Notes under the pieces: generated by a model
What the model saw: the letters and a program-made list of their open reading frames with translations, nothing else
What the model was told of the DNA's origin: nothing
The model's database searches: none
Program-made: the position numbers and the translations under genes
Assembly: GCA_964451515.1 (NCBI GenBank)
Contig: CAYVIJ010000001.1
Location: 212,975-276,974 of the forward strand
DNA: 64,000 nucleotides
Source: an uncultured Phycisphaeraceae bacterium
Lineage (GTDB): Bacteria > Planctomycetota > Phycisphaerae > Phycisphaerales > UBA1924
Direction of reading: 5' to 3'
Shown here: positions 1 to 64,000 of the stretch, piece by piece
Position numbering within the stretch: the stretch's first letter is position 1
How the letters are laid out: the number at the start of each line of letters is the position of its first letter

Positions 1-317
1 TGGGCGTCGGCGCGCACGACATGCCCGCTCCGACGGGGCTTGGAACACATTGGGAGATGTGGTCGTTCGTGCGAGGCGGCGTCCCGCCGATGCGCGCGCT
101 GGAAAGCGCGACGCGGGAAGGGGCTGTCATCATCGGTGTGGAGGATGAGGTGGGGACGTTGGAGCCCGGCAAGCTCGCGGATTTCCTCGTGCTTCGCGCA
201 AATCCTCTGGACGACATTCGCAACACGACGGACATCGAGTACGTCGTCCAGAGCGGCGTCATTCGCTCGGGCGAGACACTCTCGAGAGGCTGGCCGGAAT
301 CCGACCCGAACGAGTAG
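1..317 (+). CDS. C-terminal fragment of an amidohydrolase-family (metal-dependent hydrolase) protein; its 5' end lies upstream of the window
   Basis: The ORF is open to the window edge. Its C-terminal motifs (GAVIIGVEDEVGTLEPGKLADFLVL...NPLDDI) are typical of the amidohydrolase C-terminal beta-sandwich. Confidence 0.5.
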   Translation, partial: GVGAHDMPAPTGLGTHWEMWSFVRGGVPPMRALESATREGAVIIGVEDEVGTLEPGKLADFLVLRANPLDDIRNTTDIEYVVQSGVIRSGETLSRGWPESDPNE

Positions 318-366
318 CGACATCGCACGAGCTTGACCCTGTTGCGCGAGACGAAGGAGAGATCGC

Positions 367-1200
367 ATGCGCCACGAAGTCATCTGGACCAGACGAACGT
401 TCCTGCGGAGCGCCGTCGCAGCCGCGACCATCGCTCCCTTCGGCGCCGCCGCGCTGGCCGCCGGCGCGGATGATGTCCGCTTCAAGGTCGCTATGCAGGG
501 ATACTCGCTGCAACGGCTCCATCTGCGGGCGCTCCTGGAAGCGGCGAGGGAGCTTGGCGTCGGCTCTCTGGAGCTGTACGACCGACAGCTCTCGGTCTTC
601 ATGTCGGATCATGATCGCGCTCGGGCGAAACAAGCGCTCGTCGACTTCGACATCAGTCCGATCGCGACCTACACGGATTCGTTCTCCTCCGATGAGCGGC
701 GAAACCGAGCCATCCTCGATCTCGCCGCCGACATGAAGCTGCGTCATCTCAGTTGCCGCCCCGACGACGCCTCCATGGAGATCCTCGATGGGCTCCTGTC
801 GGAATACGAGGTTGGCGTGGCGGTTCACAACACCAGTCCGCTCCCGGGGCGGTCTCCGGTGACGATCCAGGACGTCGCCACGATTCTCGAGCGGCATGAA
901 CGGCTTGACGCGTGCGTCGACGTCGGCAACTTTGCGCGAGCACGGATCGACCCCGTTGTTCCCATTCGCGAGTTCCGTGGCCGCATCCGCAGCGTGCATC
1001 TCAAGGACATCGACGGCACGGGCCGAGGCGTCGCCCTGGGTGACGGTGTGCTCGATCTTCCCGCGATCATCAACGAGTTGAGACGGGGCGGCTTTGACGG
1101 CATGCTGACCGTCGAGCATCCCAGCCGCTCGTTCGACATCCAGGGGCACATGCGCGAATTGAAGAAGGGCTTCAAGCGGCTTCAAGAATGGCTGGCATGA
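367..1200 (+). CDS. Sugar phosphate isomerase/epimerase (xylose-isomerase-like TIM barrel) with a Tat-type signal peptide
   Basis: The N-terminus RRTFLRSAVAAATIAPFGAAALAAGA is a twin-arginine signal. The body is AP-endonuclease-2/xylose-isomerase-like (HLKD...G.G), and the length is 277 aa. Confidence 0.65.
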   Translation: MRHEVIWTRRTFLRSAVAAATIAPFGAAALAAGADDVRFKVAMQGYSLQRLHLRALLEAARELGVGSLELYDRQLSVFMSDHDRARAKQALVDFDISPIATYTDSFSSDERRNRAILDLAADMKLRHLSCRPDDASMEILDGLLSEYEVGVAVHNTSPLPGRSPVTIQDVATILERHERLDACVDVGNFARARIDPVVPIREFRGRIRSVHLKDIDGTGRGVALGDGVLDLPAIINELRRGGFDGMLTVEHPSRSFDIQGHMRELKKGFKRLQEWLA

Positions 1201-1285
1201 GCTCCTTTGGGAAAGCCTGCCCTCTCAGCGGCCACGCCCCCGGAATGCCTGAAGGCCAACGACCGACAAATGATCAACCAAAAGC

Positions 1286-1374
1286 GGAGAGGGCGGGATT
1301 CGAACCCGCGGTGCCGGTTTCCCGACACGCCGCTTTAGCAAAGCGGTGCCTTCAGCCACTCGGCCACCTCTCCG
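1286..1374 (-). tRNA. tRNA-Ser: tRNA-Ser (anticodon GCT), 89 nt with a long variable arm
   Basis: The reverse complement reads GGAGAGGTGGCCGAGTGGCTGAAGGC...GCGGGTTCGAATCCCGCCCTCTCCG. The anticodon loop is TTGCTAA, the T-loop is TTCGAAT, and the acceptor stem has 7 bp. Confidence 0.85.
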
Positions 1375-1439
1375 GGAAGCCCGAGATTCTCAGGCCGCCT
1401 CCCGCCGGAGTCAACTGAGCGGGATTCCTCCGTCGAAGA

Positions 1440-2240
1440 TCAGCCGCGCCGGCGACGCAGCGCCGCCAAGGCCCCGGCCACGCCCAGGCAGACCACCGAG
1501 CCAGGCGTGGGGATGAACGTGTCGCTGAACGTGAACGTGTCGAAGGCAAAGACGTCGCTGTCGGGTGGACGCGTCAGATTCACCAGATCCACGCGCTGAA
1601 ATGGTGTCTCGGAGACGATGCCCCAGTAGAGAAAGTTCCCCTCGAGGTCGTCTCCCACCTCGGCGCCCGTCAGATCGGTGATGCGGATGGCGTCGGCCCC
1701 GTCCAGTGCGGACAGCGCCGTGTCAAATCGGATCTCGAGCACGTTCTGGACGTCGTTGACGTCGATCCCCGCGAAGCCGAACGCGCGCACGGGGCGATCG
1801 AAGGTGATCGACAGCGCTTCGCTGGGCTCGGCTTCGAGATACCACGATCCCTCCGCGCCGTATCGGCCCTGTCCGGTGGGGGTGTTGAAGGGCCCTTCCG
1901 GAAGTATTGGGCCTGCGGTCCCCTCCGCCTGAAAACGGGCTTCGGCGCCGCTGAAGGTGGCCGAGACGCCGTTCATGCTGGAAAAGAAGGGGCCCGGATC
2001 CTCATCGACCGAGCTGGTCTCAAAGCTCTCGAAGTCCGGATCAGGAACCAGGCTCAGGAACCGATCCCGGGCGTCGTTGGCGTTGACACGATCGGCGGGG
2101 GGGATGGGCGTCGTGTTCGGGTCCGCCGTAGCGTTCAGGTCGCGCCCGAAGAAAATCATGTCCGCGCGCGCATGCGAAGCCAGTCCGGCCGCGAGGAGGG
2201 CGCTGATCAGCAGATGACGCGTTCGCTCTCGAGATTCCAT
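1440..2240 (-). CDS. Secreted protein with an N-terminal signal peptide and a C-terminal PEP-CTERM-like sorting tail
   Basis: The N-terminus LLISALLAAGLASHARA is a signal peptide. The C-terminus is IPTPGSVVCLGVAGALAALRRRRG: a Pro-rich motif, then a hydrophobic helix, then an Arg cluster, at the very C-terminus. Confidence 0.6.
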   Translation of the reverse strand: MESRERTRHLLISALLAAGLASHARADMIFFGRDLNATADPNTTPIPPADRVNANDARDRFLSLVPDPDFESFETSSVDEDPGPFFSSMNGVSATFSGAEARFQAEGTAGPILPEGPFNTPTGQGRYGAEGSWYLEAEPSEALSITFDRPVRAFGFAGIDVNDVQNVLEIRFDTALSALDGADAIRITDLTGAEVGDDLEGNFLYWGIVSETPFQRVDLVNLTRPPDSDVFAFDTFTFSDTFIPTPGSVVCLGVAGALAALRRRRG

Positions 2241-2467
2241 GAGTGCTTTCTGATCTCCGATTCCCTGCGCTTCTGAAACATGCCGCGCGAATCCGGCTCC
2301 GCCACGCGCCCCTTGGGAATGAGCGTCGCCCGGGTCGGCGGAGGCGGCGTGAGCGTCAGCCTTTGTCTCTTTTCACAGGCGCGACGTCCGAGCGCATGAG
2401 AACGCCCCGCGAACGACGCGCGTGCGCTCGCGGGGCGAAGCTCTCTTTCTCCAATCCGGGCGTCGGC

Positions 2468-2809
2468 TCAGTCAGCGCCTTCGTGAGGGTCCTCGTCGGG
2501 ACCGTTCTTGAGCATCTGACGCAGATACCGGTTCTCGCGCCGGGTGGCCTCCAGGTCGAAGACGAGGTACTTGATGCTCAGACGGAGGTAGTCCAGAGAT
2601 TCCTGGAGCTGGCCGACCGTCTGCTTCATCTTCTCGTGTCGCCTCTTGGTCTCCTGGGCAAGGTTCTCCAGGCGTTCGCGTTCTCCCTCGGGCAGTTGAT
2701 CGATCTGACGGATCAGTTCGCCAAGCTTGTTCTGAAACTCCTGCTCGTTCACGGCCGAGTCCTTCCACTGTGCTGCTCTTCGATTGGACCCGCGATGGGG
2801 CACAAACAC
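2468..2809 (-). CDS. Small charged coiled-coil hypothetical protein; the start may instead be the GTG at 2752, which has an AAGGA RBS
   Basis: K/E/R-rich heptad-like sequence (ERERLENLAQETKRRHEKMKQTVGQLQESLDYLRL). The composition is diverse, unlike GC shadow ORFs. Confidence 0.4.
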   Translation of the reverse strand: MFVPHRGSNRRAAQWKDSAVNEQEFQNKLGELIRQIDQLPEGERERLENLAQETKRRHEKMKQTVGQLQESLDYLRLSIKYLVFDLEATRRENRYLRQMLKNGPDEDPHEGAD

Positions 2810-2949
2810 AGAGATACACCGGCTTTCACCTGGTTCGAAGAGAAGATTCGAACGTGGTCCGTCTGTGCGGGCTGGGCGGGGCGATCGGGAGAGCGCGACT
2901 GGGCGCCGGTGGAGCCTCGGGAGGGGAGCGCCGGCGCTCGAACGGATCT

Positions 2950-3567
2950 CTATCGGCTGGCGAGCAGGCGGCGCAGCGCCTCGACGCCCTGCGGGGGAGC
3001 GCTTCGCGCGGCCGTCTGAATCGCGTCCGGGTTCGTCCGGCGGGCCTCGGCGATGAGCGATCGCAGATGGCTCTGGCGAGCCTCGGCGAAGCGTGGGAAA
3101 AACGCCTCGAGCTCCTGGCGGTTGAAGCGGGTCAGCGGATCCGCCAACCCGGACTGCGTAGCCGCCCAGTCGATCAGCGAGGCGCCGCTTGGCTCGAAGC
3201 GGTAGAGGCGCAGCGTTTCTCTCAGGCGATCGCGGACAGGGGCGAAGGGATCGGTCGCGGCGTCCGGCAAGCGGCTGAGCGTCTGCTCAGGGGATTCGGC
3301 CTCCAGCTCATCGAGCCAGGAGGTGGGTGTGTTTGATCTTTGCTCGCTCGAACCCACCGCCGGGTTCGCGGTCTGTTCCGCCTTGCGGAGCTTCGCATAG
3401 AGCGTGGAGAGGGTCTTGACACCCACCCTCTCGAAGCGGATGCGAAGCCGCTGGGCGGCCTGGCCCTCCTGGACAACCGGCTGCGCCTCGAGCACCGTCC
3501 CGACGCCCCATTCGGGGCGATCGGCGTGCATGAGGACTTCCCCCGACCGAAACTCCATTCCGCTCAT
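2950..3567 (-). CDS. Hypothetical protein (possibly DUF3553-like at the N-terminus); the start was trimmed to ATG 3567, which has GGAG upstream
   Basis: The N-terminus after trimming is MSGMEFRSGEVLMHADRPEWGVGTVLEA. The upstream 80 aa of the raw ORF is Arg-rich junk. Confidence 0.4.
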   Translation of the reverse strand: MSGMEFRSGEVLMHADRPEWGVGTVLEAQPVVQEGQAAQRLRIRFERVGVKTLSTLYAKLRKAEQTANPAVGSSEQRSNTPTSWLDELEAESPEQTLSRLPDAATDPFAPVRDRLRETLRLYRFEPSGASLIDWAATQSGLADPLTRFNRQELEAFFPRFAEARQSHLRSLIAEARRTNPDAIQTAARSAPPQGVEALRRLLASR

Positions 3568-3821
3568 GACTGCTCCGACTCCCTGCCACAAGGCCGCCGC
3601 AACCCTCGCGCGACGCCTCCTCCGCTGAGTTGAGATGGCTCCGGCCCCCCCGGGCGCCCGAGCAGCCTCCCCAAGAAGGCTCGAGCTCGTTTGCCGGCGA
3701 ACAGGGGGGATCGTAGACTTTTCCGTTCGCCCGTGGAAGGTCGCCGCGGGACATTCCTCAGCACCGAGGCCATGGCGGGGCGCGAAGCGCCTGGTCGTGT
3801 CCACTTGGAGAGCGCGTTCGC

Positions 3822-4049
3822 ATGATCGAGGCTCTGAAGAGCGAAGAGATCGTGGAGATGGCGGGGGGGCGTTTCCGCCTCTGCGCCCTCATCCAGCGTC
3901 GTCTGGTGGAGTTGATGGAGGGCGCCCGCCCGTTGGTGGAGCGCGAGGGGCGCTCCGATCTCGAGCTCGTGGTCCAAGAAATCCTCCAGGGCAAAATCGC
4001 CCCGGAGGACTTTGAGGCGCATGAAGCCGAGCCTGAGCCGGCGCTCTGA
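3822..4049 (+). CDS. rpoZ: DNA-directed RNA polymerase subunit omega
   Basis: The protein is 75 aa. GGRFRLCALIQRRLVELMEGARPLV resembles the RpoZ core (GNRF.LV..AA.RARQL). It sits immediately upstream of coaC, the classic rpoZ-coaBC arrangement. Confidence 0.6.
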   Translation: MIEALKSEEIVEMAGGRFRLCALIQRRLVELMEGARPLVEREGRSDLELVVQEILQGKIAPEDFEAHEAEPEPAL

Positions 4050-4061
4050 GCTCCCACCTCG

Positions 4062-4682
4062 ATGTCCGCGGCGAACCACCCCAGGATGAGCGGCGACGGC
4101 GAGCCGGGTCCCTTCGCCGGGACGCGAGTGATCGTCGGTGTGAGCGGGGGGATCGCAGCGTATAAGTCGGCCACGCTTGTGAGCCGGCTGGCGCAGGGGG
4201 GCGCGGAGGTCACCGTCCTGATGACCGACGCGGCGACGAAATTCGTCACGCCGCTGACTTTCCAGGCGCTCTCGGCGCGGCCCGTCTACACCTCGCAGTG
4301 GGAACACGTGGAGTCGAAGGATCCGCAGCACATCGCGCTGGCGCGCGGCGCCGATGCGGCAGTGATCGCTCCCTGCACCATGGACGTGATGGCGCGGCTC
4401 GCGACGGGCATGGTCTCCGACGTCGTGACCCTGGTCCTGAGCGCGGTGAACCGCGCTGAAACCCCCGTTCTGCTGGCTCCCTCGATGAATGAGGTGATGT
4501 GGCGCCAACCCTCGACTCAGCGCAACGTCGCGACCCTGCGGGAGGATGGCTTCGAGTTCGTCGGCCCCGCCGCCGGATGGCAGGCGTGCCGGGCGGTGGG
4601 TCCCGGGCGCATGAGCGAGCCGGAGGAGATTCTCGAAGCGCTCGCGGATCTGTTGAAGCGGCGCCGCGCGGCGGCGCCCTAA
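4062..4682 (+). CDS. coaC: Phosphopantothenoylcysteine decarboxylase flavoprotein (stand-alone CoaC domain; no CoaB domain)
   Basis: VIVGVSGGIAAYKSATLVSRL is the flavoprotein FMN-binding motif. PLTFQALS and MNEVMW match the HFCD family. Confidence 0.8.
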   Translation: MSAANHPRMSGDGEPGPFAGTRVIVGVSGGIAAYKSATLVSRLAQGGAEVTVLMTDAATKFVTPLTFQALSARPVYTSQWEHVESKDPQHIALARGADAAVIAPCTMDVMARLATGMVSDVVTLVLSAVNRAETPVLLAPSMNEVMWRQPSTQRNVATLREDGFEFVGPAAGWQACRAVGPGRMSEPEEILEALADLLKRRRAAAP

Positions 4683-5245
4683 TTGAATGAGACCTTCGGC
4701 GCCTCGCGCGCCGCGGGCTCCTCGAGCTCGAAATACTCACGAGGCTGGAAATTGAACGCCGCGGCGGCGAGCGTGGTCGGGAAGGTCTGGCGCGCCGTCT
4801 CGTAGGCGCGGACCGCCTCGTTGTACGCCGCTCGGGTGGACTGGATCTTGTCTTCCGTCCGAGCCAGCTCCTGCTGGAGGCTCAGGAAGTTCTCGTTGGC
4901 GCGGAGCTGCGGATACGACTCCGCCAGCGCGAAGAGGCGCCCGAGCGCGGCGGTGAGCATCCCCTCCGCCTCCGCCTGCTCCTTCGGCCCCGACGCCTGC
5001 ACCGCCCGCGTGCGCGCGGCCGTCACCTCCTCAAGCGTCTCGCGCTCGTGCGAGGCGGCCCCCTTGACCGTCTCCACCAGATTCGGGATCAGATCGTGCC
5101 GGCGCTTCAGCGTCACGTCGATCTGAGACCAGGCGTTCTCGCATGCGACACGCCGGCGCACCAGCGCATTGTACATCCCGACGAAGAGCAGCAGCGATCC
5201 GACGAATACAGCGGCGATCACGACGCCGACGATGAATGAGCTCAT
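4679..5245 (-). CDS. LemA family protein
   Basis: There is an N-terminal TM helix. Then come YNALVRRRVACENAWSQIDVTLKRRHDLIPNLVETVKG...ESYPQLRANENFLSLQQEL, which is diagnostic for LemA. Confidence 0.8.
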   Translation of the reverse strand: MSSFIVGVVIAAVFVGSLLLFVGMYNALVRRRVACENAWSQIDVTLKRRHDLIPNLVETVKGAASHERETLEEVTAARTRAVQASGPKEQAEAEGMLTAALGRLFALAESYPQLRANENFLSLQQELARTEDKIQSTRAAYNEAVRAYETARQTFPTTLAAAAFNFQPREYFELEEPAAREAPKVSFN

Positions 5246-6345
5246 ACGGGGCTCCTTCTCACAAGGACCATCTCTTCGCTAGCATGACCGCTTCGTCCGA
5301 ACTTTGCATGTCTCAATCAACGATCCCGATGACACGAGAGACGCTTCCACCCGCTCCACTCACTTTCCGCGAGCTTGCTGCGGATCTGCTCTGGCCCAAG
5401 CTCCTCGCCGCCACCGCGATGGGCTTCCGACCCGCCTCGATTGGGCTCGCCTTTCTGCTCGTCGTCTCGCTCATGGCGGTGGGGGAGGCGTTCGACGCGA
5501 TCCACGGCGCTCTGGCGGATGTCCAGACGCCCGTCTTCGCAGCCTTGGCGTCCTCGCCCTCGGCGGAGCTCGCAACGCGCGCGATGGCGCTGATCTCGGC
5601 GCATCCCATCGCCTCGACGCTGCTGGGGCTGCTGCTGCTGCCAGTCTGGTGCCTCTTCGGGCTGGCGATGTGTCGCCTGATGGTGACGGACGCGGGCATG
5701 ACCCTCCGCCTCTCGGCGCCGGAAGGGCTCGGCTTCGCCCTGCCCCGCCTCGGCAGCGCGATTGGCGCCTATCTGATCCCGTTGATCTTCGCGGCGGCGC
5801 TGGCGCTGCTGGCGTGGTTGGTGGGCTTGCTGGGCGCTCTTCCCCTTGTGGATGTCGTCGGCGCGCTGCTGCATTCTCTCGTTCTCGCGTTCTCGGCTCT
5901 CATCGTCCTGTTGCTGGTCGCCCTGGCGATCGGGAGCCCGCTGCTGCTGCCCGCGATCGCGGCTGAGTCCGCCGACGCGTTCGACGCCGTCCAGCGCGCC
6001 TACGCCTACGTCCTCGGGCGGACGGGGCGATTTCTGCTGTACGCCCTCGTCGCCGCGGCTCTGCTGGTTGTGACGTCGCTGGCGATTCAATGGATTGGGG
6101 CAACGACGCTTCTGCTGGCGGAGAGGCTCGCGTCCGGACCGTCGGAGTCGTCACCCTCGGCGAGCGTGGCGGAGTCAATCCGCGCGATCTGGACGAGCGC
6201 CTTTCGCGCCCTGATCGGCGCGATCATCGTCAGCGTCTTCTTCTCCCTCTCCTCGACGCTCCTTCTGCTTTGCCGGCGCGTGAACGATGAGCAGGATCTC
6301 TCCGATATCTGGATGCCGACCGACCCCGACGGCGCGCGCCGATGA
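5236..6345 (+). CDS. Multi-pass membrane protein, hypothetical (the start may be internal)
   Basis: There are several long hydrophobic segments. It is divergent from lemA. Confidence 0.4.
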   Translation: MSSYGAPSHKDHLFASMTASSELCMSQSTIPMTRETLPPAPLTFRELAADLLWPKLLAATAMGFRPASIGLAFLLVVSLMAVGEAFDAIHGALADVQTPVFAALASSPSAELATRAMALISAHPIASTLLGLLLLPVWCLFGLAMCRLMVTDAGMTLRLSAPEGLGFALPRLGSAIGAYLIPLIFAAALALLAWLVGLLGALPLVDVVGALLHSLVLAFSALIVLLLVALAIGSPLLLPAIAAESADAFDAVQRAYAYVLGRTGRFLLYALVAAALLVVTSLAIQWIGATTLLLAERLASGPSESSPSASVAESIRAIWTSAFRALIGAIIVSVFFSLSSTLLLLCRRVNDEQDLSDIWMPTDPDGARR

Positions 6346-6626
6346 CGCGCCTTCGGCGCGAGACCGCTGAGCAGATGCGCCTCGCCATCGCGGGGTTTCT
6401 CGCCGAGCAGGGCGTCGCGACGCTCACGCTGCGGCGGACGGACGGCTCCGAGGCGCGCCTCGGCGCGCGCGAGACCGATCTGCCCGGACGCCTGCGCGAA
6501 GTCGAGGTTGGCGAACTCGTTGTCTCCGATCGTTCGCTGCTGATCCGCTTTGAGGGCGCGAGGGCGACGATTCACACCGATGACCCGGCGCTGGCAGAAG
6601 CCGCCCGCGCGCTGCGGTCGGCTTAG
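6342..6626 (+). CDS. Small hypothetical protein
   Basis: Its start (ATGA) overlaps the stop of the upstream gene. There are no recognisable motifs. Confidence 0.3.
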   Translation: MTRLRRETAEQMRLAIAGFLAEQGVATLTLRRTDGSEARLGARETDLPGRLREVEVGELVVSDRSLLIRFEGARATIHTDDPALAEAARALRSA

Positions 6627-9600
6627 ACCCCCGCAAGCGCTTCCGCATCCCGCCGGAAGCGCTTGCGGAGGACGCGCAGCAGCGTTTCGGGCTCGAGATA
6701 CGGCGTCGGTGGGCGGAAGAAGAGCTCCGTGAGCCCGTCCTCGCTCCGCTCCGCGCCCCCCGGACGGATCACCCGCAACGTCCCCGGCGCGCTCTCAAGC
6801 GCCTCCTGCACGGGCGTGGGCTCCTCGCAGCGCAGGATCACGTCCGGCGTCTTCACCACGATCGAGCGCACGCCAAGCGCGCTGGCGTCGATGCGCAGCG
6901 CTGCGAGCGCGAGGAGTCGCTCGGCGGTGGGAGGCGGCTCGCCGTAGGCGTCGGTCAGATCCCGCTCGACCTTCTCGAGCTCCTCCCGCGTCGTCGCCTG
7001 AGCGATGCGTCGATAGGCCTCCATCCGGCGCGTGTCGGATGGGATATACGGCTTGGGGATCGATCCGGTGAGTCCGATTTCGATGGTCGTCTCGCTCGGC
7101 GCGCGATGCTCCTCATGCTTGAGCTCGCGCACGGACCGCTCGAGCAGTCGGCAGTACATGTCGTAGCCGACCGCGGCGATGTGCCCCGATTGCTCCTTGC
7201 CCAACAGATTGCCCGCGCCCCGGATCTCGAGATCCCGCATCGCGATCTTGAAGCCGGCGCCCAGCATGCTGAACTCCTCGATCGCCTTGAGCCGGCGCTT
7301 GGCGGTCTTCGAGACGGTCCGCGTCACGGGAAGGAGCAGGTAGCAGTAAGCGCGATGCTTGTGGCGTCCAACCCGCCCGCGGAGCTGATGCAGGTCGGCG
7401 AGGCCGAAGCGGTCGGCGTCATTGATGATCATGGTGTTGGCGGTGGGGATGTCGATTCCGGACTCGATGATCGTGGTGCAAACCAGAATGTCCGCCTCGC
7501 GCCGCACGAACTTCAGCATCACCTCCTCGAGCTCGCGACCTGACATCTGGCCGTGTCCCACAAGCACGCGCGCATCGGGCGCGAGCTTCCGAACATCCTC
7601 CGCGACGCTCCGAATGTTGTGCACCCGATTATGCACGAAGAAGACCTGCCCATCGCGGTTCAATTCCCGGGCGATGGCTTGGCGCAGCCGCTTCTCGTTG
7701 TAGGGGATGACCTCCGTGACGATTGATCGTCGGTCCAGCGGGGGCGTCGCGAGGGAGCTGATGTCCCGGATGCCCAGCAGCGACATGTGCAGCGTTCGCG
7801 GGATGGGCGTGGCGCTCAGCGTGAGAACGTCGACCGTCGTGCGCAGGGAGAGCAGCGTCTGCTTGTGCTCGACACCGAAGCGCTGCTCCTCATCGACGAT
7901 GACAAGACCGAGATCGGCGAACTTCACGTCCCGCGAGAGCAGGCGATGGGTGCCAATCAGGATGTCCACGCGCCCCTTCGCCGCCTCCTCCAAAAGCAGC
8001 CGCGCCTCCCCGGGCGATTTGAAGCGCGAGATCGATTCGATGCGGAAGGGATAGTCGGCGAAGCGCTCCCGGAACGTGCGCTCGTGCTGCTCGGCCAGCA
8101 CGGTCGTCGGCGCCAGCGCGGCCACCTGCCTGCCGTATTCCGCCGCCTTGAACGCGGCGCGGATGGCGAGCTCCGTCTTGCCGTAGCCGACGTCGCCGCA
8201 GAGGAGCCGGTCCATCGGCCGGCCCTGCTGCATGTCGCGCTTGATCTCGCCGAGAGCGGCGACCTGATCGTCCGTCTCCTCGTACGGAAACTCCGCCTCG
8301 AACTCCTTCTGCCAGGCGGTGTCGGCGGGATAGCGAATCCCCGGCAGATGCTCGCGCGCCGCCTGGATGCGCAGCATCTCCGCCGCGAGATCGCGCACCG
8401 CCTCCTGCACCTGCTCCTTCTGCTTTGCCCAGCGCTTCCCGCCCAGCGTCGAAAGCGGGGGATGGCCGCGGAAGCCACCGACGTACTTCTGCACCTTTTC
8501 GATCTGATCGACGGGCACATGCAGCTTCGCGCTCGCCGCGAACTCGAGCGTCAGAAACTCCTCGGTTCCCGCCTCCTTGTCCCCCTTGCGCCGCTTCATC
8601 CGCTTCAGCCCGGCGAATCGGGCGATGCCGTGATCGGCGTGGACAACGTAATCCCCCTCCTCGAGCTCGAGGAACGTGTCCATCGCGCGCCCGGCGCGCA
8701 GGCGGCGAATGCGCCGGCGCGACTGATAGCGATGCAGCAGCTCGTGATGCGGCGCAAAGGCGATCGGCCGCTCGCCCTCAAGCCAGACAAACCCGTGGTG
8801 AAGGCGTCCGATGACGGCTTCGATTGGATCGGGATCGGCCCGATCGGGCTTGAACTCGCGCACCAGCTCCCCGAAGCGCGCGAGCTCCGCCTCGGAATCA
8901 CACACGACGATCACGCGCCCCGCCTCCGCCTCCTCGAACAGCTCGACGACTGCATCGGAAACGGTTGTTGAGAATCCGCGCAGCGCGCCCACAGGCAACT
9001 CCAGGCGCACGTCGGCGCCCGGCGCGCCCTTGCTGAACTGGTTCACCTCGGCGAAGGCGTGAAACCGCTCCTGGAGCAGCTTCAGGATCGCCGGGGGGCC
9101 GAGCACGGCGTCCCCCATCGCGCGTTCGAAGTAGCCGCGCCCCTGCTCCGTGACCTCCATCGTTTCGTGAAGGATCGCCACCGCGGTCTCGGGCATCAGC
9201 TCGAGCGGGCTCGGGCCGTCGCTGCGCGAGCGAATGGCTTCGGCGTCGGTCGTGACGAGCTCCAGCGACGTAAGCGCGCGGTCGGAGCCCATCGTCTCGA
9301 GATCGATCTCCGCGATCGACTCCAGCTCGTCGCCGAAGAAATCCAGCCGCACGGGCGCGCTGGCGAACTCGCCCTCCCCACGCTCGCCGGGCGTGGGCGC
9401 GAAGAGATCGATGATGCCGCCCCGGACCGCGTAGTCCCCTGGCTCCTCGATGGCGTCGACGCGCTTGTATCCGGCGCCGTCAAGCCAGCGGACGAGCTCC
9501 TCCGGAGCATGCTCCTCCCCTGTGCGCAGCGGCTTGGTCAGCGCGGCGAGGTCCTCGGGCCTCGCCGAGCGCTGCATGAGCGCATGGATCGGGCAGACGA

Positions 9601-9964
9601 GGACGCATGCCTCGCCGACCCCGCCCTCCGCGATGCGACGCAGGAGCGAGAACCGCTCCGCAAGCAGATCGAGGCTGACGCTCGACTCGCCGGGCGAGAG
9701 CTCGAGTGCGCACAGGCGATGCGCCTCGACGCCCAGCCGATCGAGCTCGTCCACAGCGTCGTCCGCTTCGTCCAGGTGGGCGACGACGAGAACGACCGGG
9801 CGGTTGAGAATCCGGGCCGTCGCCCCCGCCAGGAGGGCTGTCGAGGAGCCCTGCGAGCCCTCCGCCGCGACCGAGCGGCCCGCGTCAAGGGCTTCCGCGA
9901 AGGCGCGCACGGAGGCTGACTCAGCGGGGATGTGCAGGAGCGTTTGCGGATCGATCTGGCGCAT
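6623..9964 (-). CDS. mfd: Transcription-repair coupling factor
   Basis: The protein is 1113 aa with UvrB-homology, a DEAD-box helicase core (GDVGYGKTE, DEEQRFGV), a helicase C domain and a TRCF C-terminus. Confidence 0.95.
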   Translation of the reverse strand: MRQIDPQTLLHIPAESASVRAFAEALDAGRSVAAEGSQGSSTALLAGATARILNRPVVLVVAHLDEADDAVDELDRLGVEAHRLCALELSPGESSVSLDLLAERFSLLRRIAEGGVGEACVLVCPIHALMQRSARPEDLAALTKPLRTGEEHAPEELVRWLDGAGYKRVDAIEEPGDYAVRGGIIDLFAPTPGERGEGEFASAPVRLDFFGDELESIAEIDLETMGSDRALTSLELVTTDAEAIRSRSDGPSPLELMPETAVAILHETMEVTEQGRGYFERAMGDAVLGPPAILKLLQERFHAFAEVNQFSKGAPGADVRLELPVGALRGFSTTVSDAVVELFEEAEAGRVIVVCDSEAELARFGELVREFKPDRADPDPIEAVIGRLHHGFVWLEGERPIAFAPHHELLHRYQSRRRIRRLRAGRAMDTFLELEEGDYVVHADHGIARFAGLKRMKRRKGDKEAGTEEFLTLEFAASAKLHVPVDQIEKVQKYVGGFRGHPPLSTLGGKRWAKQKEQVQEAVRDLAAEMLRIQAAREHLPGIRYPADTAWQKEFEAEFPYEETDDQVAALGEIKRDMQQGRPMDRLLCGDVGYGKTELAIRAAFKAAEYGRQVAALAPTTVLAEQHERTFRERFADYPFRIESISRFKSPGEARLLLEEAAKGRVDILIGTHRLLSRDVKFADLGLVIVDEEQRFGVEHKQTLLSLRTTVDVLTLSATPIPRTLHMSLLGIRDISSLATPPLDRRSIVTEVIPYNEKRLRQAIARELNRDGQVFFVHNRVHNIRSVAEDVRKLAPDARVLVGHGQMSGRELEEVMLKFVRREADILVCTTIIESGIDIPTANTMIINDADRFGLADLHQLRGRVGRHKHRAYCYLLLPVTRTVSKTAKRRLKAIEEFSMLGAGFKIAMRDLEIRGAGNLLGKEQSGHIAAVGYDMYCRLLERSVRELKHEEHRAPSETTIEIGLTGSIPKPYIPSDTRRMEAYRRIAQATTREELEKVERDLTDAYGEPPPTAERLLALAALRIDASALGVRSIVVKTPDVILRCEEPTPVQEALESAPGTLRVIRPGGAERSEDGLTELFFRPPTPYLEPETLLRVLRKRFRRDAEALAGV

Positions 9965-10027
9965 GAGCGAACGCCGCGGAGCGTATTTCCGCGGTCATCA
10001 ACGGTTCATCGAGACGACGACTGTAGG

Positions 10028-10456
10028 CTAGGGGCCGGAGCGCTCGTCGCCCGGGAGACGGTCGCGAGGCGATGGGGAAGCGGGCGAAGACGTCCGGTTG
10101 GAGGTGAAGGCGATGCCCTCCAGGCGGGCGACGGTGCGCGGGCCGATGCCGGGCACCCGCTGAAGATCCTCGATGGAGGGGAAGGGGCCCTCGGAAGACC
10201 GGCTTTCCACGATGCGCTGCGCCAGTCTGGGCCCGATGCCGGGCAGCGTCTGGAGCAGGGGCGCCGACGCCGTGTTGATGTCGATACGCTGCTCGAAGGC
10301 GCCTGACGCGGCGCCTGGGACAACCATTGCGGCGGCGGGCGGACGTGTGATCTCTCGGAGCAGTCCTGCGCAGGCGAGGATGAGCAGCAGCGCTGCGGCG
10401 GCGGCGACGCCGCGTCGGGCGGCTCGGTGTTGATTCGTCGTGGGCTCAGACATCAC
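10028..10456 (-). CDS. comEA: ComEA-like helix-hairpin-helix DNA-binding protein
   Basis: There is an N-terminal TM helix. Two HhH motifs follow (INTASAPLLQTLPGIGPRLAQRIV; LQRVPGIGPRTVARL). Confidence 0.75.
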   Translation of the reverse strand: MMSEPTTNQHRAARRGVAAAAALLLILACAGLLREITRPPAAAMVVPGAASGAFEQRIDINTASAPLLQTLPGIGPRLAQRIVESRSSEGPFPSIEDLQRVPGIGPRTVARLEGIAFTSNRTSSPASPSPRDRLPGDERSGP

Positions 10457-10480
10457 GGGCGCCGGGCTGTCGGACGTGGC

Positions 10481-12166
10481 TTATAGCTCATTCCGGGCCA
10501 GCTCCGCGAAGCCCCGCCCCTGTTTGAGATGGTCGTGGATGGCGCGGATGCGCGACAGAGACGCCTTGGCCTTGCCGCTGGCGTCGATCAGTCCGGTGTG
10601 CGTCTCCTCGCCCGCGAGGTCGTAGAGCTCCTGCCAGCAGACGGAGGAGACGAAGGGGTTGGCGAAGGCGACCGAGCAGGCGTGGGCGAGCCAGGAGGCC
10701 TGCGTCGGCTCCGACCACGCCTGCCGCCAGTGCCCGGGATCGAACACGCCCTCCGAGCCCAGCGACTCAGCCTTGGGCGGCTGGCTCGGGGCGGCGAGGG
10801 CGGAGATCGAGATGGGCTTCTCGAACTCCGCGACCCGGTCCAGCAGGTCGGCCATCTGGATCAGGTCGCGCGTGGCGGCGCCGGGCTGCGCCTCGCCCAT
10901 CTCGATGCGAACGCCGATGGCGTCCACCGCGACGCCCGCCTGAAAAAGCAGCTCGAGATAGAGCAGCGGTGAGAGCGACTGCGGGTTCTCGAAGATGTAC
11001 TCGCCGAAGGGCTGAGCGATCTCCACCTGGATGCGGGCGCTGGGCTGGAGCTTGCGGACGAGCAGCGCTGCGAGGCGTGTCAGATCGATGATCTGATCGA
11101 GCTCGAGCGTGAAATTTGCGTTGACGTGGAGCGCCGAGGCGATGGTCCAGCTTGTGACCGTTCGCCGGTAGCGCGTCACCACGCGCTTCAGATGCTCATA
11201 CACCACCTCGCGCAGCGTCTCGTAGTCATTCTCCCAGATATAGAGCCAGTCGGGCGTGGCGCGCGGGCTGAGATCGATGAGCGGGCCGCCGGCGATCGGC
11301 AGCTTCGCCTTACGCACTGCCCATTCGATCCAGCGATCCGTCTTGCCGAAAAAATAGCGCCCCTCCTCGGGCTCGAAGCCCGACCAGCGCATGGGCATGG
11401 TGACGAAGTCGAACGTCTCCGAGACCACGCGCTGCAACGGCTCGGCGAAATGCGTCGGATCGATGACGCACCCCAGACGCGGACGCGCGGAGGCGTCCCC
11501 GGGCGCCATCGCTTCCAGCCGGCGCGCGATCGAGCGCTCGGCGTGCGTCTCCGTCAGCCGCTCCGACGCGCGGAGGGCGGCGGTGATCGCCTCTCTCGCC
11601 AGCCGATCCTGCTCCACGCCGAATTCGCCCTTCGCTGTGGGAGACTGGCAAAGCGCCTCGGTGAACGCCTTCCGCGCCTCCGCAAGCGCCATCAGCGCCG
11701 GATGCTCCGCCGGCAGATCCGTCAGGCCCCACTCCTCCAGCTTCACGAGAAAGAGCATGATCCGCTTCCGCGCCAGCTCCAGCGAGAGCAGATAGGGCGC
11801 CTCGCGATCGGGGAGCAGGCAGGTGTCCAGCACCATCGACCCCCACTCGGGATCCTCCCACAGCAGGGCCAGAGCTGTGGCGCCCCGGGAGCGGCTCTGG
11901 ACTTCGATATGCCCGTCGCTGAAGCCGATTTCGCCTGGAACCACCGCGCTGTCAGGGCCCAGCAGATGTGCTCGACGGAGCGGAAAGCTCCGGGCGGGGC
12001 CACGTCCATCCAGCACAGCGAAGCGAAGCATGCGGTCGGCGATCCTCGGCAGCGGCCCCGCCGGGGCGGGCCTGGGAGCGGGAGCGGGTGTCGGGTCCCA
12101 TTGTGGCCGCTCGCCGTTCTTTGACAAGCCGCGTCGGAGCAGGGATTTGAATCGTGAGCCCGTCAC
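10481..12166 (-). CDS. Hypothetical protein, possibly a TIM-barrel glycoside-hydrolase-like enzyme
   Basis: WENDYETLREVV and VRIEMGE could be clan GH-A-like acid/base and nucleophile strands. No definitive signature was seen. Confidence 0.3.
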   Translation of the reverse strand: MTGSRFKSLLRRGLSKNGERPQWDPTPAPAPRPAPAGPLPRIADRMLRFAVLDGRGPARSFPLRRAHLLGPDSAVVPGEIGFSDGHIEVQSRSRGATALALLWEDPEWGSMVLDTCLLPDREAPYLLSLELARKRIMLFLVKLEEWGLTDLPAEHPALMALAEARKAFTEALCQSPTAKGEFGVEQDRLAREAITAALRASERLTETHAERSIARRLEAMAPGDASARPRLGCVIDPTHFAEPLQRVVSETFDFVTMPMRWSGFEPEEGRYFFGKTDRWIEWAVRKAKLPIAGGPLIDLSPRATPDWLYIWENDYETLREVVYEHLKRVVTRYRRTVTSWTIASALHVNANFTLELDQIIDLTRLAALLVRKLQPSARIQVEIAQPFGEYIFENPQSLSPLLYLELLFQAGVAVDAIGVRIEMGEAQPGAATRDLIQMADLLDRVAEFEKPISISALAAPSQPPKAESLGSEGVFDPGHWRQAWSEPTQASWLAHACSVAFANPFVSSVCWQELYDLAGEETHTGLIDASGKAKASLSRIRAIHDHLKQGRGFAELARNEL

Positions 12167-12231
12167 GCGTTCTCACTCGGGAGTCGGCGCCCCCTCTTGC
12201 AGCCGCCGCCCGGAGGGGCGACCTTGACGTC

Positions 12232-13170
12232 ATGCAGCGCGCCCTTGTTCGCACCGATCTCCCCCTTCCCGAGCGGCGTGAGGGAAAAGTGAGGGACATC
12301 TACTTCCTTGAAGGCGGCTCTTCGAGGGACGGGGCGGAGCGGATCGTCATCATCGCGACGGATCGGATCTCCGCGTTCGACGTCGTGCTCCCGACGCCGA
12401 TCCCGGGTAAAGGCAGGCTCCTGACCGACATTTCTGCGCGCTGGATGCGCTGGATCGAGGGGCAAGGGCTGTGTCGGACGTACTTGGAATCGACCGATCC
12501 CGAAGAGATCCCCCACCTGAGCGCCGAGGATCGAAGGCTGATCGAGGGACGCGTCATGATGGGGCGTCGGTGCGGCGTCGTGCCGATCGAATGCGTGGTG
12601 CGGGGCTATCTCGCGGGCTCGGGGTGGGTCGAGTATCGCGAGCGATCCAGCGTCTGCGGCGTTCCTCTGCCGGAGGGGCTCCTCCAGGGAGATCGGCTCC
12701 CCGAGCCGATCTTCACCCCCGCCACGAAAGCCGAGCAAGGGGCGCACGATGAGAACATCTCCTTCGAGCGCGCCTGCACGATCGCGGGCGAAGCCGTCAT
12801 GGAGCGTCTGCGCGCTCGCTCGCTCGCGATCTACAGGGCCGCGTCGGCGTACGCGTTCGAGCGCGGACTGATCCTCGCCGATACGAAGTTTGAGTTCGGG
12901 TCGCCCCGCGGGGAGGAGGCGGATCCAGAGAGTCTGATCCTGGTGGACGAGGCCCTCACGCCCGATTCCTCGCGCTACTGGCCTGCGGAGGACTGGCGCC
13001 CGGGACGGGACCAGCCCAGCTTCGACAAACAGTTCGTGCGGGAGCACCTGCTGAGGGTCGTCGAGCGGGGCGAATGGGACAAATCGCCGCCTGGCCCGGT
13101 GCTTCCGGAGCCCGTCGTTCGGGCCACACTGGAGCGCTACGAGGAAGCGCGCCGCCGACTCTTCGGATAA
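12232..13170 (+). CDS. purC: Phosphoribosylaminoimidazole-succinocarboxamide synthase (SAICAR synthetase)
   Basis: Motifs EGKVRDIYFLE, ATDRISAFDVVL and LADTKFEFG match SAICAR synthetase. The raw ORF starts at 12154, but the conserved N-terminus begins at MQRALV (12232). Confidence 0.85.
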   Translation: MQRALVRTDLPLPERREGKVRDIYFLEGGSSRDGAERIVIIATDRISAFDVVLPTPIPGKGRLLTDISARWMRWIEGQGLCRTYLESTDPEEIPHLSAEDRRLIEGRVMMGRRCGVVPIECVVRGYLAGSGWVEYRERSSVCGVPLPEGLLQGDRLPEPIFTPATKAEQGAHDENISFERACTIAGEAVMERLRARSLAIYRAASAYAFERGLILADTKFEFGSPRGEEADPESLILVDEALTPDSSRYWPAEDWRPGRDQPSFDKQFVREHLLRVVERGEWDKSPPGPVLPEPVVRATLERYEEARRRLFG

Positions 13171-13258
13171 TCCGCACGGAGGCGTTATTCTGGACGCTCC
13201 AACGCTCCCCGTCCGATGGAGGCGTTCGACGCGGGGCCGTCTTGCCTGGAGGAGGCTG

Positions 13259-13639
13259 ATGAGCCGGGAATCGCTGCCCACGACACGGGAATCCGTCACG
13301 CACAAGTTCAGCGTCGGCGGGCACGAGGGCTATCTCACGATCGGCTTCCACTCCGACGGGCGACCAGGTGAGATCTTCCTGAAAATGGCGAAGGAGGGCT
13401 CCACGCTGTCCGGAATGTGTCAGGCGTTCTGCCGGGCCTTCAGCCTCTCGCTTCAGCACGGCCTGACCGTCGAGGACGCCGTGATCCGTTTCAAGGGCAT
13501 GCGCTTCGAGCCGTTGGGCCCCACCAGCAACTCCGAGATCCCTGAAGCCTCGTCGATTGTCGACTACGTGGCCCGATATCTCGAGAAGAACTGGACCGCC
13601 GCCGCCCGGCGTGAGATGGCGGCCGGCCGCCCCGCCTGA
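13259..13639 (+). CDS. TSCPD-domain protein (stand-alone domain homologous to the class II ribonucleotide reductase C-terminus)
   Basis: HKFSVGGHEGYLTIGFHSDGRPGEIFLKMAKEGSTLSGMCQAF matches the TSCPD signature. Confidence 0.7.
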   Translation: MSRESLPTTRESVTHKFSVGGHEGYLTIGFHSDGRPGEIFLKMAKEGSTLSGMCQAFCRAFSLSLQHGLTVEDAVIRFKGMRFEPLGPTSNSEIPEASSIVDYVARYLEKNWTAAARREMAAGRPA

Positions 13640-13857
13640 CGGGCCGGGACCCGAACTTCCGCCCTAGGGTTGACGTCAGAAAACCAGTGCTCTCCGTCCC
13701 GATCATGCCGCCTGGCGAAGGGATGCGGTTCATGGCTTTCCTCGTTTGCCACCTTCCCCCGTCCTCGCTGACCCGCAGCGACGCTGGAACCGATGCTGTG
13801 CCAAGCGTTTGTGCGTTCGGGCGCCGCTGTGCGCCAACACGAAGCGGGAGAAGGTCC

Positions 13858-16479
13858 ATGCGACGGAACGCTGGCAACCGAATCAGGGTTTTGACAAGTC
13901 GCCTCGCCCGGCCCCTGGCCGTTCTGGCGGCCTGCGTTTTCGTGACTCCTCGCGTCGCCTCGGCGCCACCGGACGCGATGCTCGAGTATCGGGATATCCC
14001 CGAGCCGACACGCGTGGTCGTCGAGATGGAGTCGGATCTGCTCGCGTACGACCTGTGCTGGTCCGACGATGTCGAGTCGGCGCGCGCGGCGCTGGCGCAG
14101 CGAATCATCAAAGAGGCGCCGGCCGCGGGGCTCTTCGTCGTCGAGCTGCCGGAGCTTCCGGAGCGGTGGAGGCCGATCAGTCCACGCTCCATGCGGACCA
14201 TGGATGGCGCCCTCATGGATCGGCGGCGCATCGCCCGCGGGATGCGCACCTACGAGGAAGATCTCGAGGAGGCCCTGGTCGATGTGCTCGGTCGCGTTCA
14301 AGAAGCGCTGCCCGAGGCGATGATCGCAATCGAGGGTTTCGCGCCGCGCCGGAGCCGGACGGGTCCGCTCTATGAGTCGCTCGTGGACTCCTTCGATTAC
14401 ATCTTCGTCGATGAGAACTTCGAGAAGCTCTTCCGCCGGTACGAGCGTCGGCGCGACATGGCTTGGAAGATCGAGCGCGAGTTCGACTGGCTCGAGAGCT
14501 TCGGCTGGGGTGGCGCCAGGCCGCTCGTTCTTCGATACGCCGACAAGTGGGTCTTCGCGGCCTACGAAGAGCTCCCGAGCGATGAGGCGATCACCGCCCG
14601 CAGCGAGGACGAGCTGCTTGACGAGGCGCCGGAGGACTTCGAGGAGCACACCGATCAGTTGGCGACGAACGACCTCCCCAAGCCCGCCGGAATCGAGCCG
14701 CCGGATTTGGAGCCCATCCCGACCGACCATATCGCGGGCCGCGGGGGCGGCTCTCTGGCGCCGGCGCCGACAGGGGCTGAGCCGGCGGCGGCCGCGCCGG
14801 AGAACCCGTACGACCTGAACTCCGACGGCGCCGTCAATCAGGCGGACACGAGCATCGTCCTCGGCTCTTGGGGAACGAACAACCCGCTTGTGGACTTCGA
14901 CGGCAGCGGCGAGGTGGACGCGCATGATCTTGCGCTCATTCTGGGCTCCTACACCACGCCCGCAGAGCCCGAGCCGGACAAGGACCCGCCCGCCGAGACA
15001 GGAACAACGCTTATCGCAGGCGACGGCTTCAGCGGGAGCACGCCGCAGCCCGGTCCTGTCGGCTCGCTGACGCAGGCGGGCTTCGACGCCAAGGCGATCG
15101 CGCGCTGGGATGTCGTGCCCTACCAGACGGTCGACGAGGCGTTCGGCGTCGGCGTGGCGGCGTTTCACATGAACGGGATTGATCGCGTCGAGTTCTCGCT
15201 CGAGGGCGGTCCCTGGATGGCGGTCGAGGACGCCACGCTCAATCCGCGCACGGGCGTCGAGGAATACTGGATCAACTTCGATCCCGCGGAAGTCGAGGAC
15301 GGGCTGGTCGAGATCCGCGCGGTCGTCTATCCGACCACAGGAGAGCCGCGCGTGCTGGCCGGGCCGATCGAAGAGGAATCCCTCATCACGGGCGAACACT
15401 CGATGTTTGTCAACGGCAACGCGGGCGGCTCGCTGCCGGTCGAAATCGTGACGCTTGGGCCATCGGACGATCTCGCGGCGGCGATCGCGAGCACGCCCGA
15501 GGGCGGGGAGATCCACCTGGGGCCGGGCGACTATGACATCGCGGACATGCGGCGGGCGAGGAAGATGAGCCGCTGGCTCACGATTCGCCCGGCGCCGGGC
15601 GTGGCGCGGGAGCAGGTGCGCATTCGTCCTCCCTTCGAGGAGGGCCGCCGCTACATGGTGATCAAGGGCCAGCTCATCCGCTGGAAGGATCTGACCTTCG
15701 ATCTAGCGCGCATTCAGCGCATCGTTCCCCACCCTCCGACGAGCAAGCATCCGGGCGACTCGCACTGGTTCGATGGGTGCTACTGGACCGACACCAACGG
15801 CTGGGATCACACTTATCCCAGGAACATTCCGACGCCTTTCAACGGAAGCGGCGTCTGGTATTCGACGGATTCGGAGTATTTCGACACTCGCTTCGGCCCG
15901 ATGCGCCACCAGCTCGTCCGCGGCGCCGACATCAGGCGGATCAGCGGCGAGGTCTTCGAAGGCTCGCGGGTCGTGATCGACACCGACATCGAGAACGTCG
16001 ACGGCTCAATCCTTGAAAACGCTGTGCACACCGACATCGTTCAGTGGCATGACTCTCGCCGTCGGCGTATTGAGAACCAGATTCTCTACGGCGTCCGCGG
16101 CCAGAGTCTCTTCTCGCAGCACTTCTTCCTGCGGACCGGCGGCGGCGCGACGTACGAGGACATCGCCTTCGTCGACATCATGTTCAAGACGAAGGACGAG
16201 ATCCGCCCCAGCACAGGCCGCCCGCTCCGTGACCATACGCGCAGTCAGCTCTACTGCTTCAACGATCACGTGATCTTCCGCAACGTGCGATCCGACATTC
16301 CGCTGAACCTGCGCACAGCGGACACAGTTGGAAACCCGGACGAGGGCTACGTCGCCAGGAATGTGGTTTTCGAGAACTGCGGGTTCCCCGCCAAGACCCG
16401 GCAGCAACTGGTCGTGGAGGCGCCCGAGGGGATTCTCGCTCACAACGTGTTCGAGTGGACCTGGTGGGAGAATGAGTGA
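13858..16479 (+). CDS. Large secreted protein with dockerin-type Ca-binding repeats and a C-terminal putative beta-helix/carbohydrate-active domain
   Basis: The start was trimmed to ATG 13858, which has a GGGAGAAGG RBS. The signal peptide is MRRNAGNRIRVLTSRLARPLAVLAACVFVTPRVASA. There are two dockerin-like repeats (DLNSDGAVNQADTSIVLGSWG; DFDGSGEVDAHDLALILGSY). Confidence 0.6.
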   Translation: MRRNAGNRIRVLTSRLARPLAVLAACVFVTPRVASAPPDAMLEYRDIPEPTRVVVEMESDLLAYDLCWSDDVESARAALAQRIIKEAPAAGLFVVELPELPERWRPISPRSMRTMDGALMDRRRIARGMRTYEEDLEEALVDVLGRVQEALPEAMIAIEGFAPRRSRTGPLYESLVDSFDYIFVDENFEKLFRRYERRRDMAWKIEREFDWLESFGWGGARPLVLRYADKWVFAAYEELPSDEAITARSEDELLDEAPEDFEEHTDQLATNDLPKPAGIEPPDLEPIPTDHIAGRGGGSLAPAPTGAEPAAAAPENPYDLNSDGAVNQADTSIVLGSWGTNNPLVDFDGSGEVDAHDLALILGSYTTPAEPEPDKDPPAETGTTLIAGDGFSGSTPQPGPVGSLTQAGFDAKAIARWDVVPYQTVDEAFGVGVAAFHMNGIDRVEFSLEGGPWMAVEDATLNPRTGVEEYWINFDPAEVEDGLVEIRAVVYPTTGEPRVLAGPIEEESLITGEHSMFVNGNAGGSLPVEIVTLGPSDDLAAAIASTPEGGEIHLGPGDYDIADMRRARKMSRWLTIRPAPGVAREQVRIRPPFEEGRRYMVIKGQLIRWKDLTFDLARIQRIVPHPPTSKHPGDSHWFDGCYWTDTNGWDHTYPRNIPTPFNGSGVWYSTDSEYFDTRFGPMRHQLVRGADIRRISGEVFEGSRVVIDTDIENVDGSILENAVHTDIVQWHDSRRRRIENQILYGVRGQSLFSQHFFLRTGGGATYEDIAFVDIMFKTKDEIRPSTGRPLRDHTRSQLYCFNDHVIFRNVRSDIPLNLRTADTVGNPDEGYVARNVVFENCGFPAKTRQQLVVEAPEGILAHNVFEWTWWENE

Positions 16480-18119
16480 CGGCCGGACGCGCTGAATCCG
16501 AGAGCGCCGCTTCCTCATCGGCCGACGGGCCGGAGGACGGCCCTCCAAGCGAGCAGAGCGGAGCCCCCGCAACGGCGCCCAATGGCGCCGTTGCTTCTTC
16601 GCGCGCCCGGGATCCCGAGCGCGAGCTCGCCACCGACGATCTGCTCGATGACCTTTCCGGACGATCCGTCCGCGGCGGCGCGGTGACGATCGTCACCCAG
16701 GCGTTGAAGTTCGTCCTGATGCTGGGCTCGACGGCGATCCTGGCCCGCATTCTCACGCCCGCCGACTTCGGCCTCTTCGCCATGGTGGTCGCGATCACCG
16801 GCTTTGTCGCGAAGTTCAAGGACGCGGGCCTCTCGACGGCCACCATTCAGCGCGAATCCGTCACGCACGCGCAGGTCTCGACGCTCTTCTGGATCAACGT
16901 CGGGCTCAGCCTCGCCATTCTCGCCGTGCTCTCGGCGCTGGCGCCGGTCGTCGCCTGGCTCTACGGGGAGCCGCAATTGACGATGGTGACCATCGCGCTC
17001 GCGGGCACGATCGTACTGGGCGGGCTGACGGTGCAGCACCAGGCCATCCTCCGACGGCGCATGCGATTCACAACGCTCGCCTTCATCGAGATCGCGTCGA
17101 TCGTCTCCGGCGTTGGGGCGGCGATCGCGCTCGCCCTGCTTGGCGCGCGCTACTGGGCGCTCGTCGCCCAGACCGCCGCCATCGCGCTGGTCAACTGCGT
17201 CCTTGTATGGGTCTTCTCGCCCTGGCGTCCGGGCCTGCCACGGCGCGATTCGCAGGTGGGCGGCATGGTCCGCTTTGGCGGCGGCATGTCCGTTTTTCAC
17301 CTCATGGACTACGCCGTCCGCAACCTCGACAACGTCCTCATCGGCTGGTGGCTCGGAGCGACTCCGCTGGGCGTCTACTCCAAGGCCTATGGCCTGCTCA
17401 TGATGCCGATTCGCAACTTTAACGCGCCGATCGGCGGCGTGCTGACGCCGGCGCTCAGCCGCCTTCAGAACGATCCGGAACGCTTCCGCGGCTTTTTCAT
17501 TCGTGTGGTCGCCGGCATCTCCTTCGTCACCGTTCCCGTCGTCGCCTTCCTGTTCGCCGACGCGCGCAACGCGATCCTCACCGTACTCGGCGATCAATGG
17601 CTGGACGCCGTGCCCGTCTTTCGATACCTCGCGCCCGCCGCCTTCTTCAGCGCGGTGAACGTCGCGCCGACATGGCTGTGCCTGGCGCTCGGCAACTCCG
17701 GTCGCGCGATGCGGTGGGCGCTGGTGAGTGCGCCGCTGACGCTGCTCGCCGTCGCGATCGCCCTCCCGTGGGGCATCGAAATGGTCGCCCTTGCGTTCAG
17801 CCTGAGCTGGACGCCCGCGTTTCTTGCCTTCGTCGTCTACGCCGCCCATCGCACGCCCGTCCGCACGACCGACATCGCCCTCGCCATGGCGCCCGTCGCC
17901 GGCGCGGCGATCGTAGCCGCGGGCGGAGCGTGGCTCATCTCGCAGTGGAGCTCCGACGCGCTCCCCCCGCCGCTCGCCTTGCTTGTCAACGGCGCCGCGT
18001 TCGCTCCGCTCTATCTGGGCTTGTTCGTCCTTCTTGGCGGTCTGCGCGTGTTGCCGCTCAGGCGTGTCGCTGGACATCTTCTGAAAAGGCGAGGCGAGGC
18101 GGGAGCGCTTCTCGGCTGA
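16476..18119 (+). CDS. wzx: Polysaccharide biosynthesis flippase (Wzx-like, PST/MOP family)
   Basis: The body has about 12 TM segments and PST-family topology. The N-terminus has a 60-aa acidic extension. It is the first gene of the EPS operon. Confidence 0.75.
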   Translation: MTAGRAESESAASSSADGPEDGPPSEQSGAPATAPNGAVASSRARDPERELATDDLLDDLSGRSVRGGAVTIVTQALKFVLMLGSTAILARILTPADFGLFAMVVAITGFVAKFKDAGLSTATIQRESVTHAQVSTLFWINVGLSLAILAVLSALAPVVAWLYGEPQLTMVTIALAGTIVLGGLTVQHQAILRRRMRFTTLAFIEIASIVSGVGAAIALALLGARYWALVAQTAAIALVNCVLVWVFSPWRPGLPRRDSQVGGMVRFGGGMSVFHLMDYAVRNLDNVLIGWWLGATPLGVYSKAYGLLMMPIRNFNAPIGGVLTPALSRLQNDPERFRGFFIRVVAGISFVTVPVVAFLFADARNAILTVLGDQWLDAVPVFRYLAPAAFFSAVNVAPTWLCLALGNSGRAMRWALVSAPLTLLAVAIALPWGIEMVALAFSLSWTPAFLAFVVYAAHRTPVRTTDIALAMAPVAGAAIVAAGGAWLISQWSSDALPPPLALLVNGAAFAPLYLGLFVLLGGLRVLPLRRVAGHLLKRRGEAGALLG

Positions 18120-18575
18120 GCTGCGTGAATGGCATTCGTTCCAGAGAGAGCAGATTCGTTTCGGTCAAGAGCGCAGGCGAGGCTGACGCGGCGCGGGTGG
18201 CGTTCGACACCTCCGCCAAGGCTGCGCGTCACTTCGTATTCCAAGGCGCGAATCGGCGCCGCTTCCGTGCGCCCTGCGCGTTCCCGCGTCCCTTCGCCCG
18301 GTCCGGCGCCCGCGTCTGTGACGTTGGCGTCAATCGCGCCGGGGACGCTCCTTCGCCGGCGCTTCGGCGGTCGGCGCGTCTCGGTCGTGCAGGCGGCAGT
18401 GGGGAAGCGCGTGGCTGGGCGGGTCTCCGCGTGTGCTCTCAGGACTCGCGTTCGCCGACGGATAAGACCCGGCGGACCCGGCGCAGCGGCTTCCGTGCTC
18501 CACCAGAATGAGTCGGCTCATATGCTTTCGCCATTCGGACGATCATGCCGCCGGCGCCCCTTCGTGGAGACCGAG

Positions 18576-19241
18576 ATGAGCACGACTCAGGACCGCTCGA
18601 TGGTTCCGGGCAAAGCCCACTATTCAGCAGAATACATCGACGGCGGACGCATGTTCAGCTTCGCCCACCAGATCGCGACCGTGGCGTCCTTTCAGCCACG
18701 CTCCGTTCTCGAGATTGGGGTCGGGCCGGGGCTCGTGTCCGGGACGCTGCGCACAGTGGGGTTCGAAGTGGTGACAATGGACGTCGAGCCAGAGCTGGAG
18801 CCCGACGTGGTGGGATCGGTCACTGACCTGCCCTTCGAGGATGAGTCACAGGATGTGGCGTTGTGCAGCCAGGTGCTCGAGCATCTGCCGTGGTCGGAGT
18901 GTCCTGTCGCGCTCTCGGAGCTCCATCGGGTGTGTCGGCTCGGGTTGGTGCTCAGTCTTCCCGACATCACGGCGCTGTACGAGATTCGCGTCCGCGCGCC
19001 GATCGTCGGACGGATCGAGAAACAGTTCTCGCGCTCCCTTCGCACGACTGAGGCCTGGCGGCGCGAGCGATGGGAGCAAATGGGCCACTACTGGGAGATC
19101 GGCTATGAAGGGAGTCGACTCGTCGATGTGCGGCGGACGATCGAGAACGTCGGGTTCCGTGTGGATCGAATCTGGCGCGTGAGTGAGTTGCCCTTTCACC
19201 GCTTCTTTCGGCTCGAAAAACGATCCGAGAAAGCGAGCTGA
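18576..19241 (+). CDS. Class I SAM-dependent methyltransferase
   Basis: The start was trimmed to ATG 18576. The GxGxG motif is LEIGVGPGL, followed by an acidic residue and LPFEDESQDVALCSQVLEHL (Methyltransf_11-like). Confidence 0.7.
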   Translation: MSTTQDRSMVPGKAHYSAEYIDGGRMFSFAHQIATVASFQPRSVLEIGVGPGLVSGTLRTVGFEVVTMDVEPELEPDVVGSVTDLPFEDESQDVALCSQVLEHLPWSECPVALSELHRVCRLGLVLSLPDITALYEIRVRAPIVGRIEKQFSRSLRTTEAWRRERWEQMGHYWEIGYEGSRLVDVRRTIENVGFRVDRIWRVSELPFHRFFRLEKRSEKAS

Positions 19242-20203
19242 TGCGTCTGCCGGACTTCTTCATCGCGGGCGAGATGAAATGCGGCTCCACGACGCTCTGG
19301 GACATGCTCGCCTCCGATGGGCGCATCTTCTCGTCCCATGACAAGGAGCTGCACTTCTTCGCGAGCTACACCTATTTCGGCGGCTCGGGCCCCGACGCTC
19401 TGGGTGATCTGGACGCCTACGCCGCGCACTTCGCCGGAGCGAAGCCGGATCAGCTCTGCGGCGAAGCGACGCCGAATTACCTGTTCGATCTCAAAGCGCC
19501 GGAGCGCATCCGTCGTGTCGTCCCCGAGGCGCGCTTGATCATCATTCTGCGCGATCCCGTCGATCGCGCCTGGTCCCACTACTGGCACCAGGTCCGGCGC
19601 GGCTGGGACAAGCTCTCCTTCGAGAAGGCGCTGGAGGCGGAGCCCGGGCGGATCGAGACGGGCGATCTCCAGCAGCGCGACGCCTTCTCTTACCTGGCGC
19701 GGGGGCGGTATATCGAGAGCCTCGAGCGGCTGGAAGCGCAGTTCCCGCGCGAGCGGATTCTCATCCTGACCCTTGAGGAGCTGAAGACCGATCCGCTCCG
19801 CGAATTGGACCGCGTCTCGGTCCACCTCGGGCTGAGCCCGCCCATCGAGGCCCCGGGTCCGCCGCCACACCGCAACAAGGCGGACTTTCCCCGCTTCCCC
19901 GCCCTGGACCGCCTGATCCAGCGAGCCAAGCCGGCCGCTGCCGCCGCGGGGCCGCTGATCGAGGGTCTTGCCGCCGCCGCGGCCAAGGCGACGCGCCCCG
20001 TTCGCCGAAGAAGTGGCAGCGGATTGATGAAGCCCGCGACGCGCGACGCGCTGCGCGACGTCTTCGCCCGCTCCGACGCCGATCTCGCCGATCGGCTCGG
20101 CAGGCCCGTTCCCTGGCGTCGGATGGACGCCAAAGATCCGGAGAGGAGCACGACCGATGATCTCGATCGTTCTGGTGACCTGCAATCGAAGGCATCTGCT
20201 TGA
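19241..20203 (+). CDS. PAPS-dependent sulfotransferase
   Basis: The 5'-PSB motif is FFIAGEMKCGSTTL. The 3'-PB motif is IILRDPVDRAWSHY. Confidence 0.8.
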   Translation: MRLPDFFIAGEMKCGSTTLWDMLASDGRIFSSHDKELHFFASYTYFGGSGPDALGDLDAYAAHFAGAKPDQLCGEATPNYLFDLKAPERIRRVVPEARLIIILRDPVDRAWSHYWHQVRRGWDKLSFEKALEAEPGRIETGDLQQRDAFSYLARGRYIESLERLEAQFPRERILILTLEELKTDPLRELDRVSVHLGLSPPIEAPGPPPHRNKADFPRFPALDRLIQRAKPAAAAAGPLIEGLAAAAAKATRPVRRRSGSGLMKPATRDALRDVFARSDADLADRLGRPVPWRRMDAKDPERSTTDDLDRSGDLQSKASA

Positions 20204-20954
20204 GGCGTGCCTGAAGAACGTGCTCGGACGGCTCTCGGAGGAGACCGGCCAGATCGTCATCTGGAACAACGCCTCCGTCGACGGCACGCGCGAGCTCCTC
20301 GACGCCTTCGACGATCCCCGCGCACAAGTCATTCACAGCGAGGAGAACCTGGGCACGAACGCCTTCGCCCGCGCCTTCAAGCTCGCGCGGGGCGAGCACC
20401 TGATCGAACTCGATGACGACATCATCGACGCCCCGGAGAACTGGGACCGAATCATGCGCGAGGCGTTCGACGCTCTCCCGGGCTTCGGTTTCCTCGCCGC
20501 CGCCTGCGTTGACGACGGCAAGAGCGTCGCGTCTGAGATCATGTATCGCCGCGATGCGCACAAGTACACGCCGCAGACCATCAATGGCGTCAACATTCTC
20601 GACGGACCCACAGGCGGCTGGTGCTCCATCACTTCTCGCGAGGCGTACGAGAAGGCGGGCGGCTTCGTCGAAAACGAGAAATTCATCTTCTGGCAGGAGG
20701 ATGGCGCCTTTGTGAAGGCGCTCGCCGACGCGGGATACCGCTCCGCTGTTCTCGCCGATCTCAAGGTCTTCCATGCCTCCGGCCCCGCGTACTCTTCCCA
20801 CGAGTCCTTCGAGCAGGCGAAGGCCCGCTACTACCGGTGGCGCGACGCCAATCGCAACCGCCGAAAAGCCGTGAAATCCGCGCTGGAGCGCATCCCGGGC
20901 GTGCGGCGCCTGAACCAGAAGCATGGCTGGTGGGTCTCTGCCGCGGAAGCGTGA
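20157..20954 (+). CDS. Glycosyltransferase family 2
   Basis: The N-terminus is ISIVLVTCNRRHLLEACL. LDDD and a DxD region are present. It overlaps the upstream stop. Confidence 0.8.
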   Translation: MISIVLVTCNRRHLLEACLKNVLGRLSEETGQIVIWNNASVDGTRELLDAFDDPRAQVIHSEENLGTNAFARAFKLARGEHLIELDDDIIDAPENWDRIMREAFDALPGFGFLAAACVDDGKSVASEIMYRRDAHKYTPQTINGVNILDGPTGGWCSITSREAYEKAGGFVENEKFIFWQEDGAFVKALADAGYRSAVLADLKVFHASGPAYSSHESFEQAKARYYRWRDANRNRRKAVKSALERIPGVRRLNQKHGWWVSAAEA

Positions 20955-22320
20955 GCCCTTCATCGCGGGGTGGACCGACGTGACTCGACGCGCGCTCATC
21001 ATCGCCTTCTTCTTCCCGCCCGACGGCGGAGGCGGCAGCCAGCGCTGGGCGAAGTTCTGCAAGCGGCTGCCGGCTCTCGGGTGGCAGCCCACGGTGCTCA
21101 CGCGTGCGCAGCCCGCTTCCCGAACCCAGTGGGACCCGGAGGACGAGACCCTCCTCGAGGATGTCGCCGCCGCCCGGATCCACCGCCTGGAGCCCGCGCC
21201 GGCGGCGGCGGAAGTCAATCTAAAGCTCAGCGGCGATGTCGATCCCGCGTGGCTCCGCCAAACGCTGGCGGAGGCCGGGCGTCTGTGCGCCGAAGAGACG
21301 TTCGATGTCATCGTACTCACGGCCCCCCCGTACGATCTTGCGCGTCTGGCGCCGGTTCTTGCGGAGCAGATCAGGATTCCAGTCGTGCTCGATCTCCGGG
21401 ATCCGTGGGCCTTTGATGGCGGCCGCCTCTTCTCGAGCGCCGCCGCCTGGCGGCGCGAGCGCGACGTCATGATCCGCGCTCTGGAGCGATGCGAGGGCGT
21501 CATCTTCAACACACCCGAAGCCCGCGCCGCCATCGAACGCGGGATCGGCGCGCGGGCTCGACGAGCGGTCGTCATCCCCAATGGCTACGACGTCGACGAC
21601 TTCACCGGGCTCGAGCCCGCGCCCCGAAGCGACGACGCATTTCGGATCGCGCATCTGGGAACGCTGCACTCCCGAGCGCTGTATGAGCGCCGCGGACCGG
21701 CGGGATTCGTGCGCAGGATTCGCCGCCACCGTCCCCAGCGAGTCGCCCCGGCCGGACGCACGCTTCGCCCGCTGCTGAAGGCGATCCACGCGCTGCGGCG
21801 CGAGGGCGACCCACTCGGAGAGCGGGTTCGTGTACGGGTCCTCGGGCCGGTCGACGAGGCGACGGAGCGGTGCGTCCGCGATTCGCCCACGCCTGATGCG
21901 GTCGAGCTGATCGGTTATCTGCCCCACGCTGAGGCCCTTCGTGAAGCCGCCTCGGCCGACGCGCTCTTCCTGCCGCTCTACGGACTGCCCGCGGGCGAGC
22001 GCGCGCGGATCGTTCCCGGGAAGACCTATGAGTACCTGGCGCTAGGTCGGCCGATCCTCGCCTGCGTTCCGCCCGGCGACGCTCGGGAGCTGGTCGAGCG
22101 CACAGGGCGTGCGGCCTGCGCCGATCCCTGCGATCCACACGGGATCGCCCAGGCGATCCGAAGACTCCAGACGATGGAGGCGCCGCCGCCGGGGTGGCCT
22201 CCGGAGTGGATAAGCCGCTTCGAGCGGGGGGCGTTGACGCGCGAGCTGTCGGAGTTTCTCACGATGGTCGCCTCGGGTTCGCAAGCGCGTGAACGCAGCG
22301 AGAGGCTGGGGGCGGCATGA
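20923..22320 (+). CDS. GT-B glycosyltransferase (GT4-like); the start may instead be GTG 20980
   Basis: The C-terminal Glycos_transf_1 motif is FLPLYGLPAGERARIVPGKTYEYLALGRPILAC. Confidence 0.7.
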   Translation: MAGGSLPRKREPFIAGWTDVTRRALIIAFFFPPDGGGGSQRWAKFCKRLPALGWQPTVLTRAQPASRTQWDPEDETLLEDVAAARIHRLEPAPAAAEVNLKLSGDVDPAWLRQTLAEAGRLCAEETFDVIVLTAPPYDLARLAPVLAEQIRIPVVLDLRDPWAFDGGRLFSSAAAWRRERDVMIRALERCEGVIFNTPEARAAIERGIGARARRAVVIPNGYDVDDFTGLEPAPRSDDAFRIAHLGTLHSRALYERRGPAGFVRRIRRHRPQRVAPAGRTLRPLLKAIHALRREGDPLGERVRVRVLGPVDEATERCVRDSPTPDAVELIGYLPHAEALREAASADALFLPLYGLPAGERARIVPGKTYEYLALGRPILACVPPGDARELVERTGRAACADPCDPHGIAQAIRRLQTMEAPPPGWPPEWISRFERGALTRELSEFLTMVASGSQARERSERLGAA

Positions 22321-23663
22321 CCCAGGATCAAACGCTGCTTCATCCGCTGGGTCTCGTCTTCTTCGCGATCCTCGCCATCGCGACGCTGCTCGCTCCGCGG
22401 CGCTACGCGCTGCTCCCGATGCTGCTGATGGCGTGCTTTATCTCTCCCGCGCAGAAGCTCGCAATCGGCGGGCTCGACTTCAACATGCTCCGGCTTCTGG
22501 TGATCGTGGGCTGGACCCGCCTGCTGATGCGCCATGAGTTGCGCCCCATTCGCTGGACGGCGATCGACTTGCTTGTGATCAGCGTGCCCGTCGTCAGCGC
22601 GGTCGCCTACATCTCGCTCTGGCAGTCGAGCCAGGCGGCGATCTTCCAGTCAGGACAGCTCTTCGATGCGGTGGGCATGTATTTTCTCTTCCGCCATCTC
22701 CTCGCCTCTCTGGCGGATGTGCGCGCGCTGGCGACCTCGTTCGTCATCGTCAGCGTTCCATTTGCGGCGGTCGTCTCCGTGGAGCTGTTCACCGGACGGA
22801 ACATGTTCAGCGTCTTCGGCGGCGTCCCGGAGATGACGCTCGTTCGCGGCGGGCGGCGGCGCTGCCAGGGCGCGTTCCCGCATGCGATCATGATGGGCTC
22901 GTTCTGGGCGATCGCCCTGCCGCTAATGGCGAGCCTCTGGTGGTGGGACAAGCGGAAACTGGCCATGGTCGGGGTTCTGGCGGGGCTCTTCTGCGTCTTC
23001 GCGAGCGCCTCGAGCACGCCCGCGATGGGCGTGATCTTCGCCGCGTTCGCCGCCGGATTCTTCCCGTTTCGCCATCGCCTTCGGGCGATCCGCTGGGGGT
23101 TCGCCGCGTCGCTGATCCTTCTGCATTTCGTGATGAAAGGGCCGGTGTGGTCGCTGCTCGCCAAGGCGAACCTCTTCAGCGGCTCGACCGGATGGCATCG
23201 CTTCCATCTTCTCGACAAGGGGATCCGCAACGTTTCCGAATGGGCGCTCAACGGCACGCAGTCCACCGCCCACTGGGGCTACGGTCTCAGCGACGTCACG
23301 AATCAATATCTCGCCGTCGGCGTCGAGGGCGGGATCGTCGCCCTCGCTCTGTTCATCGCGCTGCTCGCCTTCTGCTACCGCGCCGCAGGGATGGCGATGA
23401 AGGCGTGGGAGCCGTCGCGTCCCGCGCTCATCACCGCATACTGCCTGGGCGTGATTCTCTTCACGCACACGATGATGTTCTTCGCCGTGTCCTATTTCGG
23501 ACAGATGATTATGCTCTGGACGCTCACCGTGGCTCTCTCCGCCACATTCCAGAATCTCGCGACCCAGAGCGTGGCCGCGCGCGCGCCCCGTCGCCGCCGC
23601 GCGGCGGCAGTGCGCGCGAGGCGAGCCGCCGGATCGCGGGCTCTGCCGGGGGCGACGGCGTGA
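22317..23663 (+). CDS. wzy: O-antigen ligase/Wzy-like polysaccharide polymerase
   Basis: The body has about 11 TM helices. A periplasmic loop carries HWGYGLSDVTNQYLAVGVEGGIVALALF, which is Wzy_C-like. Confidence 0.7.
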   Translation: MTQDQTLLHPLGLVFFAILAIATLLAPRRYALLPMLLMACFISPAQKLAIGGLDFNMLRLLVIVGWTRLLMRHELRPIRWTAIDLLVISVPVVSAVAYISLWQSSQAAIFQSGQLFDAVGMYFLFRHLLASLADVRALATSFVIVSVPFAAVVSVELFTGRNMFSVFGGVPEMTLVRGGRRRCQGAFPHAIMMGSFWAIALPLMASLWWWDKRKLAMVGVLAGLFCVFASASSTPAMGVIFAAFAAGFFPFRHRLRAIRWGFAASLILLHFVMKGPVWSLLAKANLFSGSTGWHRFHLLDKGIRNVSEWALNGTQSTAHWGYGLSDVTNQYLAVGVEGGIVALALFIALLAFCYRAAGMAMKAWEPSRPALITAYCLGVILFTHTMMFFAVSYFGQMIMLWTLTVALSATFQNLATQSVAARAPRRRRAAAVRARRAAGSRALPGATA

Positions 23664-23671
23664 TCGGAGCG

Positions 23672-24526
23672 ATGCGCGTTCGCGTCAAGCAGTGGCGGCG
23701 CGAGGGGCGGCTCCCGTGGCTTGTCGGCGCCTCCGAAAGCCTCTACCGCTTCGGACGCGATCTCCGCGACATCCCAACCAGAGCTTCGCTGCTCAAGCGC
23801 CTGCGGGAATCGCTCCCCGAACGCGCGCCGGAGCGCATCGTCGATCTGGCGTTGAATGGGTTCGACGGGCGCTTCCGCCCCATTCAGATCCGCAGCGAAC
23901 TGCTCGCGCTGGCGCAGCGCATCGAGCGGCTTCGTCCGCGCCGAGCGCTTGAAATCGGAACCGCGCGGGGCGGCTCGCTCTTCGTCCTGTGTCGGCTCGC
24001 CGCGGAGGACGCGCACGTCGTCAGCGTCGATCTGCCGGGCGGCTGGTTCGGAGGCGGCTATCACGCTTGGCGCGCGCCGCTCTACCGCGCCTTTGCGCGT
24101 CCCGGGCAGCGGCTTGACCTCCTGCGGGTGGACTCGCACGCGCCCGAGACGCTCGAGCGTATCCACTCCCTCTTCCTGGGGGCGCCCCTCGATTACCTCC
24201 TCATCGACGGCGACCACACCTACGAGGGCGTGAAGCGCGACTTCGATCTCTACGCGCCGCTCGTCCGCCCAGGCGGCCTCGTCGTGCTGCACGACATCGT
24301 TCCCCAGCCCCATGAGCCATCGTGCCGGGTTCCGGATTTCTGGCGCGAGCTGCGCGAGCGCCCTGGGGCGGAGGAGATCGTGGAGAGCTGGGAGCAAGTG
24401 GGCTGCGGGCTGGGGCTGCTCACGCCTGCGTCGCCCGCCGGGAGGCGCCGCCAGGGCGCAGGCGACGGCGTGCCGCCCGTCCCAGGTCGTACACCAAATC
24501 CCGACCGGCGCGAACCGGGGTCTTGA
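23672..24526 (+). CDS. Class I SAM-dependent O-methyltransferase (Methyltransf_24/TylF-CmcI-like)
   Basis: The start was trimmed to ATG 23672, just after the wzy stop. Motifs are EIGTARGGSLF and LIDGDHTYEGVKRDFDLYAPLVRPGGLVVLHD. Confidence 0.7.
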   Translation: MRVRVKQWRREGRLPWLVGASESLYRFGRDLRDIPTRASLLKRLRESLPERAPERIVDLALNGFDGRFRPIQIRSELLALAQRIERLRPRRALEIGTARGGSLFVLCRLAAEDAHVVSVDLPGGWFGGGYHAWRAPLYRAFARPGQRLDLLRVDSHAPETLERIHSLFLGAPLDYLLIDGDHTYEGVKRDFDLYAPLVRPGGLVVLHDIVPQPHEPSCRVPDFWRELRERPGAEEIVESWEQVGCGLGLLTPASPAGRRRQGAGDGVPPVPGRTPNPDRREPGS

Positions 24527-25319
24527 GGAGCACGTCGTATAGGAAGGGCGCCGCGGATTCGCGCTCCGGAACGACCGACGGATCGATCTCGAAGTGCTCC
24601 AGCGCCGCCCCGGCGCGGAGCCGTCTTCCGCGCACTCGGTTCAGGACATTGGCGCCGTGGATCACCTGCAACCAGCCCGGCGGATCGCCCAGCCCGATCA
24701 CGGGGGCGAACTGTCTGATCTCCATGTGCTGCACCGCCCATGCCGTTTGGATCTCCTCCACTCGATCCGGAGTCGGCTCCACCATCGACACGAAAGCATT
24801 GCTCCGATGCGTCGCGCGATACAGCCGCCCCTGCCGCCACGTGCAGCCGATGTTGAAGTTGACGAAGGCGAGCGTTTCGTTCTTCAGGGCCTGTTGCGCG
24901 CGCTCGACGTATGTGCGCGCCAGCGCGTCGTCATTGTCCAGTCGCGTCGTGATCAGCCGCCTCGACCCGTCGACGAACCGCCAGAGCGGCGGTTTCCACA
25001 CAGCGGGATCAAAACGATCGATGAAGATCGGGTGAACTCGATCGTGCTCCGACAGGGCTTCTGCGCGCGCTCGGTACGGATCGGGAGTGTCGCTGTCGAA
25101 GAAGATCGCCCAGTCGAAGTCGCGAACACTCTGACTCAGGATCGAGGGCAGGCAGAACTGCTCGAAGAGTCCGAAACGGTGCTCCAGCCACTCCGTGTCC
25201 TGCGCCGCCGTCGCCCACGCCGCGTCGACTCGGACGTTGAACCGCGTCAAAATGATGTGACTCGTCTCGCCCATCCGCGGCCTCACTATCGGCGCTCGAT
25301 CCGGCGTTCGTTCAGTCAT
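24420..25319 (-). CDS. Putative glycosyltransferase (rhamnosyltransferase-like, LTRFN motif family), antisense to the operon
   Basis: The N-terminus is SHIILTRFNVRV. The composition is diverse. The family assignment is tentative. Confidence 0.4.
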   Translation of the reverse strand: MTERTPDRAPIVRPRMGETSHIILTRFNVRVDAAWATAAQDTEWLEHRFGLFEQFCLPSILSQSVRDFDWAIFFDSDTPDPYRARAEALSEHDRVHPIFIDRFDPAVWKPPLWRFVDGSRRLITTRLDNDDALARTYVERAQQALKNETLAFVNFNIGCTWRQGRLYRATHRSNAFVSMVEPTPDRVEEIQTAWAVQHMEIRQFAPVIGLGDPPGWLQVIHGANVLNRVRGRRLRAGAALEHFEIDPSVVPERESAAPFLYDVLLKTPVRAGRDLVYDLGRAARRRLRPGGASRRATQA

Positions 25320-25363
25320 CCACCCCGCACGGGAGGACCGATGAAGCCGGGGGAGTCCGCGCC

Positions 25364-26365
25364 GTGAATGTCTCGATCCTCATTATCTCGTTCAACACGC
25401 GGGAGTTGACAACCGCCTGCGTGCGCTCGGTGCTGGAGCATACGAGCGGCGTGGACTTTGAGATCATCGTCGTCGATAACGCCTCCACAGACGGCTCCGC
25501 GGACGCGATCGAGCAGATCGCCCGAGCCGAGGAGCGCCTCGCCGTCATCCGCCTGTCCGAGAACATCGGGTTCGCTCCCGCCAACAACGTCGCCGCCCGC
25601 GCCGCCCGGGGCGATCGCCTGCTGCTTCTCAATCCTGACACGCTGCTTCAATCGGACGCCGTCTCGGCGCTCGTCCGTTTCGCGGACGAGCGCCCCGAAA
25701 ACGGGATCTGGGGCGGCCGCACCCTTTTTGAGGATGGGAGTCTCAATCCAACGTCCTGCTGGGCGCGATCGACGCCCTGGTCCATGTTCAGTCGCGGCGT
25801 GGGTCTGGCCGCGCTCTTCCGCGGCGTCTCCTTTTTCAATCCCGAGCCGATGCCCGGCTGGCGTCGCAACACCGTTCGGGAAGTCGACATCGTGACCGGC
25901 TGCTTCCTTCTCATCGATCGATCGCTCTGGGACCGTCTCGGCGGCTTCGATGAGCGATTCTTCCTCTTCGGCGAAGAAGTGGATCTCTGCGTGCGCGCCC
26001 GCGCGCTGGGAGCGCGTCCGCTCTTCACGCCAAGCGCCGAGATCATCCACTATGGCGGCCGATCCAGCGCCGGATCGGTGGAACAGACGATCCGTCAGTT
26101 CCGCGCCAAGAACCAGCTCTTCCGCAAGCGCTGGCGCCCGGCGGCGGCGTGGTTCGCGGGCGCGATGATCGACGCCTGGGCCTTTCGCCGCATGGCGCTG
26201 GGGCGGTTGATCAAGGCGCTGGGCTTGTCCGACCCCCGCGCGGACGATTGGATCGAGCTCTGGCGGAGTCGTCGCGAGTGGCGGGCGGCTCTTCCGCCGC
26301 CGGAGAGGACGCCGTCGCGGACGGTCGAGTCTCGGACGATGGAGGCGACTCATGTCGAAGCCTGA
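25364..26365 (+). CDS. Glycosyltransferase family 2
   Basis: The N-terminus is VSILIISFNTRELTTACVRSVLEH. VVDNASTDGS and a DxD region are present. Confidence 0.8.
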   Translation: MNVSILIISFNTRELTTACVRSVLEHTSGVDFEIIVVDNASTDGSADAIEQIARAEERLAVIRLSENIGFAPANNVAARAARGDRLLLLNPDTLLQSDAVSALVRFADERPENGIWGGRTLFEDGSLNPTSCWARSTPWSMFSRGVGLAALFRGVSFFNPEPMPGWRRNTVREVDIVTGCFLLIDRSLWDRLGGFDERFFLFGEEVDLCVRARALGARPLFTPSAEIIHYGGRSSAGSVEQTIRQFRAKNQLFRKRWRPAAAWFAGAMIDAWAFRRMALGRLIKALGLSDPRADDWIELWRSRREWRAALPPPERTPSRTVESRTMEATHVEA

Positions 26366-26810
26366 AAAGCCCCGTGTCCTCGCGGTCGCCTCCGGCGGCG
26401 GGCACTTCGTCCAACTCATGCGTCTGCGCGCGGCTTTCGAGGGCTGCGATCTCGCCGTCGTCACCGTCAACGAGTCCTACCAACCCGAGGCGCGCGCTGA
26501 TCGCTTCTACGTCGTCCGCGACGCCACACGCTGGGACAAGCTGGGGCTGCTCGTCATGGCTGCGCAGCTTCTGCGCATCCTCGTCAAGGAGCGTCCGGAC
26601 GTCGTGATCTCGACCGGGGCGGCCCCGGGGTACTTCGCGATCCGCTTCGCCAGGCTTTTCAGGGCCCGCACAATCTGGCTCGACAGCGTCGCCAATGTCG
26701 AGAGAGTCTCACTCTCCGGGGAGCGCATCGCGCGTCACGCGGACCTGACGCTTACGCAGTGGCCCGAGCTCGCCGAGGGCCGCATCCGTTATCTGGGAGC
26801 GACCGTGTGA
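26352..26810 (+). CDS. Alg14-like glycosyltransferase membrane-anchor subunit (PssD-like)
   Basis: LAVASGGGHFVQLMRL and VISTGAAPGY are Alg14 motifs. A GGAGG RBS is upstream. Confidence 0.75.
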   Translation: MSKPEKPRVLAVASGGGHFVQLMRLRAAFEGCDLAVVTVNESYQPEARADRFYVVRDATRWDKLGLLVMAAQLLRILVKERPDVVISTGAAPGYFAIRFARLFRARTIWLDSVANVERVSLSGERIARHADLTLTQWPELAEGRIRYLGATV

Positions 26811-27388
26811 TCTTCGTGACCGTTGGATCGCAGATGCCCTTCGACCGGCTCGTTCGAGCCGTGGACGAGTGGGCCGCGGCGCGGGGGCGGAGCGACGTCT
26901 TCGCCCAGATCGGGCCGACCGACTGGCGGCCCGCCCATATCGCTTGGGAGACGTTCATCGAGCCGGCGGAGTTTAGGCGCAGGATGGAGACCGCCGATGT
27001 GATCGTCGCCCATGCGGGCATGGGATCGATCCTCACCGCCCTCGAGCTTGGAAAGCCCATCCTCGTCATGCCGCGACAAGGCGCCCTGCGCGAAACACGC
27101 AACGACCACCAGCTGGCGACCGCCCTGAAATGGCGCGATCGCATCGCCGTCGCCACGGACGAGCGGGAGCTCGCCGTCCGACTCGACGCCCTCGCCGAGC
27201 TTCGCCCCAGCGAGCGCATCTCCAGCGGCGCCTCTCCCGAGCTTATCGAGGCGATACGGTCCTTCATATTCAAGGCGCGAGCGCGTGAGCCGCTCGCCGA
27301 AGAGCGAGAGAGAGAACCCAGCCAGCAACCTGCGGCGGTCGGCGACAGCGCTCGATCCGCCGCTGCGCTCGGAGAACATTCATCGTGA
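26807..27388 (+). CDS. Alg13-like glycosyltransferase catalytic subunit (PssE-like, Glyco_tran_28_C)
   Basis: The GTG start overlaps the Alg14 stop (GTGA). The N-terminus is IFVTVGSQMPFDRLV, and AHAGMGSILTALELGKPILVMPR follows. Confidence 0.7.
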   Translation: MIFVTVGSQMPFDRLVRAVDEWAAARGRSDVFAQIGPTDWRPAHIAWETFIEPAEFRRRMETADVIVAHAGMGSILTALELGKPILVMPRQGALRETRNDHQLATALKWRDRIAVATDERELAVRLDALAELRPSERISSGASPELIEAIRSFIFKARAREPLAEEREREPSQQPAAVGDSARSAAALGEHSS

Positions 27389-28725
27389 GTCATTACGAGC
27401 GTTTGAAGAGTCGACTCCAGTCGGGAGACGCCAAGGTCGGAATCATCGGCCTCGGCTACGTGGGCCTCCCTCTGGCGCATGCGCTCCATTCAGGCGGGCT
27501 GCCCGTGCTCGGATTCGACATCGATCCCGCCAAGATCGAGGCGCTCGACACCGGGCGCTCCTACCTCCGCCACCTGGGCCCCGAGGTCTTCGCCGATCTC
27601 GCCGAGAGCGATCGCTTCTCGGCAACGACCGACTTCGCCCGGCTCGGCGAGTGCGACGTCGTGATCGTCTGCGTGCCCACGCCGCTCGGAAAGCACCGGG
27701 AGCCGGATCTCTCCTACGTCGTCCGCAGCGGCGAGGACATCGGCCGCACGCTCCGCGAGGGGCAGCTCATCTGCCTCGAGTCGACGACCTACCCCGGCAC
27801 AACGCGCGAGGAGTTCCTGGGCGCCATCCTGAGCACGGCCCCTTCCGGCGAACCGTTCGAGTCGGGCAGGAACATCTTCGTCGCCTTCAGTCCTGAGCGC
27901 GAGGATCCGGGCAACAAGTCGCACTCGACCCGCTCGATTCCCAAGCTTGTCGGCGGGCTCGATCCGGAGTCCACGGATCTCGCCGCAATCATGTACGAGA
28001 AGGGCGTCGCGGAGGTGGTTCGCGTCGAGTCGGCAGAGGTCGCCGAGGCCGCCAAGCTGCTGGAGAACATCTTCCGCGCCGTCAACATCGCGCTCGTCAA
28101 CGAGATGAAGGTCGTCCTCGCGGAGATGGGCGTCGACATCTGGAGTGTCGTCCGCGCCGCCGCGACCAAGCCTTTTGGCTTCATGCCCTTCTGGCCCGGC
28201 CCGGGGCTGGGCGGCCACTGCATCCCGATCGATCCGTTCTATCTGTCGTGGAAGGCGCGGGCGATTGGGCGCGCTACGCACTTCATCGAGCTCGCCGGCG
28301 AAGTGAACACATCCATGCCGCGCTACGTCATCGAGCGCCTGATGCACGCTCTCAACGCGCATGGAAAATCAGTGAAAGGATCGCGCATTCTCGTCATGGG
28401 GCTCGCCTACAAGCCCGACGTCGACGATACGCGGGAGTCCCCCTCCTTCGAGCTCATCGAGATGCTCCGCCAGCGCGGCGCCGAGGTGGACTACTCCGAT
28501 CCCCACATTCCGAAGACGGTTCCTGTCCGAAAGCACGATCTTGGCATGACAAGCGTCGATCTCACGCCCGAGACGATGAGTGGGTACGACGCGGTGCTCA
28601 TCGCCACGAACCACCAGGCTTTCGACTATGAAAGCGTTGCGCGTCACGCCCGTCTTGTCATCGACACGCGCGACGCCATGCGCGAGCACGCCGCCGACAT
28701 GGGATCGCGGCTGGTCAAGGCCTGA
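27385..28725 (+). CDS. UDP-sugar 6-dehydrogenase (UDP-GlcNAc/UDP-ManNAc dehydrogenase-like, TviB/WecC family)
   Basis: The Rossmann motif is VGIIGLGYVGLPLA. The catalytic Cys is in GPGLGGHCIPID. The C-terminal UDP-binding domain is present. Confidence 0.85.
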   Translation: MSHYERLKSRLQSGDAKVGIIGLGYVGLPLAHALHSGGLPVLGFDIDPAKIEALDTGRSYLRHLGPEVFADLAESDRFSATTDFARLGECDVVIVCVPTPLGKHREPDLSYVVRSGEDIGRTLREGQLICLESTTYPGTTREEFLGAILSTAPSGEPFESGRNIFVAFSPEREDPGNKSHSTRSIPKLVGGLDPESTDLAAIMYEKGVAEVVRVESAEVAEAAKLLENIFRAVNIALVNEMKVVLAEMGVDIWSVVRAAATKPFGFMPFWPGPGLGGHCIPIDPFYLSWKARAIGRATHFIELAGEVNTSMPRYVIERLMHALNAHGKSVKGSRILVMGLAYKPDVDDTRESPSFELIEMLRQRGAEVDYSDPHIPKTVPVRKHDLGMTSVDLTPETMSGYDAVLIATNHQAFDYESVARHARLVIDTRDAMREHAADMGSRLVKA

Positions 28726-28742
28726 GTCGGAGAAAGAGCTGC

Positions 28743-29981
28743 ATGAGCGCCATCGCCTCGACCGAGCACAAGCCGACGCCCGCCGTCACGCCCGCGACGC
28801 GCGCCTTCGACGGCGTCATCTGCTTCGGCGGCGAGGACTGGTGGTACCACAACCGGGGCCACTACGACATGCAGATGATGCGCGAGCTCAGCCGGCGCGT
28901 CCCGGTGCTCTACGTCAACTCGATCGGCATGCGCATGCCGCGCGTCGGTGAGGGCGCGATGTTCCTGAAGCGCGTCGTCCGCAAGCTCCGAAGCCTTGCC
29001 CGGGGAGTCGTTCCGGTTCGCGAGAACTTCGCCGTCTACAGCCCCTTCGTCGCGCCGGGGCCGCTCGGCATGGCCATCACCGCGCGCCTCCTCCCCCTCC
29101 AGGTCCGGCGCGCAGCGCGCCGGATGGGCGTCCGCCGTCCGCTCGTCTGGGTGGCGTGTCCGCCCGGCGCGGAGGCTGTCGGCGCGCTCGATCCGGTCGG
29201 CGTCGTCTACCAGCGCACGGATCGCTACGAGCGCTTCAAGGATGTCGACTCCAACCAGATCGCCGGCTACGACCGCGCCCTCAAGGACCGCGCCGACCTC
29301 ACGCTCTTCTGCGCCTCGCTCTTGATGGAGAAAGAGGGCGACGCCTGTCGCCGGGCGCTGTACATTGACCACGGCGTCGATTACGACCGCTTCGCCGACG
29401 CCGGCGCCGCGCCTGTCGATCCGCCGGATATCGCTCATCTTCCCAAGCCGCGCGTCGGCTTCATCGGCGGCATCGATGCGCACACCTTCGATCCCGATCT
29501 CTTCGTGGACGTCGCGTCGCGCCTGCCCGAGATCTCCTTCATTCTCGTCGGCGCCTGCTCGCTGCCGGAGGACTGGTGCTCGCTCGAGAACGTGCATCTC
29601 CTCGGTCGTAAGCCCTACGACGAGGTCGCTTCCTACATGGCGGCGTGCGACGTGCTCATCATGCCCTGGAACGACAGCGAGTGGATCCGCGCGTGCAATC
29701 CTGTCAAGCTCAAGGAGTATCTCGCCGTGGGCCGGCCGGTCGTGACGACGCCCTTTCACGAGCTCCACCGCTATGAGAGCCTCGTGCATATCGCATCCGG
29801 CGCGCAGGAGTTCGCCGACGCCATCCGGTACGCCCTGGATCAATCCGAGGCGCCTGATGCGGGCCGCGCCCGCGTGCGCGCCGAGACGTGGCGCGCCAAG
29901 GGGGAGGCTGTTTTCGACGCGCTGCGGGAGATCGGACTGGAGCCCATGGAGTCAATGGAGTCCCGTGATGCCGACAATTGA
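28743..29981 (+). CDS. Glycosyltransferase family 4 (GT-B)
   Basis: The C-terminal Glycos_transf_1-like region is MPWNDSEWIRACNPVKLKEYLAVGRPVV. Confidence 0.65.
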   Translation: MSAIASTEHKPTPAVTPATRAFDGVICFGGEDWWYHNRGHYDMQMMRELSRRVPVLYVNSIGMRMPRVGEGAMFLKRVVRKLRSLARGVVPVRENFAVYSPFVAPGPLGMAITARLLPLQVRRAARRMGVRRPLVWVACPPGAEAVGALDPVGVVYQRTDRYERFKDVDSNQIAGYDRALKDRADLTLFCASLLMEKEGDACRRALYIDHGVDYDRFADAGAAPVDPPDIAHLPKPRVGFIGGIDAHTFDPDLFVDVASRLPEISFILVGACSLPEDWCSLENVHLLGRKPYDEVASYMAACDVLIMPWNDSEWIRACNPVKLKEYLAVGRPVVTTPFHELHRYESLVHIASGAQEFADAIRYALDQSEAPDAGRARVRAETWRAKGEAVFDALREIGLEPMESMESRDADN

Positions 29982-30474
29982 TGACATCCGCAAGCCCCTC
30001 GTCTGTCAGGACGGGATCTCCGCCGCCTACGAGTTGGCGCGCCAGCGCGCCGAGCCAGTGCTCTCGCCGCAGCGTCATTTCGCGGACGATCGCGGCTGGT
30101 CGCTGATGAACCAGCTCCAGGGCGTGCTGGCGCCGAGCGGACAGGTCAACTTCTCCGTGCAGCATCCCGGCGTGATCAAGGCGTGGCATCGCCACCAGAA
30201 GCAGACTGACTTCTGGATCTGCCTCCTCGGGCACATCAAAGTGGGGGTGTACGCCGACGCCGCCGACTTCGCCTGGATGGCCGTGCTCGGCGAGAAGGCG
30301 CCCGCGGTTCTGGTCATCCCGCCGCCCCTCTGGCACGGCGCCGCGACCGTCGGCGCGGAGCCCGCCGGTCTGCTTTACTACGTCACCGAGCAGTACGACC
30401 CCGCCTCCCCCGATGAGGAGCGCCGGGCGTACGACAGCGTCCCGGGGTTTCCATGGGGCGTTCGGCACGCCTGA
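29968..30474 (+). CDS. RmlC-like cupin (dTDP-sugar 3,5-epimerase or 3,4-ketoisomerase family)
   Basis: The start was trimmed to ATG 29968. The cupin motifs are AWHRHQKQTDFWICLLGHIKVGVYAD. Confidence 0.55.
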   Translation: MPTIDDIRKPLVCQDGISAAYELARQRAEPVLSPQRHFADDRGWSLMNQLQGVLAPSGQVNFSVQHPGVIKAWHRHQKQTDFWICLLGHIKVGVYADAADFAWMAVLGEKAPAVLVIPPPLWHGAATVGAEPAGLLYYVTEQYDPASPDEERRAYDSVPGFPWGVRHA

Positions 30475-30492
30475 GGCAAGGTTCACATCCCG

Positions 30493-31440
30493 ATGATTGC
30501 ATCGGACCACCGCTCCCGTTCGCGCATCGCCGCCGCCATCATCCTTGCGGGAGGACTGCGCCCCTCGCCTCTGGCGCGCGCCGCGGCTCGCTCGGTGCTC
30601 GACCTGCATTTGACCGAGTCGGGAACCGTTCTGGACGCCTGGATCGCCCATGTCGAGGCGCTTTTGCGCGCGCGCCGGGGCGTCATCTCGATTCGCGTCC
30701 TTTGCGATAAATCGGCCCCCGAGCCCAATCAGCCGACCACGCCGGGCGAACGCGCCTCCGTTGAGTTCGAGCGCGAAGCCTCCGCCTATCGCGGGCCCGC
30801 CGGGGCGCTCCGAGACGCCTGCGCACGCTACGACGCCGACGATCAGCTCCTGATTATCGAGGGAGCGCGATGGGCGACGGGGAGCCTTCTGGAGCTCGCC
30901 GACGCCCACAAGCGGCGCGCCGCCGACATCACCGTCGGTTGCGATCAATCCGACCGTCCCACGGGGATCTACCTGCTTCGCGCCGCCGTCCTCCAGGATC
31001 TCGTCCCATCACGGGGCTTCATGGACCTCAAGGAGCAGCTCCTGGCGAGGGCGATGGAGGCGGGGCTGGGGATCTGGGTCCACCGATCTCCCGACGGCTG
31101 TTCGATACCGCTTCGCACACGCTCGCAATTCCTCGAAGCAGCCGCGGCCGCGACGCGCATCGAGCTGGGCGCGGGTGGGGGAGCGTCCGAGAATCCTGGC
31201 CGCCCGGCCTTCCGGGTGATCACTCCGGGCGCTCGTGTCGCGCCGGACTCCGTGATCGCCGACGCCGTTGTGATGCCGGATGCGGAAGTGGGTTCAGGCG
31301 CGGTCGTGGCGAGGTCGATTGTCTGTCCGGGAGCGCGCGTGGCCTCCGGAACCGAGATTGTCGATCAGGTGGTCAGGACGGGCGGCGTAGAATCGGGCGA
31401 CGATTCTTCGGACCCCCGGCGGTGGAAGCACGCGGTATGA
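30493..31440 (+). CDS. Sugar-phosphate nucleotidyltransferase-like protein with a C-terminal left-handed beta-helix; the N-terminal G-x-G-T-R-L motif is degenerate
   Basis: AIILAGGLRPSPL replaces the canonical LAGGxGTRL. Hexapeptide repeats are at the C-terminus. Confidence 0.45.
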   Translation: MIASDHRSRSRIAAAIILAGGLRPSPLARAAARSVLDLHLTESGTVLDAWIAHVEALLRARRGVISIRVLCDKSAPEPNQPTTPGERASVEFEREASAYRGPAGALRDACARYDADDQLLIIEGARWATGSLLELADAHKRRAADITVGCDQSDRPTGIYLLRAAVLQDLVPSRGFMDLKEQLLARAMEAGLGIWVHRSPDGCSIPLRTRSQFLEAAAAATRIELGAGGGASENPGRPAFRVITPGARVAPDSVIADAVVMPDAEVGSGAVVARSIVCPGARVASGTEIVDQVVRTGGVESGDDSSDPRRWKHAV

Positions 31441-32318
31441 ACAGCCGCCGATCGTGGAAGTTCAGCGATGGTCTGCTTCTGGCGGCTCTCACGGGCCTGG
31501 CTGTCGCTGCGACCTATGGCGTCTGGCAGGACATCTTTTCGATCGGTTGGCGCAGCGATGAGCAGTCGCACATCCTGCTGACGCCGATCATCGTGCTCTG
31601 GCTTATCTGGGTTCGACGCGAGCGCCTGCGATATGCGAAACCGTCGTGGTCGATGCTGGGGCCTCTGCTCGTCGGCGTCGGCTGGTTCTTTGCGCTTTGG
31701 GGGTTCCAGGGATGGGGCGCTGACGACAGCCTTCAGCTCTTCTGGCATTTCGGCGCCTTGCTCATCGTCTTCGGCGCCGTCGTGACCGTCATCGGACTCG
31801 ATCTTGTCAGAGCGTTCTTTCCGGCGGCGCTGGCGCTGCTGTTCCTGTTGCCGGTGCCCGGGCGCGTGCGCACGAACGTGTCGATCCCCCTTCAGGAATA
31901 CACGGCGATCGTGACGGAGTGGATGCTCGACATCTTCGGCGTCGCCGTGGTGCGATCCGGCTCCGTGCTGAGCCTCAACGGTCAGGACATCGCCGTCGCG
32001 GAGGCGTGCAACGGGATGCGCATGGTCGCGGCGCTTGGGCTCATCTCCTTCGCTTTCGTCTTCTCGACGCCCATGCGGCACAGCGTCCGCCTCGCCATTC
32101 TGGCGATCTCGCCTCTGATCGCGCTGATCGTCAATGTGATCCGCCTGACGCCGACGGTGCTGCTCTACGGCTACAGCGATCCCGATTTCGCCGACGCGTT
32201 CCATGACTTCAGCGGGTGGGCGATGCTCGGCGTGGCGCTCGGGTTGCTTTGGGGTTTGCTCGCCCTGCTGCGCTGGATCGAAGTCCCGATCACCCCGTAC
32301 GCTGTGTCGGAGGCCTGA
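31437..32318 (+). CDS. xrt: Exosortase (EpsH/Xrt family)
   Basis: The start overlaps the upstream stop (ATGA). There are 8 TM helices. VAEACNGMRMV matches the exosortase Cys motif, and NVIRLT matches the conserved Arg motif. Confidence 0.8.
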   Translation: MNSRRSWKFSDGLLLAALTGLAVAATYGVWQDIFSIGWRSDEQSHILLTPIIVLWLIWVRRERLRYAKPSWSMLGPLLVGVGWFFALWGFQGWGADDSLQLFWHFGALLIVFGAVVTVIGLDLVRAFFPAALALLFLLPVPGRVRTNVSIPLQEYTAIVTEWMLDIFGVAVVRSGSVLSLNGQDIAVAEACNGMRMVAALGLISFAFVFSTPMRHSVRLAILAISPLIALIVNVIRLTPTVLLYGYSDPDFADAFHDFSGWAMLGVALGLLWGLLALLRWIEVPITPYAVSEA

Positions 32319-32320
32319 CG

Positions 32321-33010
32321 ATGGCCAGATTATCCGCGCTCCACGCCATCAACCGCGCCGCGCCCGTGGCCGCCGCCGTTATCCTGACCGCGCTTCTGGC
32401 GGTTGGGGGGATCGACGCGAAGACCCCTGAGGGCGTGCAGGAGTACCACGCCGCGGTCCGGATGGCTGTCGATCGAATTCCCTACCGCATCGGACCATGG
32501 GTGGCCCAGGATGTCGAGACGCCCCCCGCCGCCGTCAAGCTCCTGAAGCCCAACACGCTCATGCAGCGGCGTTATACGGACCCGGCGACGGGTGAGAGCT
32601 TCAACCTGCTGCTCGTTCACTGCGGCGACATGCGGGACATGCAGGGGCATTATCCGCCAATCTGCTATCCAGCTCACGGGTGGACGCACCTTGAATCGCG
32701 AATGACGTACTTCGACGTGGGGGCGGACCGTCTGCCCGCCCGGTCGTATCGGTTTGAACGGGAGGTCCAAGGCTCGCAGCAGAGAATGGCCGTCGTCGGT
32801 TTTTTCATCCTGCCCGACGGCACGCTCGCGGCCGATATCAAGGATCTGAACCGTCGGGCCACGAACCGGTCGCTCTCGGGACTGGGCGCGGCCCAGGTGC
32901 AGCTTGTCGTGGACGAGGCCATGCCCGTGGAGCGCAGGCGGGAGATTCTGGAGCAACTCGGGCGGGCCATCGAGCCGACGATCCGGGTGATCTCGCGGAG
33001 CGAGTCCTGA
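32321..33010 (+). CDS. epsI: Exosortase-associated EpsI family protein
   Basis: It lies immediately downstream of the exosortase. It has a signal anchor and a periplasmic domain (DUF3485-like, HCGDMRDMQGHYPPICYPAHGW). Confidence 0.7.
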   Translation: MARLSALHAINRAAPVAAAVILTALLAVGGIDAKTPEGVQEYHAAVRMAVDRIPYRIGPWVAQDVETPPAAVKLLKPNTLMQRRYTDPATGESFNLLLVHCGDMRDMQGHYPPICYPAHGWTHLESRMTYFDVGADRLPARSYRFEREVQGSQQRMAVVGFFILPDGTLAADIKDLNRRATNRSLSGLGAAQVQLVVDEAMPVERRREILEQLGRAIEPTIRVISRSES

Positions 33011-33044
33011 GGAAGCGAGTCCGGAGATTGGGGAGCAGCGCCGA

Positions 33045-35300
33045 GTGAGTGATCCCACGAGCCGACAGCACGATCCTATTCTCGAGGACGAGGCGTACGG
33101 AGCCCTTCCCGGGGGCGAGCAGCGCCTGGAGAATCCGCTGCTGATGATCCATCGTCGGCTGCGGGGCCGCTATCCGCTGGGCGTGGCGCTGGCGATTCTG
33201 CTCGCGATTCCGGGCGCGTATGTGGGATGGATTCTCAAGCAGCCCGAGTTCATCAGCACGGGCATCATTCGCGTAGCGCCGGCGCTCCAGCCCATCCTCT
33301 ACACCGACAGCCCGGAAAATGACGCGCCGCCGATGTGGGACTCATGGGTCGAGGCGCAGCGCTCGTTTGTCAAGACGCGGCGCGTCCTGAATCGCGCCGT
33401 GGATCATCCCGACATGCGGACCATCAACTGGCCGACCGGGCATGAGGGCGTCGCGGAGCTCGAGAAGGCGCTCACCGTCCGGCGCGGTCGCGGGGAGCAG
33501 CTCATCTACGTCGAGGCGGCGCATGTCGACCCCGACATGGCGAAGACGGCGGTCAACACCGTGCTTGACGCCTATATCGAGATCTACGGTGAGATCAACA
33601 ACATCTCGACGAACGTCACCATCCGTCAGCTCCAGGAGCGTGAGCGCGAGCTCGAGATGACGCTCGCCAGCCTCAAACGCACGGTGCAGGATCTCTCCGA
33701 TGACTACGGCCCCACCATGCTCCGGCAGATCCACGCGTCGCGCGTCGCGGAGCTTGGCGACGTGGAGCGTCTGGTCGCGCAGCTCGAGGAGGCTGTGAAG
33801 GAGGCCCGCGTCGCGATGGAGGGACAGCCCTCGGGCCCGCTGGACCGCTCCGCGCTGATCGAGCGACTGGTCGCGCAGGACGAGCAGCTCGCGGAGCTGA
33901 CAGAGCGCGAGGAGACGATCCTGGCGCGCATCGAAGCGATGAGCGGGCAGTACGGACCGAAGCATCGCGCGATGAAGTCAATGAACGATGAGTTGGAGCT
34001 GGTTCGCATACAGATCCGCAACCGTGTTGATGAGCTTTCGGACCAGGTGAATCAACTCCCCGCGGACGCCAACCTTCCGCTCCGTGAGCAGTTCACGCTT
34101 GACGAACTCGAGCGGCGGCTGGTACGCGAGCGGCGCCGCCTCGAATCGCTCGAGGAGGAATCGGCCCGACTCGGCTCCAAGCTCGCGCAGATCGATTCGC
34201 TCCAGAGTGAGATCCGCCTGATCCAGGAGAAGCTCACCGCCACGAAGATCCGTCTCGATCAGATCCGTGTGGAGAGCGCTCAGGGCAGCACGGAGCGCGT
34301 CACCGTGCCGCAGCGCGGCGAGCGCCCCGTCACCCCGCAGGATCGCCGTCCCGTCCTCGCCGCCGCCGGTGGCTTCGGCGGGTTCATGGCCGGCTTCGGG
34401 CTGGTCTTTCTGCTCGGGTTCTTCGATCCGTCGTATCGCTACATCGACGACATCGAGCGCGACACGCTCGGCGCTTCCCTTCTCGGCACGCTCCCCGACC
34501 TGGGAAGCCGCTCCCCCGAGCACGACGAGCTCGCCGCGCTCAGCGTGCATCATCTGCGCAACATGCTGCACCTCAAGCTCGCCAAGAACAACGGCGACGC
34601 CCGCGTCTTCACCATCACCAGCGCCGCCGCCGGCGATGGCAAGACCAGCCTGGCCCTGGCCCTGGCTATGTCTTACGCCGTCTCGGGTCGGCGGACGCTG
34701 CTCATCGACGCCGACCTCGTCGGCCGCGGCGTCACACGCGAGCTCGAGATGCGCCGCGCGCCGGGCCTGCGCGAGGCGATGCGACAGATCGACCCGGCGG
34801 CGCAGATCCACGACACGAGCATCGAGCGACTCGTTGTCATGCCAGTTGGTCAGGGCGAGGACTTCGATGCGCGGCATCTCTCCCACGAGTCTGTCCACGC
34901 GCTGCTGCGAACGCTGCGCGGTCGGTACGATGCGATCATCATCGACACGGGCCCGCTCCTCGGCAGCCTCGAGGCGAATCTCGCCTGCTCCAACTCCGAC
35001 GGCGTCATCCTCGCCGTCTCGCGCGGGCAGAGCCATCGGCTGGTGGAGGCGTGCATCGAGCGTCTGAACCGAATGGGCGCCTCGTGCGCGGGCCTCGTCT
35101 TCAACCGCGCCGCGGTCGACGACTTTGAGAACAGCGTCAGCGCGACGTCGCTCTTCTCCCAGTCGGTGCGCACATCGCCCTCCGACGACGATCGCGCGGA
35201 GGATGCTGGCCGTCCGATCCGCGTCGCGGGCGGAGCGCTGGGACGCGCCGTGGTCGGGCTGGGCGAAACCGACGAGGAGCCGCAACGAGTCGCATCGTGA
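33045..35300 (+). CDS. wzc: Polysaccharide chain-length determinant fused to a P-loop ATPase/BY-kinase-like domain (Wzc/EpsG-like)
   Basis: It starts with GTG. It has two TM helices flanking a long coiled-coil. Walker A is SAAAGDGKTS, Walker B is LLIDAD, and A' is IIIDTGP. Confidence 0.85.
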   Translation: MSDPTSRQHDPILEDEAYGALPGGEQRLENPLLMIHRRLRGRYPLGVALAILLAIPGAYVGWILKQPEFISTGIIRVAPALQPILYTDSPENDAPPMWDSWVEAQRSFVKTRRVLNRAVDHPDMRTINWPTGHEGVAELEKALTVRRGRGEQLIYVEAAHVDPDMAKTAVNTVLDAYIEIYGEINNISTNVTIRQLQERERELEMTLASLKRTVQDLSDDYGPTMLRQIHASRVAELGDVERLVAQLEEAVKEARVAMEGQPSGPLDRSALIERLVAQDEQLAELTEREETILARIEAMSGQYGPKHRAMKSMNDELELVRIQIRNRVDELSDQVNQLPADANLPLREQFTLDELERRLVRERRRLESLEEESARLGSKLAQIDSLQSEIRLIQEKLTATKIRLDQIRVESAQGSTERVTVPQRGERPVTPQDRRPVLAAAGGFGGFMAGFGLVFLLGFFDPSYRYIDDIERDTLGASLLGTLPDLGSRSPEHDELAALSVHHLRNMLHLKLAKNNGDARVFTITSAAAGDGKTSLALALAMSYAVSGRRTLLIDADLVGRGVTRELEMRRAPGLREAMRQIDPAAQIHDTSIERLVVMPVGQGEDFDARHLSHESVHALLRTLRGRYDAIIIDTGPLLGSLEANLACSNSDGVILAVSRGQSHRLVEACIERLNRMGASCAGLVFNRAAVDDFENSVSATSLFSQSVRTSPSDDDRAEDAGRPIRVAGGALGRAVVGLGETDEEPQRVAS

Positions 35301-35303
35301 GCC

Positions 35304-36758
35304 GTGAGCAGATCAGCCGTGCAACAAGAACGCGCTCAGCCTCGGATCTCGCGGGCCGCGGACGCCGAACGCCTTTGGGGCCTCGACATTCGCGATCTGC
35401 ATGATCGCCGATGGGCGACGCGGGGCGTGCAGGTCGTCCGCCCGCAGGGCGCGCCCCCGGACCCCAAAGGCCCTGACCTCTTTCTGCTCGTGGATCGCCA
35501 CGACCTGCTCGACTTCTCCATCGAGCCGCATGTCAAACGATTGAACTGGCTGCGCTCGGGCTTGATGCGGCTCCGCGTCTCCGATGCGCGCAGCCGATAC
35601 GAAGAGCGCGTGCTCGCCGACGACGAGGGCCGCTTCCAGGGCTTCCGGCGCGTCTACGACTCGCGCCTGGGCGGCGTGCGCCGAACCGCCATCACTGGCA
35701 GTCGCCGCCTCGCCGAGCGATGGCGGCAGACCGACGGTGGCTTCGCCTCCTGGCGCGCCCTCGCCGGCGGACGCCGAGGCGACAGCCAGGCCCCACGCTC
35801 CGCCTCCGGGGTGGCGAAGGGCGTCGTCTTCTCGGCGGCTTCCGACGTCGCCTCCGCCCGTTTTCTGGAGCATCTTCAGCGCACCTGGTCGGCGCCGTCG
35901 GCCGCGATCGACGGCGTCTACGCCTTTCGTCCCGGCGTGCTGCTGCACGAATCGGTGGCGCTGCCCGAGCGCGTCCGTCTTGTCGGGCCCGTCTGGATCG
36001 GCGCCGGCGCCCGTCTGCAACCCGGGCAGGTGCTCATCGGGCCGCGCATGCTGCCGGACGACGAGCACGCCGCCCCTGAGCAGCGCCCCGTCGACTGGGG
36101 CTCCTTGAGTCAGCCCGGATGGCGCCTGGCGCCGCGCTCTCGCGGCTGGCGCTTCCGCTCGACGAAACGCCTCTTCGACATCGTCTTCAGCGCGAGCGTC
36201 CTGGTCGGCACGCTTCCGCTCTATCCCTTCGTGATCATGGCCATCTTCATGGAGGACGGCTGGCCGCCCTTCTTTGCGCACCGCCGCCAGACGATCCGGG
36301 GGCGCGAGTTTCCCTGCCTGAAGTTCCGCACCATGTTCAAGAACGCGGAGCAGATGAAGGCGGAGATTGCGGCGCGCAACCAGGCGGACGGTCCTCAGTT
36401 CTTCATTGACGACGACCCCCGCATCCTGCGCTGTGGCAAGCTCCTCCGTCGGTTCCAGATCGATGAGTTGCCGCAGTTCTGGAATGTGCTGCTGGGCCAC
36501 ATGAGCGTCGTGGGGCCGCGTCCCAGCCCGGATAAGGAGAATCAGTTCTGTCCCTCCTGGCGCGAGGGGCGTCTGAGCGTCCGTCCGGGCGTGACCGGAT
36601 TGTGGCAGGTGCGACGCACCAGGCAGCCCGAGACCGACTTTCAGGAGTGGATCCGATACGATCTGGAATACGTCCAGCATGAGAGCTGGCGGCTCGATCT
36701 CTGGGTCATCCTGAAGACGATCGAGAAAGTCTTCCGTGGTGAGGATCCCTCGACATGA
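35304..36758 (+). CDS. Polyprenyl-phosphate sugar-phosphate transferase (bacterial sugar transferase, WbaP/PglC-like catalytic domain) with a roughly 290-aa N-terminal extension
   Basis: The C-terminal 200 aa carry KFRTM, DELPQFWNVLLGHMSVVGPRP, PGVTGLWQ and a single re-entrant helix. Confidence 0.8.
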   Translation: MSRSAVQQERAQPRISRAADAERLWGLDIRDLHDRRWATRGVQVVRPQGAPPDPKGPDLFLLVDRHDLLDFSIEPHVKRLNWLRSGLMRLRVSDARSRYEERVLADDEGRFQGFRRVYDSRLGGVRRTAITGSRRLAERWRQTDGGFASWRALAGGRRGDSQAPRSASGVAKGVVFSAASDVASARFLEHLQRTWSAPSAAIDGVYAFRPGVLLHESVALPERVRLVGPVWIGAGARLQPGQVLIGPRMLPDDEHAAPEQRPVDWGSLSQPGWRLAPRSRGWRFRSTKRLFDIVFSASVLVGTLPLYPFVIMAIFMEDGWPPFFAHRRQTIRGREFPCLKFRTMFKNAEQMKAEIAARNQADGPQFFIDDDPRILRCGKLLRRFQIDELPQFWNVLLGHMSVVGPRPSPDKENQFCPSWREGRLSVRPGVTGLWQVRRTRQPETDFQEWIRYDLEYVQHESWRLDLWVILKTIEKVFRGEDPST

Positions 36759-39700
36759 CCAATCGCGCCAAAAAGCGCCTGACGCTCCTCCTCGTCGTCT
36801 TTGCGGCGCTTGGGCTTCTCGTCGCCGGCGGCGCCGTGATCCGCGCTGTCCAGCAGCAGCGCATCACCGAGCGCGCGCTCGAGCGCGGCCTCGCGGCGCT
36901 TGAATCGGGGGATGACCGCGGGGTCGTCCGTCATCTCGGCGTCTACCTGAACCGGGCGGAGAACGCGGGAGAGGAGGTCGATCCCGAGCTTTGGATCAAT
37001 TGGACGGACGCCCGCTGGGCGGTCAAGGACGACGAGGGCCAGCACATCGCCCAGGCCATCGTCGGGGCGCGCCGGGCGCGCGATCTGCTGCCCAGCGACC
37101 CCCGCCCCTACGAGCAGCTCATCGAGATCTACAGCCGCATCGGGCAATACACCGAGCTGGCGGACGCCGCTGACCGGCTTCTTGAGATCGATCCCGACAA
37201 CTTCCGGGCTCGCGCCGCGAAGATCGCCAGCGCCCGCGCCACCGGCGATCTCGACGCCGCCATCGAGGAAGCGCGCCTGCTCGTCGACGCCCACCCCGAC
37301 AGCGTTGAGGCTCACCAGCTTCTGCTTTTTCTGCTCGATGAGGCGGGGCGTCCTCCGGAAGAGCTAGTGGGGATCATGGAGGCCGCCGCTGAGGCGCATC
37401 CGGACAACCCGGACTTCGAGCTGCTGCGCGCGCGGACGCATGTGCTCCTCGACGATCGCGATGCCGCCCGGCGCTCCGCCGAGCGTGCCCTCGCGATGAT
37501 CGAGGAGGCTCCTGACGCCGACATCGGGGTCCTCCTCCGCGTGCTCGATTACCTGGGCATGGACGAGGAGGCGCGACGCTTGCTGGAGACGCGCGTTGAG
37601 CTTGCGGAGCCAGGCGATCCGATCTTCGTGGTCGCCGCCGAGCGAGCGTGGAAGGCTGGCGAGACCGATGAGGCGCGCGCGATCCTGGACGCCGGCGCTC
37701 CGACGCTCGATGACGCTCCCTCCGCAATGCTGGGCTGGATCGCACTTTTGAACGCCGGCGCCGATGGCGACGCCGAGCGCTTCGAGGCCGCCCGGGCTCG
37801 CCTAGACGAGGTGGCGACAGCCGAGTCGGCGGATTGGCTCGCCCTCGTCGATGCGCGCGAGGCGCTCGAGGACGCCCGTCCCTCCGACGCCCGTGAGATC
37901 GTTGGCGAGCGCGCGCCAGCGGGCGGTCCCGAGACGCGCCCGCTGATGCAATACGCCCTCGCTCGCGCCGCAAAGACGCTGGGGGAGAGGCGTCGCGCTA
38001 TTGAACTGCTCGAGCCGCTTGCGGCGCGCGAGCCGCGCTGGGTCATCCTCGCCGTCGATCTCGCCGAGTTGTTGCTCGGGGAGGATCGCCTGACGCAAGC
38101 CTTTGGCTACGCCATCCGGGCCTATCGGGCGGCGCCGCGCCCGGGCGTGGTCATCCCGACGCTCGCGGAAGTCGCGGCGCGCCTTCTCGAGTCCGGACGC
38201 GCAACGCCCGCGCAACGGGACCTGGCGATCGAGGTTCTGACAGAAGCGGCGGAGAAGCTCTCCGATTCCGGCGAAGCGCTGGCGCTCGCCGCCCGCGGCC
38301 TCGCGGCCACCGGGCGGTACAACGAGGCGCGCGCTCTCACGCAGCGGATCGCCGAGCAGCGGCGACAGATTACCGCGGACTCGTACGCCCGTCTCGCGGA
38401 GTTGTCGCGCCGGCGCCAGTGGGGGCTTGAGTCAGCGCTCACGGAGGCCGTCCGGGCCGCCTCGCCCGAGGATCCCGCGACGCTCTACGCCCTCGCGATC
38501 GAGGCAGCCAATGCGGGACGCCCAGAGGATGGCGAGCGCCTGCTCGACGACGCCCTCGGGCGCGCCGGCGAGAGCGCCTCGCTCGAGCTGGCGATCCGTC
38601 GCGCGCTCTATCTGGACGCAATCGGCGATCCGGAGGCGCGGGAGACGCTGCTCCAACTCGCGACCCAGAACGAGCGCTCGGTTCCCGCGCAACTCGCCGT
38701 CCTTGAAGCTTCCTCGACTTGGGTGGATGAGCCGGGCATCGCCGCCGCCATTGAGCGCCTGCGGGCCTTGACTGGCGATGAGGGCGTCGCGTGGAAGCTG
38801 CATGAGGCTCGCCGCCTGCTCACGTTCGAGCCCTCGGAGGAGAACGCGGCGCGCGTCGAACTCCTCCTCGCCGAGATCATCAACAACGATCGGCGGTCTG
38901 CGGAGGCCCGGCGCATCGCCGCCGCCGCCCGTCTGGAGCTTGGCGATGTCGAGACGGCGACGCGCTACCTCCGCGAGGCGGTCGCCGCGCGCCCGGGCGA
39001 TGCTCGCCTGCAACTCGAGCTCGTGAATCTCCTGCGTGAAGCGGGCGATACGGAGGCCGTCATACGCCAGCTCCGTGAGTTCGCCGCCATCGGTGATCTT
39101 TCGCGCGATCTTCGGCAGGTGCGCGGACGGCTGCTTATGGACTACGGGCTCTGGGATCCGGCGCTCGAGGATCTCTCCGCCGTCGCCGAGGATGGCGACT
39201 GGCGCGCCTCGCTCGATCTCGCGAGACTGCACGCTCGCCGGGGAGAGACAGCTCGCGCGCGCGCCATCTACAACAGTCTGCTCACGGAGCCTGATCCCGA
39301 CCCGGCGGCGCTGGAAGCCGCCGCGAACTTCTTTGGGGGTCTGGGCGAGGTTGATCGGGGACAGGCGATCCTGATGCGCCTTCCGGAGGAAGGTGATCCC
39401 CCCAGAGTTCGGCGCATCGCCTCGTACCTGGCGCGATATGGCCTCTCATCCGAGGCGGAGCGCCTCTTCCGACGCCATGCGGAGGAGGACGGGACGCCCG
39501 AGGCGTGGAACGCGCTGGCGCGGTTCCTTGTCCGTCAGGGCGCGATCGAGGACGCACGCTCGGCGTTGGAGCAAGGCTTGGCGCTGGCGCCGGAGGATCA
39601 CGATCTGATCGCGACGGAGAACGTGATCCGCCTGCGCATGGGGCTGCCCGTCGATCCCGACGCCCTCGCGGACGCCATGGCGGTGGGGGGGGTGGATCCG

Positions 39701-40942
39701 GACGATCCCGCCGCCATCGCGTTGCGGAAGGCGATCGCCTCCCTCTCCGAAGCGCCGGACGATCGCTCGGCCTACATCGAGGCTCTGCGCGAGGTGACGG
39801 AGACGTACCCCTCCTTTTATCCCGCGTGGGATCTGCTGGTGAAAGCTCTTCGGTCGGTCGCAAAGCTCGATGAGGCGATCTCCGTCGCGCAGCGGGCGGC
39901 CGCCGCTCTGCCCACCGATCCGCGCCCCGCGCGTCTGCATGCGGAGGCCTTGATCGCCTCAGGCGACGCCCAGCGCGCGATCGTGGCCGCTCGGAGCTGG
40001 CGCGATCGCTCGCGGGACAACCCGCTCGAAGCGGATGTGGCGATCGCCTCGCTGGAGCTGTCGCTCAATGAGCCCGAGCAGGCTCTCGAGCAGCTCCAGC
40101 CGCACCGCGAGCGGATCGTCTCCCAGGGAGACGCCCATCCCGATCGACTGGCGCTGCTGGCCACGGCTCTCGCTCGCGCCGGGCAGGCGGAGAGGGCGCA
40201 CGAGCTGCTCTGGCCTCGAGCGCAGCAGGATCCCCGATGGGCGGAGCGCTATTTCAACGTCGCGCTCTCGCAGCGCGACACGCCCTCCACCTTCGTGCGC
40301 TGGCTGTCACGCATCGAGCCTGCGATTGTCTCGACGCCGATGGGCCGGCTTCGGATCGGGCAGGCGTGGTACGAGTTCGGCCTCATTCACGAATCCGCCG
40401 AGGCGCATCGCCGAGCCATGGACATTCTGGAGCCCTCGCTGGACGATGAGCAGATGGCGCCGGTCGCCGCCAAGCTCATCGCCGGCTCCGCCGAGCAGAT
40501 CGGCGAGCATGTGGTCGCGGAGAGGCACTATCGCCTTGCGATCCAGCTCGATCCGGACGACCCGGCGGTGATGAACAATCTCGCCTATCTCATCCTGCGA
40601 ACGAATGGCTCCGGCGAGGAGGCTTTGTCGCTCGCCGAGCGGGCGGTGGAGGCCGCGCCGGATGTGCCCGTCTTTGTCGACACCCGCGCCTCAGCGCTGC
40701 TCGCACTGGGACGGCTGGAGGAGGCCCGTGAGGAGTTTCGGCGCGGGCTCGAGCTCGATCCGGGAGATGTCGACCTTCTCCTCGGGCTGGCGGAGACGGA
40801 GCTGCGCCTCGGCGCCGTCGAGGCCGCTACGGTCGCGCTGGAGCGGGCGGCGGCGCGGGGTCCGAGAAACGCGGCGCAGCGCGAAGAGCTCGCCGATCTC
40901 GGGAGCCGGCTTGAGAAGGCTCGCGCACGGTCCGACGAATGA
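36755..40942 (+). CDS. Very large TPR-repeat protein (PEP-CTERM-system PrsT-like scaffold), 1395 aa
   Basis: The start overlaps the upstream stop (ATGA). It has an N-terminal signal anchor. Dozens of 34-residue A/L/R-rich TPR-like repeats run its whole length. Confidence 0.8.
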   Translation: MTNRAKKRLTLLLVVFAALGLLVAGGAVIRAVQQQRITERALERGLAALESGDDRGVVRHLGVYLNRAENAGEEVDPELWINWTDARWAVKDDEGQHIAQAIVGARRARDLLPSDPRPYEQLIEIYSRIGQYTELADAADRLLEIDPDNFRARAAKIASARATGDLDAAIEEARLLVDAHPDSVEAHQLLLFLLDEAGRPPEELVGIMEAAAEAHPDNPDFELLRARTHVLLDDRDAARRSAERALAMIEEAPDADIGVLLRVLDYLGMDEEARRLLETRVELAEPGDPIFVVAAERAWKAGETDEARAILDAGAPTLDDAPSAMLGWIALLNAGADGDAERFEAARARLDEVATAESADWLALVDAREALEDARPSDAREIVGERAPAGGPETRPLMQYALARAAKTLGERRRAIELLEPLAAREPRWVILAVDLAELLLGEDRLTQAFGYAIRAYRAAPRPGVVIPTLAEVAARLLESGRATPAQRDLAIEVLTEAAEKLSDSGEALALAARGLAATGRYNEARALTQRIAEQRRQITADSYARLAELSRRRQWGLESALTEAVRAASPEDPATLYALAIEAANAGRPEDGERLLDDALGRAGESASLELAIRRALYLDAIGDPEARETLLQLATQNERSVPAQLAVLEASSTWVDEPGIAAAIERLRALTGDEGVAWKLHEARRLLTFEPSEENAARVELLLAEIINNDRRSAEARRIAAAARLELGDVETATRYLREAVAARPGDARLQLELVNLLREAGDTEAVIRQLREFAAIGDLSRDLRQVRGRLLMDYGLWDPALEDLSAVAEDGDWRASLDLARLHARRGETARARAIYNSLLTEPDPDPAALEAAANFFGGLGEVDRGQAILMRLPEEGDPPRVRRIASYLARYGLSSEAERLFRRHAEEDGTPEAWNALARFLVRQGAIEDARSALEQGLALAPEDHDLIATENVIRLRMGLPVDPDALADAMAVGGVDPDDPAAIALRKAIASLSEAPDDRSAYIEALREVTETYPSFYPAWDLLVKALRSVAKLDEAISVAQRAAAALPTDPRPARLHAEALIASGDAQRAIVAARSWRDRSRDNPLEADVAIASLELSLNEPEQALEQLQPHRERIVSQGDAHPDRLALLATALARAGQAERAHELLWPRAQQDPRWAERYFNVALSQRDTPSTFVRWLSRIEPAIVSTPMGRLRIGQAWYEFGLIHESAEAHRRAMDILEPSLDDEQMAPVAAKLIAGSAEQIGEHVVAERHYRLAIQLDPDDPAVMNNLAYLILRTNGSGEEALSLAERAVEAAPDVPVFVDTRASALLALGRLEEAREEFRRGLELDPGDVDLLLGLAETELRLGAVEAATVALERAAARGPRNAAQREELADLGSRLEKARARSDE

Positions 40943-40996
40943 ATGCGATGCGCGCTCGCGGCGCTCGCGCCTGAACCGCAGACCGGAGGTCCGATC

Positions 40997-41776
40997 ATGA
41001 AGGGCGTCATTCTCGCAGGCGGCATGGGCACGCGGCTCAACCCGCTCACGCTCGTCACCAATAAGCACCTGCTCCCCGTCTACGACCGTCCCATGATCAT
41101 GTATCCCATTCAGACGCTGCTGAATGCGGGCGTCCGCGAGATACTCATCGTCACGGGAGGCGAGCACGCGGGCGACTTCCTCAAGCTTCTCGGCAACGGC
41201 AAGAGTCTGGGGATCCGCGAGCTGCACTACACCTACCAGGAGGGCAACGGGGGCATCGCCGACGCCCTCAAGCTCGCCGAGGACTTCGCCGACGGCGGAA
41301 AACTCATCGTCATGCTGGGCGACAACATCATCGAGCGCAACATCAACAAGGCGGTCGGCGATTTCTTCTGCCAGCCCTCCGGCGCCAAGATCATGCTCAA
41401 GGAAGTCGATGATCCGGAGCGCTTCGGCGTCGCGGTCGTGGAGGAGGGACGCGTGGCGCAGATCCTCGAAAAGCCCGAGAATCCGCCGAGCAACTTGGCC
41501 GTCACGGGCGTCTACATGTACGACAACGATGTCTTCGACATCGCCTCAACGCTCGAGCCCTCGGCCCGCGGCGAGCTCGAGATTACGGACGTCAACAACG
41601 CCTACATCGAGCGCGGCGACTTGACCTACGACGTCCTGGAAGGCTGGTGGACCGACGCAGGCACCTTCGAGAGCCTGCATCGCGCGGCGACCCGTGTCGC
41701 CCAGGGCGGCGCCAACCATGTCGCGGCGGGCGAGCCCGGGGCCGAGAGCCCCAAGGCCGCCAGCGCCGCCGGCTGA
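40997..41776 (+). CDS. rmlA: Glucose-1-phosphate nucleotidyltransferase (RmlA-like, short form)
   Basis: The start was trimmed to ATG 40997, which has a GGAGG RBS. The N-terminus is MKGVILAGGMGTRLNPLT, and GDNII follows. Confidence 0.8.
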   Translation: MKGVILAGGMGTRLNPLTLVTNKHLLPVYDRPMIMYPIQTLLNAGVREILIVTGGEHAGDFLKLLGNGKSLGIRELHYTYQEGNGGIADALKLAEDFADGGKLIVMLGDNIIERNINKAVGDFFCQPSGAKIMLKEVDDPERFGVAVVEEGRVAQILEKPENPPSNLAVTGVYMYDNDVFDIASTLEPSARGELEITDVNNAYIERGDLTYDVLEGWWTDAGTFESLHRAATRVAQGGANHVAAGEPGAESPKAASAAG

Positions 41777-41936
41777 CGCCCCGGACTGTCCGAAAACTCG
41801 ATTCTTTCGTGATTTCCATTCTCTCGCTGGACGCTCCGCCGGTGCGGTGTACCTGTGAGTGTGTAGCCACTTCGAACGCGGTTGAAGCGGCGCACGGACG
41901 ATCCGCAGAAGAAAAGAACACCGGGAGAGTCAAGAG

Positions 41937-42689
41937 ATGAAGAATGGAACACTGTTCATTGCGGGCGTCGCCGCCGCAGCCTGCACCGCTGGCGCCGCCC
42001 AGGCCGCCATCGCCGTAGTCGATGGGCTCGGAGGTCCGCTCGGACTTCAGTCCGGGTCGATGCCGAGTCTATTCGGCGCGTCGTCGCCGAGCTTCACCAA
42101 CACCGCCCTCGCCTCTATTCACACCGAGCTCAACGCCGACGGCGTCGCCACCGACGGCAAGGTCACGGGCATGCTTGTCGAGACGGGCGACGCCGGCCTC
42201 GCGTGGGTCGTGCTGATCGACGACGAAACGGCGCCGGGTGGTTTCAAGACGCTGGATTCCAGCATCGCCTTCGGAACGCAGGCGTCCTCCGACAAGGTCG
42301 AGTTCATCAACGACTCCGGCGACAACACGCCCGTCCAGGACCCCGGAACCGGCTTCAAGAGCGTCAACGGCGGCTTCGAGTGGGATTCCAATTCCAAGGG
42401 CGATGCCTTCGGTTGGGCGAACCTCGAAACCGGCGACTTCATGACCTTCTCCTTCCAGCGCATCTTCGACGACCTGCCGACGTTCCCAGGTCTTGACAGC
42501 GAGGACACATTCCAGTTCGTCACATGGGGCGACGGCGCCTGGGAGCTGGCTGACGGCTTTGGCGAGTTCACCCCCAACAACCAGTTCTCTTACAGCGTCA
42601 CCATCGCCGTGCCGCTGCCGACCGGAGCGGGTCTCGGGCTTGCGGGCCTCGCGGGCTTCGCCGTCATCCGCCGCCGGCGCACGCTCTGA
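41937..42689 (+). CDS. Secreted PEP-CTERM-like anchored protein
   Basis: It has a signal peptide. The C-terminal tail is VPLPTGAGLGLAGLAGFAVIRRRRTL. A GGGAGAG RBS is upstream. Confidence 0.65.
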   Translation: MKNGTLFIAGVAAAACTAGAAQAAIAVVDGLGGPLGLQSGSMPSLFGASSPSFTNTALASIHTELNADGVATDGKVTGMLVETGDAGLAWVVLIDDETAPGGFKTLDSSIAFGTQASSDKVEFINDSGDNTPVQDPGTGFKSVNGGFEWDSNSKGDAFGWANLETGDFMTFSFQRIFDDLPTFPGLDSEDTFQFVTWGDGAWELADGFGEFTPNNQFSYSVTIAVPLPTGAGLGLAGLAGFAVIRRRRTL

Positions 42690-42717
42690 GACGAATGCCC
42701 ACCTGATGGAGCGCCAC

Positions 42718-42746
42718 AAGGGCGGGCCCAATTGGGCCCGCCCTTT
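42718..42746 (+). terminator. Perfect 10-bp palindromic hairpin between convergent genes; likely a bidirectional terminator
   Basis: The hairpin is gggcgggccc-aatt-gggcccgccc, followed by tttctca. Confidence 0.5.
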
Positions 42747-42765
42747 CTCATGCGCGGCCCTCGCC

Positions 42766-43767
42766 TCAATCGCACACCAAGGGCGCGAGGCGCTCCAGGC
42801 GCTCCAGCGACGCCGCCATGTACGCGGGGTGGCCCTCGCGCTCGAGATACGCCGGCACGCACGCCGCCAGCAGGACGCGTCGGATGTTCGCCAGCTCGCT
42901 GGCCTCCTCACCGTTGTCAAGCCCAGCGTCCTTGCGCGCTTTGGCGAGCAGCTTCATCGGCTTGGCCCCCTCCAGAATGTGCTCGCGCCCCCAGAAGATC
43001 CTTTCGAGGTAGACCGCGTCCTCCACCCAGTGCCCGGGATGCACGTTCGCCAGATCGATCAGCACGCACATCGGATCGCCCCACACCGAGCCCGCGGCGC
43101 GGCGCATCGCGTTGCCCGGGTGCAGATCGCCGTGGCTCCAGTCCGTGATGGGGCGTGATTCCCACCGATCGACGAGTCGATCGAGCGACCGTTGCACTTT
43201 CTTCAGCGCGTTGTTCCAGCGCTGCTCGTCCGGCACGCCGTTGGTCTTGACGTTCTCGCGCGCCTTGGCGACGAGCTGCTCCCACGCCGGCTCCTCGAGC
43301 GCGCCCTGCGGCGTCCACAGCTCGCGCGAGCGCGCGTAGAACCCTGCGGCGGCGACCGCCAGGTCCCGGAAGAGCTTCTTGCCCGACTCCCGTGAGAGCG
43401 GCTGGCCGTCGATCTTCTCGATCACCAGCCACGCCAGGTCGTACGCCCCGAGCGTGTCGCCCGCGGCGCCGATTCGGGGCGTCGGCGCATCGATCGTCCC
43501 CAGCCCTGTCGTGAAGCGGTGCTCCATCGGGCCCACCGGCGCCTTGACGACGACCTCGCGCTCGCCTTCGCCCTCCGCGTCGCGCAGGAGCGCATAGCCC
43601 GTCGCGGCCCCGCCGCGCTGCCAGTCCGCCTGGAACCACCGAATCTTCCCCAGCCGCCCTCCACACGCCTCGACGAGGGCCGGCTCCAACTGCCGCGCCA
43701 GATCGACCGTCGAGACGCCGCCGCCCGAATCGCTCCGATCCTCCATAGACGGATTGTACAGGCTCAC
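42766..43767 (-). CDS. Phosphotransferase enzyme family protein (APH/choline-kinase-like)
   Basis: The Brenner motif is HGDLHPGNAM. A DLANV/D motif follows. Confidence 0.7.
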   Translation of the reverse strand: MSLYNPSMEDRSDSGGGVSTVDLARQLEPALVEACGGRLGKIRWFQADWQRGGAATGYALLRDAEGEGEREVVVKAPVGPMEHRFTTGLGTIDAPTPRIGAAGDTLGAYDLAWLVIEKIDGQPLSRESGKKLFRDLAVAAAGFYARSRELWTPQGALEEPAWEQLVAKARENVKTNGVPDEQRWNNALKKVQRSLDRLVDRWESRPITDWSHGDLHPGNAMRRAAGSVWGDPMCVLIDLANVHPGHWVEDAVYLERIFWGREHILEGAKPMKLLAKARKDAGLDNGEEASELANIRRVLLAACVPAYLEREGHPAYMAASLERLERLAPLVCD

Positions 43768-45221
43768 GTCTTCGCTCCGCCGACGAGCCGTTCCCCTTCG
43801 CCTGTGAAATCAAACGAATCGAGCGTCTCGAGCAGGATCGAAAGTACCCGATCCAGCGTCCCCTCATCCATCCCCGGCGCCGGCGTCAGAATGACGACAT
43901 CCCCGAGCGGGCGGATCATCAATCCGCGCCGACGCGCCTCGAAGCACACCGCCGCACCCATCCGCGACCGCTCGTCGAAAGCCGTCCATGGATCGCGCGC
44001 CCGGACGAGCTCGATTCCGACCATCACGCCTCGTTGGCGCACGTCGCCCACATGCGGGTGCTCCGCGAGCCCCTCCCGCAGGACGCGGGCGATCCGCTCG
44101 CCATGGCGGCGCGCGCGGTTTGTCGTCTGCTCGCGATCGATCAGTTCGAGCGACGCCAGCGCCGCAGCGCACGCCAGCGGATTCCCGGTGTACGTGTGTC
44201 CGTGATAGAGCGTGCGATGCTCGTGTGGCTCGCCCTCGAAGCTCGCGGCGATCTTTTCCGTGCAAAGCGTCGCCGCCAGCGGCAGATACCCGCCCGACAA
44301 ACCCTTCGCGAGACACAGGATGTCCGGCTGGACATCCTCCGTGTTGGACGCCATGAGCTCTCCCGTCCGCCCCAGCCCCACCGCCACCTCGTCCGCGATC
44401 AGCAGCAGTCCGCGCGCGCGCACACGCTTCGCCGCCTCACGCAGGTACCCCTCCGGCTGCTCGATCATCCCCGCAGCGCCTTGCATCAGCGGCTCGATCG
44501 CGACCGCCGCGCAACGATCCCCTACCTCATCGAGCACGCGATCGAGATCCGCAAGCGCCTGATCACGCACACGCTCCCGCCGGCCCGCGTCCCACGAGGG
44601 CCACTCCGCGCCCGGCGCTGTCGGGCGATCCATCCGCGCGACATCCGGCGCCGCCGCCCACGCGCAGCGGAAGGTCATCCGCTTGAAAGGGCGGTGGAAC
44701 GCCTCCAGAAATCCGACGCTCATCGCCCCGACTGTGTCGCCGTGATAGGCGCCGCGCAGACCGACGATCGTGTCGCGCTGCCCCTCGCCCCGATGAAAGT
44801 GATGCCCTACGGCCATCTTGAAGGCGACCTCGACGGCCGTCGCCCCGGCGTCGGAGTAGAACACCTTCTCCAGCCTCGGCGTCAGCCCGCGCCGGTTCGT
44901 CATCTCGACGAGCCGCGCCGCCAGCTCGATCGACGGGACGTTCGCGAGCCCCAGCAGCGTGGAATGCGCGACCCGCTCGAGCTGGGCGCGCACGGCCTCG
45001 TCGATCTCGCGCCGGCGGTGCCCGTGGACGTTGCACCAGAGCGACGAGAAGCCGTCGATGTACCGATTCCCCTCCGTGTCGATGAGCTCGAAGCCCTCCG
45101 CACGCTCGATGATCGTCGGCGTGCGCTCCCGCCAGACCCGGGCCTGTGTGAATGGATGCCAGACGTGCGCGAAATCCAGCGCCGCCAGCTCACGAGTCCT
45201 TGGCGAGACGGAATCATCCAT
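43764..45221 (-). CDS. bioA: Class III aminotransferase, adenosylmethionine-8-amino-7-oxononanoate transaminase-like
   Basis: The N-terminus is DFAHVWHPFTQ. LIADEVAVGLGRTGEL is present. The raw ORF start at 45278 is probably an over-extension. Confidence 0.65.
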   Translation of the reverse strand: MDDSVSPRTRELAALDFAHVWHPFTQARVWRERTPTIIERAEGFELIDTEGNRYIDGFSSLWCNVHGHRRREIDEAVRAQLERVAHSTLLGLANVPSIELAARLVEMTNRRGLTPRLEKVFYSDAGATAVEVAFKMAVGHHFHRGEGQRDTIVGLRGAYHGDTVGAMSVGFLEAFHRPFKRMTFRCAWAAAPDVARMDRPTAPGAEWPSWDAGRRERVRDQALADLDRVLDEVGDRCAAVAIEPLMQGAAGMIEQPEGYLREAAKRVRARGLLLIADEVAVGLGRTGELMASNTEDVQPDILCLAKGLSGGYLPLAATLCTEKIAASFEGEPHEHRTLYHGHTYTGNPLACAAALASLELIDREQTTNRARRHGERIARVLREGLAEHPHVGDVRQRGVMVGIELVRARDPWTAFDERSRMGAAVCFEARRRGLMIRPLGDVVILTPAPGMDEGTLDRVLSILLETLDSFDFTGEGERLVGGAKT

Positions 45222-45276
45222 GACGCCCCTGATGGTACCTCCGCGCCCGCGCCGGTCATCCTCTACGCTGCCGAAC

Positions 45277-46182
45277 ATGCGCCGCCGGGCCCCGCTGCTG
45301 ATCGACGCCGCCGTCGGGACCGCCCTCGAGCGGCTGGGCGTCGACGTCTCTCCGCCGCTCTGGTCCGCCAGAGCCCTGCTCGAGGGGCCGGAGATTCTCC
45401 GCCGGATTCACGAGAGCCATCTCCGGGCCGGCGCTGATGCGCTCACCGCCGCCACTTTCCGCCTGCATCGGCGAGCCCTCGCCCGAGCCGGGATGGAGCA
45501 TCACGCCTTCGACCTGATCCGCCGGGCCGTCGACCTCGCGGGCGAAGCGACGGAGAAGATCCAGCCGGATGCGCTCATCATGGGCTCCGTCGGACCGCTT
45601 GAGGATTGCTATCGCCCCCAGGACGCCCCGCCCGCGGAGGAGGCGGAGCAGGAGCACGCCGAGCGCATCGACCTGCTGGTGCGCGCAGGCGTTGACATCG
45701 TTCTGTTCGAGACCATGAACAATGTCTCGGAGGCCCTCGCCGCCGCCCGCGCGGCCCATGCAGCGGCGGGGGGGCGATGGATTCTCTCCTGCGTCTGTCG
45801 CGCCGGGGCGCCCGGCGTCCTGCTTTCCGGAGAGCCGATCGCCGATTTGCTCGAGGCGATGCCCGTCCGCCCGCTCGCTGTCGGCGTCAACTGCGTGGCC
45901 GCTCCCGACATGCAGGCTCATTTACAGATCATGCACGATCAGCGACCCGACCTCCCGCTCATCGCCTATGCGAACACCGCTCGCTTGACGACGGACGGAG
46001 CATGGGAATCTACGGAGGCGACATCGCCCGACTGGTACGCGGATTGCGCCTCGACTTGGCTTGACTTTCCCATCGCTTTCCTTGGGGGCTGCTGCGGAAC
46101 GACGCCGGCGCATGTCGCCGCGCTTCGCCGCCTGCTTGATGATCACGCGGTTTCTGCGCATGGCGTGTCTCGGAATCCTTGA
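45277..46182 (+). CDS. mmuM: Homocysteine S-methyltransferase
   Basis: The start was trimmed to ATG 45277. ILFETMNN and the Zn-ligand GGCCGTTP near the C-terminus are present. Confidence 0.75.
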   Translation: MRRRAPLLIDAAVGTALERLGVDVSPPLWSARALLEGPEILRRIHESHLRAGADALTAATFRLHRRALARAGMEHHAFDLIRRAVDLAGEATEKIQPDALIMGSVGPLEDCYRPQDAPPAEEAEQEHAERIDLLVRAGVDIVLFETMNNVSEALAAARAAHAAAGGRWILSCVCRAGAPGVLLSGEPIADLLEAMPVRPLAVGVNCVAAPDMQAHLQIMHDQRPDLPLIAYANTARLTTDGAWESTEATSPDWYADCASTWLDFPIAFLGGCCGTTPAHVAALRRLLDDHAVSAHGVSRNP

Positions 46183-46281
46183 GATTCGACACGCCAGCGC
46201 GCCAACGCGCCTGCCTCATCCCGAATACGATAACGCCGCCCGCCGGATTCTCGCAGGCGAGCGACAAAGGAGACCTCACTC

Positions 46282-47949
46282 ATGTCCGCCATCATGATTC
46301 TGCTGGGCGCCGTGCTCGCCGTCGTGATCCTCGCCGCGATTCCGAAGGTCCCGAACACGGCGCTTCGGGCCGGCATCGTCCTTGCGGCGCTGCTGGTCTT
46401 CGCGGCGTTTTTCACATTGGGCTCGATCGTCTACGTCGGCCCGCAGGAAGTCGGGATCGTCAAGAAGAACGCTATGGGCCCCCGCCTTCCGGAGAACAAG
46501 ATCCTCGCGACAGAGGGCGAGAAGGGCGTGCAGGCGGAGATCCTGCCTCCCGGCTGGAACTTCTGGATGTGGCCTGTCATCTATGACGTGGACCTCGTGC
46601 TCATCACCGAGATTCCGCAGGGCCAGGTTGGCCTGCTCACCGCCGTCGATGGACGTCCTCTCCCGGAGACGGACTATTTCGCTCCGGAGTGGGCGGTCGG
46701 CAACTATCCCGATGCGGAAAAAGTCGCCGACAACGACGAGGTTCTTTTCCAGCGCATGCAGGAGGCGGCTTTTTTCCTGAATAATGGCGGATACAAGGGC
46801 CCTCAGACGTCGGTCCTCCGTCCCGGCGCCTACCGCATCAACACGCGCCTCTTCAAAGTCAACCAGGTTCCCGTGACCAACGTCGAAAAGGCGACAGTCG
46901 GAGTCGTCAAGTCGAACGTGGGGCAGCGCCCGAGCGAGTCCGTGCGCGACAACCTCGTCGAGCGCGGCCAGCGCGGCATCTGGCGCGAGCCGCTGCTCCC
47001 GGACACCTATCCGATCAATCTCGAAGCGTACGAGATCACGATCATCTCAACCGAGGAGCGCACCGTGCGCTACACCAAGGCCGCTGAATCGAGCCGGGGC
47101 GGCGACAGCGACGAGCGCGAGATCACCGTCCGCTCTTCGGATGGCTTCACATTCCCCGTGGACGTGCGCATCGAGTATCAGATCGAGCCGCAGAAAGCGC
47201 CGATCGTCGTCGCCGAGTTTCGCGATGACGGCGCTCGACTGACCGATCGGCTGAACTCCGTCGTCCGCTCCGTGTTCCGGAACAACGCCGAGGGCGTGAA
47301 GGCGCTGGACTATGTCAAGCAGCGATCGCAGCAGGAGTCCCAGTCTCTTGCGATGATCACGGAGCAGATGGCGTCCTTCGGCGTGACGGTCACGGGCGTG
47401 CGCATCGGAGATGTCGGCGACGAGGAGTCCCTCGGAGATCTCCTGAAGACGCAGACCGATCGCGAAATCGCCCTCCAAGAGCAGCTCACCTTCCAGGAGC
47501 AGCAGCGCGCCGCCGAGCAGCGCAAGGCGCTGACGCGCACCCAGCAGGAGGCGGAGGAGGAGCGCCGTCTCGCCACCGCGCAGTACGAAGTCCAGATCGC
47601 CAACGAGCAGAAGCAGCAGCAGATCATCCAGGCCGAAGCGCAGGCCGAGTCCATCCGCATCGAGGCCGACGCCCAGGCGAAGGCCTTCCAGCTCATCGCC
47701 CAGCAGATCGGCCAGGGCAACGCCGCCCTCATCGAGCTGCTCAAGATCGTCGGCGAGCGGGGGGTTCAGATCACGCCGCGCGTGATGGTCGTCGGCGACT
47801 CCTCGAGCGCCTCCGGCGAGACCACCGCCCTCATCGGCACCATGCTCGACACGATGATCGATCGCCAGGATCGCGATGCGTCCGGGCCGCCTCGGACGGA
47901 GGCGACGTCGCCGCGCCAGCCGCGCGGCGCCTCGCCCGACAACCGCTGA
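46282..47949 (+). CDS. SPFH/band-7 flotillin-like protein
   Basis: It has an N-terminal TM helix, an SPFH domain, and a long Q/E/A-rich coiled-coil (flotillin repeats). Confidence 0.8.
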   Translation: MSAIMILLGAVLAVVILAAIPKVPNTALRAGIVLAALLVFAAFFTLGSIVYVGPQEVGIVKKNAMGPRLPENKILATEGEKGVQAEILPPGWNFWMWPVIYDVDLVLITEIPQGQVGLLTAVDGRPLPETDYFAPEWAVGNYPDAEKVADNDEVLFQRMQEAAFFLNNGGYKGPQTSVLRPGAYRINTRLFKVNQVPVTNVEKATVGVVKSNVGQRPSESVRDNLVERGQRGIWREPLLPDTYPINLEAYEITIISTEERTVRYTKAAESSRGGDSDEREITVRSSDGFTFPVDVRIEYQIEPQKAPIVVAEFRDDGARLTDRLNSVVRSVFRNNAEGVKALDYVKQRSQQESQSLAMITEQMASFGVTVTGVRIGDVGDEESLGDLLKTQTDREIALQEQLTFQEQQRAAEQRKALTRTQQEAEEERRLATAQYEVQIANEQKQQQIIQAEAQAESIRIEADAQAKAFQLIAQQIGQGNAALIELLKIVGERGVQITPRVMVVGDSSSASGETTALIGTMLDTMIDRQDRDASGPPRTEATSPRQPRGASPDNR

Positions 47950-47955
47950 GAGAGG

Positions 47956-48909
47956 TCAGGACGACTCGCGCGTGCGGATTGCCTCGATCAGCGCGCCCAT
48001 GTGCTCGCGGATCCCCTCGTCTCCTCGATCAAGGCCGACGCCCAGGATGTCGCGCGTCGCCTCCTTGCTGAACATGTTCTTTGCAGGAGGGCCCATATCC
48101 GGCTCCACCAGGGAGGCGTCGAGCCCCAGGATGGACGCCGCGTGCTCCGCGAAGCGGGTCCGCTTCGCGTAGCAGTCCGCCAGGTTGAAGGCCCGCCCGC
48201 CGGCGTCGTCGCGCTCGACCGCTCGCACGATCGCCACTGCCACGTCATCGACATGCACCCACTTTCCGCCGCCCGGGAACTCCTCCTTCGTCACCCGCTT
48301 CCCGCTCAGCAGCCGCCTGGCCTGCTCGAAGCCATGAGTCTTCTCCAGCCGCACGGGCTCGACGCCGTAGACGCCGGCGGGCCGCACCGCGACGGTGTGC
48401 ATGCCCTCGCTGAAGTGGGCCCACCACAGGTGAGGCTCGACGGCGGCCTTGTACGCCCCGTACAGCGTGGCGGGACGAAGCGGATGATCCTCATCCACAA
48501 TACCCTCCCACTTCAGGGAAATATCGTGATGCGTCGCGACGCTGGAGACGAAAACGAACCGATCAACGCCCGAACGCCGGCAGAAGTCGAGCAGCTCGAT
48601 CGAGCCCAGCAGGTTCTGGCGGAGATGCCGATCCACGGGGCCCTCCCGCAGGGCGGCCCAGTCGACGGAGTTATGGACCAACGCCTGCGCATCTTCGACA
48701 AGATCCGCCCAGATTGCGGGATCAGCCTGGTCTCCGAACACGAATCTGTCCACGTACGGAGCGATGTGCTCCCGAGCGGAGGTGTGCCGGACCAGGGCTG
48801 TGACGGAATGGCCATCCTCGCCGAGCGCTCGGGCGACCGACGCGCCAATGAACCCTGACGCTCCCGTGAGTGCGACGCGCATGCCGCATCCTACACCGGA
48901 CACCGCCAC
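47956..48909 (-). CDS. NAD-dependent epimerase/dehydratase (SDR family)
   Basis: The N-terminus is VALTGASGFIGASVARAL. A YxxxK motif (YGAYKAA) is present. Confidence 0.8.
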   Translation of the reverse strand: MAVSGVGCGMRVALTGASGFIGASVARALGEDGHSVTALVRHTSAREHIAPYVDRFVFGDQADPAIWADLVEDAQALVHNSVDWAALREGPVDRHLRQNLLGSIELLDFCRRSGVDRFVFVSSVATHHDISLKWEGIVDEDHPLRPATLYGAYKAAVEPHLWWAHFSEGMHTVAVRPAGVYGVEPVRLEKTHGFEQARRLLSGKRVTKEEFPGGGKWVHVDDVAVAIVRAVERDDAGGRAFNLADCYAKRTRFAEHAASILGLDASLVEPDMGPPAKNMFSKEATRDILGVGLDRGDEGIREHMGALIEAIRTRESS

Positions 48910-48988
48910 AGACCGCGAGTCGTTGACACCCTCCGGGGGCAGGTCTAGCCTGCCTGTTCAGGCCGCCGAGGAGTCCAACCCCCGGTCT

Positions 48989-50353
48989 ATGACCAGCGAC
49001 CAGAACCAATCCGGCTCCGGCGAGCCAGAGAAGCTCAAGATGCCGGACGATCCCTCCGCTTCTTCCTCCGCGGGAGATTCCAAGGGCGGGTCCAAGTCAG
49101 GCTCGAAGTCTTCCAGCTCCAGCTTCGACACGGTGCTCGGGCGACTTGTCGTCGAGCAGGGGCTCGCCACGCGCGAGGAAGTGCAGAAGGCTCTTGGCGA
49201 TTCCACAGCGGGCGAGGAGGAGCCAGCCGGGAAGGGCTCGCTGGGCGAGCAGCTCATCCGCGATCAGTTCATCACGAGTTCGCAGCTTGATCGGCTCAGG
49301 GGGATGGTCGAGGCCGAGCGCTCGGGCCAGCAGATACCGGGGTTTCGAATCCTGGGCAAGCTCGGCGCCGGCGCCATGGCCACCGTCTTCAAGGCCAAGC
49401 AGATCTCGCTCGACCGTCTGGTCGCGATCAAGGTCCTGCCGCGGAAGTTCTCCTCCAACCCCGAGTTCATCTCGCGGTTCTATGCGGAGGGCCGCGCCGC
49501 AGCCCAGCTCAACCATCCCAACATCGTGCAGGCGTATGACGTCGGCAAGGCCGGGGAGTATCACTACTTCGTGATGGAGTATGTGGCGGGGTCGACGGTC
49601 TTCGATCAGATCGCCCGCCACAAGCGGTATCCCGAGAAGGATGCGATCGACATCGCCATCCAGGTCGCCGAAGCGCTGCTGCACGCGCACGAGCGAGGTC
49701 TGATCCACCGCGACGTCAAGCCCAAGAACATCATGATCACCCGCGAGGGCGTCGTGAAGCTCGCCGACATGGGCCTCGCCCGCGCCATGTCCGACAAGGA
49801 GGCCGCGGAGGCCGAAGCCGGCAAGGCCTACGGAACGCCCTACTACATCAGCCCCGAGCAGATCCGCGGCGCCAAGAAGCTCACGCCCGCCGCCGACATC
49901 TATTCGCTCGGGGCCACGCTCTACCACATGGTCACGGGCTCCGTCCCCTTCGAGGGCAAGAATCCCTCCGATGTGATGCACAAGCACCTGAAGGCCGAGC
50001 TCGTGGCCCCGGACCACGTCAATCCAAAGCTGAGCGCCGAGATCAGTCAGATCATCGAGATGATGATGGCAAAGGATCCCAAGGCGCGCTACCAGTCCTG
50101 CAAGGACCTGCTCACCGACCTCCGCGCCGCCAAGGCGGGCGAGCCGCTTGTCTTCGCCCGCTCCGACTTCGAGGCGGCCGAGCTGGCGACGCTCGCCGCC
50201 CAGTCGGCGAAAACGGCCTCGGCCGAGATCCCCGTCGACAAGACGCAGGAGCCCTCGCCCTGGTCGCATCCCCTGGCCCAAGTCCTCGTCGTGGTCGTGA
50301 TCGTCAGCGTTGTCGTCAACCTGATCCTCGTCGCCCTGCTCACGATGGCCTGA
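48989..50353 (+). CDS. Serine/threonine protein kinase with a C-terminal TM anchor
   Basis: The glycine loop is GKLGAGAMATVFKA. VAIKVL, HRDVKPKNIMI, DMGLA and SPE are present. The start was trimmed to ATG 48989. Confidence 0.85.
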   Translation: MTSDQNQSGSGEPEKLKMPDDPSASSSAGDSKGGSKSGSKSSSSSFDTVLGRLVVEQGLATREEVQKALGDSTAGEEEPAGKGSLGEQLIRDQFITSSQLDRLRGMVEAERSGQQIPGFRILGKLGAGAMATVFKAKQISLDRLVAIKVLPRKFSSNPEFISRFYAEGRAAAQLNHPNIVQAYDVGKAGEYHYFVMEYVAGSTVFDQIARHKRYPEKDAIDIAIQVAEALLHAHERGLIHRDVKPKNIMITREGVVKLADMGLARAMSDKEAAEAEAGKAYGTPYYISPEQIRGAKKLTPAADIYSLGATLYHMVTGSVPFEGKNPSDVMHKHLKAELVAPDHVNPKLSAEISQIIEMMMAKDPKARYQSCKDLLTDLRAAKAGEPLVFARSDFEAAELATLAAQSAKTASAEIPVDKTQEPSPWSHPLAQVLVVVVIVSVVVNLILVALLTMA

Positions 50354-50377
50354 GACGCCCCACCCTGGCGCCCCTCC

Positions 50378-50839
50378 TCACAGCGCCTCCACCACCATCT
50401 CCACCTCGACCGGCGTGTTCAGCGGAAGCGACACGGAGCCCACCGCCGCGCGCGTATGCCGTCCGGCCTCGCCGAAGATCTCCTGGAGCAGCTCGCTCGC
50501 CCCGTTGGCGACCTTGGGCTGATCCCCGAAGCCCGGCGCGCAGGCGACGAAGCAGCCCACTCGCACCACCCGGGAGATCCGATCCAGATCCTCGATCTCC
50601 AGCTGAACCGCCGCCAGCGCGTTCAGAACGCACTGGCGGGCGCACGCCTGGGCCTGCTCCAGGCTGACCTCCTCGCCCACGACGCCCTCCGCGATCAGCT
50701 TTCCCGCAAAGAAGGGAAGCTGACCGCTGACGAAGACGAGGTTGCCCGTCCGAACCGTCGGCACATACGAAGCCACCGGCTTGGCCGCTTCAGGCAGTGT
50801 CAGCCCCAATTCCGCGAGCCGCTCGATGATCTTGCCCAT
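50378..50839 (-). CDS. ridA: RidA/YjgF family protein
   Basis: The protein is 153 aa. The C-terminal RAAVGSVSLPLNTPVEVEMV signature is present. Confidence 0.85.
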   Translation of the reverse strand: MGKIIERLAELGLTLPEAAKPVASYVPTVRTGNLVFVSGQLPFFAGKLIAEGVVGEEVSLEQAQACARQCVLNALAAVQLEIEDLDRISRVVRVGCFVACAPGFGDQPKVANGASELLQEIFGEAGRHTRAAVGSVSLPLNTPVEVEMVVEAL

Positions 50840-51349
50840 TTTTCCAGATCTCCCGAACAGAATCCGTCCCGAACGTCGGGATTCCCGCTCACCATAATCG
50901 CTCGGGCCCTGGAACCGCTCCCCTTGACATGCGAACCTTCTTGGGCAAGCATTCCGCTATCCGCGATATGCGGAGGTGAGGGGCCTTGAGGCCACCCATT
51001 CCGGCCCGATTCCTGCCTGAAGTTGGATCGGCCACCCGCACTCATGGACCCGGCGTGCGTTCCGCCGCTGAGTTGATTCGAACGGTCCGAGTCCCTCACC
51101 GACAACCTGAACCGTCAGCCGCTCAGCCGAGTGCGCGTCGCCCAGCCTGTCGCAGGGCGCCGCTTCCACTGCGGGACGTCCGCGGCGCCGACGGGAGTTG
51201 ATGAACTGTCGCCCGCGCCGAGAGCGCCGGGCGCGTCTGGTGAGACGTACAGGAACACCGTTCGAATTCAGAGCCAACGGGCCCTCCGTTCCGCATCGCG
51301 GACGTCCGGATCGGAGCTGGTCGTCGAAGGCTCGACAGGAGCACATGAC

Positions 51350-52444
51350 ATGAAGCGCAGAAATACGCGCGGATTCACGCTCATTGAGCTGCTGGTGGTC
51401 ATCTCGATCATCGCGCTGCTCATCGGCATTCTCCTTCCTGCGCTGGGCCGCGCTCGCCGCAACGCCCAGGCCCTGAAGGACGGCACCCAGCTCAAGCAGA
51501 TCCACCTGGGTCTGGCGAGCTGGGCAGCCAGCGAGAATGGCAATTATCCACGGCCCTCCCGCGTCGACAACGACAACTTCACCGAGGGGCCGGATAATCC
51601 GGACGAGACCGAGGACGCGTGGAAGAAGAATCGCACCGCCGCGATGTTCTCGATCCTGATTTTCAACGGCAACATCGTCCAGGACATCTGCGTCAGCCCC
51701 GCGGAGCCCAACGGCCAGATCACGACCGATGACAACTTCCGCTTCTCCTTCACACAGGACGATGAGGGTGGGGGCTCGTTGCGGGCGGCAGGAGATGGAC
51801 CGGACGGTGCGCTTAATGAGCCGAGCCGCGCGCTCTGGGATCCGGGGTTCCGCTCGGTTCCGGGTCGGGAAATTACGGGTCAGTTTTATGACCAGGACAC
51901 TCCCGATTTCGACGGCAACTCGTCCTACGCGCACAACCCGCTCAGCGGGCGTCGGCTTGGGTTTTGGAGGGACACGTTCGATTCGAACACGCCGATCATG
52001 GCCAATCGCGGCCCGCTCTACTCGGACACTGACGGAGGCCCGGGGAGCAACTTCCTCGACACGCCGGATGACGAGCTCTGGCGGCTGGCGACCGGTGCGA
52101 ACTCCCTGTTCGGCGAGGGCTCGGACGCGCTGCGTTTCGCCGGCTCGGTGCGCGACTGGGCGGGCAACGTCGTCTACAACGATGGCCACGTCGCTCTCGA
52201 GAACATGCCCGATCCGACCAACGTGACCTTTCAGGATCCTACGCAAACTCCGCGAGTGACGCGTCGCGACAACATCTTCGTCGATGAGACCAACGAAAAC
52301 ACCAACGATGATCCAGCGCTGCGCGACAACATCTTCATGCGAGTCTGGTCGAACGGCATCGACGACACGGATGCTCTCGAACCGCAGACGCTGACCGAGT
52401 TCATGTGGCTCGATGGCTTCCAAGATGTCGGTGAGGTTCAGTGA
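51350..52444 (+). CDS. Prepilin-type N-terminal cleavage/methylation domain protein with a DUF1559 (H-X9-DG) domain
   Basis: The start was trimmed to ATG 51350, which has an AGGAG RBS. The N-terminus is RGFTLIELLVVISIIALLIGILLPAL. NDGHVALENM is near the C-terminus. Confidence 0.85.
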   Translation: MKRRNTRGFTLIELLVVISIIALLIGILLPALGRARRNAQALKDGTQLKQIHLGLASWAASENGNYPRPSRVDNDNFTEGPDNPDETEDAWKKNRTAAMFSILIFNGNIVQDICVSPAEPNGQITTDDNFRFSFTQDDEGGGSLRAAGDGPDGALNEPSRALWDPGFRSVPGREITGQFYDQDTPDFDGNSSYAHNPLSGRRLGFWRDTFDSNTPIMANRGPLYSDTDGGPGSNFLDTPDDELWRLATGANSLFGEGSDALRFAGSVRDWAGNVVYNDGHVALENMPDPTNVTFQDPTQTPRVTRRDNIFVDETNENTNDDPALRDNIFMRVWSNGIDDTDALEPQTLTEFMWLDGFQDVGEVQ

Positions 52445-52505
52445 CGTTCAATCCGGGGCCAAGCCGCGCGTGAGCGTCGGCTGAGCCTTGCTTGAGCAAA
52501 CAATC

Positions 52506-52540
52506 GACCGAGGTCGGGCGCGCCCGGCCTCGGTTTTTTC
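52506..52540 (+). terminator. Rho-independent terminator for the DUF1559 gene
   Basis: The GC-rich hairpin is ccgaggtcgggcgcgcccggcctcgg, followed by tttttt. Confidence 0.6.
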
Positions 52541-52566
52541 ATGCGCTATCCCCACGCCGAGCGCAT

Positions 52567-52592
52567 GCAAAAACCGCCGGAGTTCCGGCGGT
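52567..52592 (-). terminator. Rho-independent terminator downstream of tRNA-Gln
   Basis: On the minus strand the hairpin is CCGCCGGA-ACT-CCGGCGG, followed by TTTTTG. Confidence 0.5.
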
Positions 52593-52611
52593 TCAGGGCA
52601 GGGGAGCCAAG

Positions 52612-52682
52612 CTGGGGATCAAGGATTCGAACCTTGACTAACTGAACCAGAATCAGCCGTGCTACCGTTACACCAATCCCCA
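52612..52682 (-). tRNA. tRNA-Gln: tRNA-Gln (anticodon CTG)
   Basis: The reverse complement is TGGGGATTGGTGTAACGGTAGCACGGCTGATTCTGGTTCAGTTAGTCAAGGTTCGAATCCTTGATCCCCAG. The anticodon loop is TTCTGGT, the T-loop is TTCGAAT, and there is a U1-A72 pair. Confidence 0.8.
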
Positions 52683-52763
52683 GGCGATTTGGCGATCCTA
52701 CCCCTCGATCGGCGGGTCGGCAAGAGGCGCTTGAGCGCGTCTGCTCGCCACTCGGGATAAGCC

Positions 52764-53948
52764 TCAGGAGCCCGTCAGCTCGCGCTCCCACCGCCGCGCC
52801 GGCGCGGAGACGCTCGACGCCGTCTCGCTCGCCGCGATGATCTGCTCGAGCATCTCGAGATCGCGCTCCAGCTCCAGCGGGTGGCCTTGCCAGCGCACGA
52901 TGCCGTCCGGGCTCATCACCATCAGGTGCGGAATCCCGCGGACGCGGAACCAGCTCTCCATCCGCTGATCCGGATCCGTGGCGACGGTGTAGCGCATCTC
53001 CAGAGGCGTTCCCCCGTTCTCCTGCATGAAGCGCTCGACGGTCAGCGGCGGCTCGTCCGAGAGCCCGATGATCGCCACATCCTCCGCGTACTTCTCCGCC
53101 ATCTCGTTGAGCTTGGGGATCGACGCCCGGCAGGGCCCGCACCACGTCGCCCAGAAGTCGACGAGGACGACCTTGCCCTCGATCGAGGGCTTGCCCGAGA
53201 GCCAGCGGATCGACTGCCACGACTGATCCGGGACGCGGTCCCCCTGCTTGTCCAGGGCGCTGAGCCGTCCCGTGTTCTGCTCCGGGAAGGGGATGACCGT
53301 CGCCTCGATCTCCCGCTCGTACGCCGGGTGCGTCGCCGCCGTCGCAGAGGGATCGTGCGGCTCGTCCACCAGCGCCGAGATCGCCTCCCGCAGCCCTCTC
53401 GGGGTGAGCCCGGCGTAGCGGACCGCGCCGTTGCGATCGACGACGATGTTCGTGGCCCGCTTGTAGAAGCCCAGGTCATCGCACATCGCCCCGCTGGAAT
53501 CGATGGCGATGGGGATGTCCATCGGCTTGCGCTCGAGGAACGCATGGGCCTTCTCCGCGCCCTGCGGCGTGTGGAGCCCGATGACGACCACATCCTCCCC
53601 GAAATCCTCCATCAGTTCGCTGACACGGTCCATCCACATCCGTCCGATCGTGGCCCGGGAGGTCCACGACTGGAGGACGACGATCCGGCCCCGGAGGCCC
53701 TCCCAATCGAGCGGTTCGCTGTCCACCCAGTGCAGGTCGTCGCGGAAGGCGGGCGGGGCGTGCCCCGTCAGCTCGCTGAACCACGTCCGATCCACGGTGG
53801 AGAGGCGGCGATCCAGCCAGTCCGGCTTCGCCTCCGCCGGCGCCTCCGCCATCGCAGCGCTCGCCGCCAGTCCGAAGACCGCCGCCGAGATCGCAAGAAT
53901 CGCAGTGCGTCTCATAAACATCCGTTCGACCCTCTCTGCTGAAGTCAC
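52764..53948 (-). CDS. Secreted tandem thioredoxin-fold (TlpA/redoxin-like) protein
   Basis: It has a signal peptide. The second domain carries WATWCGPCRASIP (CxxC). The first domain has the same fold, but WTSRATIG lacks the CxxC. Confidence 0.75.
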   Translation of the reverse strand: MTSAERVERMFMRRTAILAISAAVFGLAASAAMAEAPAEAKPDWLDRRLSTVDRTWFSELTGHAPPAFRDDLHWVDSEPLDWEGLRGRIVVLQSWTSRATIGRMWMDRVSELMEDFGEDVVVIGLHTPQGAEKAHAFLERKPMDIPIAIDSSGAMCDDLGFYKRATNIVVDRNGAVRYAGLTPRGLREAISALVDEPHDPSATAATHPAYEREIEATVIPFPEQNTGRLSALDKQGDRVPDQSWQSIRWLSGKPSIEGKVVLVDFWATWCGPCRASIPKLNEMAEKYAEDVAIIGLSDEPPLTVERFMQENGGTPLEMRYTVATDPDQRMESWFRVRGIPHLMVMSPDGIVRWQGHPLELERDLEMLEQIIAASETASSVSAPARRWERELTGS

Positions 53949-54103
53949 GCTCGTTCCAGGGCCCGGCGGTCTCTCGCCGGGGGCGGCTCATCCGCCGCTC
54001 GGTCCCGCTAAGGGTATAACCGCCGCGGCCGCCGGTTCGTTCGCATCCCGTTTCGTTTTTGGGCCATCCGGGGCGGAATCGGCTGTCCGACGTCCAACGG
54101 GGC

Positions 54104-54709
54104 TCACCACAGCCAGCCGGATTTCTTCTTGGGCGGGCTCCCGCCTGTGCGTTCGACCGCAGCCACGGCGGTGGGGACGTCCCGGCAGATCGGAAAGAGC
54201 CGATCGAGGCGGGTGAGCTTGAAGAGATAGGAGACGGACTGGGCGGCATTGACCAGCGCCATTCGCCCGCCCTGCTTTTGGAGGATCGTCAGCAGCTCGA
54301 CCATCGCTCCGACGCAGGAGGAGTCCATGAAGCTGACGTTCTGAAGATCGAAGACGAAGTGCTTGGTCTCGCTGGTCTCAACGATCTCAAGCAGTTGCGA
54401 GACGAGCTCTGTCGCCTCGCCGCCCGAGAGATCGGTGACGGTGACCGTCACCACGACCGTCGTGCCGAGCCGCTCGAGCGTCGCCAGTTGCGGCGGCTGC
54501 GGCGGATGCTCGACATCCGGCAGAATCTCCCGCTCGAGCTCCGGGTCGATAATCCTGGACCGCTCCGCGGGTCGTGGACTCGCGGACGGAAAGCTGTCGC
54601 GGGGCGTCGGCCCGCCTGGTTCGTGCGTTCGTTCCATAGTGAGCGCCTCCCCGTCGCTCCCGGGCCGCGACGCTCCAACCTGCCGCCTCGACCATTGCCT
54701 CGAGACCAT
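54104..54709 (-). CDS. STAS-domain anti-sigma-factor antagonist (SpoIIAA-like) with a disordered N-terminal extension
   Basis: The C-terminal domain is FVFDLQNVSFMDSSCVGAMVELLTILQKQGGRMALV. Confidence 0.7.
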   Translation of the reverse strand: MVSRQWSRRQVGASRPGSDGEALTMERTHEPGGPTPRDSFPSASPRPAERSRIIDPELEREILPDVEHPPQPPQLATLERLGTTVVVTVTVTDLSGGEATELVSQLLEIVETSETKHFVFDLQNVSFMDSSCVGAMVELLTILQKQGGRMALVNAAQSVSYLFKLTRLDRLFPICRDVPTAVAAVERTGGSPPKKKSGWLW

Positions 54710-54786
54710 CGTCCCGATCCTCGCGCGACTGCACGCGCCGGCTGGCTCGGCGCGTCAAAGCCTGACGTCTCTGCCGGACGTGCCGA

Positions 54787-55080
54787 TCACCACGCCGTGC
54801 GGCGCAGCGACGCCTCGGGGCCGCCCTCGCGGGGGCGCTTGGGCTGCGCCTTGAGGCGCTCGGGCGCGGCGCCCGCAGCGCCGTTGCTGGGCGGGGCGTC
54901 CGGGCGACTCTCATCGAGCGGCTCGGTCTTTGGCGCGGGGCGCGCCGAGGGCTCGCCGTTGCGCTCGGGCGGCTCCGTCTCGCCCTGCAAGCGCTTCTCC
55001 CTCGCCTGCTCGATGGAGCGGTCCAGCTTCTTGAGAATGTCCTTCACCTGTGTGAACGTCTGTCGTGAAGTCGTCATCAT
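54787..55080 (-). CDS. Small hypothetical protein (about 98 aa); the start was trimmed
   Basis: After trimming, the N-terminus is MMTTSRQTFTQVKDILKKLDRSIEQAREKRL, with GGGAG upstream. The raw ORF N-terminus is Arg-rich junk. Confidence 0.25.
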   Translation of the reverse strand: MMTTSRQTFTQVKDILKKLDRSIEQAREKRLQGETEPPERNGEPSARPAPKTEPLDESRPDAPPSNGAAGAAPERLKAQPKRPREGGPEASLRRTAW

Positions 55081-55271
55081 TGGGCTCCCCATGCGGCTGT
55101 CGCTATCGGCCCAATCCCGCTGGACATTCGCCGCCCGATCACGAACGCCGCGATTCCGGACCCTTCCGTTCCGTCTGTGCCGACTGGGGGGAAACCCCGC
55201 ACGCGCCGCCCGCTTCCGCGCCTGCGCGCCGCTACAGTCATCACCCGTCCGGACCTTGCCTGGAGAGACCG

Positions 55272-56438
55272 ATGCCGACGACCGCGCGCGCCGAAACCCT
55301 CGCCATCTCTGGCGGCCAGCCCGTCTCACCCGATCCCATTCCCGTCGTCGCCGTTCGCCTCGCCGATGAGGACGTTGACGCCGCGATCGCGGCCCTGCGC
55401 TCGGGGATGCTCGCCCAGGGGAAGAACGTCCTCGCGCTCGAGGAAGCCTTTGCGGAGCAGACTGGCGCCAGGCACGCCATCGCCTGCGCCAACGGCACGT
55501 GCGCGCTCCAGCTCGCCTACGAGCCACTGATCCAGCCGGGCGACGACGTCCTCGTCTGCGCCTGGGGCTATATCGCCACCGCCTCGATGATCGTCGCCCG
55601 CGGCGCCAATCCCGTCTTCGTCGACGCCGATCCGACCCACTTCACGATCGATCTGGAGAACGCCGCCCGCCGCGTCACCGACAAGACGACCGCCATCGCC
55701 GCCACCCATCTCTACGGCTCGCCCGCCGACCTCGAGGCCGTCCAGCGCTTCGCCTCCGAGCATGGCCTCAAGGTCATCTACGACGCCGCGCAGGCGCACC
55801 TCGCCACGCACGCCGGCAAGGGCCTCGGCGCCTTCGGCGACGCCGCCACCTATTCCTTCTATCCCACCAAGAACATGACCACCGGCGAGGGAGGAATGGT
55901 CACGACCAACGATGACGATCTCGCCCAGCGGCTCCGCCTCCTCCGCTCCCACGGCGAGACGCAGAAGTATCTGCACGAGATCGTTGGCTACAACTATCGC
56001 ATGACCGACGTCGAGGCCGCCATCGGCCTCTCCCAGCTCGAGCGCCTGCCCGAGCTCACCGAGCGCCGCCGAAGCAACGCCGCCGCGCTCGACGCCGTGC
56101 TCGCGGAGATTGAAGGAATCGCCTCGCCCCAGACGCCCACCAGCGAGGATCGCCACGTCTATCACCTCTACGCCGCGAAGCTCGACCAGGAGCAGTTCTC
56201 CTGCACGCGCGACGAGTTCTGCGACGCGCTCCGCGCCGAAGGCGTGCACACGGCGATCCACTATCCGCGCCCGCTGTCGCGCCAGCCTCTCTTCGAGAGC
56301 GCCGCGGTCGACTCCCCCGTCGCCGACTCACTCGCGGCGTCGCTCTTCTGCCTCCCCGTCCATCCATTTCTCGAGGAGCGGCAGCTTCACCTGATCGGCG
56401 CCGCGCTGCGGAAGGTCGCGAGCGCGTACCGGCGATGA
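55272..56438 (+). CDS. DegT/DnrJ/EryC1/StrS-family PLP-dependent sugar aminotransferase
   Basis: The start was trimmed to ATG 55272, which has a GGAGAG RBS. The catalytic Lys motif SFYPTKNMTTGEGG is present. Confidence 0.85.
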   Translation: MPTTARAETLAISGGQPVSPDPIPVVAVRLADEDVDAAIAALRSGMLAQGKNVLALEEAFAEQTGARHAIACANGTCALQLAYEPLIQPGDDVLVCAWGYIATASMIVARGANPVFVDADPTHFTIDLENAARRVTDKTTAIAATHLYGSPADLEAVQRFASEHGLKVIYDAAQAHLATHAGKGLGAFGDAATYSFYPTKNMTTGEGGMVTTNDDDLAQRLRLLRSHGETQKYLHEIVGYNYRMTDVEAAIGLSQLERLPELTERRRSNAAALDAVLAEIEGIASPQTPTSEDRHVYHLYAAKLDQEQFSCTRDEFCDALRAEGVHTAIHYPRPLSRQPLFESAAVDSPVADSLAASLFCLPVHPFLEERQLHLIGAALRKVASAYRR

Positions 56439-56469
56439 TTTCTGGTGGGACGGCTCTCCGAGCCGTCTC

Positions 56470-57459
56470 CTACGGCAGTTCGATCTCCAGCAGCGTCGCC
56501 TGTTCGCTCACCTTCAACTCGATTGTCTTCGCCGAACCCGGAACCAGCGCCGTCGTCCCCGAGCGCAAATCCGCGTCTTCGAGCCGGGCCGAGCCCTTGA
56601 CGCACATCACCGCCACGGGCCCTCCGCCCGTCTTGATCGTCCCGCTCTCGCCTGCCCCCAGATTCCGCTGGTGTACGGTGAAATACTCCGTGCGCACGAG
56701 TTCGCCCCGCCCGCTCCCCTCGAATCGCATCGGCGCCGCGTCCGCCTCGTCCTCGTGCTCGAAGTCGATGCACTCGAGCGCCTGCTGCACATGCAGTTCT
56801 CGCCCCGTCCGTCCCCAGTCGAAGACGCGGAACGTCGTGTCGCTCGGTGTCTGCACTTCCGCGACCAGCACGCCCGCGCCGAGCGCATGCGCGACGCCGC
56901 TCGGCAGGCTGTGAAAATCTCCCGCGCGCGCCGGAACCTGGATCAGATCCTTCTCGACCGATCCCTCCTGGATGTGCCGCGCGAACGTTTCCGCCGTCAC
57001 GCCGCTCCGCAGGCCCTTGTAGATGACCGCGCCGGGTTCCGCCTCGACCACCCACCAGCACTCCGTCTTGAGATGGCTCTCCGGATGCGCCGCCGCGTAC
57101 GCCGGACTCGGATGCGCCTGCACCGAAAGATGCTCCGCCGCGTCGAGATACTTCAGGAGGAGGGGGAATCCGCCGGTCGGCGTGGTCCGGGCGTCGCCAA
57201 GGAGATCACGCCCCATCTTTGCGATCGCTTCGCGCAGGGTCATGCCGGCGCAAGGCCCCGACTCGATGACGCTCCGCGCCGCGCCGCCGCCGCCTCCCGA
57301 CGCGCTTGTCGCGTCCAGATCCGCCAGCTCCCATGATTCGCCGATCCTCTTGGCTTCCGGGAGCGCCTTGCCGAACCGCTCGAGCCGACGCCCCCCCCAG
57401 ACCTTCTCGTAGAGCATCGGTCGCAGGATCATCGGCTCGCGGCTCACCTCGTCCATCAC
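56470..57459 (-). CDS. manA: Mannose-6-phosphate isomerase, type I
   Basis: The N-terminus is YEKVWGG...GESWEL. LSVQAHP is the Zn-ligand motif. Confidence 0.85.
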   Translation of the reverse strand: MMDEVSREPMILRPMLYEKVWGGRRLERFGKALPEAKRIGESWELADLDATSASGGGGGAARSVIESGPCAGMTLREAIAKMGRDLLGDARTTPTGGFPLLLKYLDAAEHLSVQAHPSPAYAAAHPESHLKTECWWVVEAEPGAVIYKGLRSGVTAETFARHIQEGSVEKDLIQVPARAGDFHSLPSGVAHALGAGVLVAEVQTPSDTTFRVFDWGRTGRELHVQQALECIDFEHEDEADAAPMRFEGSGRGELVRTEYFTVHQRNLGAGESGTIKTGGGPVAVMCVKGSARLEDADLRSGTTALVPGSAKTIELKVSEQATLLEIELP

Positions 57460-58697
57460 GCGCCCTCTCCCTCGAGCTCACGATCGGGCGCCTCGCCCGA
57501 CTGGGAAGCCGTCTTCCTCTTCTTCCGCGCCGCCTTGCGGACGACGCGCCGCAAATCCGCGACATCCATCTCGTCCACCCGCAGCATTGTCGACCCGCGC
57601 GGGCCCTTCTCATGCGGACCATACAGCGCCGAGCACAGCAGGCCGATCCGCTCCTGCTGGGGGTCCGTGAGCCGGCATGGGCCAAGCGATGACGCGATCG
57701 CGCGCACGCGCTCCACCACGTCCTCGATCGCTCGCTCATCCGTCTCACCCGCCAGATCCGCGACGCTGAACGCGTCGCCTTGTGCAAAAAGCGTGATCCG
57801 AGCCCAGCCGCCTCGCTCCGCCGGACCGACCGCGATCACCGCCAGCGACGCCAGGTCTCCGCACCAGGCGCACCCCTTCGATGCGAGCGCCTTCGCCCGC
57901 TCCAGACGGTCCTTCAGCATCGCCGCCTCCTCGAACTCCCGCGACTCCGAGGCCCGCTGCATCTCCTCCGCCAGTGCTTCCAGACTTCGCGTCGCCGGCG
58001 CCGCCGCGAACGCCGCCGCCGCGGCAATCCGAGCGCGGTACGTCTCCATCGCCTCGCTGCCGTCGCATGGCGCCGGGCACTTGCCCATCTCCTTGTACGC
58101 GCACGCCAGCCCATTCGGCGCCTGCACGAGGATGTGGTGATACCGGCACAGGTCGAAGAGGTCGTCCAGCGTCTCCGCCGCCCTCTGGGCCGCATGCTTG
58201 TCGCGGAAGGGGCCGATCAGCCGCCCCCGATCTGGCGGGGCGGCGGCGCCCTTGGTCGCCAGCCAGCCTGGGAGAGCCACCTTCGTCCAGCGGGGGAATC
58301 GCTCCTCCGGATCCACATGCAGGAACCAGCCCTGCCATTGCCGGCACGCCTCGCGGTGCGTCGCCTCCGCGAGATCCCGCGCCGTCTCGAGAAAGAGCAG
58401 ATCCCGCTCGAAGTCCGAACCCGCGGTCGCCCAGCGCACGCGCCCCACCACGGCTCGCAGATCCGCGCGGCGCGTCCGATCCTCCGACTGCTCCGTTGGC
58501 GTCAGCCGCCGCCGGATCGCATCGCGCACACTCGCCGTCGAGACGATCTGCACGACCTCGCCATCGTTTGTTTCGAGACAGACCACGCCCGCGCGCGCCG
58601 GCGCCAATTCCAACGACCATTCGGATGAATCGATCTCGTGGGGCGCCGACAGCCTCGACCGCAGGGCGGGCCAGCCGATCGCGCCGCCGCTTCGCAT
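57456..58697 (-). CDS. UvrC-like protein carrying only the N-terminal modules (GIY-YIG-like, Cys-rich, UVR domain) and lacking the C-terminal endonuclease/HhH region
   Basis: GPFRDKHAAQRAAETLDDLFDLCRY and CAYKEMGKCPAPCDG match the UvrC Cys-rich region. EEAAMLKDRLERAKAL is the UVR motif. The start was trimmed to ATG 58697. Confidence 0.5.
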   Translation of the reverse strand: MRSGGAIGWPALRSRLSAPHEIDSSEWSLELAPARAGVVCLETNDGEVVQIVSTASVRDAIRRRLTPTEQSEDRTRRADLRAVVGRVRWATAGSDFERDLLFLETARDLAEATHREACRQWQGWFLHVDPEERFPRWTKVALPGWLATKGAAAPPDRGRLIGPFRDKHAAQRAAETLDDLFDLCRYHHILVQAPNGLACAYKEMGKCPAPCDGSEAMETYRARIAAAAAFAAAPATRSLEALAEEMQRASESREFEEAAMLKDRLERAKALASKGCAWCGDLASLAVIAVGPAERGGWARITLFAQGDAFSVADLAGETDERAIEDVVERVRAIASSLGPCRLTDPQQERIGLLCSALYGPHEKGPRGSTMLRVDEMDVADLRRVVRKAARKKRKTASQSGEAPDRELEGEGA

Positions 58698-58752
58698 CAC
58701 GCCCGCCCGCGCGCGTCCGTCTCGCTCGTCCTGCCCGGCGCTGGACCGCCGC

Positions 58753-59286
58753 TCAAAGGACCATCCCCGTGATGCGGCTCTCGAAGACGAGCTTGCCGTC
58801 CACGACGCCCTGGACGTCGCTGATGAACCGCCGCGGGCGATACTTGACCGCCTGCGCCAGAAACAGGAGGTCGTCACCGGGACGGACCTGTCCCCGGAAG
58901 ACCGTGTCATCGATGCGCGTGAAACCGACGATGCAGGGCTCGCCGCGCCGGGCGTAGAAGAGGTAGCTCGCGAGCTGCGCCCCCCCTTCAACCATGAGCA
59001 CGCCTGGCATCATCGGTCGCCCGGGGAAATGCCCCTGGACCCAGAACTCGTCCTCCCGCACATGCTTGACCCCGACGGCCCGCTGGAAGGTCTTCTGATG
59101 CCAGATCACGCGATCCAGCATCACGATGTCTCCCCGATGCGGATTCCACTTCTCCAGATCGGCGCGCGACAAGGCCGTCTGGGTCAGGTCGATTCCGTCC
59201 AGATCAAAAAGGAGGGTGTTGGGGCGGCGCTGCGGGGAGCGCCCCCCCCCTCCCTCGACCATGAGTGCTGATTCGGCTTTGGTCAT
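58753..59286 (-). CDS. fabZ: FabZ/FabA-like hotdog-fold 3-hydroxyacyl-ACP dehydratase
   Basis: The N-terminus is WNPHRGDIVMLDRV. HFPGRPMMPGVLMVEGGAQL is the catalytic His motif. Confidence 0.7.
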   Translation of the reverse strand: MTKAESALMVEGGGGRSPQRRPNTLLFDLDGIDLTQTALSRADLEKWNPHRGDIVMLDRVIWHQKTFQRAVGVKHVREDEFWVQGHFPGRPMMPGVLMVEGGAQLASYLFYARRGEPCIVGFTRIDDTVFRGQVRPGDDLLFLAQAVKYRPRRFISDVQGVVDGKLVFESRITGMVL

Positions 59287-59459
59287 TCTTCGGTGTCGCG
59301 CTGCTCAAGCACCTTCTGACGCACGGCCTGGGCGGTGTTTTTCACCTCCTGCATGACTTTCCGCACGCGCGTCCCAGCGGCCTTGTTCCCGCCCTCCGCC
59401 TTCATCATGTCCTCTTCGATGTCCTTTAGGAGCTGCTTCAGGTGCTCGAATTCTTCCAC
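59283..59459 (-). CDS. hctA: Hc1-like histone H1-like nucleoid protein (58 aa). It is absent from the ORF track because it is under 60 aa
   Basis: It starts with GTG, and GGAGAG lies 7 nt upstream. The sequence EEFEHLKQLLKDIEEDMMKAEGGNKAAGTRVRKVMQEVKNTAQAVRQKVLEQRDTEE matches the chlamydial Hc1 N-terminal domain (LLKAEKGNKAAAQRVR...KTAK..RK). Confidence 0.5.
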   Translation of the reverse strand: MEEFEHLKQLLKDIEEDMMKAEGGNKAAGTRVRKVMQEVKNTAQAVRQKVLEQRDTEE

Positions 59460-59497
59460 GGGTGCTCTCCACGTTGGCGCATGGTTGATTCATTCGA

Positions 59498-59524
59498 CCC
59501 GAGGGCGGTGGCCCCTCCCTCGGG
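59498..59524 (-). terminator. Stem-loop downstream of the GGDEF gene (8-bp perfect stem, no U-tract)
   Basis: The hairpin is cccgaggg-(11 nt)-ccctcggg. Confidence 0.25.
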
Positions 59525-59585
59525 CAAGCGGCCACTATCTTCCCGAAATCCCCGCTGTTGGCAAGCCCAGCGGCTTACCCACCCC

Positions 59586-60947
59586 TCATTGGCCCTCCTC
59601 CGAGTCTGATTCCTCGCTCACTCGCCCGCATCGCCGCTCCGCGCCCGGGCCCAGCGTGATCACGTTTTTCCCCTGCCTTTTTGAAGTCATAGCGAGCTGA
59701 TCCGCACGCTCCAGCAGCTCCTCCGCCGTCGCGCCATCCCACGGAAAAGTCGTCATGCCACCCGAGATCGTGAGCGTCGATCCCGCCTCGACACCCAATT
59801 TTGGGAAGCGACGGTCGCAAATCGCCTGCTGGAACCGCCACGCGATGGTTCCGATCGACACCGGATGGCGGCTGCCCTCCTGCCGCGGACCGCGCGGCTC
59901 GTTGAACACCACCACGAACTCATCGCCCCCGAGCCGGCAGACCCGATCCGTGGGGCGGACGAGCGACGTGAGCAGCCGCACGGTCTCCTGGAGGATCTCA
60001 TCCCCCGCCGCGTGCCCGAAGGCGTCGTTGTACTGCTTGAACTCGTCGATGTCGAAGAGCAGGACCGTCAGATCATGGCGGGCCGCGCGGGCGTGCTCGA
60101 TCGCCGCTGGCAAGAACCGCTCGAGATACCGTCGGTTCCAGGCGCCGGTGAGGGGATCCGTGAACGCCGCGCGCCGGAGTTGACGCTGCTGAGCGCCTAC
60201 CGCAGCCCAGAGCGCCAGCCGCGTCGCAGCCTCCTCCAACTCGCCGCCGCCGATCCGCTCCCCGACCAGATGTCCGAAGACCACGCCATTTCGCTCGACC
60301 GCCGCGCCTCCCTCTCCCGCCTCGACCAGTCGCAGCCCAGGATCGCCATACGCCTCGCGCAACGTGCGAAGACCGACATCGACCACGTCGCCCCCGCTCA
60401 GGATCTCCTCCAGCCCGGCTCGTTCATCGATCGACGGGCGCGGCGTGCGATCCGAGTCCAGCGGAGGTGAAGGCGCATGTGTCTCGAGCGTGTTGCTCCC
60501 GGGTTCGCCGGGAGGCGCCTCCTCCGCTGCGTCCCCGGACGGCGCCGGAACATCGTCATGGATGAGACCGCTTCCCAGCGTGCGCTCCACGGCCCGCCGG
60601 AGCATCACATGGTCGGCGTCGGCGGCGATGAGCCCGTCATACGGGCCTCGATCGTGATGTTCGTCCCCAACCCCAAGGACGATGATCTCCTCGCCCAGGC
60701 TCTTGACGCCCGCCACGAAGGACGCCGACTCCTCCTCGCTCAGGGCGCCCGGGGCCACGACCACCACCGTGCGGGAGGGCGATTCGTCATCGATGGGCGA
60801 CGCCGCCTCTCCGATGGCGTCCAGCGCCGTCCGACTTCGCACCAGTTCGATCCCGGCGTCGCGCCGCAGCGCGCGCTCCAGATCGCTCGTTCCCGCCAGA
60901 ACAACGCGGAGATCCGCCGGCCGGTCCATCGCCTCGAGCCGGCTCAT
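59586..60947 (-). CDS. Diguanylate cyclase (GGDEF domain) with an N-terminal degenerate receiver-like domain
   Basis: The GGDEF motif is RLGGDEFVVVF. RYLE and DIDEFKQYND are upstream of it. Confidence 0.85.
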   Translation of the reverse strand: MSRLEAMDRPADLRVVLAGTSDLERALRRDAGIELVRSRTALDAIGEAASPIDDESPSRTVVVVAPGALSEEESASFVAGVKSLGEEIIVLGVGDEHHDRGPYDGLIAADADHVMLRRAVERTLGSGLIHDDVPAPSGDAAEEAPPGEPGSNTLETHAPSPPLDSDRTPRPSIDERAGLEEILSGGDVVDVGLRTLREAYGDPGLRLVEAGEGGAAVERNGVVFGHLVGERIGGGELEEAATRLALWAAVGAQQRQLRRAAFTDPLTGAWNRRYLERFLPAAIEHARAARHDLTVLLFDIDEFKQYNDAFGHAAGDEILQETVRLLTSLVRPTDRVCRLGGDEFVVVFNEPRGPRQEGSRHPVSIGTIAWRFQQAICDRRFPKLGVEAGSTLTISGGMTTFPWDGATAEELLERADQLAMTSKRQGKNVITLGPGAERRCGRVSEESDSEEGQ

Positions 60948-61528
60948 GGTCGGCCCCCATCCTCATCCTCAGGCAACGGGCCATCGGAGAGGAGCATCTC
61001 CAGCTCCTCGTCCGTCAGCAGCTCCCGGGCGCTCCGCGCCGCCTCCTCCTCCGCACCCTCCTCATCCGGGAGCGTCTCGGCGATCTCCGACGCCCCGGCG
61101 GGCGACAGATCGGCGCCGGCCAGGCGGAGTGGCGGCGTGTCGACGCGGCCTCCGAAGCCCATGCGACCGCCCGTTGGATCCATGCCGTTGGTGGTCGTCA
61201 CCTCCCCTCGATCAAGCACATACCCGCGCAGTTTCGGTTCCGAGTCGGCGTCGTAGCGCCAGCGGTTGACCTCGGGAGCGAAGCGCTCGACCGCCCGCAT
61301 GAGCTCCGCGGAGCGGTGGACCCGCTCGGGCTCGACCACCAGCAGGGTGACGATGCCCGATTCCTCCCGCGAAGCCCGCAGGACGTCCGCCATGGCCTGG
61401 AAAGGATCGCGAACCTCGCTTGCGGCCACCCCTCGACGCGCCAGCGACGCTGAGAGCGCCGACGGAACCCCCTCAGGCGCCAGCACGACGCACCGCACTT
61501 CGCCTCCGCTCTGCCCGGATTCCGACAT
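60944..61528 (-). CDS. Hypothetical protein with a receiver-like fold, paralogous to the diguanylate-cyclase N-terminus
   Basis: The architecture VRCVVLAP...TLLVVEPE is similar to the adjacent gene's N-terminus. It has an acidic C-terminal tail. Confidence 0.35.
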   Translation of the reverse strand: MSESGQSGGEVRCVVLAPEGVPSALSASLARRGVAASEVRDPFQAMADVLRASREESGIVTLLVVEPERVHRSAELMRAVERFAPEVNRWRYDADSEPKLRGYVLDRGEVTTTNGMDPTGGRMGFGGRVDTPPLRLAGADLSPAGASEIAETLPDEEGAEEEAARSARELLTDEELEMLLSDGPLPEDEDGGRP

Positions 61529-61628
61529 GTTCGAAGTCTATCACGCCGAAGGACGGTTCCCGAGTGGAAAACGCCTCTGCGTCCGAGAACGGGCCCACTT
61601 TTCCCTGCTGCGGACACCGCCGTTGTGC

Positions 61629-62756
61629 TCAGCCGCGCACCAGCGCCTCCGCGATCCGATCCGCCCCATCCGCAGATCCAAGTCCCCGCAATGCGCGCGC
61701 CATGCGCCCACGCTCGTTCGGATCAGACAGAATCCGCTCCAGCGCCCCATCCAGCGTCTCGGCGTTTGTCAGGGGGTCGACAGCGTCCCGCAGCACGACC
61801 GCGCCGCCCGCCTCCTCCAGCACGCCCGCATTGCGCCGCTGATGCTCGTCCTTGTGGAAGGGGTAGGGGAGGAAGACTGTCGGCGTCGCATTCGCCCACG
61901 CCTCCGCCACACTCCCCGCTCCCGCCCGGCTCACGACCGCGTCCGCCGCGCCCCACGCCGCTCCGACGTGCTCAACGAACTCCACGATGCGCGCATGGAC
62001 GCCGGCCTTCTCGTACACCTCCGCCAGATCATCCGCCTCCGCGAAGCCGCCGCCCGTCTGATGCAGAATCTGCATGCCGCGCATCCACCCGGGCTCTCTT
62101 CGAGCGAGCTCAAGCATTCCGAGGTTCACCGTGCGCGCGCCCTGGCTCCCCCCCAGGACGACGAGCGTCCGCCCTTCCGCCTCAAGCTCGAGCTGCTTCC
62201 GACACGCTGCGGCGTCGCCCGGAGCGAAGGCGGCGCTCCGCACGACGGGCCGGATCAACTCCCAGCCCGTCCGCTCGCGATCGAGCCGGGCAGCCGTGAA
62301 GACGCGCTCCGCATGGCGCGCCGCCCAGCGATTCGCCAGCCCCGGCGCCGCGTCGAGGTTGACGAGCGTCACCGGCGCGCCCTCGACCCGCGCCGCCTGC
62401 ACGACCGGCGCGCTGACGTACCCACCGACGGCGCAGATGCGCACGTCGAAGTCCGTGCGCAGTTCACGGATCAGCGCGCGCGCCTCGCGTACGCACTTTC
62501 CCCAGTTGCGCGCAAGCCTGAGGAGCCCGAGCGGCCGCAGCGAGAAGGGTCGCGCGGGGATGGGCCGAAAGTCGATCTTGTCGGCGCCCCCGCTCGCCTG
62601 CTCGAGAATCCGCCGATCGATTTCCTTTTCGGAGCAGACGACGATCGTCCGCGCGTCGGCGCGCGCCGCCAGCACGCGCTCCCGGATCGCCAGTGCCGGG
62701 AAGACGTGTCCGCCCGACCCACCCCCCGCGAAGATGATGGCGAGTCCGTTCGACAC
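61629..62756 (-). CDS. murG: Undecaprenyldiphospho-muramoylpentapeptide beta-N-acetylglucosaminyltransferase
   Basis: The N-terminus is IIFAGGGSGGHVFPALAI. The GT28 C-terminal domain is present. The likely start is GTG 62756. The raw 664-aa ORF is over-extended into ftsW. Confidence 0.85.
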   Translation of the reverse strand: MSNGLAIIFAGGGSGGHVFPALAIRERVLAARADARTIVVCSEKEIDRRILEQASGGADKIDFRPIPARPFSLRPLGLLRLARNWGKCVREARALIRELRTDFDVRICAVGGYVSAPVVQAARVEGAPVTLVNLDAAPGLANRWAARHAERVFTAARLDRERTGWELIRPVVRSAAFAPGDAAACRKQLELEAEGRTLVVLGGSQGARTVNLGMLELARREPGWMRGMQILHQTGGGFAEADDLAEVYEKAGVHARIVEFVEHVGAAWGAADAVVSRAGAGSVAEAWANATPTVFLPYPFHKDEHQRRNAGVLEEAGGAVVLRDAVDPLTNAETLDGALERILSDPNERGRMARALRGLGSADGADRIAEALVRG

Positions 62757-62782
62757 GGGTGGGGTTCTACACGATCGGAGGG

Positions 62783-64000
62783 TCAGCCGATGGTCGCCAT
62801 GCCGCTCGCGCGACCACGCGCGACGCGCGTCTCCACCAGCGGCGCTTCCTCCCGCCCCGCATCTTCGTCGCAGGCAGGCGCCTCGATCCGGATATCCCGC
62901 TCCGCCGCCATCAGCAGACCCAGCGTCGCGGCCGTGAGCAGCCAGCCGGTGCCGCCGGCGCTGAGCAGTGGGAGGGCGATGCCCTTCGTCGGGCCCAGCC
63001 CGGTTACGACCATCAGGTTGAGGACTGCCTGGAGGCCCAGCGTCGCGAGGATGCCCAGGCCTGCAAGCTGCACGACTCGCGACGGATGCCGCCGCGCGAT
63101 GCCCCAGCCGCTGATGAGAATGCCCGTATAGAGCGAGACGACCACGAGCGCGCCGACGATCCCCAACTCCTCGCAGATCACGGCGAAAAGGAAGTCGCTG
63201 CCGTCCGCGGGCAGATACCCAAACTTCTGGAGTCCGAAGCCGAGCCCGCGACCGAAGACGCGTCCATTCGCCACGGCCGTGAGCGACTGGATCATGTGGT
63301 ATCCCGCGCCGCTGGGGTCGGCGAAGGGATCGAGGAACGTCGCGAGGCGCTGCATGCGGTAGGGGCGGGCCAGCACAGCGGCCGTCACCGCCAGCAGACC
63401 CACCGGCGCCAGCGCGGCGAAGTGCCACACGCGCGCTCCCCCGGCGATGAGCACCAGCGAGCATGCGGCCGCGATCAGCACGGCCGTCCCAAGATCCTCC
63501 AGCGCGATCACCGCCGCCACCGCGCCCACGGCGCACAGGGCCGGGGCCAGCCCGCGCCAGAAGAACCGCAGCGCCGTCGGGCGCGCCGCGGCGTAGAGCG
63601 CGATGACGAGGACCATGCCCCATTTTGCGACTTCGCTGGGCTGAAAGCTGAGCAGGTCGGGCAGCGGCGCCGGCGCGCCGATCCAGCGCTTGGCGCCGTT
63701 GATCTCCCGACCGACGCTCGGAACATACACCAGCGCACAGAGGGCGACGAGCAGGGCGGTGGGCCAGATGAGCCCAAGCCGCTCGCCCAGGCAGGTCCCG
63801 AAGCGGCGGGCCGGGTCTAGCGCCGTCAGCCGTCCGAGGGGGGCGCGGGAGACGAGGAGCATCAGCCCGATGGCGATTCCGGCGTAGAAGGCGTGCTTGC
63901 TGGTCACGATCGACCAGAACGTGACGCCCCCCGCCTCGCCCCCCGCCTCTCCGACGCTGAACCCCGCCGAATTGACCATGAGCACGCCCAGCAGCAGCAG
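62783..64000 (-). CDS. ftsW: SEDS-family cell division protein FtsW (the N-terminus extends beyond the window)
   Basis: It is a multi-TM protein with SEDS motifs (GAKRWI, SEVAKW, LPADGSDF). It lies upstream of murG, as in the dcw cluster. Confidence 0.8.
   Translation of the reverse strand: MLLLGVLMVNSAGFSVGEAGGEAGGVTFWSIVTSKHAFYAGIAIGLMLLVSRAPLGRLTALDPARRFGTCLGERLGLIWPTALLVALCALVYVPSVGREINGAKRWIGAPAPLPDLLSFQPSEVAKWGMVLVIALYAAARPTALRFFWRGLAPALCAVGAVAAVIALEDLGTAVLIAAACSLVLIAGGARVWHFAALAPVGLLAVTAAVLARPYRMQRLATFLDPFADPSGAGYHMIQSLTAVANGRVFGRGLGFGLQKFGYLPADGSDFLFAVICEELGIVGALVVVSLYTGILISGWGIARRHPSRVVQLAGLGILATLGLQAVLNLMVVTGLGPTKGIALPLLSAGGTGWLLTAATLGLLMAAERDIRIEAPACDEDAGREEAPLVETRVARGRASGMATIG

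Follow-up and report, generated by a model that had tools for sequence, protein, structure and literature searches.

The window, a 64,000-nt stretch of DNA from an uncultured Phycisphaeraceae bacterium, contains a real gene cluster of an ordinary kind: a surface-polysaccharide locus of the Phycisphaerae (Planctomycetota) with a lineage-specific exosortase cassette and its own substrate gene. Very likely, this is a Wzx/Wzy-type polysaccharide locus built around the cassette. Profile searches of the open reading frames (ORFs) revealed a dense stretch of about 29 kb of polysaccharide and exosortase genes (13687/16476-42689). The gene content listed in a preliminary description was largely correct, and nearly all of its annotations were upheld by family searches, among them four glycosyltransferases, Wzx, the priming transferase, the sugar dehydrogenase, the exosortase, the 1395-aa TPR protein and the substrate gene. 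In the segment 28743-42689, the gene lengths (412, 168, 315, 293, 229, 751, 479, 1395, 259 and 250 aa) were reproduced by an independent gene caller on a Logan contig.

The exosortase gene (31437..32318, +) lies between nucleotide-sugar genes and a Wzc-like gene, as had been described. Its product passed both PF09721 (179 bits) and TIGR02602 (129 bits vs a cutoff of 105.55), and scored below the cutoffs of XrtA (125.5 vs 208) and XrtD (113.7 vs 400), in an unnamed subfamily. The motif AEAC191NGMR, R236 and H256 were invariant across 25 homologues, and hundreds of homologues with 55-66% identity were present in Phycisphaerae MAGs.

The start of the exosortase gene is overlapped (ATGA) by the stop of a degenerate nucleotidyltransferase gene (30493..31440, +). 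The encoded GMPPA/eIF2B-gamma-like protein ends in a left-handed beta-helix, the only part matched in the family search, and has LLAGGLRPSPL in place of GGxGTRL. Its family profile matched GMPP, GMPPA and eIF2B-gamma, the N-terminal part resembling residues 32-151 of GMPPB (E 1.3e-4). On the other side is an EpsI-family exosortase partner (32321..33010, +) with a single N-terminal TM helix and the conserved motif DMxGHYPxxCYPxxGW. The EpsI assignment was supported by PF11984 (47 bits vs 26), but TIGR02914 stayed below its cutoff (29.3 vs 42.8). The 1395-aa TPR protein (36755..40942, +) matched many TPR families and is anchored at its N-terminus by a TM segment (5-33); no lipobox Cys was found in it. 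It had been proposed as PrsT, and TIGR02917 gave 167 bits, below the cutoff of 312. By this score it is a PrsT-like protein, not the equivalog.

The cassette is syntenic across Phycisphaerae. Related loci were retrieved via EpsI; 47 species-representative loci had full flanks, and 88 loci in total were used for counting the upstream neighbour. None of the 47 full loci lacked the genes for the degenerate nucleotidyltransferase, exosortase, chain-length ATPase or priming transferase. The TPR protein was present in at least 38, and the complete core in order, EpsI and TPR protein included, in 38. Because the loci were retrieved through EpsI, its co-occurrence with the exosortase is partly by construction; the other core genes are unaffected. 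The degenerate nucleotidyltransferase was immediately upstream of the exosortase in 74/88 loci (47/47 of the full ones). On the other hand, the upstream glycosyltransferase block varied between genomes, and a Wzy-like gene was found within the 10-kb flank in only 9 of the 47 loci. The linkage of exosortase and polysaccharide genes was conserved across the related loci, and independent insertion of an exosortase module was not borne out.

The cis-encoded substrate (41937..42689, +) has a signal peptide and the C-terminal tail AVPLPTGAGLGLAGLAGFAVIRRRRTL, a tripartite VPLP-TM-RRRR architecture. This confirmed the PEP-CTERM-type substrate proposed for the cluster. The tail has PLP, not PEP, and straddles the curated cutoffs: VPLPA-CTERM gave 21.5 bits with the full-length protein and 26.2 with the tail only (vs 25.35), and PEP_CTERM 13.7 and 16.6 (vs 16). 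Genes with [IV][IV]PLP...RRRR tails, one or two per locus, occurred just downstream of the core in at least 26 loci. Homologues and analogues at the substrate position gave the consensus [IV][IV]PLP[STG]xAG[LM]A...RRRR, and 27 of 39 such tails matched the C-termini of known PEP-CTERM families (E <= 0.1). A second candidate substrate, a 266-aa protein unlinked to the cluster (1440..2240), also has a signal peptide and the P-x-P/TM/RRRR tail (tail IPTPGSVVCLGVAGALAALRRRRG) that had been noted; however, its gene is on the minus strand. Its alignment with the substrate family was confined to the tail (20% identity).

Downstream of EpsI is a PCP-2a-like (Wzc-like) chain-length protein (33045..35300, +; AAA_31, ParA and CbiA matches). 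TM segments 43-65 and 437-460 flank a coiled-coil periplasmic domain, followed by a C-terminal P-loop ATPase with GDGKT. No curated tyrosine-kinase or chain-length model reached its cutoff with this protein (TIGR01007 90 bits vs 108; TIGR03018 84 bits; TIGR03007 42.7 bits). There was no C-terminal Tyr cluster, with 0 Tyr among the last 40 residues. The next gene (35304..36758, +) encodes a priming polyprenyl-phosphate sugar-phosphate transferase of the Bac_transf family (PF02397 194 bits; TIGR03025 232 bits, below 295). The independent gene caller placed its start at 35319.

The flippase is of the Wzx/MOP family (16476..18119, +; PF13440 295 bits, PF01943 123 bits), with 11 hydrophobic segments and a score of 196 bits, under its cutoff, in the MOP flippase model NF007773. 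Further downstream, a 448-aa polytopic membrane protein (22317..23663, +) was predicted to have a WaaL/Wzy/SEDS-type fold. No match was found for it in Pfam, NCBIfam or PDB sequences, and no Wzy_C HMM match, a search that had been suggested as a check. It has more than 1350 homologues that carry no Pfam domain. Foldseek with the AF2 model (pLDDT 91.9) gave WaaL as the best match (7tpg_B; E 7.7e-5, TM 0.49/0.54), then RodA, and this WaaL/RodA-like predicted fold is the sole support for the call. The protein is a candidate Wzy polymerase, or possibly a ligase, two functions that the predicted fold alone cannot separate. No Poly_export/Wza (OPX) protein was found among the larger ORFs of the window, which were those scanned. 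The pathway had been called full; the Wzx, the primer and the chain-length/ATPase protein stood, and completeness did not, with no OPX found and Wzy called from fold only.

The decoration enzymes follow the flippase. A class I SAM-dependent methyltransferase (18129..19241, +; PF08241 45 bits, PF13649 37 bits, both above cutoff) precedes a carbohydrate sulfotransferase (19241..20203, +; PF13469 51 bits, PF00685 44 bits, above cutoff). The PAPS-binding motifs of the latter were intact (GEMKCGSTTL and RDPVDRAWS), and its PDB matches were 3RNL (E 7e-28) and heparan-sulfate 3-O-sulfotransferases (about 1e-12). On other contigs, its homologues adjoin Wzx or a Wzy-like gene. The second methyltransferase is of the Methyltransf_24/CmcI type, putatively for sugar O-methylation (23660..24526, +; PF13578 66.6 bits, PF04989 39 bits). 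With these models, the sulfotransferase and both methyltransferases were identified as originally proposed. Between them are a GT2 glycosyltransferase (20157..20954, +; PF00535 64.6 bits) and a GT4-type glycosyltransferase (20923..22320, +; PF13439 50 bits, PF13692 37 bits). The PF00535 domain begins at residue 3 of the former, so its 47-bp overlap with the preceding gene is probably real.

Ahead of the flippase, a secreted 930-aa ORF (13687..16479, +) was not assigned a function. It has a weak dockerin-like Ca-binding motif (Dockerin_1 19 bits, below the cutoff of 22.9), beyond which further family and sequence searches gave nothing. Translation likely begins further downstream, at the signal-peptide-like MRRNAG...VASA. 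The stop codon of the ORF and the start of wzx share a 4-bp overlap (GTGA), and in one related locus (L031) a relative adjoins Wzx and a Wzy-like gene.

The block next to the exosortase begins with another GT2 glycosyltransferase (25364..26365, +; PF00535 85 bits, PF13641 67.5 bits). The split Alg14/Alg13 glycosyltransferase of the preliminary description was recovered as a PssD/PssE-like pair. The PssD/Cps14F (Alg14-like) half (26352..26810, +; PF08660 32.8 bits) matched the N-terminal half of WelK, and the PssE/Cps14G (Alg13-like, Glyco_tran_28_C) catalytic half (26807..27388, +; PF04101 48 bits) its C-terminal half. As in PssD/PssE of Rhizobium, Cps14F/Cps14G of Streptococcus pneumoniae and Alg14/Alg13, two adjacent, translationally coupled small genes match both halves; here each is under its equivalog cutoff (NF041549 PssD 76.6 vs 110 bits; NF041548 PssE 94.9 vs 120 bits).

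The nucleotide-sugar 6-dehydrogenase (27385..28725, +) has all three UDPG_MGDP_dh domains (TIGR03026 400 bits vs a cutoff of 190) and is predicted to supply a uronic acid precursor. It is followed by a GT1-family (GT-B) glycosyltransferase (28743..29981, +; PF13692 47.7 bits, PF13524 35.6 bits) and a small cupin (29968..30474, +) like the C-terminal domain of CapF/WbcJ and RmlC. The cupin passed PF14667 (30.8 bits vs 28.7), stayed below PF00908 (21.3 vs 27) and was found in 11 of 47 related loci; it is probably a nucleotide-sugar epimerase. An RmlA-like sugar-1-phosphate nucleotidyltransferase (40943..41776, +; PF00483 200 bits; TIGR01207 236 bits, below 360) may start at 40997. The identities of this transferase, the degenerate nucleotidyltransferase and the dehydrogenase agreed with the earlier ones.

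The cluster had been taken for an uninterrupted plus-strand operon, with all genes linked by ATGA or GTGA overlaps. The dense run was found, but not on one strand throughout: a gene at 24420..25319 is on the minus strand. Only 7 of 22 junctions were such 4-bp overlaps. The others were one 1-bp overlap, four overlaps of 14-47 bp that vary with the start codon chosen, eight gaps of 0-34 bp, and two junctions beside the strand switch. Because the minus-strand gene breaks the run and a 160-bp gap precedes the substrate gene, one translationally coupled transcript was unsupported. The cluster is not one operon; at least two or three transcription units are predicted, 13687/16476-24526 (+), 25319-24420 (-), 25364-41776 (+) and possibly 41937-42689 alone.

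The minus-strand gene, of normal GC3, encodes a rhamnosyltransferase-like glycosyltransferase (PF11316 Rhamno_transf 106 bits). It converges on the methyltransferase gene, with which its 3' end shares 107 bp, and 44 bp separate it from the next, divergent gene. The same minus-strand gene was present in the same slot and orientation in two related loci (L013 and L022). The overlapping plus-strand ORF 24594-25367 had no family match, lacked a normal GC3 and showed an atypical codon-position GC (0.79/0.49/0.66).

Knowledge of these families suggests how every biochemical step, the tail cleavage and the fate of the protein may proceed. The Bac_transf enzyme would prime polyprenyl phosphate, on which five conventional glycosyltransferases and the PssD/PssE split transferase would assemble the repeat unit. 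The dehydrogenase would provide a uronic acid for this unit, and the RmlA-like transferase and the cupin probably a modified hexose, 6-deoxy or other. Decoration would be by the two methyltransferases and the PAPS-type sulfotransferase, the gene content pointing to a sulfated, methylated polymer. Wzx would flip the unit, and the WaaL/Wzy-fold membrane protein would polymerise it, with length and hand-off controlled by the two-TM chain-length protein with its P-loop ATPase domain. In parallel, the Sec-exported product of 41937-42689 would remain anchored through the VPLP-TM-RRRR tail at its C-terminus. Together with EpsI, the exosortase would cut at P-x-P via the conserved Cys, and the protein would be released or transferred into the polysaccharide layer.

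The two pathways might instead be one, a glycoprotein or proteoglycan assembly line in which the cis-encoded VPLP-tail protein becomes covalently attached to a lipid-linked (sulfated) glycan. Either the exosortase would transfer it to the glycan by transpeptidation, or the WaaL-fold protein would join the two as an O-oligosaccharyltransferase or ligase and not act as a polymerase. The best structural match of the membrane protein was the ligase WaaL, not a polymerase, and it lacked a Wzy_C HMM match; many genomes retain one or two dedicated substrate genes beside the cassette; and an unknown nucleophile has been proposed to receive the cleaved protein (Haft 2006, PMC1569441). However, the WaaL, Wzy and SEDS folds are inseparable at TM 0.5, the canonical set of Wzx and chain-length protein implies polymerisation, and there is no direct evidence for any exosortase acceptor. 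The Wzy-like gene, present in so few of the loci, does not belong to the core partners of the exosortase. We consider such an assembly line very unlikely. That no OPX was found fits it, and also fits a cell-envelope polymer (an O-antigen-like LPS side chain or a capsule) in place of a secreted matrix exopolysaccharide, with the substrate as an unrelated surface protein. The WaaL-like fold would agree with such an envelope polymer, Wzx matched O-glycosylation and teichuronic-type flippases as well as any other, and substrate domains differ widely from locus to locus. Nevertheless, an ATPase-domain chain-length protein with a Bac_transf primer is typical of EPS or capsule, not of O-antigen with a plain Wzz. 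Strict adjacency of the exosortase gene with those for chain length, priming and the TPR protein, seen in 38-47 of 47 loci, argues for a functional tie. An envelope polymer with an unrelated protein appears improbable.

It is a distinct possibility, though we lean against it, that the decoration genes (sulfotransferase, methyltransferases and some glycosyltransferases) are beside the exosortase by chance, the locus being two modules, a conserved core of exosortase, chain-length and priming genes and a swappable serotype-like block. Conservation was limited to the core, a minus-strand gene and a divergent gap lie between the sulfotransferase and exosortase blocks, and sulfotransferase homologues occur beside Wzx/Wzy-like genes on (short) contigs with no visible exosortase. 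On the other hand, one Wzx/Wzy pathway needs both blocks: Wzx and the Wzy-like gene are upstream, the primer and chain-length genes downstream, and both blocks must therefore act on the same polymer here.

The position of the exosortase amid biosynthetic genes had been called the least textbook part of the locus. The concept is not new, because it was the founding observation of the family: EpsH is nearly always located among EPS genes (Haft 2006, PMC1569441). In zooglan and Sphingomonadales, Wzx/Wzy clusters with an exosortase follow the same pathway model (epsSMASH preprint, 10.64898/2025.12.21.693542). With the PEP-CTERM/EpsH/XrtA loci (Methylobacillus eps for methanolan, Zoogloea zooglan, Sphingomonadales) the present locus shares an exosortase and adjacent EpsI inside a Wzx/Wzy-type cluster, a Bac_transf primer, a chain-length/ATPase protein, a large TPR protein, the substrate plan (signal peptide and motif-TM-Arg tail) and a sizeable intergenic gap before the substrate gene. 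Unlike in those loci, no PrsK/PrsR and no sigma-54-like motif upstream of substrate genes were found, the scanned ORFs contained no Wza-type exporter, the XrtA (125.5 < 208) and PrsT (167 < 312) models were not reached, and the motif is [IV]PLP, not PEP. Here a single fusion protein that lacks a Tyr cluster combines the chain-length and ATPase parts, and the exosortase has the degenerate nucleotidyltransferase as a constant neighbour upstream.

The synechan xss cluster of Synechocystis (PMC8205485) likewise has a PAPS-type sulfotransferase among several glycosyltransferases in a Wzx/Wzy cluster, and no OPX inside. Sulfotransferase-bearing Wzx/Wzy clusters are also those of the Vibrio and Cobetia sulfated capsules and the Pontiella exopolymers. 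All of these are from another phylum and have no exosortase. In the present locus, sulfation is only predicted. With XrtD/VPLPA-CTERM (TIGR04152, TIGR03370) the locus shares VPLP at the tail start, and this was the best-scoring sorting-domain model for the substrate, although only 7 of 39 clade tails matched TIGR03370 at E <= 0.1. The exosortase and EpsI each matched the corresponding half of the XrtD model, a single fusion of 486 positions in contrast to the two genes here, with scores (113.7 and 24.3) far below the cutoff of 400. The novelty is modest and consists of an unnamed exosortase subfamily and the accessory set that belongs to it.

The exosortase of the cluster scored 179.2 bits on PF09721 (cutoff 25.7), 129 bits on TIGR02602 (cutoff 105.55) and 58 bits on the TIGR04178 signature (cutoff 23), so the preliminary call was sound. 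The protein is polytopic, with at least five long hydrophobic segments spanning about eight helices. Residues C191 (in AEACNGMR), R236 and H256 were invariant in 25 homologues, and agree with the catalytic Cys/Arg/His set proposed for exosortase by Haft et al. (PMC1569441). On every named subtype model the score fell below the cutoff, including XrtA (TIGR03109; 125.5 versus 208) and XrtD (113.7 versus 400), the latter match being confined to the N-terminal half of the model. Homologues of about 288 aa and 55–66% identity numbered in the hundreds and carried generic annotation only; where a taxon was named, it was a Phycisphaerae or Planctomycetota metagenome-assembled genome (MAG).

The EpsI gene started 2 bp past the exosortase stop. 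Its identification held on Pfam (PF11984, 47.2 bits versus 26.1), and not on TIGR02914 (29.3 versus 42.8). The 1395-aa TPR protein was membrane-anchored through a TM segment. It reached 167 bits on the PrsT model (TIGR02917; cutoff 312), and the PrsT assignment considered for it was not borne out. No histidine kinase or sigma-54 regulator (the PrsK/PrsR pair) was present among the window ORFs scanned. The locus thus differed from the XrtA system in the sub-cutoff TIGR03109 match, the sub-cutoff PrsT match and the absence of PrsK/PrsR from these ORFs. It also differed from XrtD, in which exosortase and EpsI are fused, since EpsI was here a separate gene.

An EpsI-alignment scan of the GTDB species representatives gave 150 relatives, the closest being 57% identical to the EpsI of the window. 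The best 80 of the 150 were almost all Phycisphaerales, Phycisphaeraceae or Tepidisphaerales. Of the loci retrieved with complete 10-kb flanks, all 47 contained the degenerate nucleotidyltransferase, exosortase, Wzc-like and priming transferase genes together, and 38 contained the full ordered core, which also includes EpsI and the TPR protein. The adjacency of exosortase and EpsI is partly by construction, because the loci were chosen through EpsI; the other core genes are unaffected. Other genes were less constant (dehydrogenase 26 of 47, GT1 21, PssD/E 20, GT2 19, RmlA-like 16, cupin 11, Wzy-like 9). These counts cover the 10-kb flanks, and the sulfotransferase, Wzx and first methyltransferase genes lie beyond them.

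The synteny over the 47 loci ruled out a chance co-location of exosortase and polysaccharide genes, and the preliminary observation that the exosortase is embedded among polysaccharide genes was upheld by the four invariant core genes. One EpsI/exosortase locus (L046) was labelled "Bacillota bacterium MAG104", while nearly all others came from Phycisphaerae or other Planctomycetota and a few had no taxon name. This label is probably a binning error and not a real occurrence.

The 315-aa product of 30493–31440 (+) had been described as a degenerate nucleotidyltransferase, and this description holds. Pfam detected only a C-terminal left-handed beta-helix. A profile built from 30 family members matched GDP-mannose pyrophosphorylases, GMPPA and eIF2B-gamma, its N-terminal part aligning with GMPPB residues 32–151, and the canonical GGxGTRLxPL loop was replaced by LLAGGLRPSPL. 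The gene lay directly upstream of the exosortase gene, usually coupled to it, in 74 of the 88 retrieved loci and in 47/47 with full flanks; in the related loci L009–L088 it was located at about 8.0–9.1 kb. GMPPA and eIF2B-gamma are inactive subunits, and on this parallel we infer that the protein may have a regulatory or scaffolding role. We know of no equivalent among the XrtA accessory genes.

The candidate substrate, encoded by the last gene of the cluster (41937–42689, +), had a signal peptide and the C-terminal end AVPLPTGAGLGLAGLAGFAVIRRRRTL, which comprised a C-terminal motif, a TM helix and a basic cluster. On the VPLPA-CTERM model (TIGR03370; cutoff 25.35) the full protein scored 21.5 bits and its isolated 45-aa tail 26.2; on PEP_CTERM (TIGR02595; cutoff 16) the values were 13.7 and 16.6. 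Of the preliminary designation as a PEP-CTERM substrate, the signal peptide and the motif-TM-Arg tail therefore stood, while the motif proved to be P-L-P and the scores straddled the cutoffs.

In other genomes, homologues of 35–87% identity occupied the corresponding end of the cassette. A word-based homology search returned only seven relatives, because the substrate proteins diverge quickly. Further substrates were collected by a P-x-P/TM/Arg tail-pattern scan of all retrieved loci. In about 38 loci, the TPR or RmlA gene was followed directly by one or two tail-bearing genes. Among the full-flank loci such downstream genes were present in at least 26 of 47, a lower bound because the retrieved flank ends there. 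The tail-bearing proteins all had a signal peptide, and their mature domains varied between loci. When anchored on P-x-P, the tails gave the consensus [IV][IV]-P-L-P-[STG]-x-A-G-[LM]-A...RRRR, with Leu as the middle residue of P-x-P in 31/40 clade tails and Glu in 0/40. The tails of this clade thus carry PLP, in contrast to those of PEP-CTERM proteins. A search for a sigma-54-like TGG-N9-10-TGC element upstream of 28 substrate genes produced one chance-level match, and none in the window.

A second candidate substrate gene (1440–2240, −) was unlinked to the cluster and lay 66 bp from the tRNA-Ser(GCT) gene, which has the same orientation. Its product ended in a similar tail, IPTPGS...RRRRG. 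The resemblance to PEP-CTERM proteins claimed for it was real in the P-x-P...RRRRG layout, but the motif was PTP and the gene was on the minus strand. In three related loci from Planctomycetota and Phycisphaera sp. MAGs (L056, L058 and L059), two to three exosortase-like ORFs surrounded the degenerate nucleotidyltransferase gene, and in L056 and L059 an upstream protein had a canonical, true PEP tail (GIPEPGS...RRRR). This suggested that some relatives possess an additional exosortase system, of the PEP type.

Among the polysaccharide genes, a Wzx flippase (PF13440, 295 bits) and a priming phosphoglycosyl transferase (Bac_transf, PF02397, 194 bits), the combination expected of a Wzx/Wzy pathway, were both present above the curated cutoffs. 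Also above cutoff were two methyltransferases, glycosyltransferases of GT2, GT4, GT2 and GT1 type, a nucleotide-sugar dehydrogenase (TIGR03026, 400 bits), a small CapF/RmlC-like cupin and an RmlA-like gene (NTP_transferase, 200 bits). The proposed split Alg14/Alg13 glycosyltransferase was recovered as an above-cutoff pair of Alg14-like and Glyco_tran_28_C genes, one matching each half of PssD/PssE and of WelK.

The sulfotransferase call was equally firm. The protein was above cutoff on PF13469 (51 bits) and PF00685 (44 bits), and kept both PAPS-binding motifs, the 5'-PSB (KCGSTT) and the 3'-PB (RDPVDRAWS). It matched the bacterial sulfotransferase structure PDB 3RNL (E 7e-28) and also heparan-sulfate 3-O-sulfotransferases. 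A metagenome scan gave 10 loci, mostly on contigs shorter than 3 kb, none of which reveals whether an exosortase gene adjoins. On two short contigs, homologues of 48–57% identity adjoined Wzx or Wzy-like genes.

The Wzc-like protein (33045–35300, +) showed PCP-2a topology, with two TM segments and a periplasmic domain, and a P-loop ATPase domain. It fell below the cutoff on every curated tyrosine-kinase and chain-length model and lacked the C-terminal tyrosine cluster of a BY-kinase Wzc (PCP-2a). Since its last 40 residues contain no tyrosine, the protein, as predicted from its sequence, cannot act as a classical autophosphorylating BY-kinase. The scanned ORFs of the window yielded no Poly_export/Wza (OPX) exporter, although the Wzx/Wzy set looked complete in other respects; the exporter gene may lie elsewhere in the genome. 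A secreted-looking 930-aa protein (13687–16479, +) was translationally coupled to wzx through a GTGA overlap. Its sole match was a sub-threshold dockerin-like Ca-binding motif, with no other recognisable domain. In one related locus (L031), a 27%-identical relative adjoined Wzx and a Wzy-like gene. The protein may be a polysaccharide-processing enzyme.

The candidate polymerase was a 448-aa membrane protein (22317–23663) that had no Pfam match even at E ≤ 10 and no NCBIfam match, and its family profile found nothing among PDB sequences. The family had more than 1350 members without a Pfam domain, mostly in Planctomycetota. An AlphaFold model made with 30 homologues (pLDDT 91.9, pTM 0.90) gave significant fold matches only to the O-antigen ligase WaaL (7tpg_B, E 7.7e-5, TM 0.49/0.54) and RodA. 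The predicted fold places the protein in the Wzy/WaaL/SEDS class, and a polymerase role would fit its context. It may instead be a ligase, as Wzy shares its fold class with ligases. The polymerase assignment thus stood on the WaaL/RodA-type predicted fold and not on any HMM match. The full Wzx/Wzy pathway of the preliminary description was likewise retained for the flippase and priming transferase, with Wzy assigned by fold and without Wza/OPX in the ORFs scanned.

The window has a GC content of about 67%, so raw ORF lists were crowded with spurious frames, and genes were picked by a third-position GC filter together with family searches. This gave 23 genes at 13687–42689, 22 of them on the plus strand. 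The gene lengths at 28743–42689 were reproduced when an independent gene caller was applied to a Logan contig of identical sequence; two starts came out a little later (35319 and 40997). The sole minus-strand gene of the cluster (24420–25319) encoded a rhamnosyltransferase-like protein (PF11316, putative rhamnosyl transferase, 106 bits). In two related loci, L013 and L022, the same minus-strand gene likewise stood between the Wzy-like gene and the GT2 gene, which indicated a real, inherited feature. The plus-strand ORF 24594–25367 was rejected as a gene: it had no family match and an atypical codon-position GC (0.79/0.49/0.66), with the strong match on the opposite strand.

The preliminary description had claimed a 26-kb single-strand operon at 16476–42689 linked by stop-start overlaps, and must have counted this plus-strand ORF. 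Of the 22 junctions classed among the 23 genes, seven were 4-bp ATGA/GTGA overlaps, one was a 1-bp overlap, four were longer overlaps (14–47 bp) and eight were gaps of 0–34 bp. The two beside the strand switch were a 107-bp convergent overlap and a 44-bp divergent gap, and a 160-bp gap preceded the last gene. The single-operon claim was therefore overstated: the minus-strand gene splits the run, and 7/22 junctions are of the ATGA/GTGA kind. The 107-bp overlap joined the 3' ends of the minus-strand gene and a Methyltransf_24 gene (23660–24526, +). The latter was absent at that site from L013 and L022, which have the minus-strand gene, and this suggested that the methyltransferase gene is a later insertion.

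Promoter and terminator scans over 13000–46000 gave counts not above those of shuffled sequence, and so were uninformative on transcription units. Rfam and tRNA scans located tRNA-Ser (GCT) at 1284–1373 (−) and tRNA-Gln at 52611–52682, and no RNA element within the cluster. The upstream border was purC (12151–13170). The downstream border, just past the substrate gene, was a convergent minus-strand pair encoding an APH-family kinase and a bioA-like class-III aminotransferase (42766–45278). The pair was also seen in related loci L007 and L008, and in L009 the APH-like gene alone was detected, on the minus strand. At 5–15 kb downstream of the cluster lay genes for an NAD-dependent epimerase/dehydratase, a DegT-type aminotransferase and a phosphomannose-isomerase-like protein (47956–48957, −; 55056–56438, +; 56470–57477, −), whose activities may supply this or a different glycan.

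With the parts list, conserved residues, tail architecture and synteny taken from observation, and the enzymatic steps from family membership, the standard reading for such loci appeared most likely, that is, a Wzx/Wzy polymer with exosortase sorting in parallel. The Wzx/Wzy-type pathway would make an acidic, probably sulfated, O-methylated heteropolysaccharide. The exosortase-EpsI pair would cut the C-terminal membrane anchor off the cis-encoded substrate, and probably also process other proteins, such as the product of 1440–2240. The processed protein would then join the polysaccharide layer. It is improbable, though conceivable, that the cassette makes a proteoglycan-like product, in which the exosortase Cys-acyl intermediate would transfer the VPLP-tail protein onto the nascent sulfated, uronic-acid polysaccharide or a lipid-linked precursor, and the degenerate nucleotidyltransferase would be a sugar-nucleotide-sensing gate, like GMPPA or the ADP-glucose pyrophosphorylase large subunit. 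If this is true, the compactness of the locus and its one or two dedicated substrates could allow the long-sought exosortase acceptor to be revealed. To our knowledge, exosortase biology is still largely inferred, including what becomes of the cleaved protein and how it connects to the polysaccharide.

The coupling of sorting to polysaccharide synthesis had been presented as the least textbook part of the window. It is in fact a textbook property of the family. Haft et al. reported that the exosortase (EpsH) almost always occurs in the company of EPS genes, and that PF02397, chain-length and GT1 genes cluster with it (PMC1569441), and a Wzx/Wzy plus exosortase model has been drawn for the zooglan and Sphingomonadales clusters (10.64898/2025.12.21.693542). 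Sulfotransferases are documented in cyanobacterial polysaccharide clusters (PMC8205485), and are also reported for Vibrio, Cobetia, Pontiella and Actinoplanes. The preliminary observation was thus partly confirmed, its interpretation being mostly right in content and overstated in novelty.

What is uncatalogued is an exosortase clade that fits the general model and no named subtype, with a PLP motif, neither PrsK/PrsR nor Wza found in the locus, and a degenerate nucleotidyltransferase as its constant companion. In the literature searched on exosortase with Phycisphaerae or Planctomycetes, we found no description of this clade. The locus is of a known kind, in which an exosortase, here of a subfamily without a name, sits among polysaccharide genes. 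It leaves the accepted picture unchanged, and its value is that of an annotation result, not a discovery. It adds a well-delimited, phylum-specific version of the exosortase system, with a six-gene core and one or two cis-encoded substrates. The cassette is kept across Phycisphaerales and Tepidisphaerales, and at least one of the genomes that carry it is complete (CP159477.1, among the best 80 EpsI relatives). A subfamily model of its own would be warranted, and the cassette could be used as a simple test system. From the locus, an acidic, sulfated polysaccharide is predicted for its host group, which is better known for degrading such polymers.

What the first reader, a model, noticed from the sequence alone, without database searches (positions are those of the whole stretch)
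19241..20203. A PAPS-type sulfotransferase flanked by two SAM methyltransferases inside the EPS operon
Both PAPS-binding signatures are readable (K-C-G-S-T-T-L P-loop and the R-D-P-x-x-R-x-x-S 3'-PB motif). Class-I methyltransferases lie on either side (18576-19241 and 23672-24526). The combination predicts a sulfated and O-methylated exopolysaccharide. Sulfated glycans are a hallmark of planctomycetes, but their biosynthetic genes are mostly uncharacterised. This gene is a concrete candidate polysaccharide sulfotransferase.
Basis: partly seen in the sequence, partly recalled or inferred. Interest (0 to 1): 0.6.

Follow-up and report, generated by a model that had tools for sequence, protein, structure and literature searches.

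The report
Candidate exopolysaccharide sulfotransferase in a Phycisphaerae genome
The gene is a genuine carbohydrate-type sulfotransferase in the exopolysaccharide gene cluster of an uncultured planctomycete, so a sulfated slime is likely, but this is a routine domain annotation with published parallels and the neighbouring methyltransferases are not its functional partners.

Summary
ORF 19241-20203 (+, 320 aa) scores above the Pfam gathering scores for Sulfotransfer_3 and Sulfotransfer_1. It carries both PAPS-binding motifs and a conserved Glu/His at the catalytic-base position. A confident AlphaFold model matches only sulfotransferases; the closest are bacterial 3RNL and the heparan-sulfate 3-O- and N-sulfotransferases. 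It is 30% identical (E 2e-25) to XssA, a sulfotransferase of the cyanobacterial synechan cluster.

It sits in a 28-kb Wzx/Wzy-type, exosortase-associated EPS locus of a Phycisphaerae MAG. Its recurring neighbours in relatives are the Wzx flippase and a GT2 directly downstream.

The "flanked by two methyltransferases" reading is positional only. MT11 belongs to a family coupled to Wzx, found in clusters with or without a sulfotransferase. MT24 lies 3.5 kb away, paired with a putative rhamnosyltransferase, and has no orthologue in any related locus.

No PAPS-supply genes are in the window. The papers retrieved describe planctomycetes as degraders of sulfated glycans, not producers.

Verdict: a sound but ordinary candidate, a new member of a known kind. 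A PVC bacterium (Pontiella) has a published flippase-methyltransferase-sulfotransferase cluster in the same order.

The parts
19241..20203 (+). Sulfotransferase (ST), 320 aa, with no signal peptide or membrane anchor
   Evidence: Pfam Sulfotransfer_3 51 bits and Sulfotransfer_1 44.2 bits. PDB 3RNL E 6.7e-28, HS 3-OST and NDST E 1e-10 to 1e-13. AF2 model pLDDT 89.3, with only sulfotransferase fold matches. XssA 30% identity, E 2e-25.
19277..19297 (+). 5'-phosphosulfate-binding loop K13-C-G-S-T-T-L19
   Evidence: Read directly from the sequence. K13 aligns with the PSB-loop Lys of 3-OST-1. K13 is invariant in A2, and G15 is invariant and T17 nearly invariant in A1.
19343..19360 (+). K35-E36-L-H38-F-F40, where the Glu/His align with the 'NEVHFF' catalytic-base segment of HS 3-OST-1
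   Evidence: Alignment. K35 is invariant and E36/H38 at least 90% conserved in 30 homologues. E36 is invariant across XssA, S. meliloti and Anabaena homologues.
19550..19576 (+). 3'-phosphate-binding motif R104-D-P-V-D-R109-A-W-S112
   Evidence: R104, P106, R109 and S112 are invariant in A1 and A2.
20157..20954 (+). GT2a glycosyltransferase (265 aa), the sulfotransferase's most specific conserved partner; its start overlaps the ST by 47 nt
   Evidence: Pfam Glycos_transf_2 64.6 bits. Orthologues at 46-65% identity lie directly downstream of the ST orthologue in L002, L004/L090, L006, L009/L089, L087 and L091.
16476..18119 (+). Wzx/MOP flippase (TuaB-like)
   Evidence: Polysacc_synt_3 295 bits; MOP flippase and TuaB models. 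It lies in the same locus as 13 of 14 close ST orthologues, adjacent in most.
18576..19241 (+). MT11, a class I SAM methyltransferase of a Wzx-coupled family; its acceptor is unknown
   Evidence: Methyltransf_11 46.3 bits. Orthologues at 43-51% identity directly follow Wzx in L091 and L093-L096.
13858..16479 (+). Large conserved protein of unknown function at the head of the cluster
   Evidence: No Pfam or NCBIfam family, only a sub-threshold dockerin hit. Homologues at 29-56% identity hold the same position in L004, L006, L010, L087, L090, L091, L094 and L095.
20923..22320 (+). GT4 glycosyltransferase
   Evidence: Glyco_transf_4 50.4 bits and Glyco_trans_1_4 37.3 bits.
22317..23663 (+). Wzy-like polytopic membrane protein (putative polymerase)
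   Evidence: No Pfam hit here. The orthologue in L089 has a weak Wzy_C hit, and homologues lie in L003, L005, L008, L086-L088 and L091-L095.
23672..24526 (+). MT24, a CmcI/rhamnosyl-O-methyltransferase-type methyltransferase with an IDGDH metal-binding motif
   Evidence: Methyltransf_24 66.7 bits and RMNT_CmcI 39.4 bits. Best PDB match 6G7D, E 5e-8. No orthologue in any fetched locus.
24420..25319 (-). Putative rhamnosyltransferase, convergent with MT24 and overlapping it by 107 nt
   Evidence: Rhamno_transf 106.4 bits. The Logan gene caller gives 24420-25274.
25364..26365 (+). GT2b glycosyltransferase
   Evidence: Glycos_transf_2 85.3 bits.
26352..27388 (+). Alg14-like and Alg13-like split glycosyltransferase pair
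   Evidence: Alg14 32.8 bits and Glyco_tran_28_C 47.9 bits.
27385..28725 (+). Nucleotide-sugar dehydrogenase, closest to UDP-ManNAc and UDP-GlcNAc C6 dehydrogenases
   Evidence: TIGR03026 400.6 bits (cut-off 189.8); UDP-ManNAc DH and TviB models are the next best.
28743..29981 (+). GT1-type glycosyltransferase
   Evidence: Glyco_trans_1_4 47.7 bits.
31500..33010 (+). Exosortase EpsH (within ORF 30870-32318) followed by an EpsI/DUF3485 protein (32216-33010)
   Evidence: Exosortase_EpsH 177.5 bits. TIGR02602 scores 126.9, above its cut-off of 105.55, but the XrtA model scores 123, below its 208 cut-off. DUF3485 46.7 bits.
33045..35300 (+). Chain-length determinant / tyrosine autokinase (PCP)
   Evidence: AAA_31; eps_fam and pepcterm_TyrKin models, both below cut-off.
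35304..36758 (+). Priming polyprenyl-phosphate sugar-phosphate transferase
   Evidence: Bac_transf 193.8 bits; EPS_sugtrans 232 bits, below its 295.55 cut-off.
36755..40942 (+). 1395-aa TPR protein resembling PrsT
   Evidence: TPR families; PEP_TPR_lipo 167 bits, below its cut-off of 312.
40943..41776 (+). RmlA-like sugar-1-phosphate nucleotidylyltransferase
   Evidence: NTP_transferase 200 bits; rmlA 236.6 bits, below its cut-off of 360.65.

Best explanation
The gene encodes a soluble, cytoplasmic, PAPS-dependent carbohydrate sulfotransferase of the XssA/3RNL type, the bacterial relatives of heparan-sulfate 3-O- and N-sulfotransferases. It works inside a Wzx/Wzy-dependent, exosortase-associated exopolysaccharide pathway of an uncultured Phycisphaerae bacterium.

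Proposed sequence of events: the priming transferase (35304-36758) starts a repeat unit on undecaprenyl phosphate. The cluster's glycosyltransferases extend it. The GT2 directly downstream of the sulfotransferase adds the residue, or creates the acceptor, that the sulfotransferase sulfates at the cytoplasmic face. Lys13 and the RDPxxRxxS motif hold PAPS, and Glu36 acts as catalytic base. Wzx then flips the decorated unit, the Wzy-like protein polymerises it, and the PCP tyrosine kinase sets chain length.

ST+GT2a behaves as a two-gene tailoring cassette dropped into a conserved scaffold. The closest ST-free scaffold (L095) has an acyltransferase at that position. More distant scaffolds (L094, L096) have no sulfotransferase and carry a pyruvyl transferase just upstream of Wzx. 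MT11 belongs to the scaffold (Wzx-coupled). MT24 plus the rhamnosyltransferase form a second such cassette.

Shown: family and fold membership, conserved cofactor and catalytic residues, gene order and its conservation. Inferred: PAPS use, the acceptor, the lipid-linked stage, O- versus N-sulfation, and that the product is a secreted EPS.
For: The sulfotransferase HMMs score above their gathering scores. PDB sequence matches are 3RNL at E 6.7e-28, and HS 3-OST-1/3/5 and NDST at E 1e-10 to 1e-13, with aligned K13, E36/H38 and R104...S112. The AF2 model has pLDDT 89.3 and pTM 0.86, and its first strand starts at residue 6, leaving no room for a signal peptide or anchor. In Foldseek the glycan-acting sulfotransferases match at E 1e-16 to 1e-10 with target-normalised TM 0.7-0.83 (full-length NDST1 chains lower), whereas TPST and cytosolic SULTs reach only E 1e-6 to 1e-4 with TM about 0.35-0.45. 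The motif residues are invariant or nearly so across 30 homologues and across XssA, S. meliloti and Anabaena homologues. XssA is 30% identical over 197 aa, E 2e-25. In the synechan paper, deleting xssA suppressed bloom formation and EPS accumulation, the polymer carries about two sulfates per repeat, and the repeat unit is modified at the cytoplasmic face before flipping (PMC8205485). On synteny, Wzx lies near 13 of 14 distinct close orthologues, and a GT2a orthologue (46-65% identity) lies directly downstream in 6 of 14. L095 shares 10 scaffold genes (36-69% identity) but lacks ST+GT2a and MT24+RhamT. No promoter-like or terminator-like site lies between Wzx and GT2a, and neighbouring genes overlap. 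The complete Wzx/Wzy/PCP/priming/exosortase set is present.
Against: There is no biochemical or chemical evidence. No ATP-sulfurylase, APS-kinase or CysQ gene is in the 64 kb, whereas the Vibrio KMM 8419 authors regard co-located cysNDC as a hallmark of sulfated-polysaccharide clusters (PMC11641403). No outer-membrane export (Wza/OPX) gene was found in the window. The acceptor cannot be read from sequence. The residue aligned with Lys123 of 3-OST-1 is Ala76; the role of Lys123 is from my memory. The ST-GT2a pairing holds in under half of the close orthologues. NCBIfam has no model for this protein, so no curated equivalog backs the assignment.
Confidence: 0.7

Rival explanations
1. It is an N-sulfotransferase rather than an O-sulfotransferase. 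It would sulfate a free amino group of a de-N-acetylated hexosamine in a glycosaminoglycan-like polymer, as the NDST sulfotransferase domain does.
For: The NDST N-sulfotransferase domain matches almost as well as the 3-O-sulfotransferases (E 6e-11; Foldseek E 5e-12). The cluster's dehydrogenase is closest to UDP-ManNAc and UDP-GlcNAc dehydrogenases, which suggests amino-sugar uronic acids. In Pontiella the sulfated exopolymers were 75-80% N-sulfated (PMC7356697). The related locus L091 carries a polysaccharide deacetylase.
Against: No deacetylase gene was found in this window's cluster. The best-matching characterised enzymes are O-sulfotransferases. XssA acts on a polymer of neutral hexoses and rhamnose (PMC8205485).
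Confidence: 0.12
2. The sulfotransferase decorates a different glycoconjugate made through the same flippase, such as an O-antigen/LPS-like glycolipid or an O-linked protein glycan (for example on exosortase substrates), rather than a secreted EPS.
For: The Wzx also resembles O-glycosylation and teichuronic-acid flippases. The Wzy-like protein has no Pfam hit here, and its orthologue has only a weak Wzy_C hit, a domain shared (from my memory) with O-antigen ligases and O-oligosaccharyltransferases. An exosortase system is embedded in the locus. Rhizobial LpsS-type sulfation of LPS is a precedent, cited from my memory.
Against: A PCP tyrosine autokinase and a PrsT-like TPR protein are typical of high-molecular-weight EPS/CPS loci. 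No PEP-CTERM-tailed ORF is in the window. Homologous clusters with genetic data (xss) make EPS (PMC8205485).
Confidence: 0.12
3. The sulfotransferase acts on a soluble precursor, such as a nucleotide sugar or small metabolite, or on a non-glycan acceptor, and lies in the cluster for unrelated reasons.
For: The acceptor cannot be read from sequence. The broad family has 33,351 cluster representatives at E<=1e-3 in very diverse contexts. Some distant fold relatives act on polyketide intermediates (4GBM) or tyrosine (TPST).
Against: It is consistently placed in polysaccharide clusters beside Wzx and GT genes in 14 of 14 close orthologues, across several phyla. The fold is much closer to glycan sulfotransferases than to TPST, SULT or polyketide sulfotransferases.
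Confidence: 0.04
4. The protein is a catalytically dead or vestigial sulfotransferase homologue.
For: No PAPS-supply genes are nearby. The C-terminal tail (residues 304-320) is disordered and overlaps the next gene.
Against: Every cofactor-binding and catalytic position is intact and conserved. The model is confident over residues 1-300. The ORF is full length with coding-type GC3.
Confidence: 0.02

Closest known systems
XssA of the synechan (xss) cluster, Synechocystis sp. PCC 6803 plasmid pSYSM (PMC8205485)
   Same: They are homologous over the catalytic domain and to the C-terminal Trp: 30% identity over 197 aa, E 2e-25, with the same invariant K, E, R...R..S residues. Both lie in a Wzx/Wzy-type EPS cluster with GT2, GT4, PCP, a priming transferase and an exosortase-associated gene.
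   Different: The phyla differ. XssA has KEPNFF instead of KELHFF, so the His is not conserved. The xss cluster has a second sulfotransferase of another subfamily (XssE; E only 7e-4 against this protein) and its own XssQ/R/S regulators. In the xss cluster the sulfotransferase is not next to the flippase.
PDB 3RNL, sulfotransferase from Alicyclobacillus acidocaldarius (crystal structure; no function given in the PDB entry name)
   Same: It is the best sequence match (E 6.7e-28, aligned over residues 3-294) and the best fold match (Foldseek E 8e-16, target-normalised TM 0.83), including the C-terminal helical region.
   Different: About 25% identity. No known substrate or pathway, so it adds nothing about function.
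Animal heparan-sulfate 3-O-sulfotransferases (3-OST-1/3/5) and the NDST N-sulfotransferase domain
   Same: The same fold and PAPS-binding motifs. The catalytic-base Glu and the neighbouring His align (E36/H38). Sequence matches are E 1e-10 to 1e-13 and Foldseek matches E 1e-13 to 1e-10.
   Different: About 21-23% identity. The animal enzymes are Golgi-lumenal membrane-anchored proteins acting on a finished polymer, whereas this protein has no anchor or signal and is presumably cytoplasmic. Ala76 replaces the Lys of the 'EKTPAY' segment. An extra C-terminal helical region (residues 220-298) is shared with 3RNL.
Putative sulfated-glycosaminoglycan cluster of Pontiella sulfatireligans F21 (Kiritimatiellae, PVC superphylum; PMC7356697, Fig. 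5)
   Same: The local gene order is the same: tuaB-type flippase, methyltransferase, sulfotransferase, surrounded by GT2 and GT4 genes. It is a PF13469 sulfotransferase in a PVC-superphylum bacterium. In that case sulfated exopolymer was measured chemically.
   Different: The Pontiella sequences could not be fetched here, so orthology is untested. No exosortase is reported in that cluster. The Pontiella genes themselves are also uncharacterised.
Sinorhizobium meliloti pSymB polysaccharide cluster with three sulfotransferases
   Same: 35% identity over 227 aa, E 1e-14. The sulfotransferase is followed by GT4, an O-antigen-ligase-family (Wzy-like) gene and a chain-length determinant.
   Different: It has multiple sulfotransferases, a Wza-type export protein and a pectate lyase. 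Its product is not known to me.
Sulfated capsule cluster of Vibrio sp. KMM 8419 (PMC11641403)
   Same: Sulfotransferases embedded in a polysaccharide cluster with rhamnose genes. The polymer structure there is solved and shows sulfated L-rhamnose.
   Different: It uses ABC-transporter-dependent export and has cysNDC PAPS-synthesis genes inside the cluster, which are absent here.

Membership tests
PAPS-dependent sulfotransferase superfamily (Pfam Sulfotransfer_1 / Sulfotransfer_3) | Profile score above the curated gathering score | tested here: met
   Sulfotransfer_3 51 bits against 27; Sulfotransfer_1 44.2 bits against 22.
PAPS-dependent sulfotransferase superfamily (Pfam Sulfotransfer_1 / Sulfotransfer_3) | 5'-phosphosulfate-binding loop (K-x-G-[ST]-T) after the first strand | tested here: met
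   K13-C-G-S-T-T. It aligns with the PSB loop of 3-OST-1 and 3RNL and is conserved in the family.
PAPS-dependent sulfotransferase superfamily (Pfam Sulfotransfer_1 / Sulfotransfer_3) | 3'-phosphate-binding motif (R-x-x-x-x-R-x-x-S) | tested here: met
   R104-D-P-V-D-R109-A-W-S112, with R104, P106, R109 and S112 invariant.
PAPS-dependent sulfotransferase superfamily (Pfam Sulfotransfer_1 / Sulfotransfer_3) | Sulfotransferase alpha/beta fold | tested here: met
   AF2 model pLDDT 89.3, pTM 0.86. All 50 listed Foldseek PDB matches are sulfotransferases.
PAPS-dependent sulfotransferase superfamily (Pfam Sulfotransfer_1 / Sulfotransfer_3) | PAPS-dependent sulfuryl transfer activity | not testable with these tools
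   This needs the purified protein and a PAPS/PAP assay.
Heparan-sulfate 3-OST / NDST-type glycan sulfotransferases | Catalytic-base Glu in the segment after strand 2 (E90 in 3-OST-1, numbering from my memory) | tested here: met
   E36 aligns with the Glu of NEVHFF and H38 with the His. Both are at least 90% conserved in 30 homologues.
Heparan-sulfate 3-OST / NDST-type glycan sulfotransferases | Golgi type II membrane anchor with a lumenal catalytic domain acting on a finished glycosaminoglycan chain | tested here: not met
   The first strand starts at residue 6 and there is no N-terminal hydrophobic segment. It is therefore a structural and mechanistic relative, not a member.
Heparan-sulfate 3-OST / NDST-type glycan sulfotransferases | Substrate-binding Lys of the 'EKTPAY' segment (K123 of 3-OST-1, from my memory) | tested here: not met
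   The aligned residue is Ala76 (GEATPNY). 3RNL has GEASVFY.
XssA-type bacterial EPS sulfotransferases (synechan) | Sequence homology to XssA over the catalytic domain | tested here: met
   30% identity over 197 aa, E 2e-25, with shared invariant residues to the C-terminal Trp.
XssA-type bacterial EPS sulfotransferases (synechan) | Location in a Wzx/Wzy-type extracellular polysaccharide cluster | tested here: met
   Wzx, Wzy-like, PCP, a priming transferase and 7 GT genes lie in one locus. The same holds for the close orthologues.
XssA-type bacterial EPS sulfotransferases (synechan) | The product polysaccharide carries ester sulfate that depends on the gene | not testable with these tools
   This needs chemistry on the EPS of the organism or of a heterologous host.
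Sulfated-polysaccharide gene cluster as defined by the Vibrio KMM 8419 authors (PMC11641403) | PAPS-synthesis genes (cysN/D/C) co-located with the sulfotransferase genes | tested here: not met
   No ATP-sulfurylase, APS-kinase or CysQ domain was found in any scanned ORF of the 64 kb. The xss cluster region read here also shows none, so this is not a universal requirement.
XrtA/PEP-CTERM EPS system | Exosortase, EpsI, PrsT, tyrosine kinase and EpsB-type transferase each reaching the XrtA-system model cut-offs | tested here: not met
   The generic exosortase model TIGR02602 passes (126.9 against 105.55). XrtA (123 against 208), EpsI_fam (28.7 against 42.8), PrsT (167 against 312), pepcterm_TyrKin (84 against 231) and TIGR03013 (145 against 393) do not. 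The locus is exosortase-associated but is not a canonical XrtA locus.
CmcI / rhamnosyl O-methyltransferase family (for MT24) | Profile score above the gathering score, plus the metal-binding D-x-D-H motif | tested here: met
   RMNT_CmcI 39.4 bits against 23.2; Methyltransf_24 66.7 bits against 26.3. LLIDGDH aligns with FLFIDGGH of 6G7D. The acceptor sugar is untested.

The most novel reading that the evidence does not exclude
ST+GT2a is a mobile 'add a sugar and sulfate it' cassette. It plugs into a conserved exosortase-linked EPS scaffold (large protein-Wzx-MT11...GT2b-Alg14/13-dehydrogenase-GT1-EpsH/EpsI-PCP-TPR) shared across Planctomycetota and other MAG lineages, where it substitutes for acyl or pyruvyl decorations. 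If so, some Phycisphaerae make a sulfated, methylated, probably uronic-acid-containing EPS. Planctomycetes would then be producers as well as consumers of sulfated glycans, and this would be the first genetically defined sulfation module for the phylum.
Probability: 0.4. Interest if true: 0.5.

Novelty: new member of a known kind. Interest (0 to 1): 0.3.

Why it matters
Few bacterial polysaccharide sulfotransferases have any genetic or biochemical characterisation. The synechan authors even stated that sulfated EPS were exclusive to cyanobacteria. Planctomycetes are studied as degraders of sulfated algal glycans. A verified sulfation module in Phycisphaerae would add a bacterial source of sulfated polymers to carbon and sulfur cycling, and it would supply a soluble, anchor-free relative of heparan-sulfate sulfotransferases for enzymology or glycoengineering. 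As it stands the call is an ordinary domain annotation: NCBI already names homologues 'sulfotransferase'. Comparable clusters have been described in Synechocystis, Pontiella, Vibrio and Cobetia. The practical gains from this analysis are the ST-GT2a pairing and the existence of an otherwise similar ST-free scaffold (L095) for comparison.

Tried and rejected
- NCBIfam gave no family for the sulfotransferase, MT24 or the rhamnosyltransferase.
- The genome-contig scan did not contain the window's own genome, so the organism could not be named from it. Taxonomy came from PurC relatives instead.
- A first tblastn of MT11 against the 80 ST-centred genome loci found nothing and briefly suggested MT11 was unique. 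Pfam-annotated contexts and a search from the methyltransferase side corrected this.
- MT24 has no orthologue in any of the 95 loci.
- MT11 has no informative solved relative.
- A literature search for PDB code 6G7D found nothing. Its identity as the M. hassiacum methylmannose-polysaccharide O-methyltransferase rests on my memory.
- The 456-nt Wzx-MT11 spacer has no promoter or terminator match, no Rfam family, no unusual RNA stability (z +0.81) and only chance-level repeats.
- No second ST-family ORF and no PEP-CTERM-tailed ORF is in the window.
- PAPS-supply genes were looked for in every sizeable ORF and not found.
- I considered and rejected a tyrosine-protein sulfotransferase role, because TPST fold matches are far weaker than the glycan sulfotransferases.
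- I considered and rejected a functional MT11-ST-MT24 trio.
Full report
**1. Observation**

The ORF at 19241-20203 (+) is real and encodes 320 aa. Its third-position GC is 0.81, like other coding frames in this 67% GC window. An independent gene caller predicts the same ORF on a Logan assembly of run SRR7048225. The identical protein is on record in NCBI on a 276,974-bp contig. K-C-G-S-T-T-L occupies residues 13-19 and R-D-P-V-D-R-A-W-S residues 104-112.

- 18576-19241: Methyltransf_11, 46.3 bits.
- 23672-24526: Methyltransf_24, 66.7 bits, and RMNT_CmcI, 39.4 bits.

The upstream methyltransferase's TGA stop and the sulfotransferase's ATG share base 19241. The downstream methyltransferase is 3.47 kb away, beyond GT2, GT4 and a Wzy-like gene.

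**2. Is it a sulfotransferase?**

Yes, by every test available.
- **Profiles.** Pfam Sulfotransfer_3 scores 51 bits (gathering score 27) and Sulfotransfer_1 scores 44.2 bits (gathering score 22).
- **Solved structures, by sequence.** The best match is 3RNL, a sulfotransferase from Alicyclobacillus acidocaldarius (E 6.7e-28, aligned over residues 3-294). Next come heparan-sulfate 3-O-sulfotransferases 1, 5 and 3A and the NDST N-sulfotransferase domain (E 1e-13 to 1e-10).
- **Key residues.** In those alignments Lys13 falls on the PSB-loop lysine. Glu36 and His38 (KELHFF) fall on the NEVHFF segment, which by my recollection of the 3-OST-1 literature holds the catalytic-base Glu90 and His92. R104...R109..S112 falls on the 3'-phosphate-binding motif.
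- **Conservation.** These positions are invariant or at least 90% conserved across 30 homologues. They are also conserved across XssA, a Sinorhizobium and an Anabaena homologue.
- **Fold.** An AlphaFold2 model built on that alignment is confident (pLDDT 89.3, pTM 0.86); only residues 304-320 are disordered. All 50 listed Foldseek matches to the PDB are sulfotransferases. The glycan-acting ones lead at E 1e-16 to 1e-10, with target-normalised TM of 0.7-0.83 for the single-domain chains. Tyrosylprotein and cytosolic sulfotransferases are far weaker, at E 1e-6 to 1e-4 and TM about 0.35-0.45.

Both were tested and not met.

**3. Where it sits**

Named relatives of PurC (12232-13170) are all Phycisphaeraceae, Phycisphaerales or Planctomycetota, at 60-68% identity. 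The window therefore comes from an uncultured member of class Phycisphaerae.

The sulfotransferase lies in a roughly 28-kb polysaccharide locus (13858-41776). In order, the locus holds:
- a large conserved protein of unknown function
- Wzx flippase (TuaB-like)
- MT11
- the sulfotransferase (ST)
- GT2a
- GT4
- a Wzy-like membrane protein
- MT24
- a convergent putative rhamnosyltransferase
- GT2b
- an Alg14/Alg13-like pair
- a nucleotide-sugar dehydrogenase closest to UDP-ManNAc and UDP-GlcNAc dehydrogenases
- GT1
- a hexapeptide-repeat protein
- exosortase EpsH and EpsI
- a PCP tyrosine kinase
- the priming sugar-phosphate transferase
- a 1395-aa PrsT-like TPR protein
- an RmlA-like nucleotidyltransferase

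The exosortase passes the generic model, but the XrtA-system models stay below their cut-offs. No PEP-CTERM-tailed ORF and no second sulfotransferase is in the window. No ATP sulfurylase, APS kinase or CysQ is present anywhere in the 64 kb.

**4. Relatives and their neighbourhoods**

The broad family is large: 33,351 50%-identity cluster representatives at E<=1e-3, but only 258 at E<=1e-30. The closest proteins are about 50% identical. Those that carry a taxon name come from Phycisphaerae, Planctomycetota, Verrucomicrobiota, Myxococcota and Hydrogenedentes MAGs.

In 14 distinct loci with a 41-54% identical orthologue:
- A Wzx flippase lies in the same locus in 13, adjacent in most.
- An orthologue of GT2a (46-65% identity) lies directly downstream in 6: L002, L004/L090, L006, L009/L089, L087 and L091.

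Some relatives carry two or three sulfotransferases of different subfamilies (L087, L089).

**5. The methyltransferases are not the sulfotransferase's partners**

MT11 has true orthologues (48-51% identity) one gene away from the sulfotransferase in L087 and L091. Searching from the methyltransferase side changes the picture.
- The MT11 family has 1,911 members at E<=1e-5.
- In all four sampled loci (L093-L096), and in L091, the methyltransferase directly follows Wzx, with a 4-nt overlap in four of the five.
- Only L093 of those four has a sulfotransferase, and that one belongs to another subfamily (E 6e-4 against this protein).
- L094 and L096 carry a polysaccharide pyruvyl transferase just upstream of Wzx.

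MT24 has no orthologue in any of the 95 fetched loci. Its nearest solved relative is 6G7D, with a shared IDGDH motif. From my memory, 6G7D is a mycobacterial sugar O-methyltransferase. MT24 sits tail-to-tail with the putative rhamnosyltransferase. The 'ST flanked by two MTs' arrangement is therefore a coincidence of modular cluster assembly, not a functional trio.

**6. Cassette model**

L095 has no sulfotransferase, yet it shares ten scaffold genes with the window in the same order:

| Gene | Identity to the window |
|---|---|
| Large protein | 36% |
| Wzx | 50% |
| MT11 | 51% |
| GT4 | 41% |
| Wzy-like | 45% |
| GT2b | 54% |
| Alg14 | 59% |
| Alg13 | 67% |
| Dehydrogenase | 69% |
| GT1 | 67% |

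Relative to L095, the window has ST+GT2a between MT11 and GT4, where L095 has a hexapeptide acyltransferase. It also has MT24+rhamnosyltransferase between the Wzy-like gene and GT2b.

The simplest reading is two 'glycosyltransferase plus tailoring enzyme' cassettes. GT2a would add, or create, the residue that the sulfotransferase sulfates. The rhamnosyltransferase would add a 6-deoxyhexose that MT24 O-methylates. This is inference from synteny only.

**7. Most likely mechanism**

The protein has no signal peptide or anchor; the first strand begins at residue 6. PAPS is a cytoplasmic metabolite (general knowledge). Sulfation should therefore occur at the cytoplasmic face on the undecaprenyl-diphosphate-linked repeat unit, before Wzx flipping, Wzy polymerisation and PCP-controlled export. 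The synechan paper describes this as the general scheme for Wzx/Wzy systems (PMC8205485).

O- versus N-sulfation cannot be decided from sequence. NDST matches nearly as well as 3-OST, and the Pontiella exopolymers were mostly N-sulfated (PMC7356697). However, the window has no deacetylase.

Overlapping or abutting genes, and the absence of promoter-like or terminator-like sites from Wzx to GT2a, fit co-transcription. The 456-nt Wzx-MT11 gap is unexplained.

**8. Comparison with what is known**

- **XssA (synechan cluster).** This is the closest genetically studied enzyme: 30% identity, E 2e-25. It sits in a cluster that also combines Wzx, Wzy, PCP, GTs, a priming transferase and an exosortase-associated gene. 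Deleting xssA suppressed bloom formation and EPS accumulation (PMC8205485).
- **Pontiella sulfatireligans F21.** A published cluster in this fellow PVC bacterium has the same flippase-methyltransferase-sulfotransferase order, and sulfated exopolymer was measured chemically (PMC7356697, Fig. 5).
- **Sinorhizobium meliloti pSymB.** It carries a cluster with an ST-GT4-Wzy-PCP order.
- **Vibrio sp. KMM 8419.** It makes a structurally solved sulfated-rhamnose capsule from a cluster with sulfotransferases plus cysNDC (PMC11641403).
- **Animal heparan-sulfate sulfotransferases.** These are structural and mechanistic relatives. Membership fails on the membrane anchor and on a substrate-binding lysine.

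**9.

The papers retrieved describe planctomycetes as rich in sulfatases and as degraders of sulfated algal polysaccharides (PMC4807772). In Shark Bay mats, some Planctomycetes MAGs carried a PF13469 sulfotransferase but most orders of the phylum lacked it (PMC9723792). Sulfated glycosaminoglycan-like polymers have been detected in anammox granules, but the producer is unresolved (cited in PMC7356697). No paper in the library links Phycisphaerae with sulfotransferases in any substantive way. 'Hallmark' is therefore not justified. The gene is better described as evidence that some planctomycetes may also produce such polymers.

**10. Verdict**

The core interpretation, a PAPS-type sulfotransferase and candidate polysaccharide sulfotransferase in an EPS locus, is supported. 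The methyltransferase trio and the 'hallmark' framing are not.

This is a new member of a known kind. The annotation is routine, since NCBI already labels homologues as sulfotransferases, and analogous clusters are published. What this analysis adds is the conserved ST-GT2a pairing, the Wzx-coupled MT11 family, and an ST-free sister scaffold for comparison. Interest is about 0.3.

Noticed in passing
window 18120-18575: A 456-nt non-coding gap separates Wzx from MT11, whereas the orthologous Wzx-MT11 pairs in L091, L093, L094 and L096 overlap by 4 nt. The in-frame upstream extension (from 18129) is Arg-rich and is not called as coding. There is no promoter or terminator match, no Rfam family and no unusual RNA stability.
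   Followed up: partly
window 18576-19241; L091:8391-9059, L093:8001-8648, L094:8001-8663, L095:8001-8663, L096:8001-8645: MT11 belongs to a sizeable family (1,911 hits) of roughly 215-aa class I methyltransferases. They directly follow the Wzx flippase in five related EPS loci (4-nt overlap in four), several with an exosortase, across several phyla including the cultured Thioflavicoccus mobilis 8321. Their acceptor is unknown, and some sources annotate them as 'UbiE'.
   Followed up: partly
window 13858-16479: An 873-aa protein with no Pfam or NCBIfam family (only a sub-threshold dockerin hit) heads the cluster. It has 29-56% identical counterparts in the same position in L004, L006, L010, L087, L090, L091, L094 and L095. 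It may be a cluster-specific glycanase or surface protein.
   Followed up: no
L094:5101-6411 and L096:5119-6417: Related Wzx-MT11 scaffolds without a sulfotransferase carry a polysaccharide pyruvyl transferase immediately upstream of Wzx. This suggests pyruvate ketals and sulfate esters are alternative anionic decorations of the same type of polymer.
   Followed up: no
window 24420-24526: MT24 (+) and the putative rhamnosyltransferase (-) converge and overlap by 107 nt. The C-terminal 40 residues of MT24 are low-complexity (Pro/Gly/Arg-rich) and are probably a read-through tail.
   Followed up: no
window 20157-20203: The sulfotransferase's disordered C-terminal tail (residues 304-320, pLDDT below 50) overlaps the start of GT2a by 47 nt. 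In the orthologous pairs of L090 and L091 the overlap is 4 nt.
   Followed up: partly
window 30870-32318: The exosortase domain starts only at residue 211 of this ORF, and the ORF's 5' part overlaps the hexapeptide-repeat ORF 30493-31440, so the true start is probably internal (about 31440-31500). The exosortase passes the generic model but none of the subtype models (XrtA 123 against a cut-off of 208), and no PEP-CTERM-tailed ORF is in the window. It may be an undescribed exosortase subtype.
   Followed up: partly
L089:16752-17702 and 19562-20488; L087:15419-16390; L093:5347-6426: Several related clusters carry additional sulfotransferases of other subfamilies (faint or weak Sulfotransfer_3 hits; the L093 one has E 6e-4 against the window protein). 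This mirrors the XssA/XssE pair in synechan and implies multiply sulfated repeat units.
   Followed up: no
protein P0243: A 4,529-aa predicted protein matches the sulfotransferase in 32 separate stretches (238 bits in all; best stretch against query residues 47-81). It could be a giant repeat protein or an assembly or prediction artefact.
   Followed up: no
window 42766-45278 (-), 47956-48909 (-), 55065-57459: More probable sugar-modifying genes lie outside the cluster proper: a class-III aminotransferase with an APH-type kinase, an NAD-dependent epimerase/dehydratase, a DegT/EryC1 aminotransferase and a type-I phosphomannose-isomerase-like gene.
   Followed up: no
window 48764-50353, 54104-54709, 59586-60947: Possible regulators lie near the locus: a Ser/Thr protein kinase, a STAS-domain protein and a GGDEF diguanylate cyclase. 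Any link to EPS control was not examined.
   Followed up: no
window 1285-1373 (-), 52612-52682 (-), about 61655-63985 (-): Two tRNA genes are present. Cell-division/cell-wall genes MurG and FtsW lie at the right end of the window.
   Followed up: no

Follow-up and report, generated by a model that had tools for sequence, protein, structure and literature searches.

Exosortases are membrane enzymes believed to cleave surface proteins and sort them. The locus described here, from an uncultured Phycisphaeraceae bacterium, raises the question of whether one of its polytopic membrane proteins is such an enzyme, and with which partners and substrates it would work. The window, i.e., the whole stretch of DNA that was analysed, is 64,000 nucleotides long. 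Our reading, to which we give a probability of about 0.8 on the basis of sequence comparison, is that positions 31437–32318 encode an EpsH-family exosortase, predicted to be catalytically intact, whose subfamily has no name yet and has its centre in the Phycisphaerae, and whose gene is carried in a conserved, tightly spaced cassette of an exopolysaccharide locus.

The exosortase gene and its catalytic residues

The gene and its motifs are the following:

31437–32318, forward strand: exosortase gene, 293 aa, eight transmembrane (TM) helices, matches to PF09721 and TIGR02602
31995–32027, forward strand: nucleophile motif VAEACNGMRMV, residues 187–197, with the family invariant C-x-G
32133–32150, forward strand: NVIRLT motif, residues 233–238, with the family invariants Asn233 and Arg236
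32202–32216, forward strand: HDFSG motif, with the family invariants His256 and Gly260

The match to the exosortase family is far above chance level. PF09721 scores 179.2 bits (E = 1.2e-52) over a gathering score of 25.7 and TIGR02602 129 bits over a curated cut-off of 105.55, so that the identity proposed in the initial annotation stands with both models. The start codon is the ATG at 31437–31439 and the stop, read from the sequence, the TGA at 32316–32318, which gives 293 residues and corrects the 294 reported before. The invariants of the family, as originally defined, are Cys-Xaa-Gly, Asn-Xaa-Xaa-Arg plus His-Xaa-Xaa-Xaa-Gly, with the residue after the nucleophile Cys being left variable (PMC1569441). 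All six defining residues are present here, as C191-N-G193, N233-V-I-R236 and H256-D-F-S-G260, with Cys191 encoded by TGC at 32007–32009 and Asn192 by AAC at 32010–32012. The first two motifs had been described earlier with the same residues, and a multiple alignment, the kind of check proposed then, places both Cys191 and Arg236 in columns that are invariant in 30 sequences. The third motif, HDFSG, was missing from that description. Over this alignment of 30 clade members (A1), invariance extends to the complete AEACNGMRMV (A188–V197) and to the pairs C191/G193, N233/R236 and H256/G260, and all six family invariants are retained in 105 of 151 representative relatives.

The AlphaFold2 model (pLDDT 79) has helices at residues 9–39, 45–65, 74–90, 98–126, 128–137, 188–208, 215–246 and 249–280, with an insert at 142–186 formed by an extracytoplasmic helix and a beta-hairpin. 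Hydropathy likewise supports an eight-TM protein. On one predicted side of the membrane lie the basic loops (MNSRRSWK, RRERLRYAK and PMRHSVR), and the acidic loops together with the Cys, Arg and His lie on the opposite one, both in the model and by hydropathy. Cys191 starts the helix 188–208, Arg236 is near the end of 215–246 and His256 near the start of 249–280, the three residues being predicted to lie where the last three helices reach the outer side. Helices, hydropathy and loop charges thus agree on the eight-helix topology given at first, which is compatible with exosortases; a search for a solved structure of an exosortase homologue for comparison found none.

The Asn after the nucleophile Cys had been pointed out as a replacement of the Ser in the usual ACSG motif. 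As a description this is true, because distant exosortases mostly read AEACSGIRSL. As a peculiarity of this gene it does not hold, given the 30 invariant relatives and the 101 of 150 nearest 50%-identity clusters in which Asn follows the Cys; on these comparisons it is a lineage-wide signature. About 20 related clusters are devoid of the nucleophile Cys and a non-thiol role of the protein is therefore possible in some lineages, where exosortase relatives may act other than by thiol catalysis.

Word indexing retrieved 367 exosortase homologues, and 320 loci were located in GTDB species genomes. The 80 that were fetched are nearly all labelled Phycisphaerae or Planctomycetota, and since the pattern used in the genome scan contained ACNGM, Asn-bearing members are over-represented among them. 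Clade members have diverged to about 47–66% identity, and none of the named Xrt subtype models reaches its cut-off on the exosortase or on its clade (30 members). By this sampling the subfamily of the protein is widespread, has so far no name and is centred in the class Phycisphaerae (Planctomycetota).

The cassette and the nucleotidyltransferase-like partner

The neighbouring genes are:

30493–31440, forward strand: nucleotidyltransferase-like (NT-like) gene, 315 aa, cytoplasmic; nucleotidyltransferase domain and left-handed beta-helix, degenerate catalytic loop
32321–33010, forward strand: EpsI-family gene, 229 aa; N-terminal signal anchor, periplasmic domain with HYPPICYPAHGW, match to PF11984
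33045–35300, forward strand: Wzc-like polysaccharide co-polymerase fused to a tyrosine autokinase, 751 aa
35304–36758, forward strand: polyprenyl glycosylphosphotransferase, initiating sugar transferase; PF02397 193.8 bits, TIGR03025 232 bits
36755–40942, forward strand: giant TPR protein, PrsT-like, 1395 aa; many TPR Pfam matches
40943–41776, forward strand: canonical RmlA-like sugar-1-phosphate nucleotidyltransferase; PF00483 200 bits, rmlA TIGR01207 236.6 bits

The order NT-like gene, exosortase, EpsI, Wzc-like protein, sugar-phosphate transferase and giant TPR protein is conserved in 80 Phycisphaerae-type genomes. In the window the cassette sits within a Wzx/Wzy-type exopolysaccharide locus, surrounded by a Wzx flippase, several glycosyltransferases, a UDP-sugar dehydrogenase and a sulfotransferase. 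Synteny holds for the Wzc-like gene in 79 of 81 loci, the sugar transferase in 72 (its start could also be at 35319, and the gene call in locus L001 is 479 aa) and the giant TPR gene in 67, most of the missing cases being contig ends, where cassette-gene absences among the 81 loci mostly fall. The RmlA-like gene is optional and follows the TPR gene in about 17 loci. The scores of the Wzc-like protein are all below cut-off: 90.5 bits with TIGR01007, 84 with TIGR03018 (XrtA-associated tyrosine kinase) and 42.7 with TIGR03007 (chain-length determinant). With TIGR02917, the model for the XrtA/PEP-CTERM system TPR protein PrsT, the giant TPR protein reaches 167 bits for a cut-off of 312.

The EpsI gene is found directly after the exosortase in 81 of 81 loci, with a gap of between −4 and +11 nt in most of them. 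Here its ATG, at 32321, begins on the third base after the exosortase stop, as had been stated, leaving a spacer of 2 nt. The earlier view of a signal-anchored EpsI homologue agrees with the PF11984 match (47.2 bits, cut-off 26.1) and with a sole hydrophobic segment at the N-terminus (residues ~9–35 by hydropathy). TIGR02914 gives 29.3 bits, under its cut-off of 42.8, and the B-type and V-type EpsI models are far under theirs. One relative, P0122, is a fused exosortase-EpsI protein whose exosortase domain is 51% identical to that of the window and whose EpsI domain is 42% identical (E 1e-38) to the window EpsI, with the motif HxPPxCYxxxGW common to both.

On the other side, the TGA of the NT-like gene (31438–31440) overlaps the exosortase ATG, and the ATGA of the initial annotation can be read at 31437–31440. 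PF00483 does not match this protein and the sequence models that do, cover only its C-terminal hexapeptide domain. The AlphaFold2 model (pLDDT 90) retrieves GMPPA/GMPPB, VTC1, ADP-glucose pyrophosphorylase and eIF2B from the PDB with Foldseek (E 1e-13 to 1e-10, TM ~0.6), and the profile also matches GMPPA, GMPPB and eIF2B gamma. The canonical GGxGTRLxPL loop reads GGL-x-PSPL, the difference being a two-residue deletion, and the residues that line up with the catalytic Arg and Lys differ between members of the NT-like family. The designation of degenerate nucleotidyltransferase is thus borne out by both the GMPP/AGPase-type fold and the altered loop. The invariants of the family include G101, G104, D108, G175, D178, E181 and Q182; for R100 and K180 invariance is complete or almost complete. 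The gene is annotated as a hypothetical protein in every source and, to our knowledge, is not a described accessory gene of XrtA systems.

Sugar-1-phosphate nucleotidyltransferases have non-catalytic paralogues with a regulatory role, namely GMPPA, eIF2B gamma/epsilon and GalF. The NT-like protein has the same two domains, nucleotidyltransferase and left-handed beta-helix, and likewise departs from the canonical catalytic loop. However, it is only 13–19% identical to them, with no detectable orthology, and it pairs with a predicted membrane protease, whereas they pair with a catalytic paralogue.

The overlap and the tight spacing might be ordinary operon compaction in a GC-rich genome, with no specific coupling between the NT-like gene and the exosortase. 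Four-base gene overlaps are common in bacteria, and there are other overlapping or abutting pairs in this locus (26352/26365, 27385/27388, 36755/36758 and 40942/40943). Against this, 79 of 81 loci keep an NT-like homologue immediately upstream of the exosortase, and 49 of 78 share the overlap of 4 nt. The pair also survives in divergent cassettes, two of which (L084 and L085) have neither EpsI nor the TPR gene and a third (L082) an exosortase without the Cys, while exosortase loci from other Planctomycetota (L086, L087) lack the NT-like gene. Simple compaction is therefore an unlikely explanation, although it is the one among the alternatives that keeps some weight. Judging from this distribution, the NT-like gene is a conserved, clade-specific partner and not a decaying relic.

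Candidate substrates and comparison with described systems

Two proteins encoded in the window have C-termini of the sorting-signal kind:

41937–42689, forward strand: predicted cognate substrate, secreted, with a PLP-type signal; 250 aa, ending ...IAVPLPTGAGLGLAGLAGFAVIRRRRTL
1440–2240, reverse strand: second candidate substrate, PTP variant; 266 aa, ending ...FIPTPGSVVCLGVAGALAALRRRRG

Their tails, ...IPTPGSVVCLGVAGALAALRRRRG at 1440–2240 and ...VPLPTGAGLGLAGLAGFAVIRRRRTL at 41937–42689, consist of a motif, a hydrophobic helix and a basic cluster. They had been called PEP-CTERM proteins. The tripartite C-terminus is there, but the motifs are P-T-P and P-L-P, and the PEP-CTERM models TIGR02595 and PF07589 match neither protein at E 0.01. 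The protein at 1440–2240 matches no family model; that at 41937–42689 scores 21.5 bits with the VPLPA-CTERM model TIGR03370, for which the cut-off is 25.35.

The same type of signal recurs in other genomes. A signal-bearing gene comes next after the cassette in 25 of the 29 loci that could be assessed, i.e., those with a complete downstream ORF. Its products, 110–310 aa long, carry a signal peptide, share the consensus L-[VT]-x-[VI]-P-L-P-[ST]-[AG]-A-G-L...RRRR and have passenger domains that are weakly PepA-like or EDSAP-1-like. The survey covered 20-kb neighbourhoods with a regular expression that required P-x-P, and would therefore miss signals of any other form; the 26 signals collected are PLP (21), PTP (4) and PAP (1), with no PEP. 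The P-T-P variant appears in cassette-linked substrates of three loci (L022, L053 and L074), and further proteins of this kind are found in L059 and L063. None of the neighbouring substrates matches TIGR02595, and TIGR03370 matches only 2 of 23 even at E 0.05. As far as can be judged from their motifs, the presumed substrates are of PLP/PTP type and not of PEP type.

A further possibility is that the protein serves polysaccharide export as a membrane component that has no catalytic role or acts in another way; the neighbouring signal proteins would then not be its substrates. All the remaining genes of the cassette concern polysaccharide synthesis, and the full-length relatives without Cys that keep their NT-like neighbour (L082) hint at a thiol-independent function. 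However, the six residues of the catalytic motifs are invariant over the clade in spite of its divergence, which argues for selection on catalysis, and the signal-bearing gene is conserved in position. We consider this reading quite improbable for the window protein and retain that of an intact exosortase.

There is even less room for a plain XrtA orthologue serving canonical PEP-CTERM proteins, as in Proteobacteria. The resemblance to the proteobacterial system is real: the Pfam family, the motifs C-x-G, N-x-x-R and H-x-x-x-G and the eight TM helices are the same, the exopolysaccharide locus includes a chain-length determinant/tyrosine kinase, an initiating sugar transferase and a PrsT-like TPR protein, and the secreted partners carry a signal of motif, helix and basic tail, the adjacent substrate being weakly PepA-like. 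PepA and PrsT are required for floc formation (PMC9850573). XrtA (TIGR03109) is the second-best NCBIfam model for the exosortase, with 125.5 bits, and the cassette has distant counterparts of the system markers, i.e., PrsT (167 bits), the tyrosine kinase (84), the chain-length determinant (42.7) and the EpsB_2 sugar transferase (144.9). Yet the cut-offs are all well above these values (XrtA 208, PrsT 312, TIGR03018 230.65, TIGR03007 278.85 and TIGR03013 393.35), the best E for the XrtA model among the 30 clade members is only 9.2e-40, and Glu stands between the prolines in not one of the 26 signals, its place being taken by Leu, Thr or, once, Ala. Unlike XrtA, the Phycisphaerae clade has AEACNGMRM and not AEACSGIRS as its nucleophile motif, and its cassette has co-polymerase and kinase fused and an extra, clade-specific NT-like partner that is not among the XrtA-system markers matching cassette proteins in the NCBIfam scans.

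Just as remote is a split form of XrtD, the VPLPA-CTERM-specific enzyme to which an EpsI domain is normally fused: the nearly identical V-P-L-P-T/S-G/A signal, the linkage to EpsI, a third-best score for XrtD (TIGR04152, 113.7 bits) and its rank as best model for 23 of 48 fused exosortase-EpsI relatives speak for it, but the model has a cut-off of 400 bits, no fused relative does better than ~E 8.5e-50 and no clade member better than 3.7e-36, the signal falls short of TIGR03370, and in the window EpsI is a separate gene in a planctomycetal host. XrtD is mainly found in Alphaproteobacteria.

Proposed mode of action and significance

An EpsH-family exosortase would be a polytopic membrane cysteine endopeptidase or transpeptidase. 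The closest experimental reference is archaeosortase A (ArtA) of Haloferax volcanii, a homologous membrane enzyme acting on PGF-CTERM proteins. It differs from the window exosortase in being archaeal and in its signal and lipid acceptor, and TIGR04178 matches the window exosortase weakly, at signature level (58 bits). A Cys/Arg/His triad and subfamily-specific signals have been described, mutagenesis of conserved residues in ArtA supports a cysteine-protease mechanism, and experiments have shown that the C-terminal helix is removed, in a step coupled to lipid attachment (bioRxiv 10.1101/2023.06.07.544157).

In the mechanism that we propose, the cassette would end, after the giant TPR gene and the optional RmlA gene, with a dedicated secreted protein. 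This substrate would be exported by Sec and stay anchored to the cytoplasmic membrane through the [VI]-P-[L/T]-P, hydrophobic helix and RRRR at its C-terminus, and the exosortase would recognise the P-L-P motif at the outer face of that membrane. Cys191, aided by Arg236 and His256 at the modelled outer ends of TM6 to TM8, would attack the signal and strip off the helix and the basic tail, the substrate then being passed to an acceptor either at the cell surface or within the matrix of exopolysaccharide. EpsI, periplasmic, membrane-anchored and fused to the exosortase in close relatives, would be an obligate partner. Through the overlapping stop and start codons the cytoplasmic NT-like protein would be produced in step with the exosortase, and its synteny and fold suggest that it is most likely a non-catalytic subunit for ligand binding or scaffolding. 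From these patterns we infer how cleavage would proceed, the acceptor, what EpsI and the NT-like protein do, and any physical complex.

The enzyme family is thus an ordinary one and the system an unnamed variant. A stronger proposal, which we put forward as a tentative one and think less likely than not, is that the Phycisphaerae cassette is a distinct exosortase system, defined by its PLP signal, a dedicated PepA-like substrate and an obligate, coupled pseudo-nucleotidyltransferase. If so, recognition of PLP would be paired with the clade-invariant C-N-G-M-R-M, where PEP-type systems have C-S-G-I-R-S, and a single dedicated PepA-like substrate would be encoded at the end of the cassette. A sister group with Ser, Thr or Asn in place of the Cys would represent either serine-type or non-catalytic exosortases, and the pseudo-nucleotidyltransferase would sense or bind an activated sugar, tying protein sorting to polysaccharide synthesis.

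Exosortase gene and subtype

The product of 31437–32318 (+) scored 179 bits against Pfam Exosortase_EpsH (E 1.2e-52) and 129 bits against NCBIfam 8TM_EpsH (curated cut-off 105.55), and by these sequence models its identification as an exosortase is not due to chance. The initial annotation had named the enzyme correctly but gave it 294 residues, where the ORF encodes 293. Both catalytic motifs that it had read are present, and a third family motif, absent from that annotation, can be added.

Features of the exosortase gene
31437–32318, +, exosortase ORF (ATG 31437–31439, stop 32316–32318, 293 residues)
residues 187–197, +, VAEACNGMRMV (Cys191 codon TGC at 32007–32009)
residues 233–238, +, NVIRLT (read from the sequence)
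residues 256–260, +, HDFSG (third family motif)

The longer in-frame version from ATG 30870 (30870–32318, +) was rejected, the start at 31437 being favoured by homologue alignment and public gene calls. When the protein was aligned with 30 relatives (55–67% identity to it), all six motif residues of C191-N-G193, N233-V-I-R236 and H256-D-F-S-G260 were unchanged, with Cys and Arg in invariant columns.

PMC1569441 predicts for the family that three successive helices carry Cys, Arg and His at their ends, close to the outer face of the membrane. Our AlphaFold2 model (pLDDT 79) contains helices at 9–39, 45–65, 74–90, 98–126 and 128–137, an insert of a helix and beta-hairpins at 142–186, and helices at 188–208, 215–246 and 249–280. 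Hydropathy and loop charges are consistent with this model and put the basic segments MNSRRSWK, RRERLRYAK and PMRHSVR all to one side. In the predicted topology Cys191, Arg236 and His256, together with acidic loops, are placed on the opposite side, an arrangement compatible with an exosortase. Searching PDB by sequence retrieved nothing up to E 1, and Foldseek with the model retrieved nothing from PDB at E ≤ 0.001.

None of the named Xrt subtype models came near its cut-off on the window protein.

Subtype models on the window exosortase
XrtA, 125.5 bits, cut-off 208
XrtD, 113.7 bits, cut-off 400
XrtW, 97.5 bits, cut-off 425
XrtB, 79 bits, cut-off 275

The curated cut-offs likewise exclude XrtA, XrtD or any other named subtype for the 30 clade members (best E-values 9e-40 for XrtA and 4e-36 for XrtD) and for 48 longer relatives with EpsI fused to the exosortase (best XrtD E-value 8.5e-50). 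Public records label the relatives “exosortase/archaeosortase family protein”. One fused protein, P0122, has an exosortase domain 51% identical to that of the window and an EpsI domain 42% identical to the window EpsI (E 1e-38, HYPPxCYPAHGW common to both). That the window pair is a split XrtD is made improbable by the cut-offs. A plain XrtA is similarly doubtful. The XrtA-system markers TIGR03018, TIGR03007, TIGR03013 and PrsT (TIGR02917) have distant counterparts in the neighbouring Wzc-like, transferase and TPR proteins, but all of these score below the cut-offs of those models. Searched by tblastn, a plasmid collection returned four weak matches to the exosortase, with no named XrtA reference among them, and there was no paralogue in the window or any fetched locus.

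Gene order and the nucleotidyltransferase-like partner

Comparison of the window proteins by tblastn with 81 loci revealed a constant gene order: a nucleotidyltransferase-like (NT-like) gene (present in 79), the exosortase (81), EpsI (81), a Wzc-like gene (79), a sugar-phosphate transferase (72) and a giant TPR gene (67). The missing genes were mostly contig-end cases. The overlap reported by the initial annotation was found, since the upstream stop TGA (31438–31440) and the exosortase start (31437–31439) share ATGA; EpsI also follows directly as described, with its ATG at 32321, two bases past the exosortase stop (32316–32318). An earlier GTG start for EpsI (32216–33010, +) was discarded for 32321 by homologue alignment and public gene calls. 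The EpsI protein passes the Pfam EpsI/DUF3485 threshold (47 bits against 26.1) and falls short of the stricter TIGR02914 (29.3 against 42.8). Along the array genes are tightly packed, the exosortase-to-EpsI gap being −4 to +11 nt in most loci, and in 49 of 78 loci the NT-like stop again overlaps the exosortase start by 4 nt; that this overlap is operon compaction only seems unlikely to us. A scan of 29.9–43.2 kb detected no promoters and 8 terminator-like sites (5.2 ± 2.4 expected), an uninformative outcome.

Scanning one genome per GTDB species yielded 320 loci with relatives, a sample biased to Asn-bearing members since the pattern included ACNGM. Nearly all of the 80 loci fetched were labelled Phycisphaerae, Phycisphaerales, Tepidisphaerales, Mucisphaera or Planctomycetota, and complete genomes without a MAG label include at least one with the cassette (CP159477, locus L021). 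Phycisphaerae-type cassettes were also seen in a MAG labelled Vicinamibacteraceae of the Acidobacteriota (L004, WYBR01000042.1, 60% identical) and in MAGs labelled Planctomycetaceae (L011, L047, L073); wrong binning or a wrong label is a more probable explanation here than lateral transfer. A literature search for a Phycisphaerae exosortase system gave nothing specific.

A divergent cassette was found on an ENA metagenome contig (L084:9060–14824) and a TARA ocean contig (L085:6093–11857), with exosortase P0238 (motif SCDG). The order there is NT-like, exosortase, Wzc-like and sugar-phosphate transferase, EpsI and the TPR gene being absent and the NT-like/exosortase overlap retained. Since these two genes stay together without EpsI, their pairing seems more deeply conserved than that of exosortase and EpsI.

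The NT-like protein (30493–31440, +) had been called a degenerate nucleotidyltransferase, and its predicted structure bears this out. Pfam/NCBIfam-type sequence models detected a C-terminal hexapeptide-repeat domain alone, and its homologues are all annotated as hypothetical proteins. The family profile matched GMPPA, GMPPB, eIF2B gamma and ADP-glucose pyrophosphorylases in PDB weakly, and Foldseek with the AlphaFold2 model (pLDDT 90, pTM 0.89) retrieved the same enzymes (E 2e-13 to 1e-10, TM about 0.6, 13–19% identity). In profile alignment with the canonical RmlA-like enzyme of the window, the catalytic loop GGMGTRLNPL is shortened to GGL--RPSPL, and the residues opposite the catalytic Arg and Lys differ among family members. 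The family has invariants of its own, including G101, G104, D108, G175, D178, E181 and Q182, and R100 and K180 show little or no variation. A decaying pseudogene is ruled out by these residues and by 29–47% identity across the clade. Own invariants and variable catalytic positions thus indicate a conserved, probably non-catalytic protein and not a relic.

By its distribution among the compared loci, the partner is clade-specific. In two Ser-type loci of other Planctomycetota (L086 and L087; one belongs to Pseudobythopirellula maris, the other to a MAG) the exosortase, EpsI, Wzc-like and giant TPR genes are arranged differently, and L087 has the sugar-phosphate transferase as well. The NT-like gene is absent from both, and a NusG-like gene lies nearby in each; these NusG-like and PEP-signal features are sited at L087:6889–7866 (−), L087:9068–9772 and L086:19410–19970. 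In L088, a fused Asn-type relative, a glycosyltransferase takes the upstream position in place of the NT-like gene.

Predicted substrates and the surrounding locus

Two proteins of the window are candidate substrates.

Candidate substrates
1440–2240, −, C-terminus ...FIPTPGSVVCLGVAGALAALRRRRG
41937–42689, +, C-terminus ...AVPLPTGAGLGLAGLAGFAVIRRRRTL

They had been described as PEP-CTERM proteins, a label that has to be withdrawn, as the PEP-CTERM models match neither of them; against VPLPA-CTERM the second reached 21.5 bits (cut-off 25.35). We scanned all loci for ORFs whose C-terminus has P-x-P followed by a hydrophobic stretch and then a basic tail, and obtained 19 matches in related loci besides the two window proteins. 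All 19 are on the plus strand just behind the TPR gene, and 1440–2240 is the one member of the window pair found elsewhere. We then read the ORF that comes next after the TPR gene (after RmlA in loci that have it) and found a signal-bearing protein with a signal-peptide-like N-terminus in 25 of the 29 loci with a complete readable ORF (in many others this ORF runs past the end of the fetched stretch). The motif-aligned consensus was L-[VT]-x-[VI]-P-L-P-[ST]-[AG]-A-G-L...RRRR, with 21 PLP, 4 PTP, 1 PAP and no PEP. Some passenger domains weakly resemble the EDSAP-1 family and the floc protein PepA (best E 7e-7), which in Aquincola is needed for floc formation together with the TPR protein PrsT (PMC9850573). 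In the Ser-type locus L087 a nearby protein ends in ...PTPEPVSVFVWASLLGLVAANRR, a PEP-type signal; this one case is consistent with a pairing of C-S-G with PEP and C-N-G with PLP.

The wider locus (about 13.7–42.7 kb, nearly all on the plus strand) encodes a Wzx flippase, glycosyltransferases, a UDP-sugar dehydrogenase, a methyltransferase and a sulfotransferase. From the sulfotransferase-family gene at 19241–20203 (+; PF13469 and PF00685), located among the glycosyltransferases, the exopolysaccharide may be sulfated. A 930-aa protein (13687–16479, +) comes first in the plus-strand array and has no family match (sub-threshold dockerin only), and a 448-aa protein (22317–23663, +) has none in Pfam or NCBIfam. 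Outside the locus are an SPFH/Band 7 protein (46282–47949, +), a Ser/Thr protein kinase whose C-terminal tail is hydrophobic (48764–50353, +) and a GGDEF diguanylate cyclase (59586–60947, −) that could be relevant to the regulation of matrix production.

Residue after the nucleophile and proposed sorting scheme

AEACNGMRM is invariant among the 30 aligned relatives. From a library of 1.8 billion proteins clustered at 50% identity we aligned the 150 top-ranking cluster representatives, and the residue after Cys was Asn in 101, Ser in 12, Asp in 7 and Ala in 3. A further search seeded with Ser-bearing relatives, and biased by that seed, gave AEACSGIRSL in 42 of 44 sequences, from other Planctomycetota, Acidobacteriota and Verrucomicrobiota. 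Together they indicate that Ser is common elsewhere and that Asn, at a position left free by the family definition, is a signature of a large lineage. The earlier statement that Asn replaces the usual Ser holds in so far as Ser is common elsewhere, but the change belongs to the lineage, and a substitution unique to the window gene is ruled out.

About 20 of the 150 representatives are full-length exosortase-like proteins (about 290–300 aa) that have Ser, Thr, Asn or Ala for the nucleophile, some also missing His, with 35–48% identity to Tepidisphaerales-like clade members (P0171, P0173, P0175, P0176, P0189, P0198, P0221, P0230, P0242, P0247, P0256 and others; locus L082:1353–2228). P0175, directly behind an NT-like gene, has Ser for Cys and retains Arg and His. 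These relatives could be exosortases of a serine type or ones that lack catalysis; all come from short metagenome contigs, so sequencing error is possible. For the window protein itself, which has all three catalytic residues, a role as a non-catalytic component of export is improbable.

The best-supported reading, to which we give a probability of roughly 80%, is the sortase-like scheme proposed for the family (PMC1569441; bioRxiv 10.1101/2023.06.07.544157), within which we infer both the cleavage step and the acceptor, as well as what EpsI and the NT-like protein do. The PLP-signal protein would be exported and held in the membrane through its C-terminal helix, cleaved at or near P-L-P on the outer face by Cys191 acting together with Arg236 and His256, and handed to an acceptor in the envelope or matrix, EpsI presumably assisting from the periplasmic side.

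Enzyme family, EpsI adjacency and EPS context are those of a textbook exosortase, so the finding as first noted is correct but ordinary. In the libraries and literature searched, we found no description of the conserved Phycisphaerae cassette, of a PLP-type signal with a positionally fixed substrate or of a pseudo-nucleotidyltransferase partner. If no novel reading holds, the locus is still correctly identified as an ordinary exosortase/EpsI pair.

Exosortases are widespread, and Planctomycetota are important in marine and sediment particle-attached communities. To our knowledge, almost nothing is known of exosortase biochemistry, and new subfamily–signal pairings have to date all been established by comparative genomics; we know of no described counterpart of the NT-like pseudo-enzyme in other exosortase systems. 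The clade is an unusually clean test bed, with just one cassette, one predicted substrate in a fixed position and simple motif contrasts (P-L-P versus P-E-P, C-N-G versus C-S-G), and its NT-like partner could reveal how protein sorting and exopolysaccharide assembly are coordinated in Planctomycetota.
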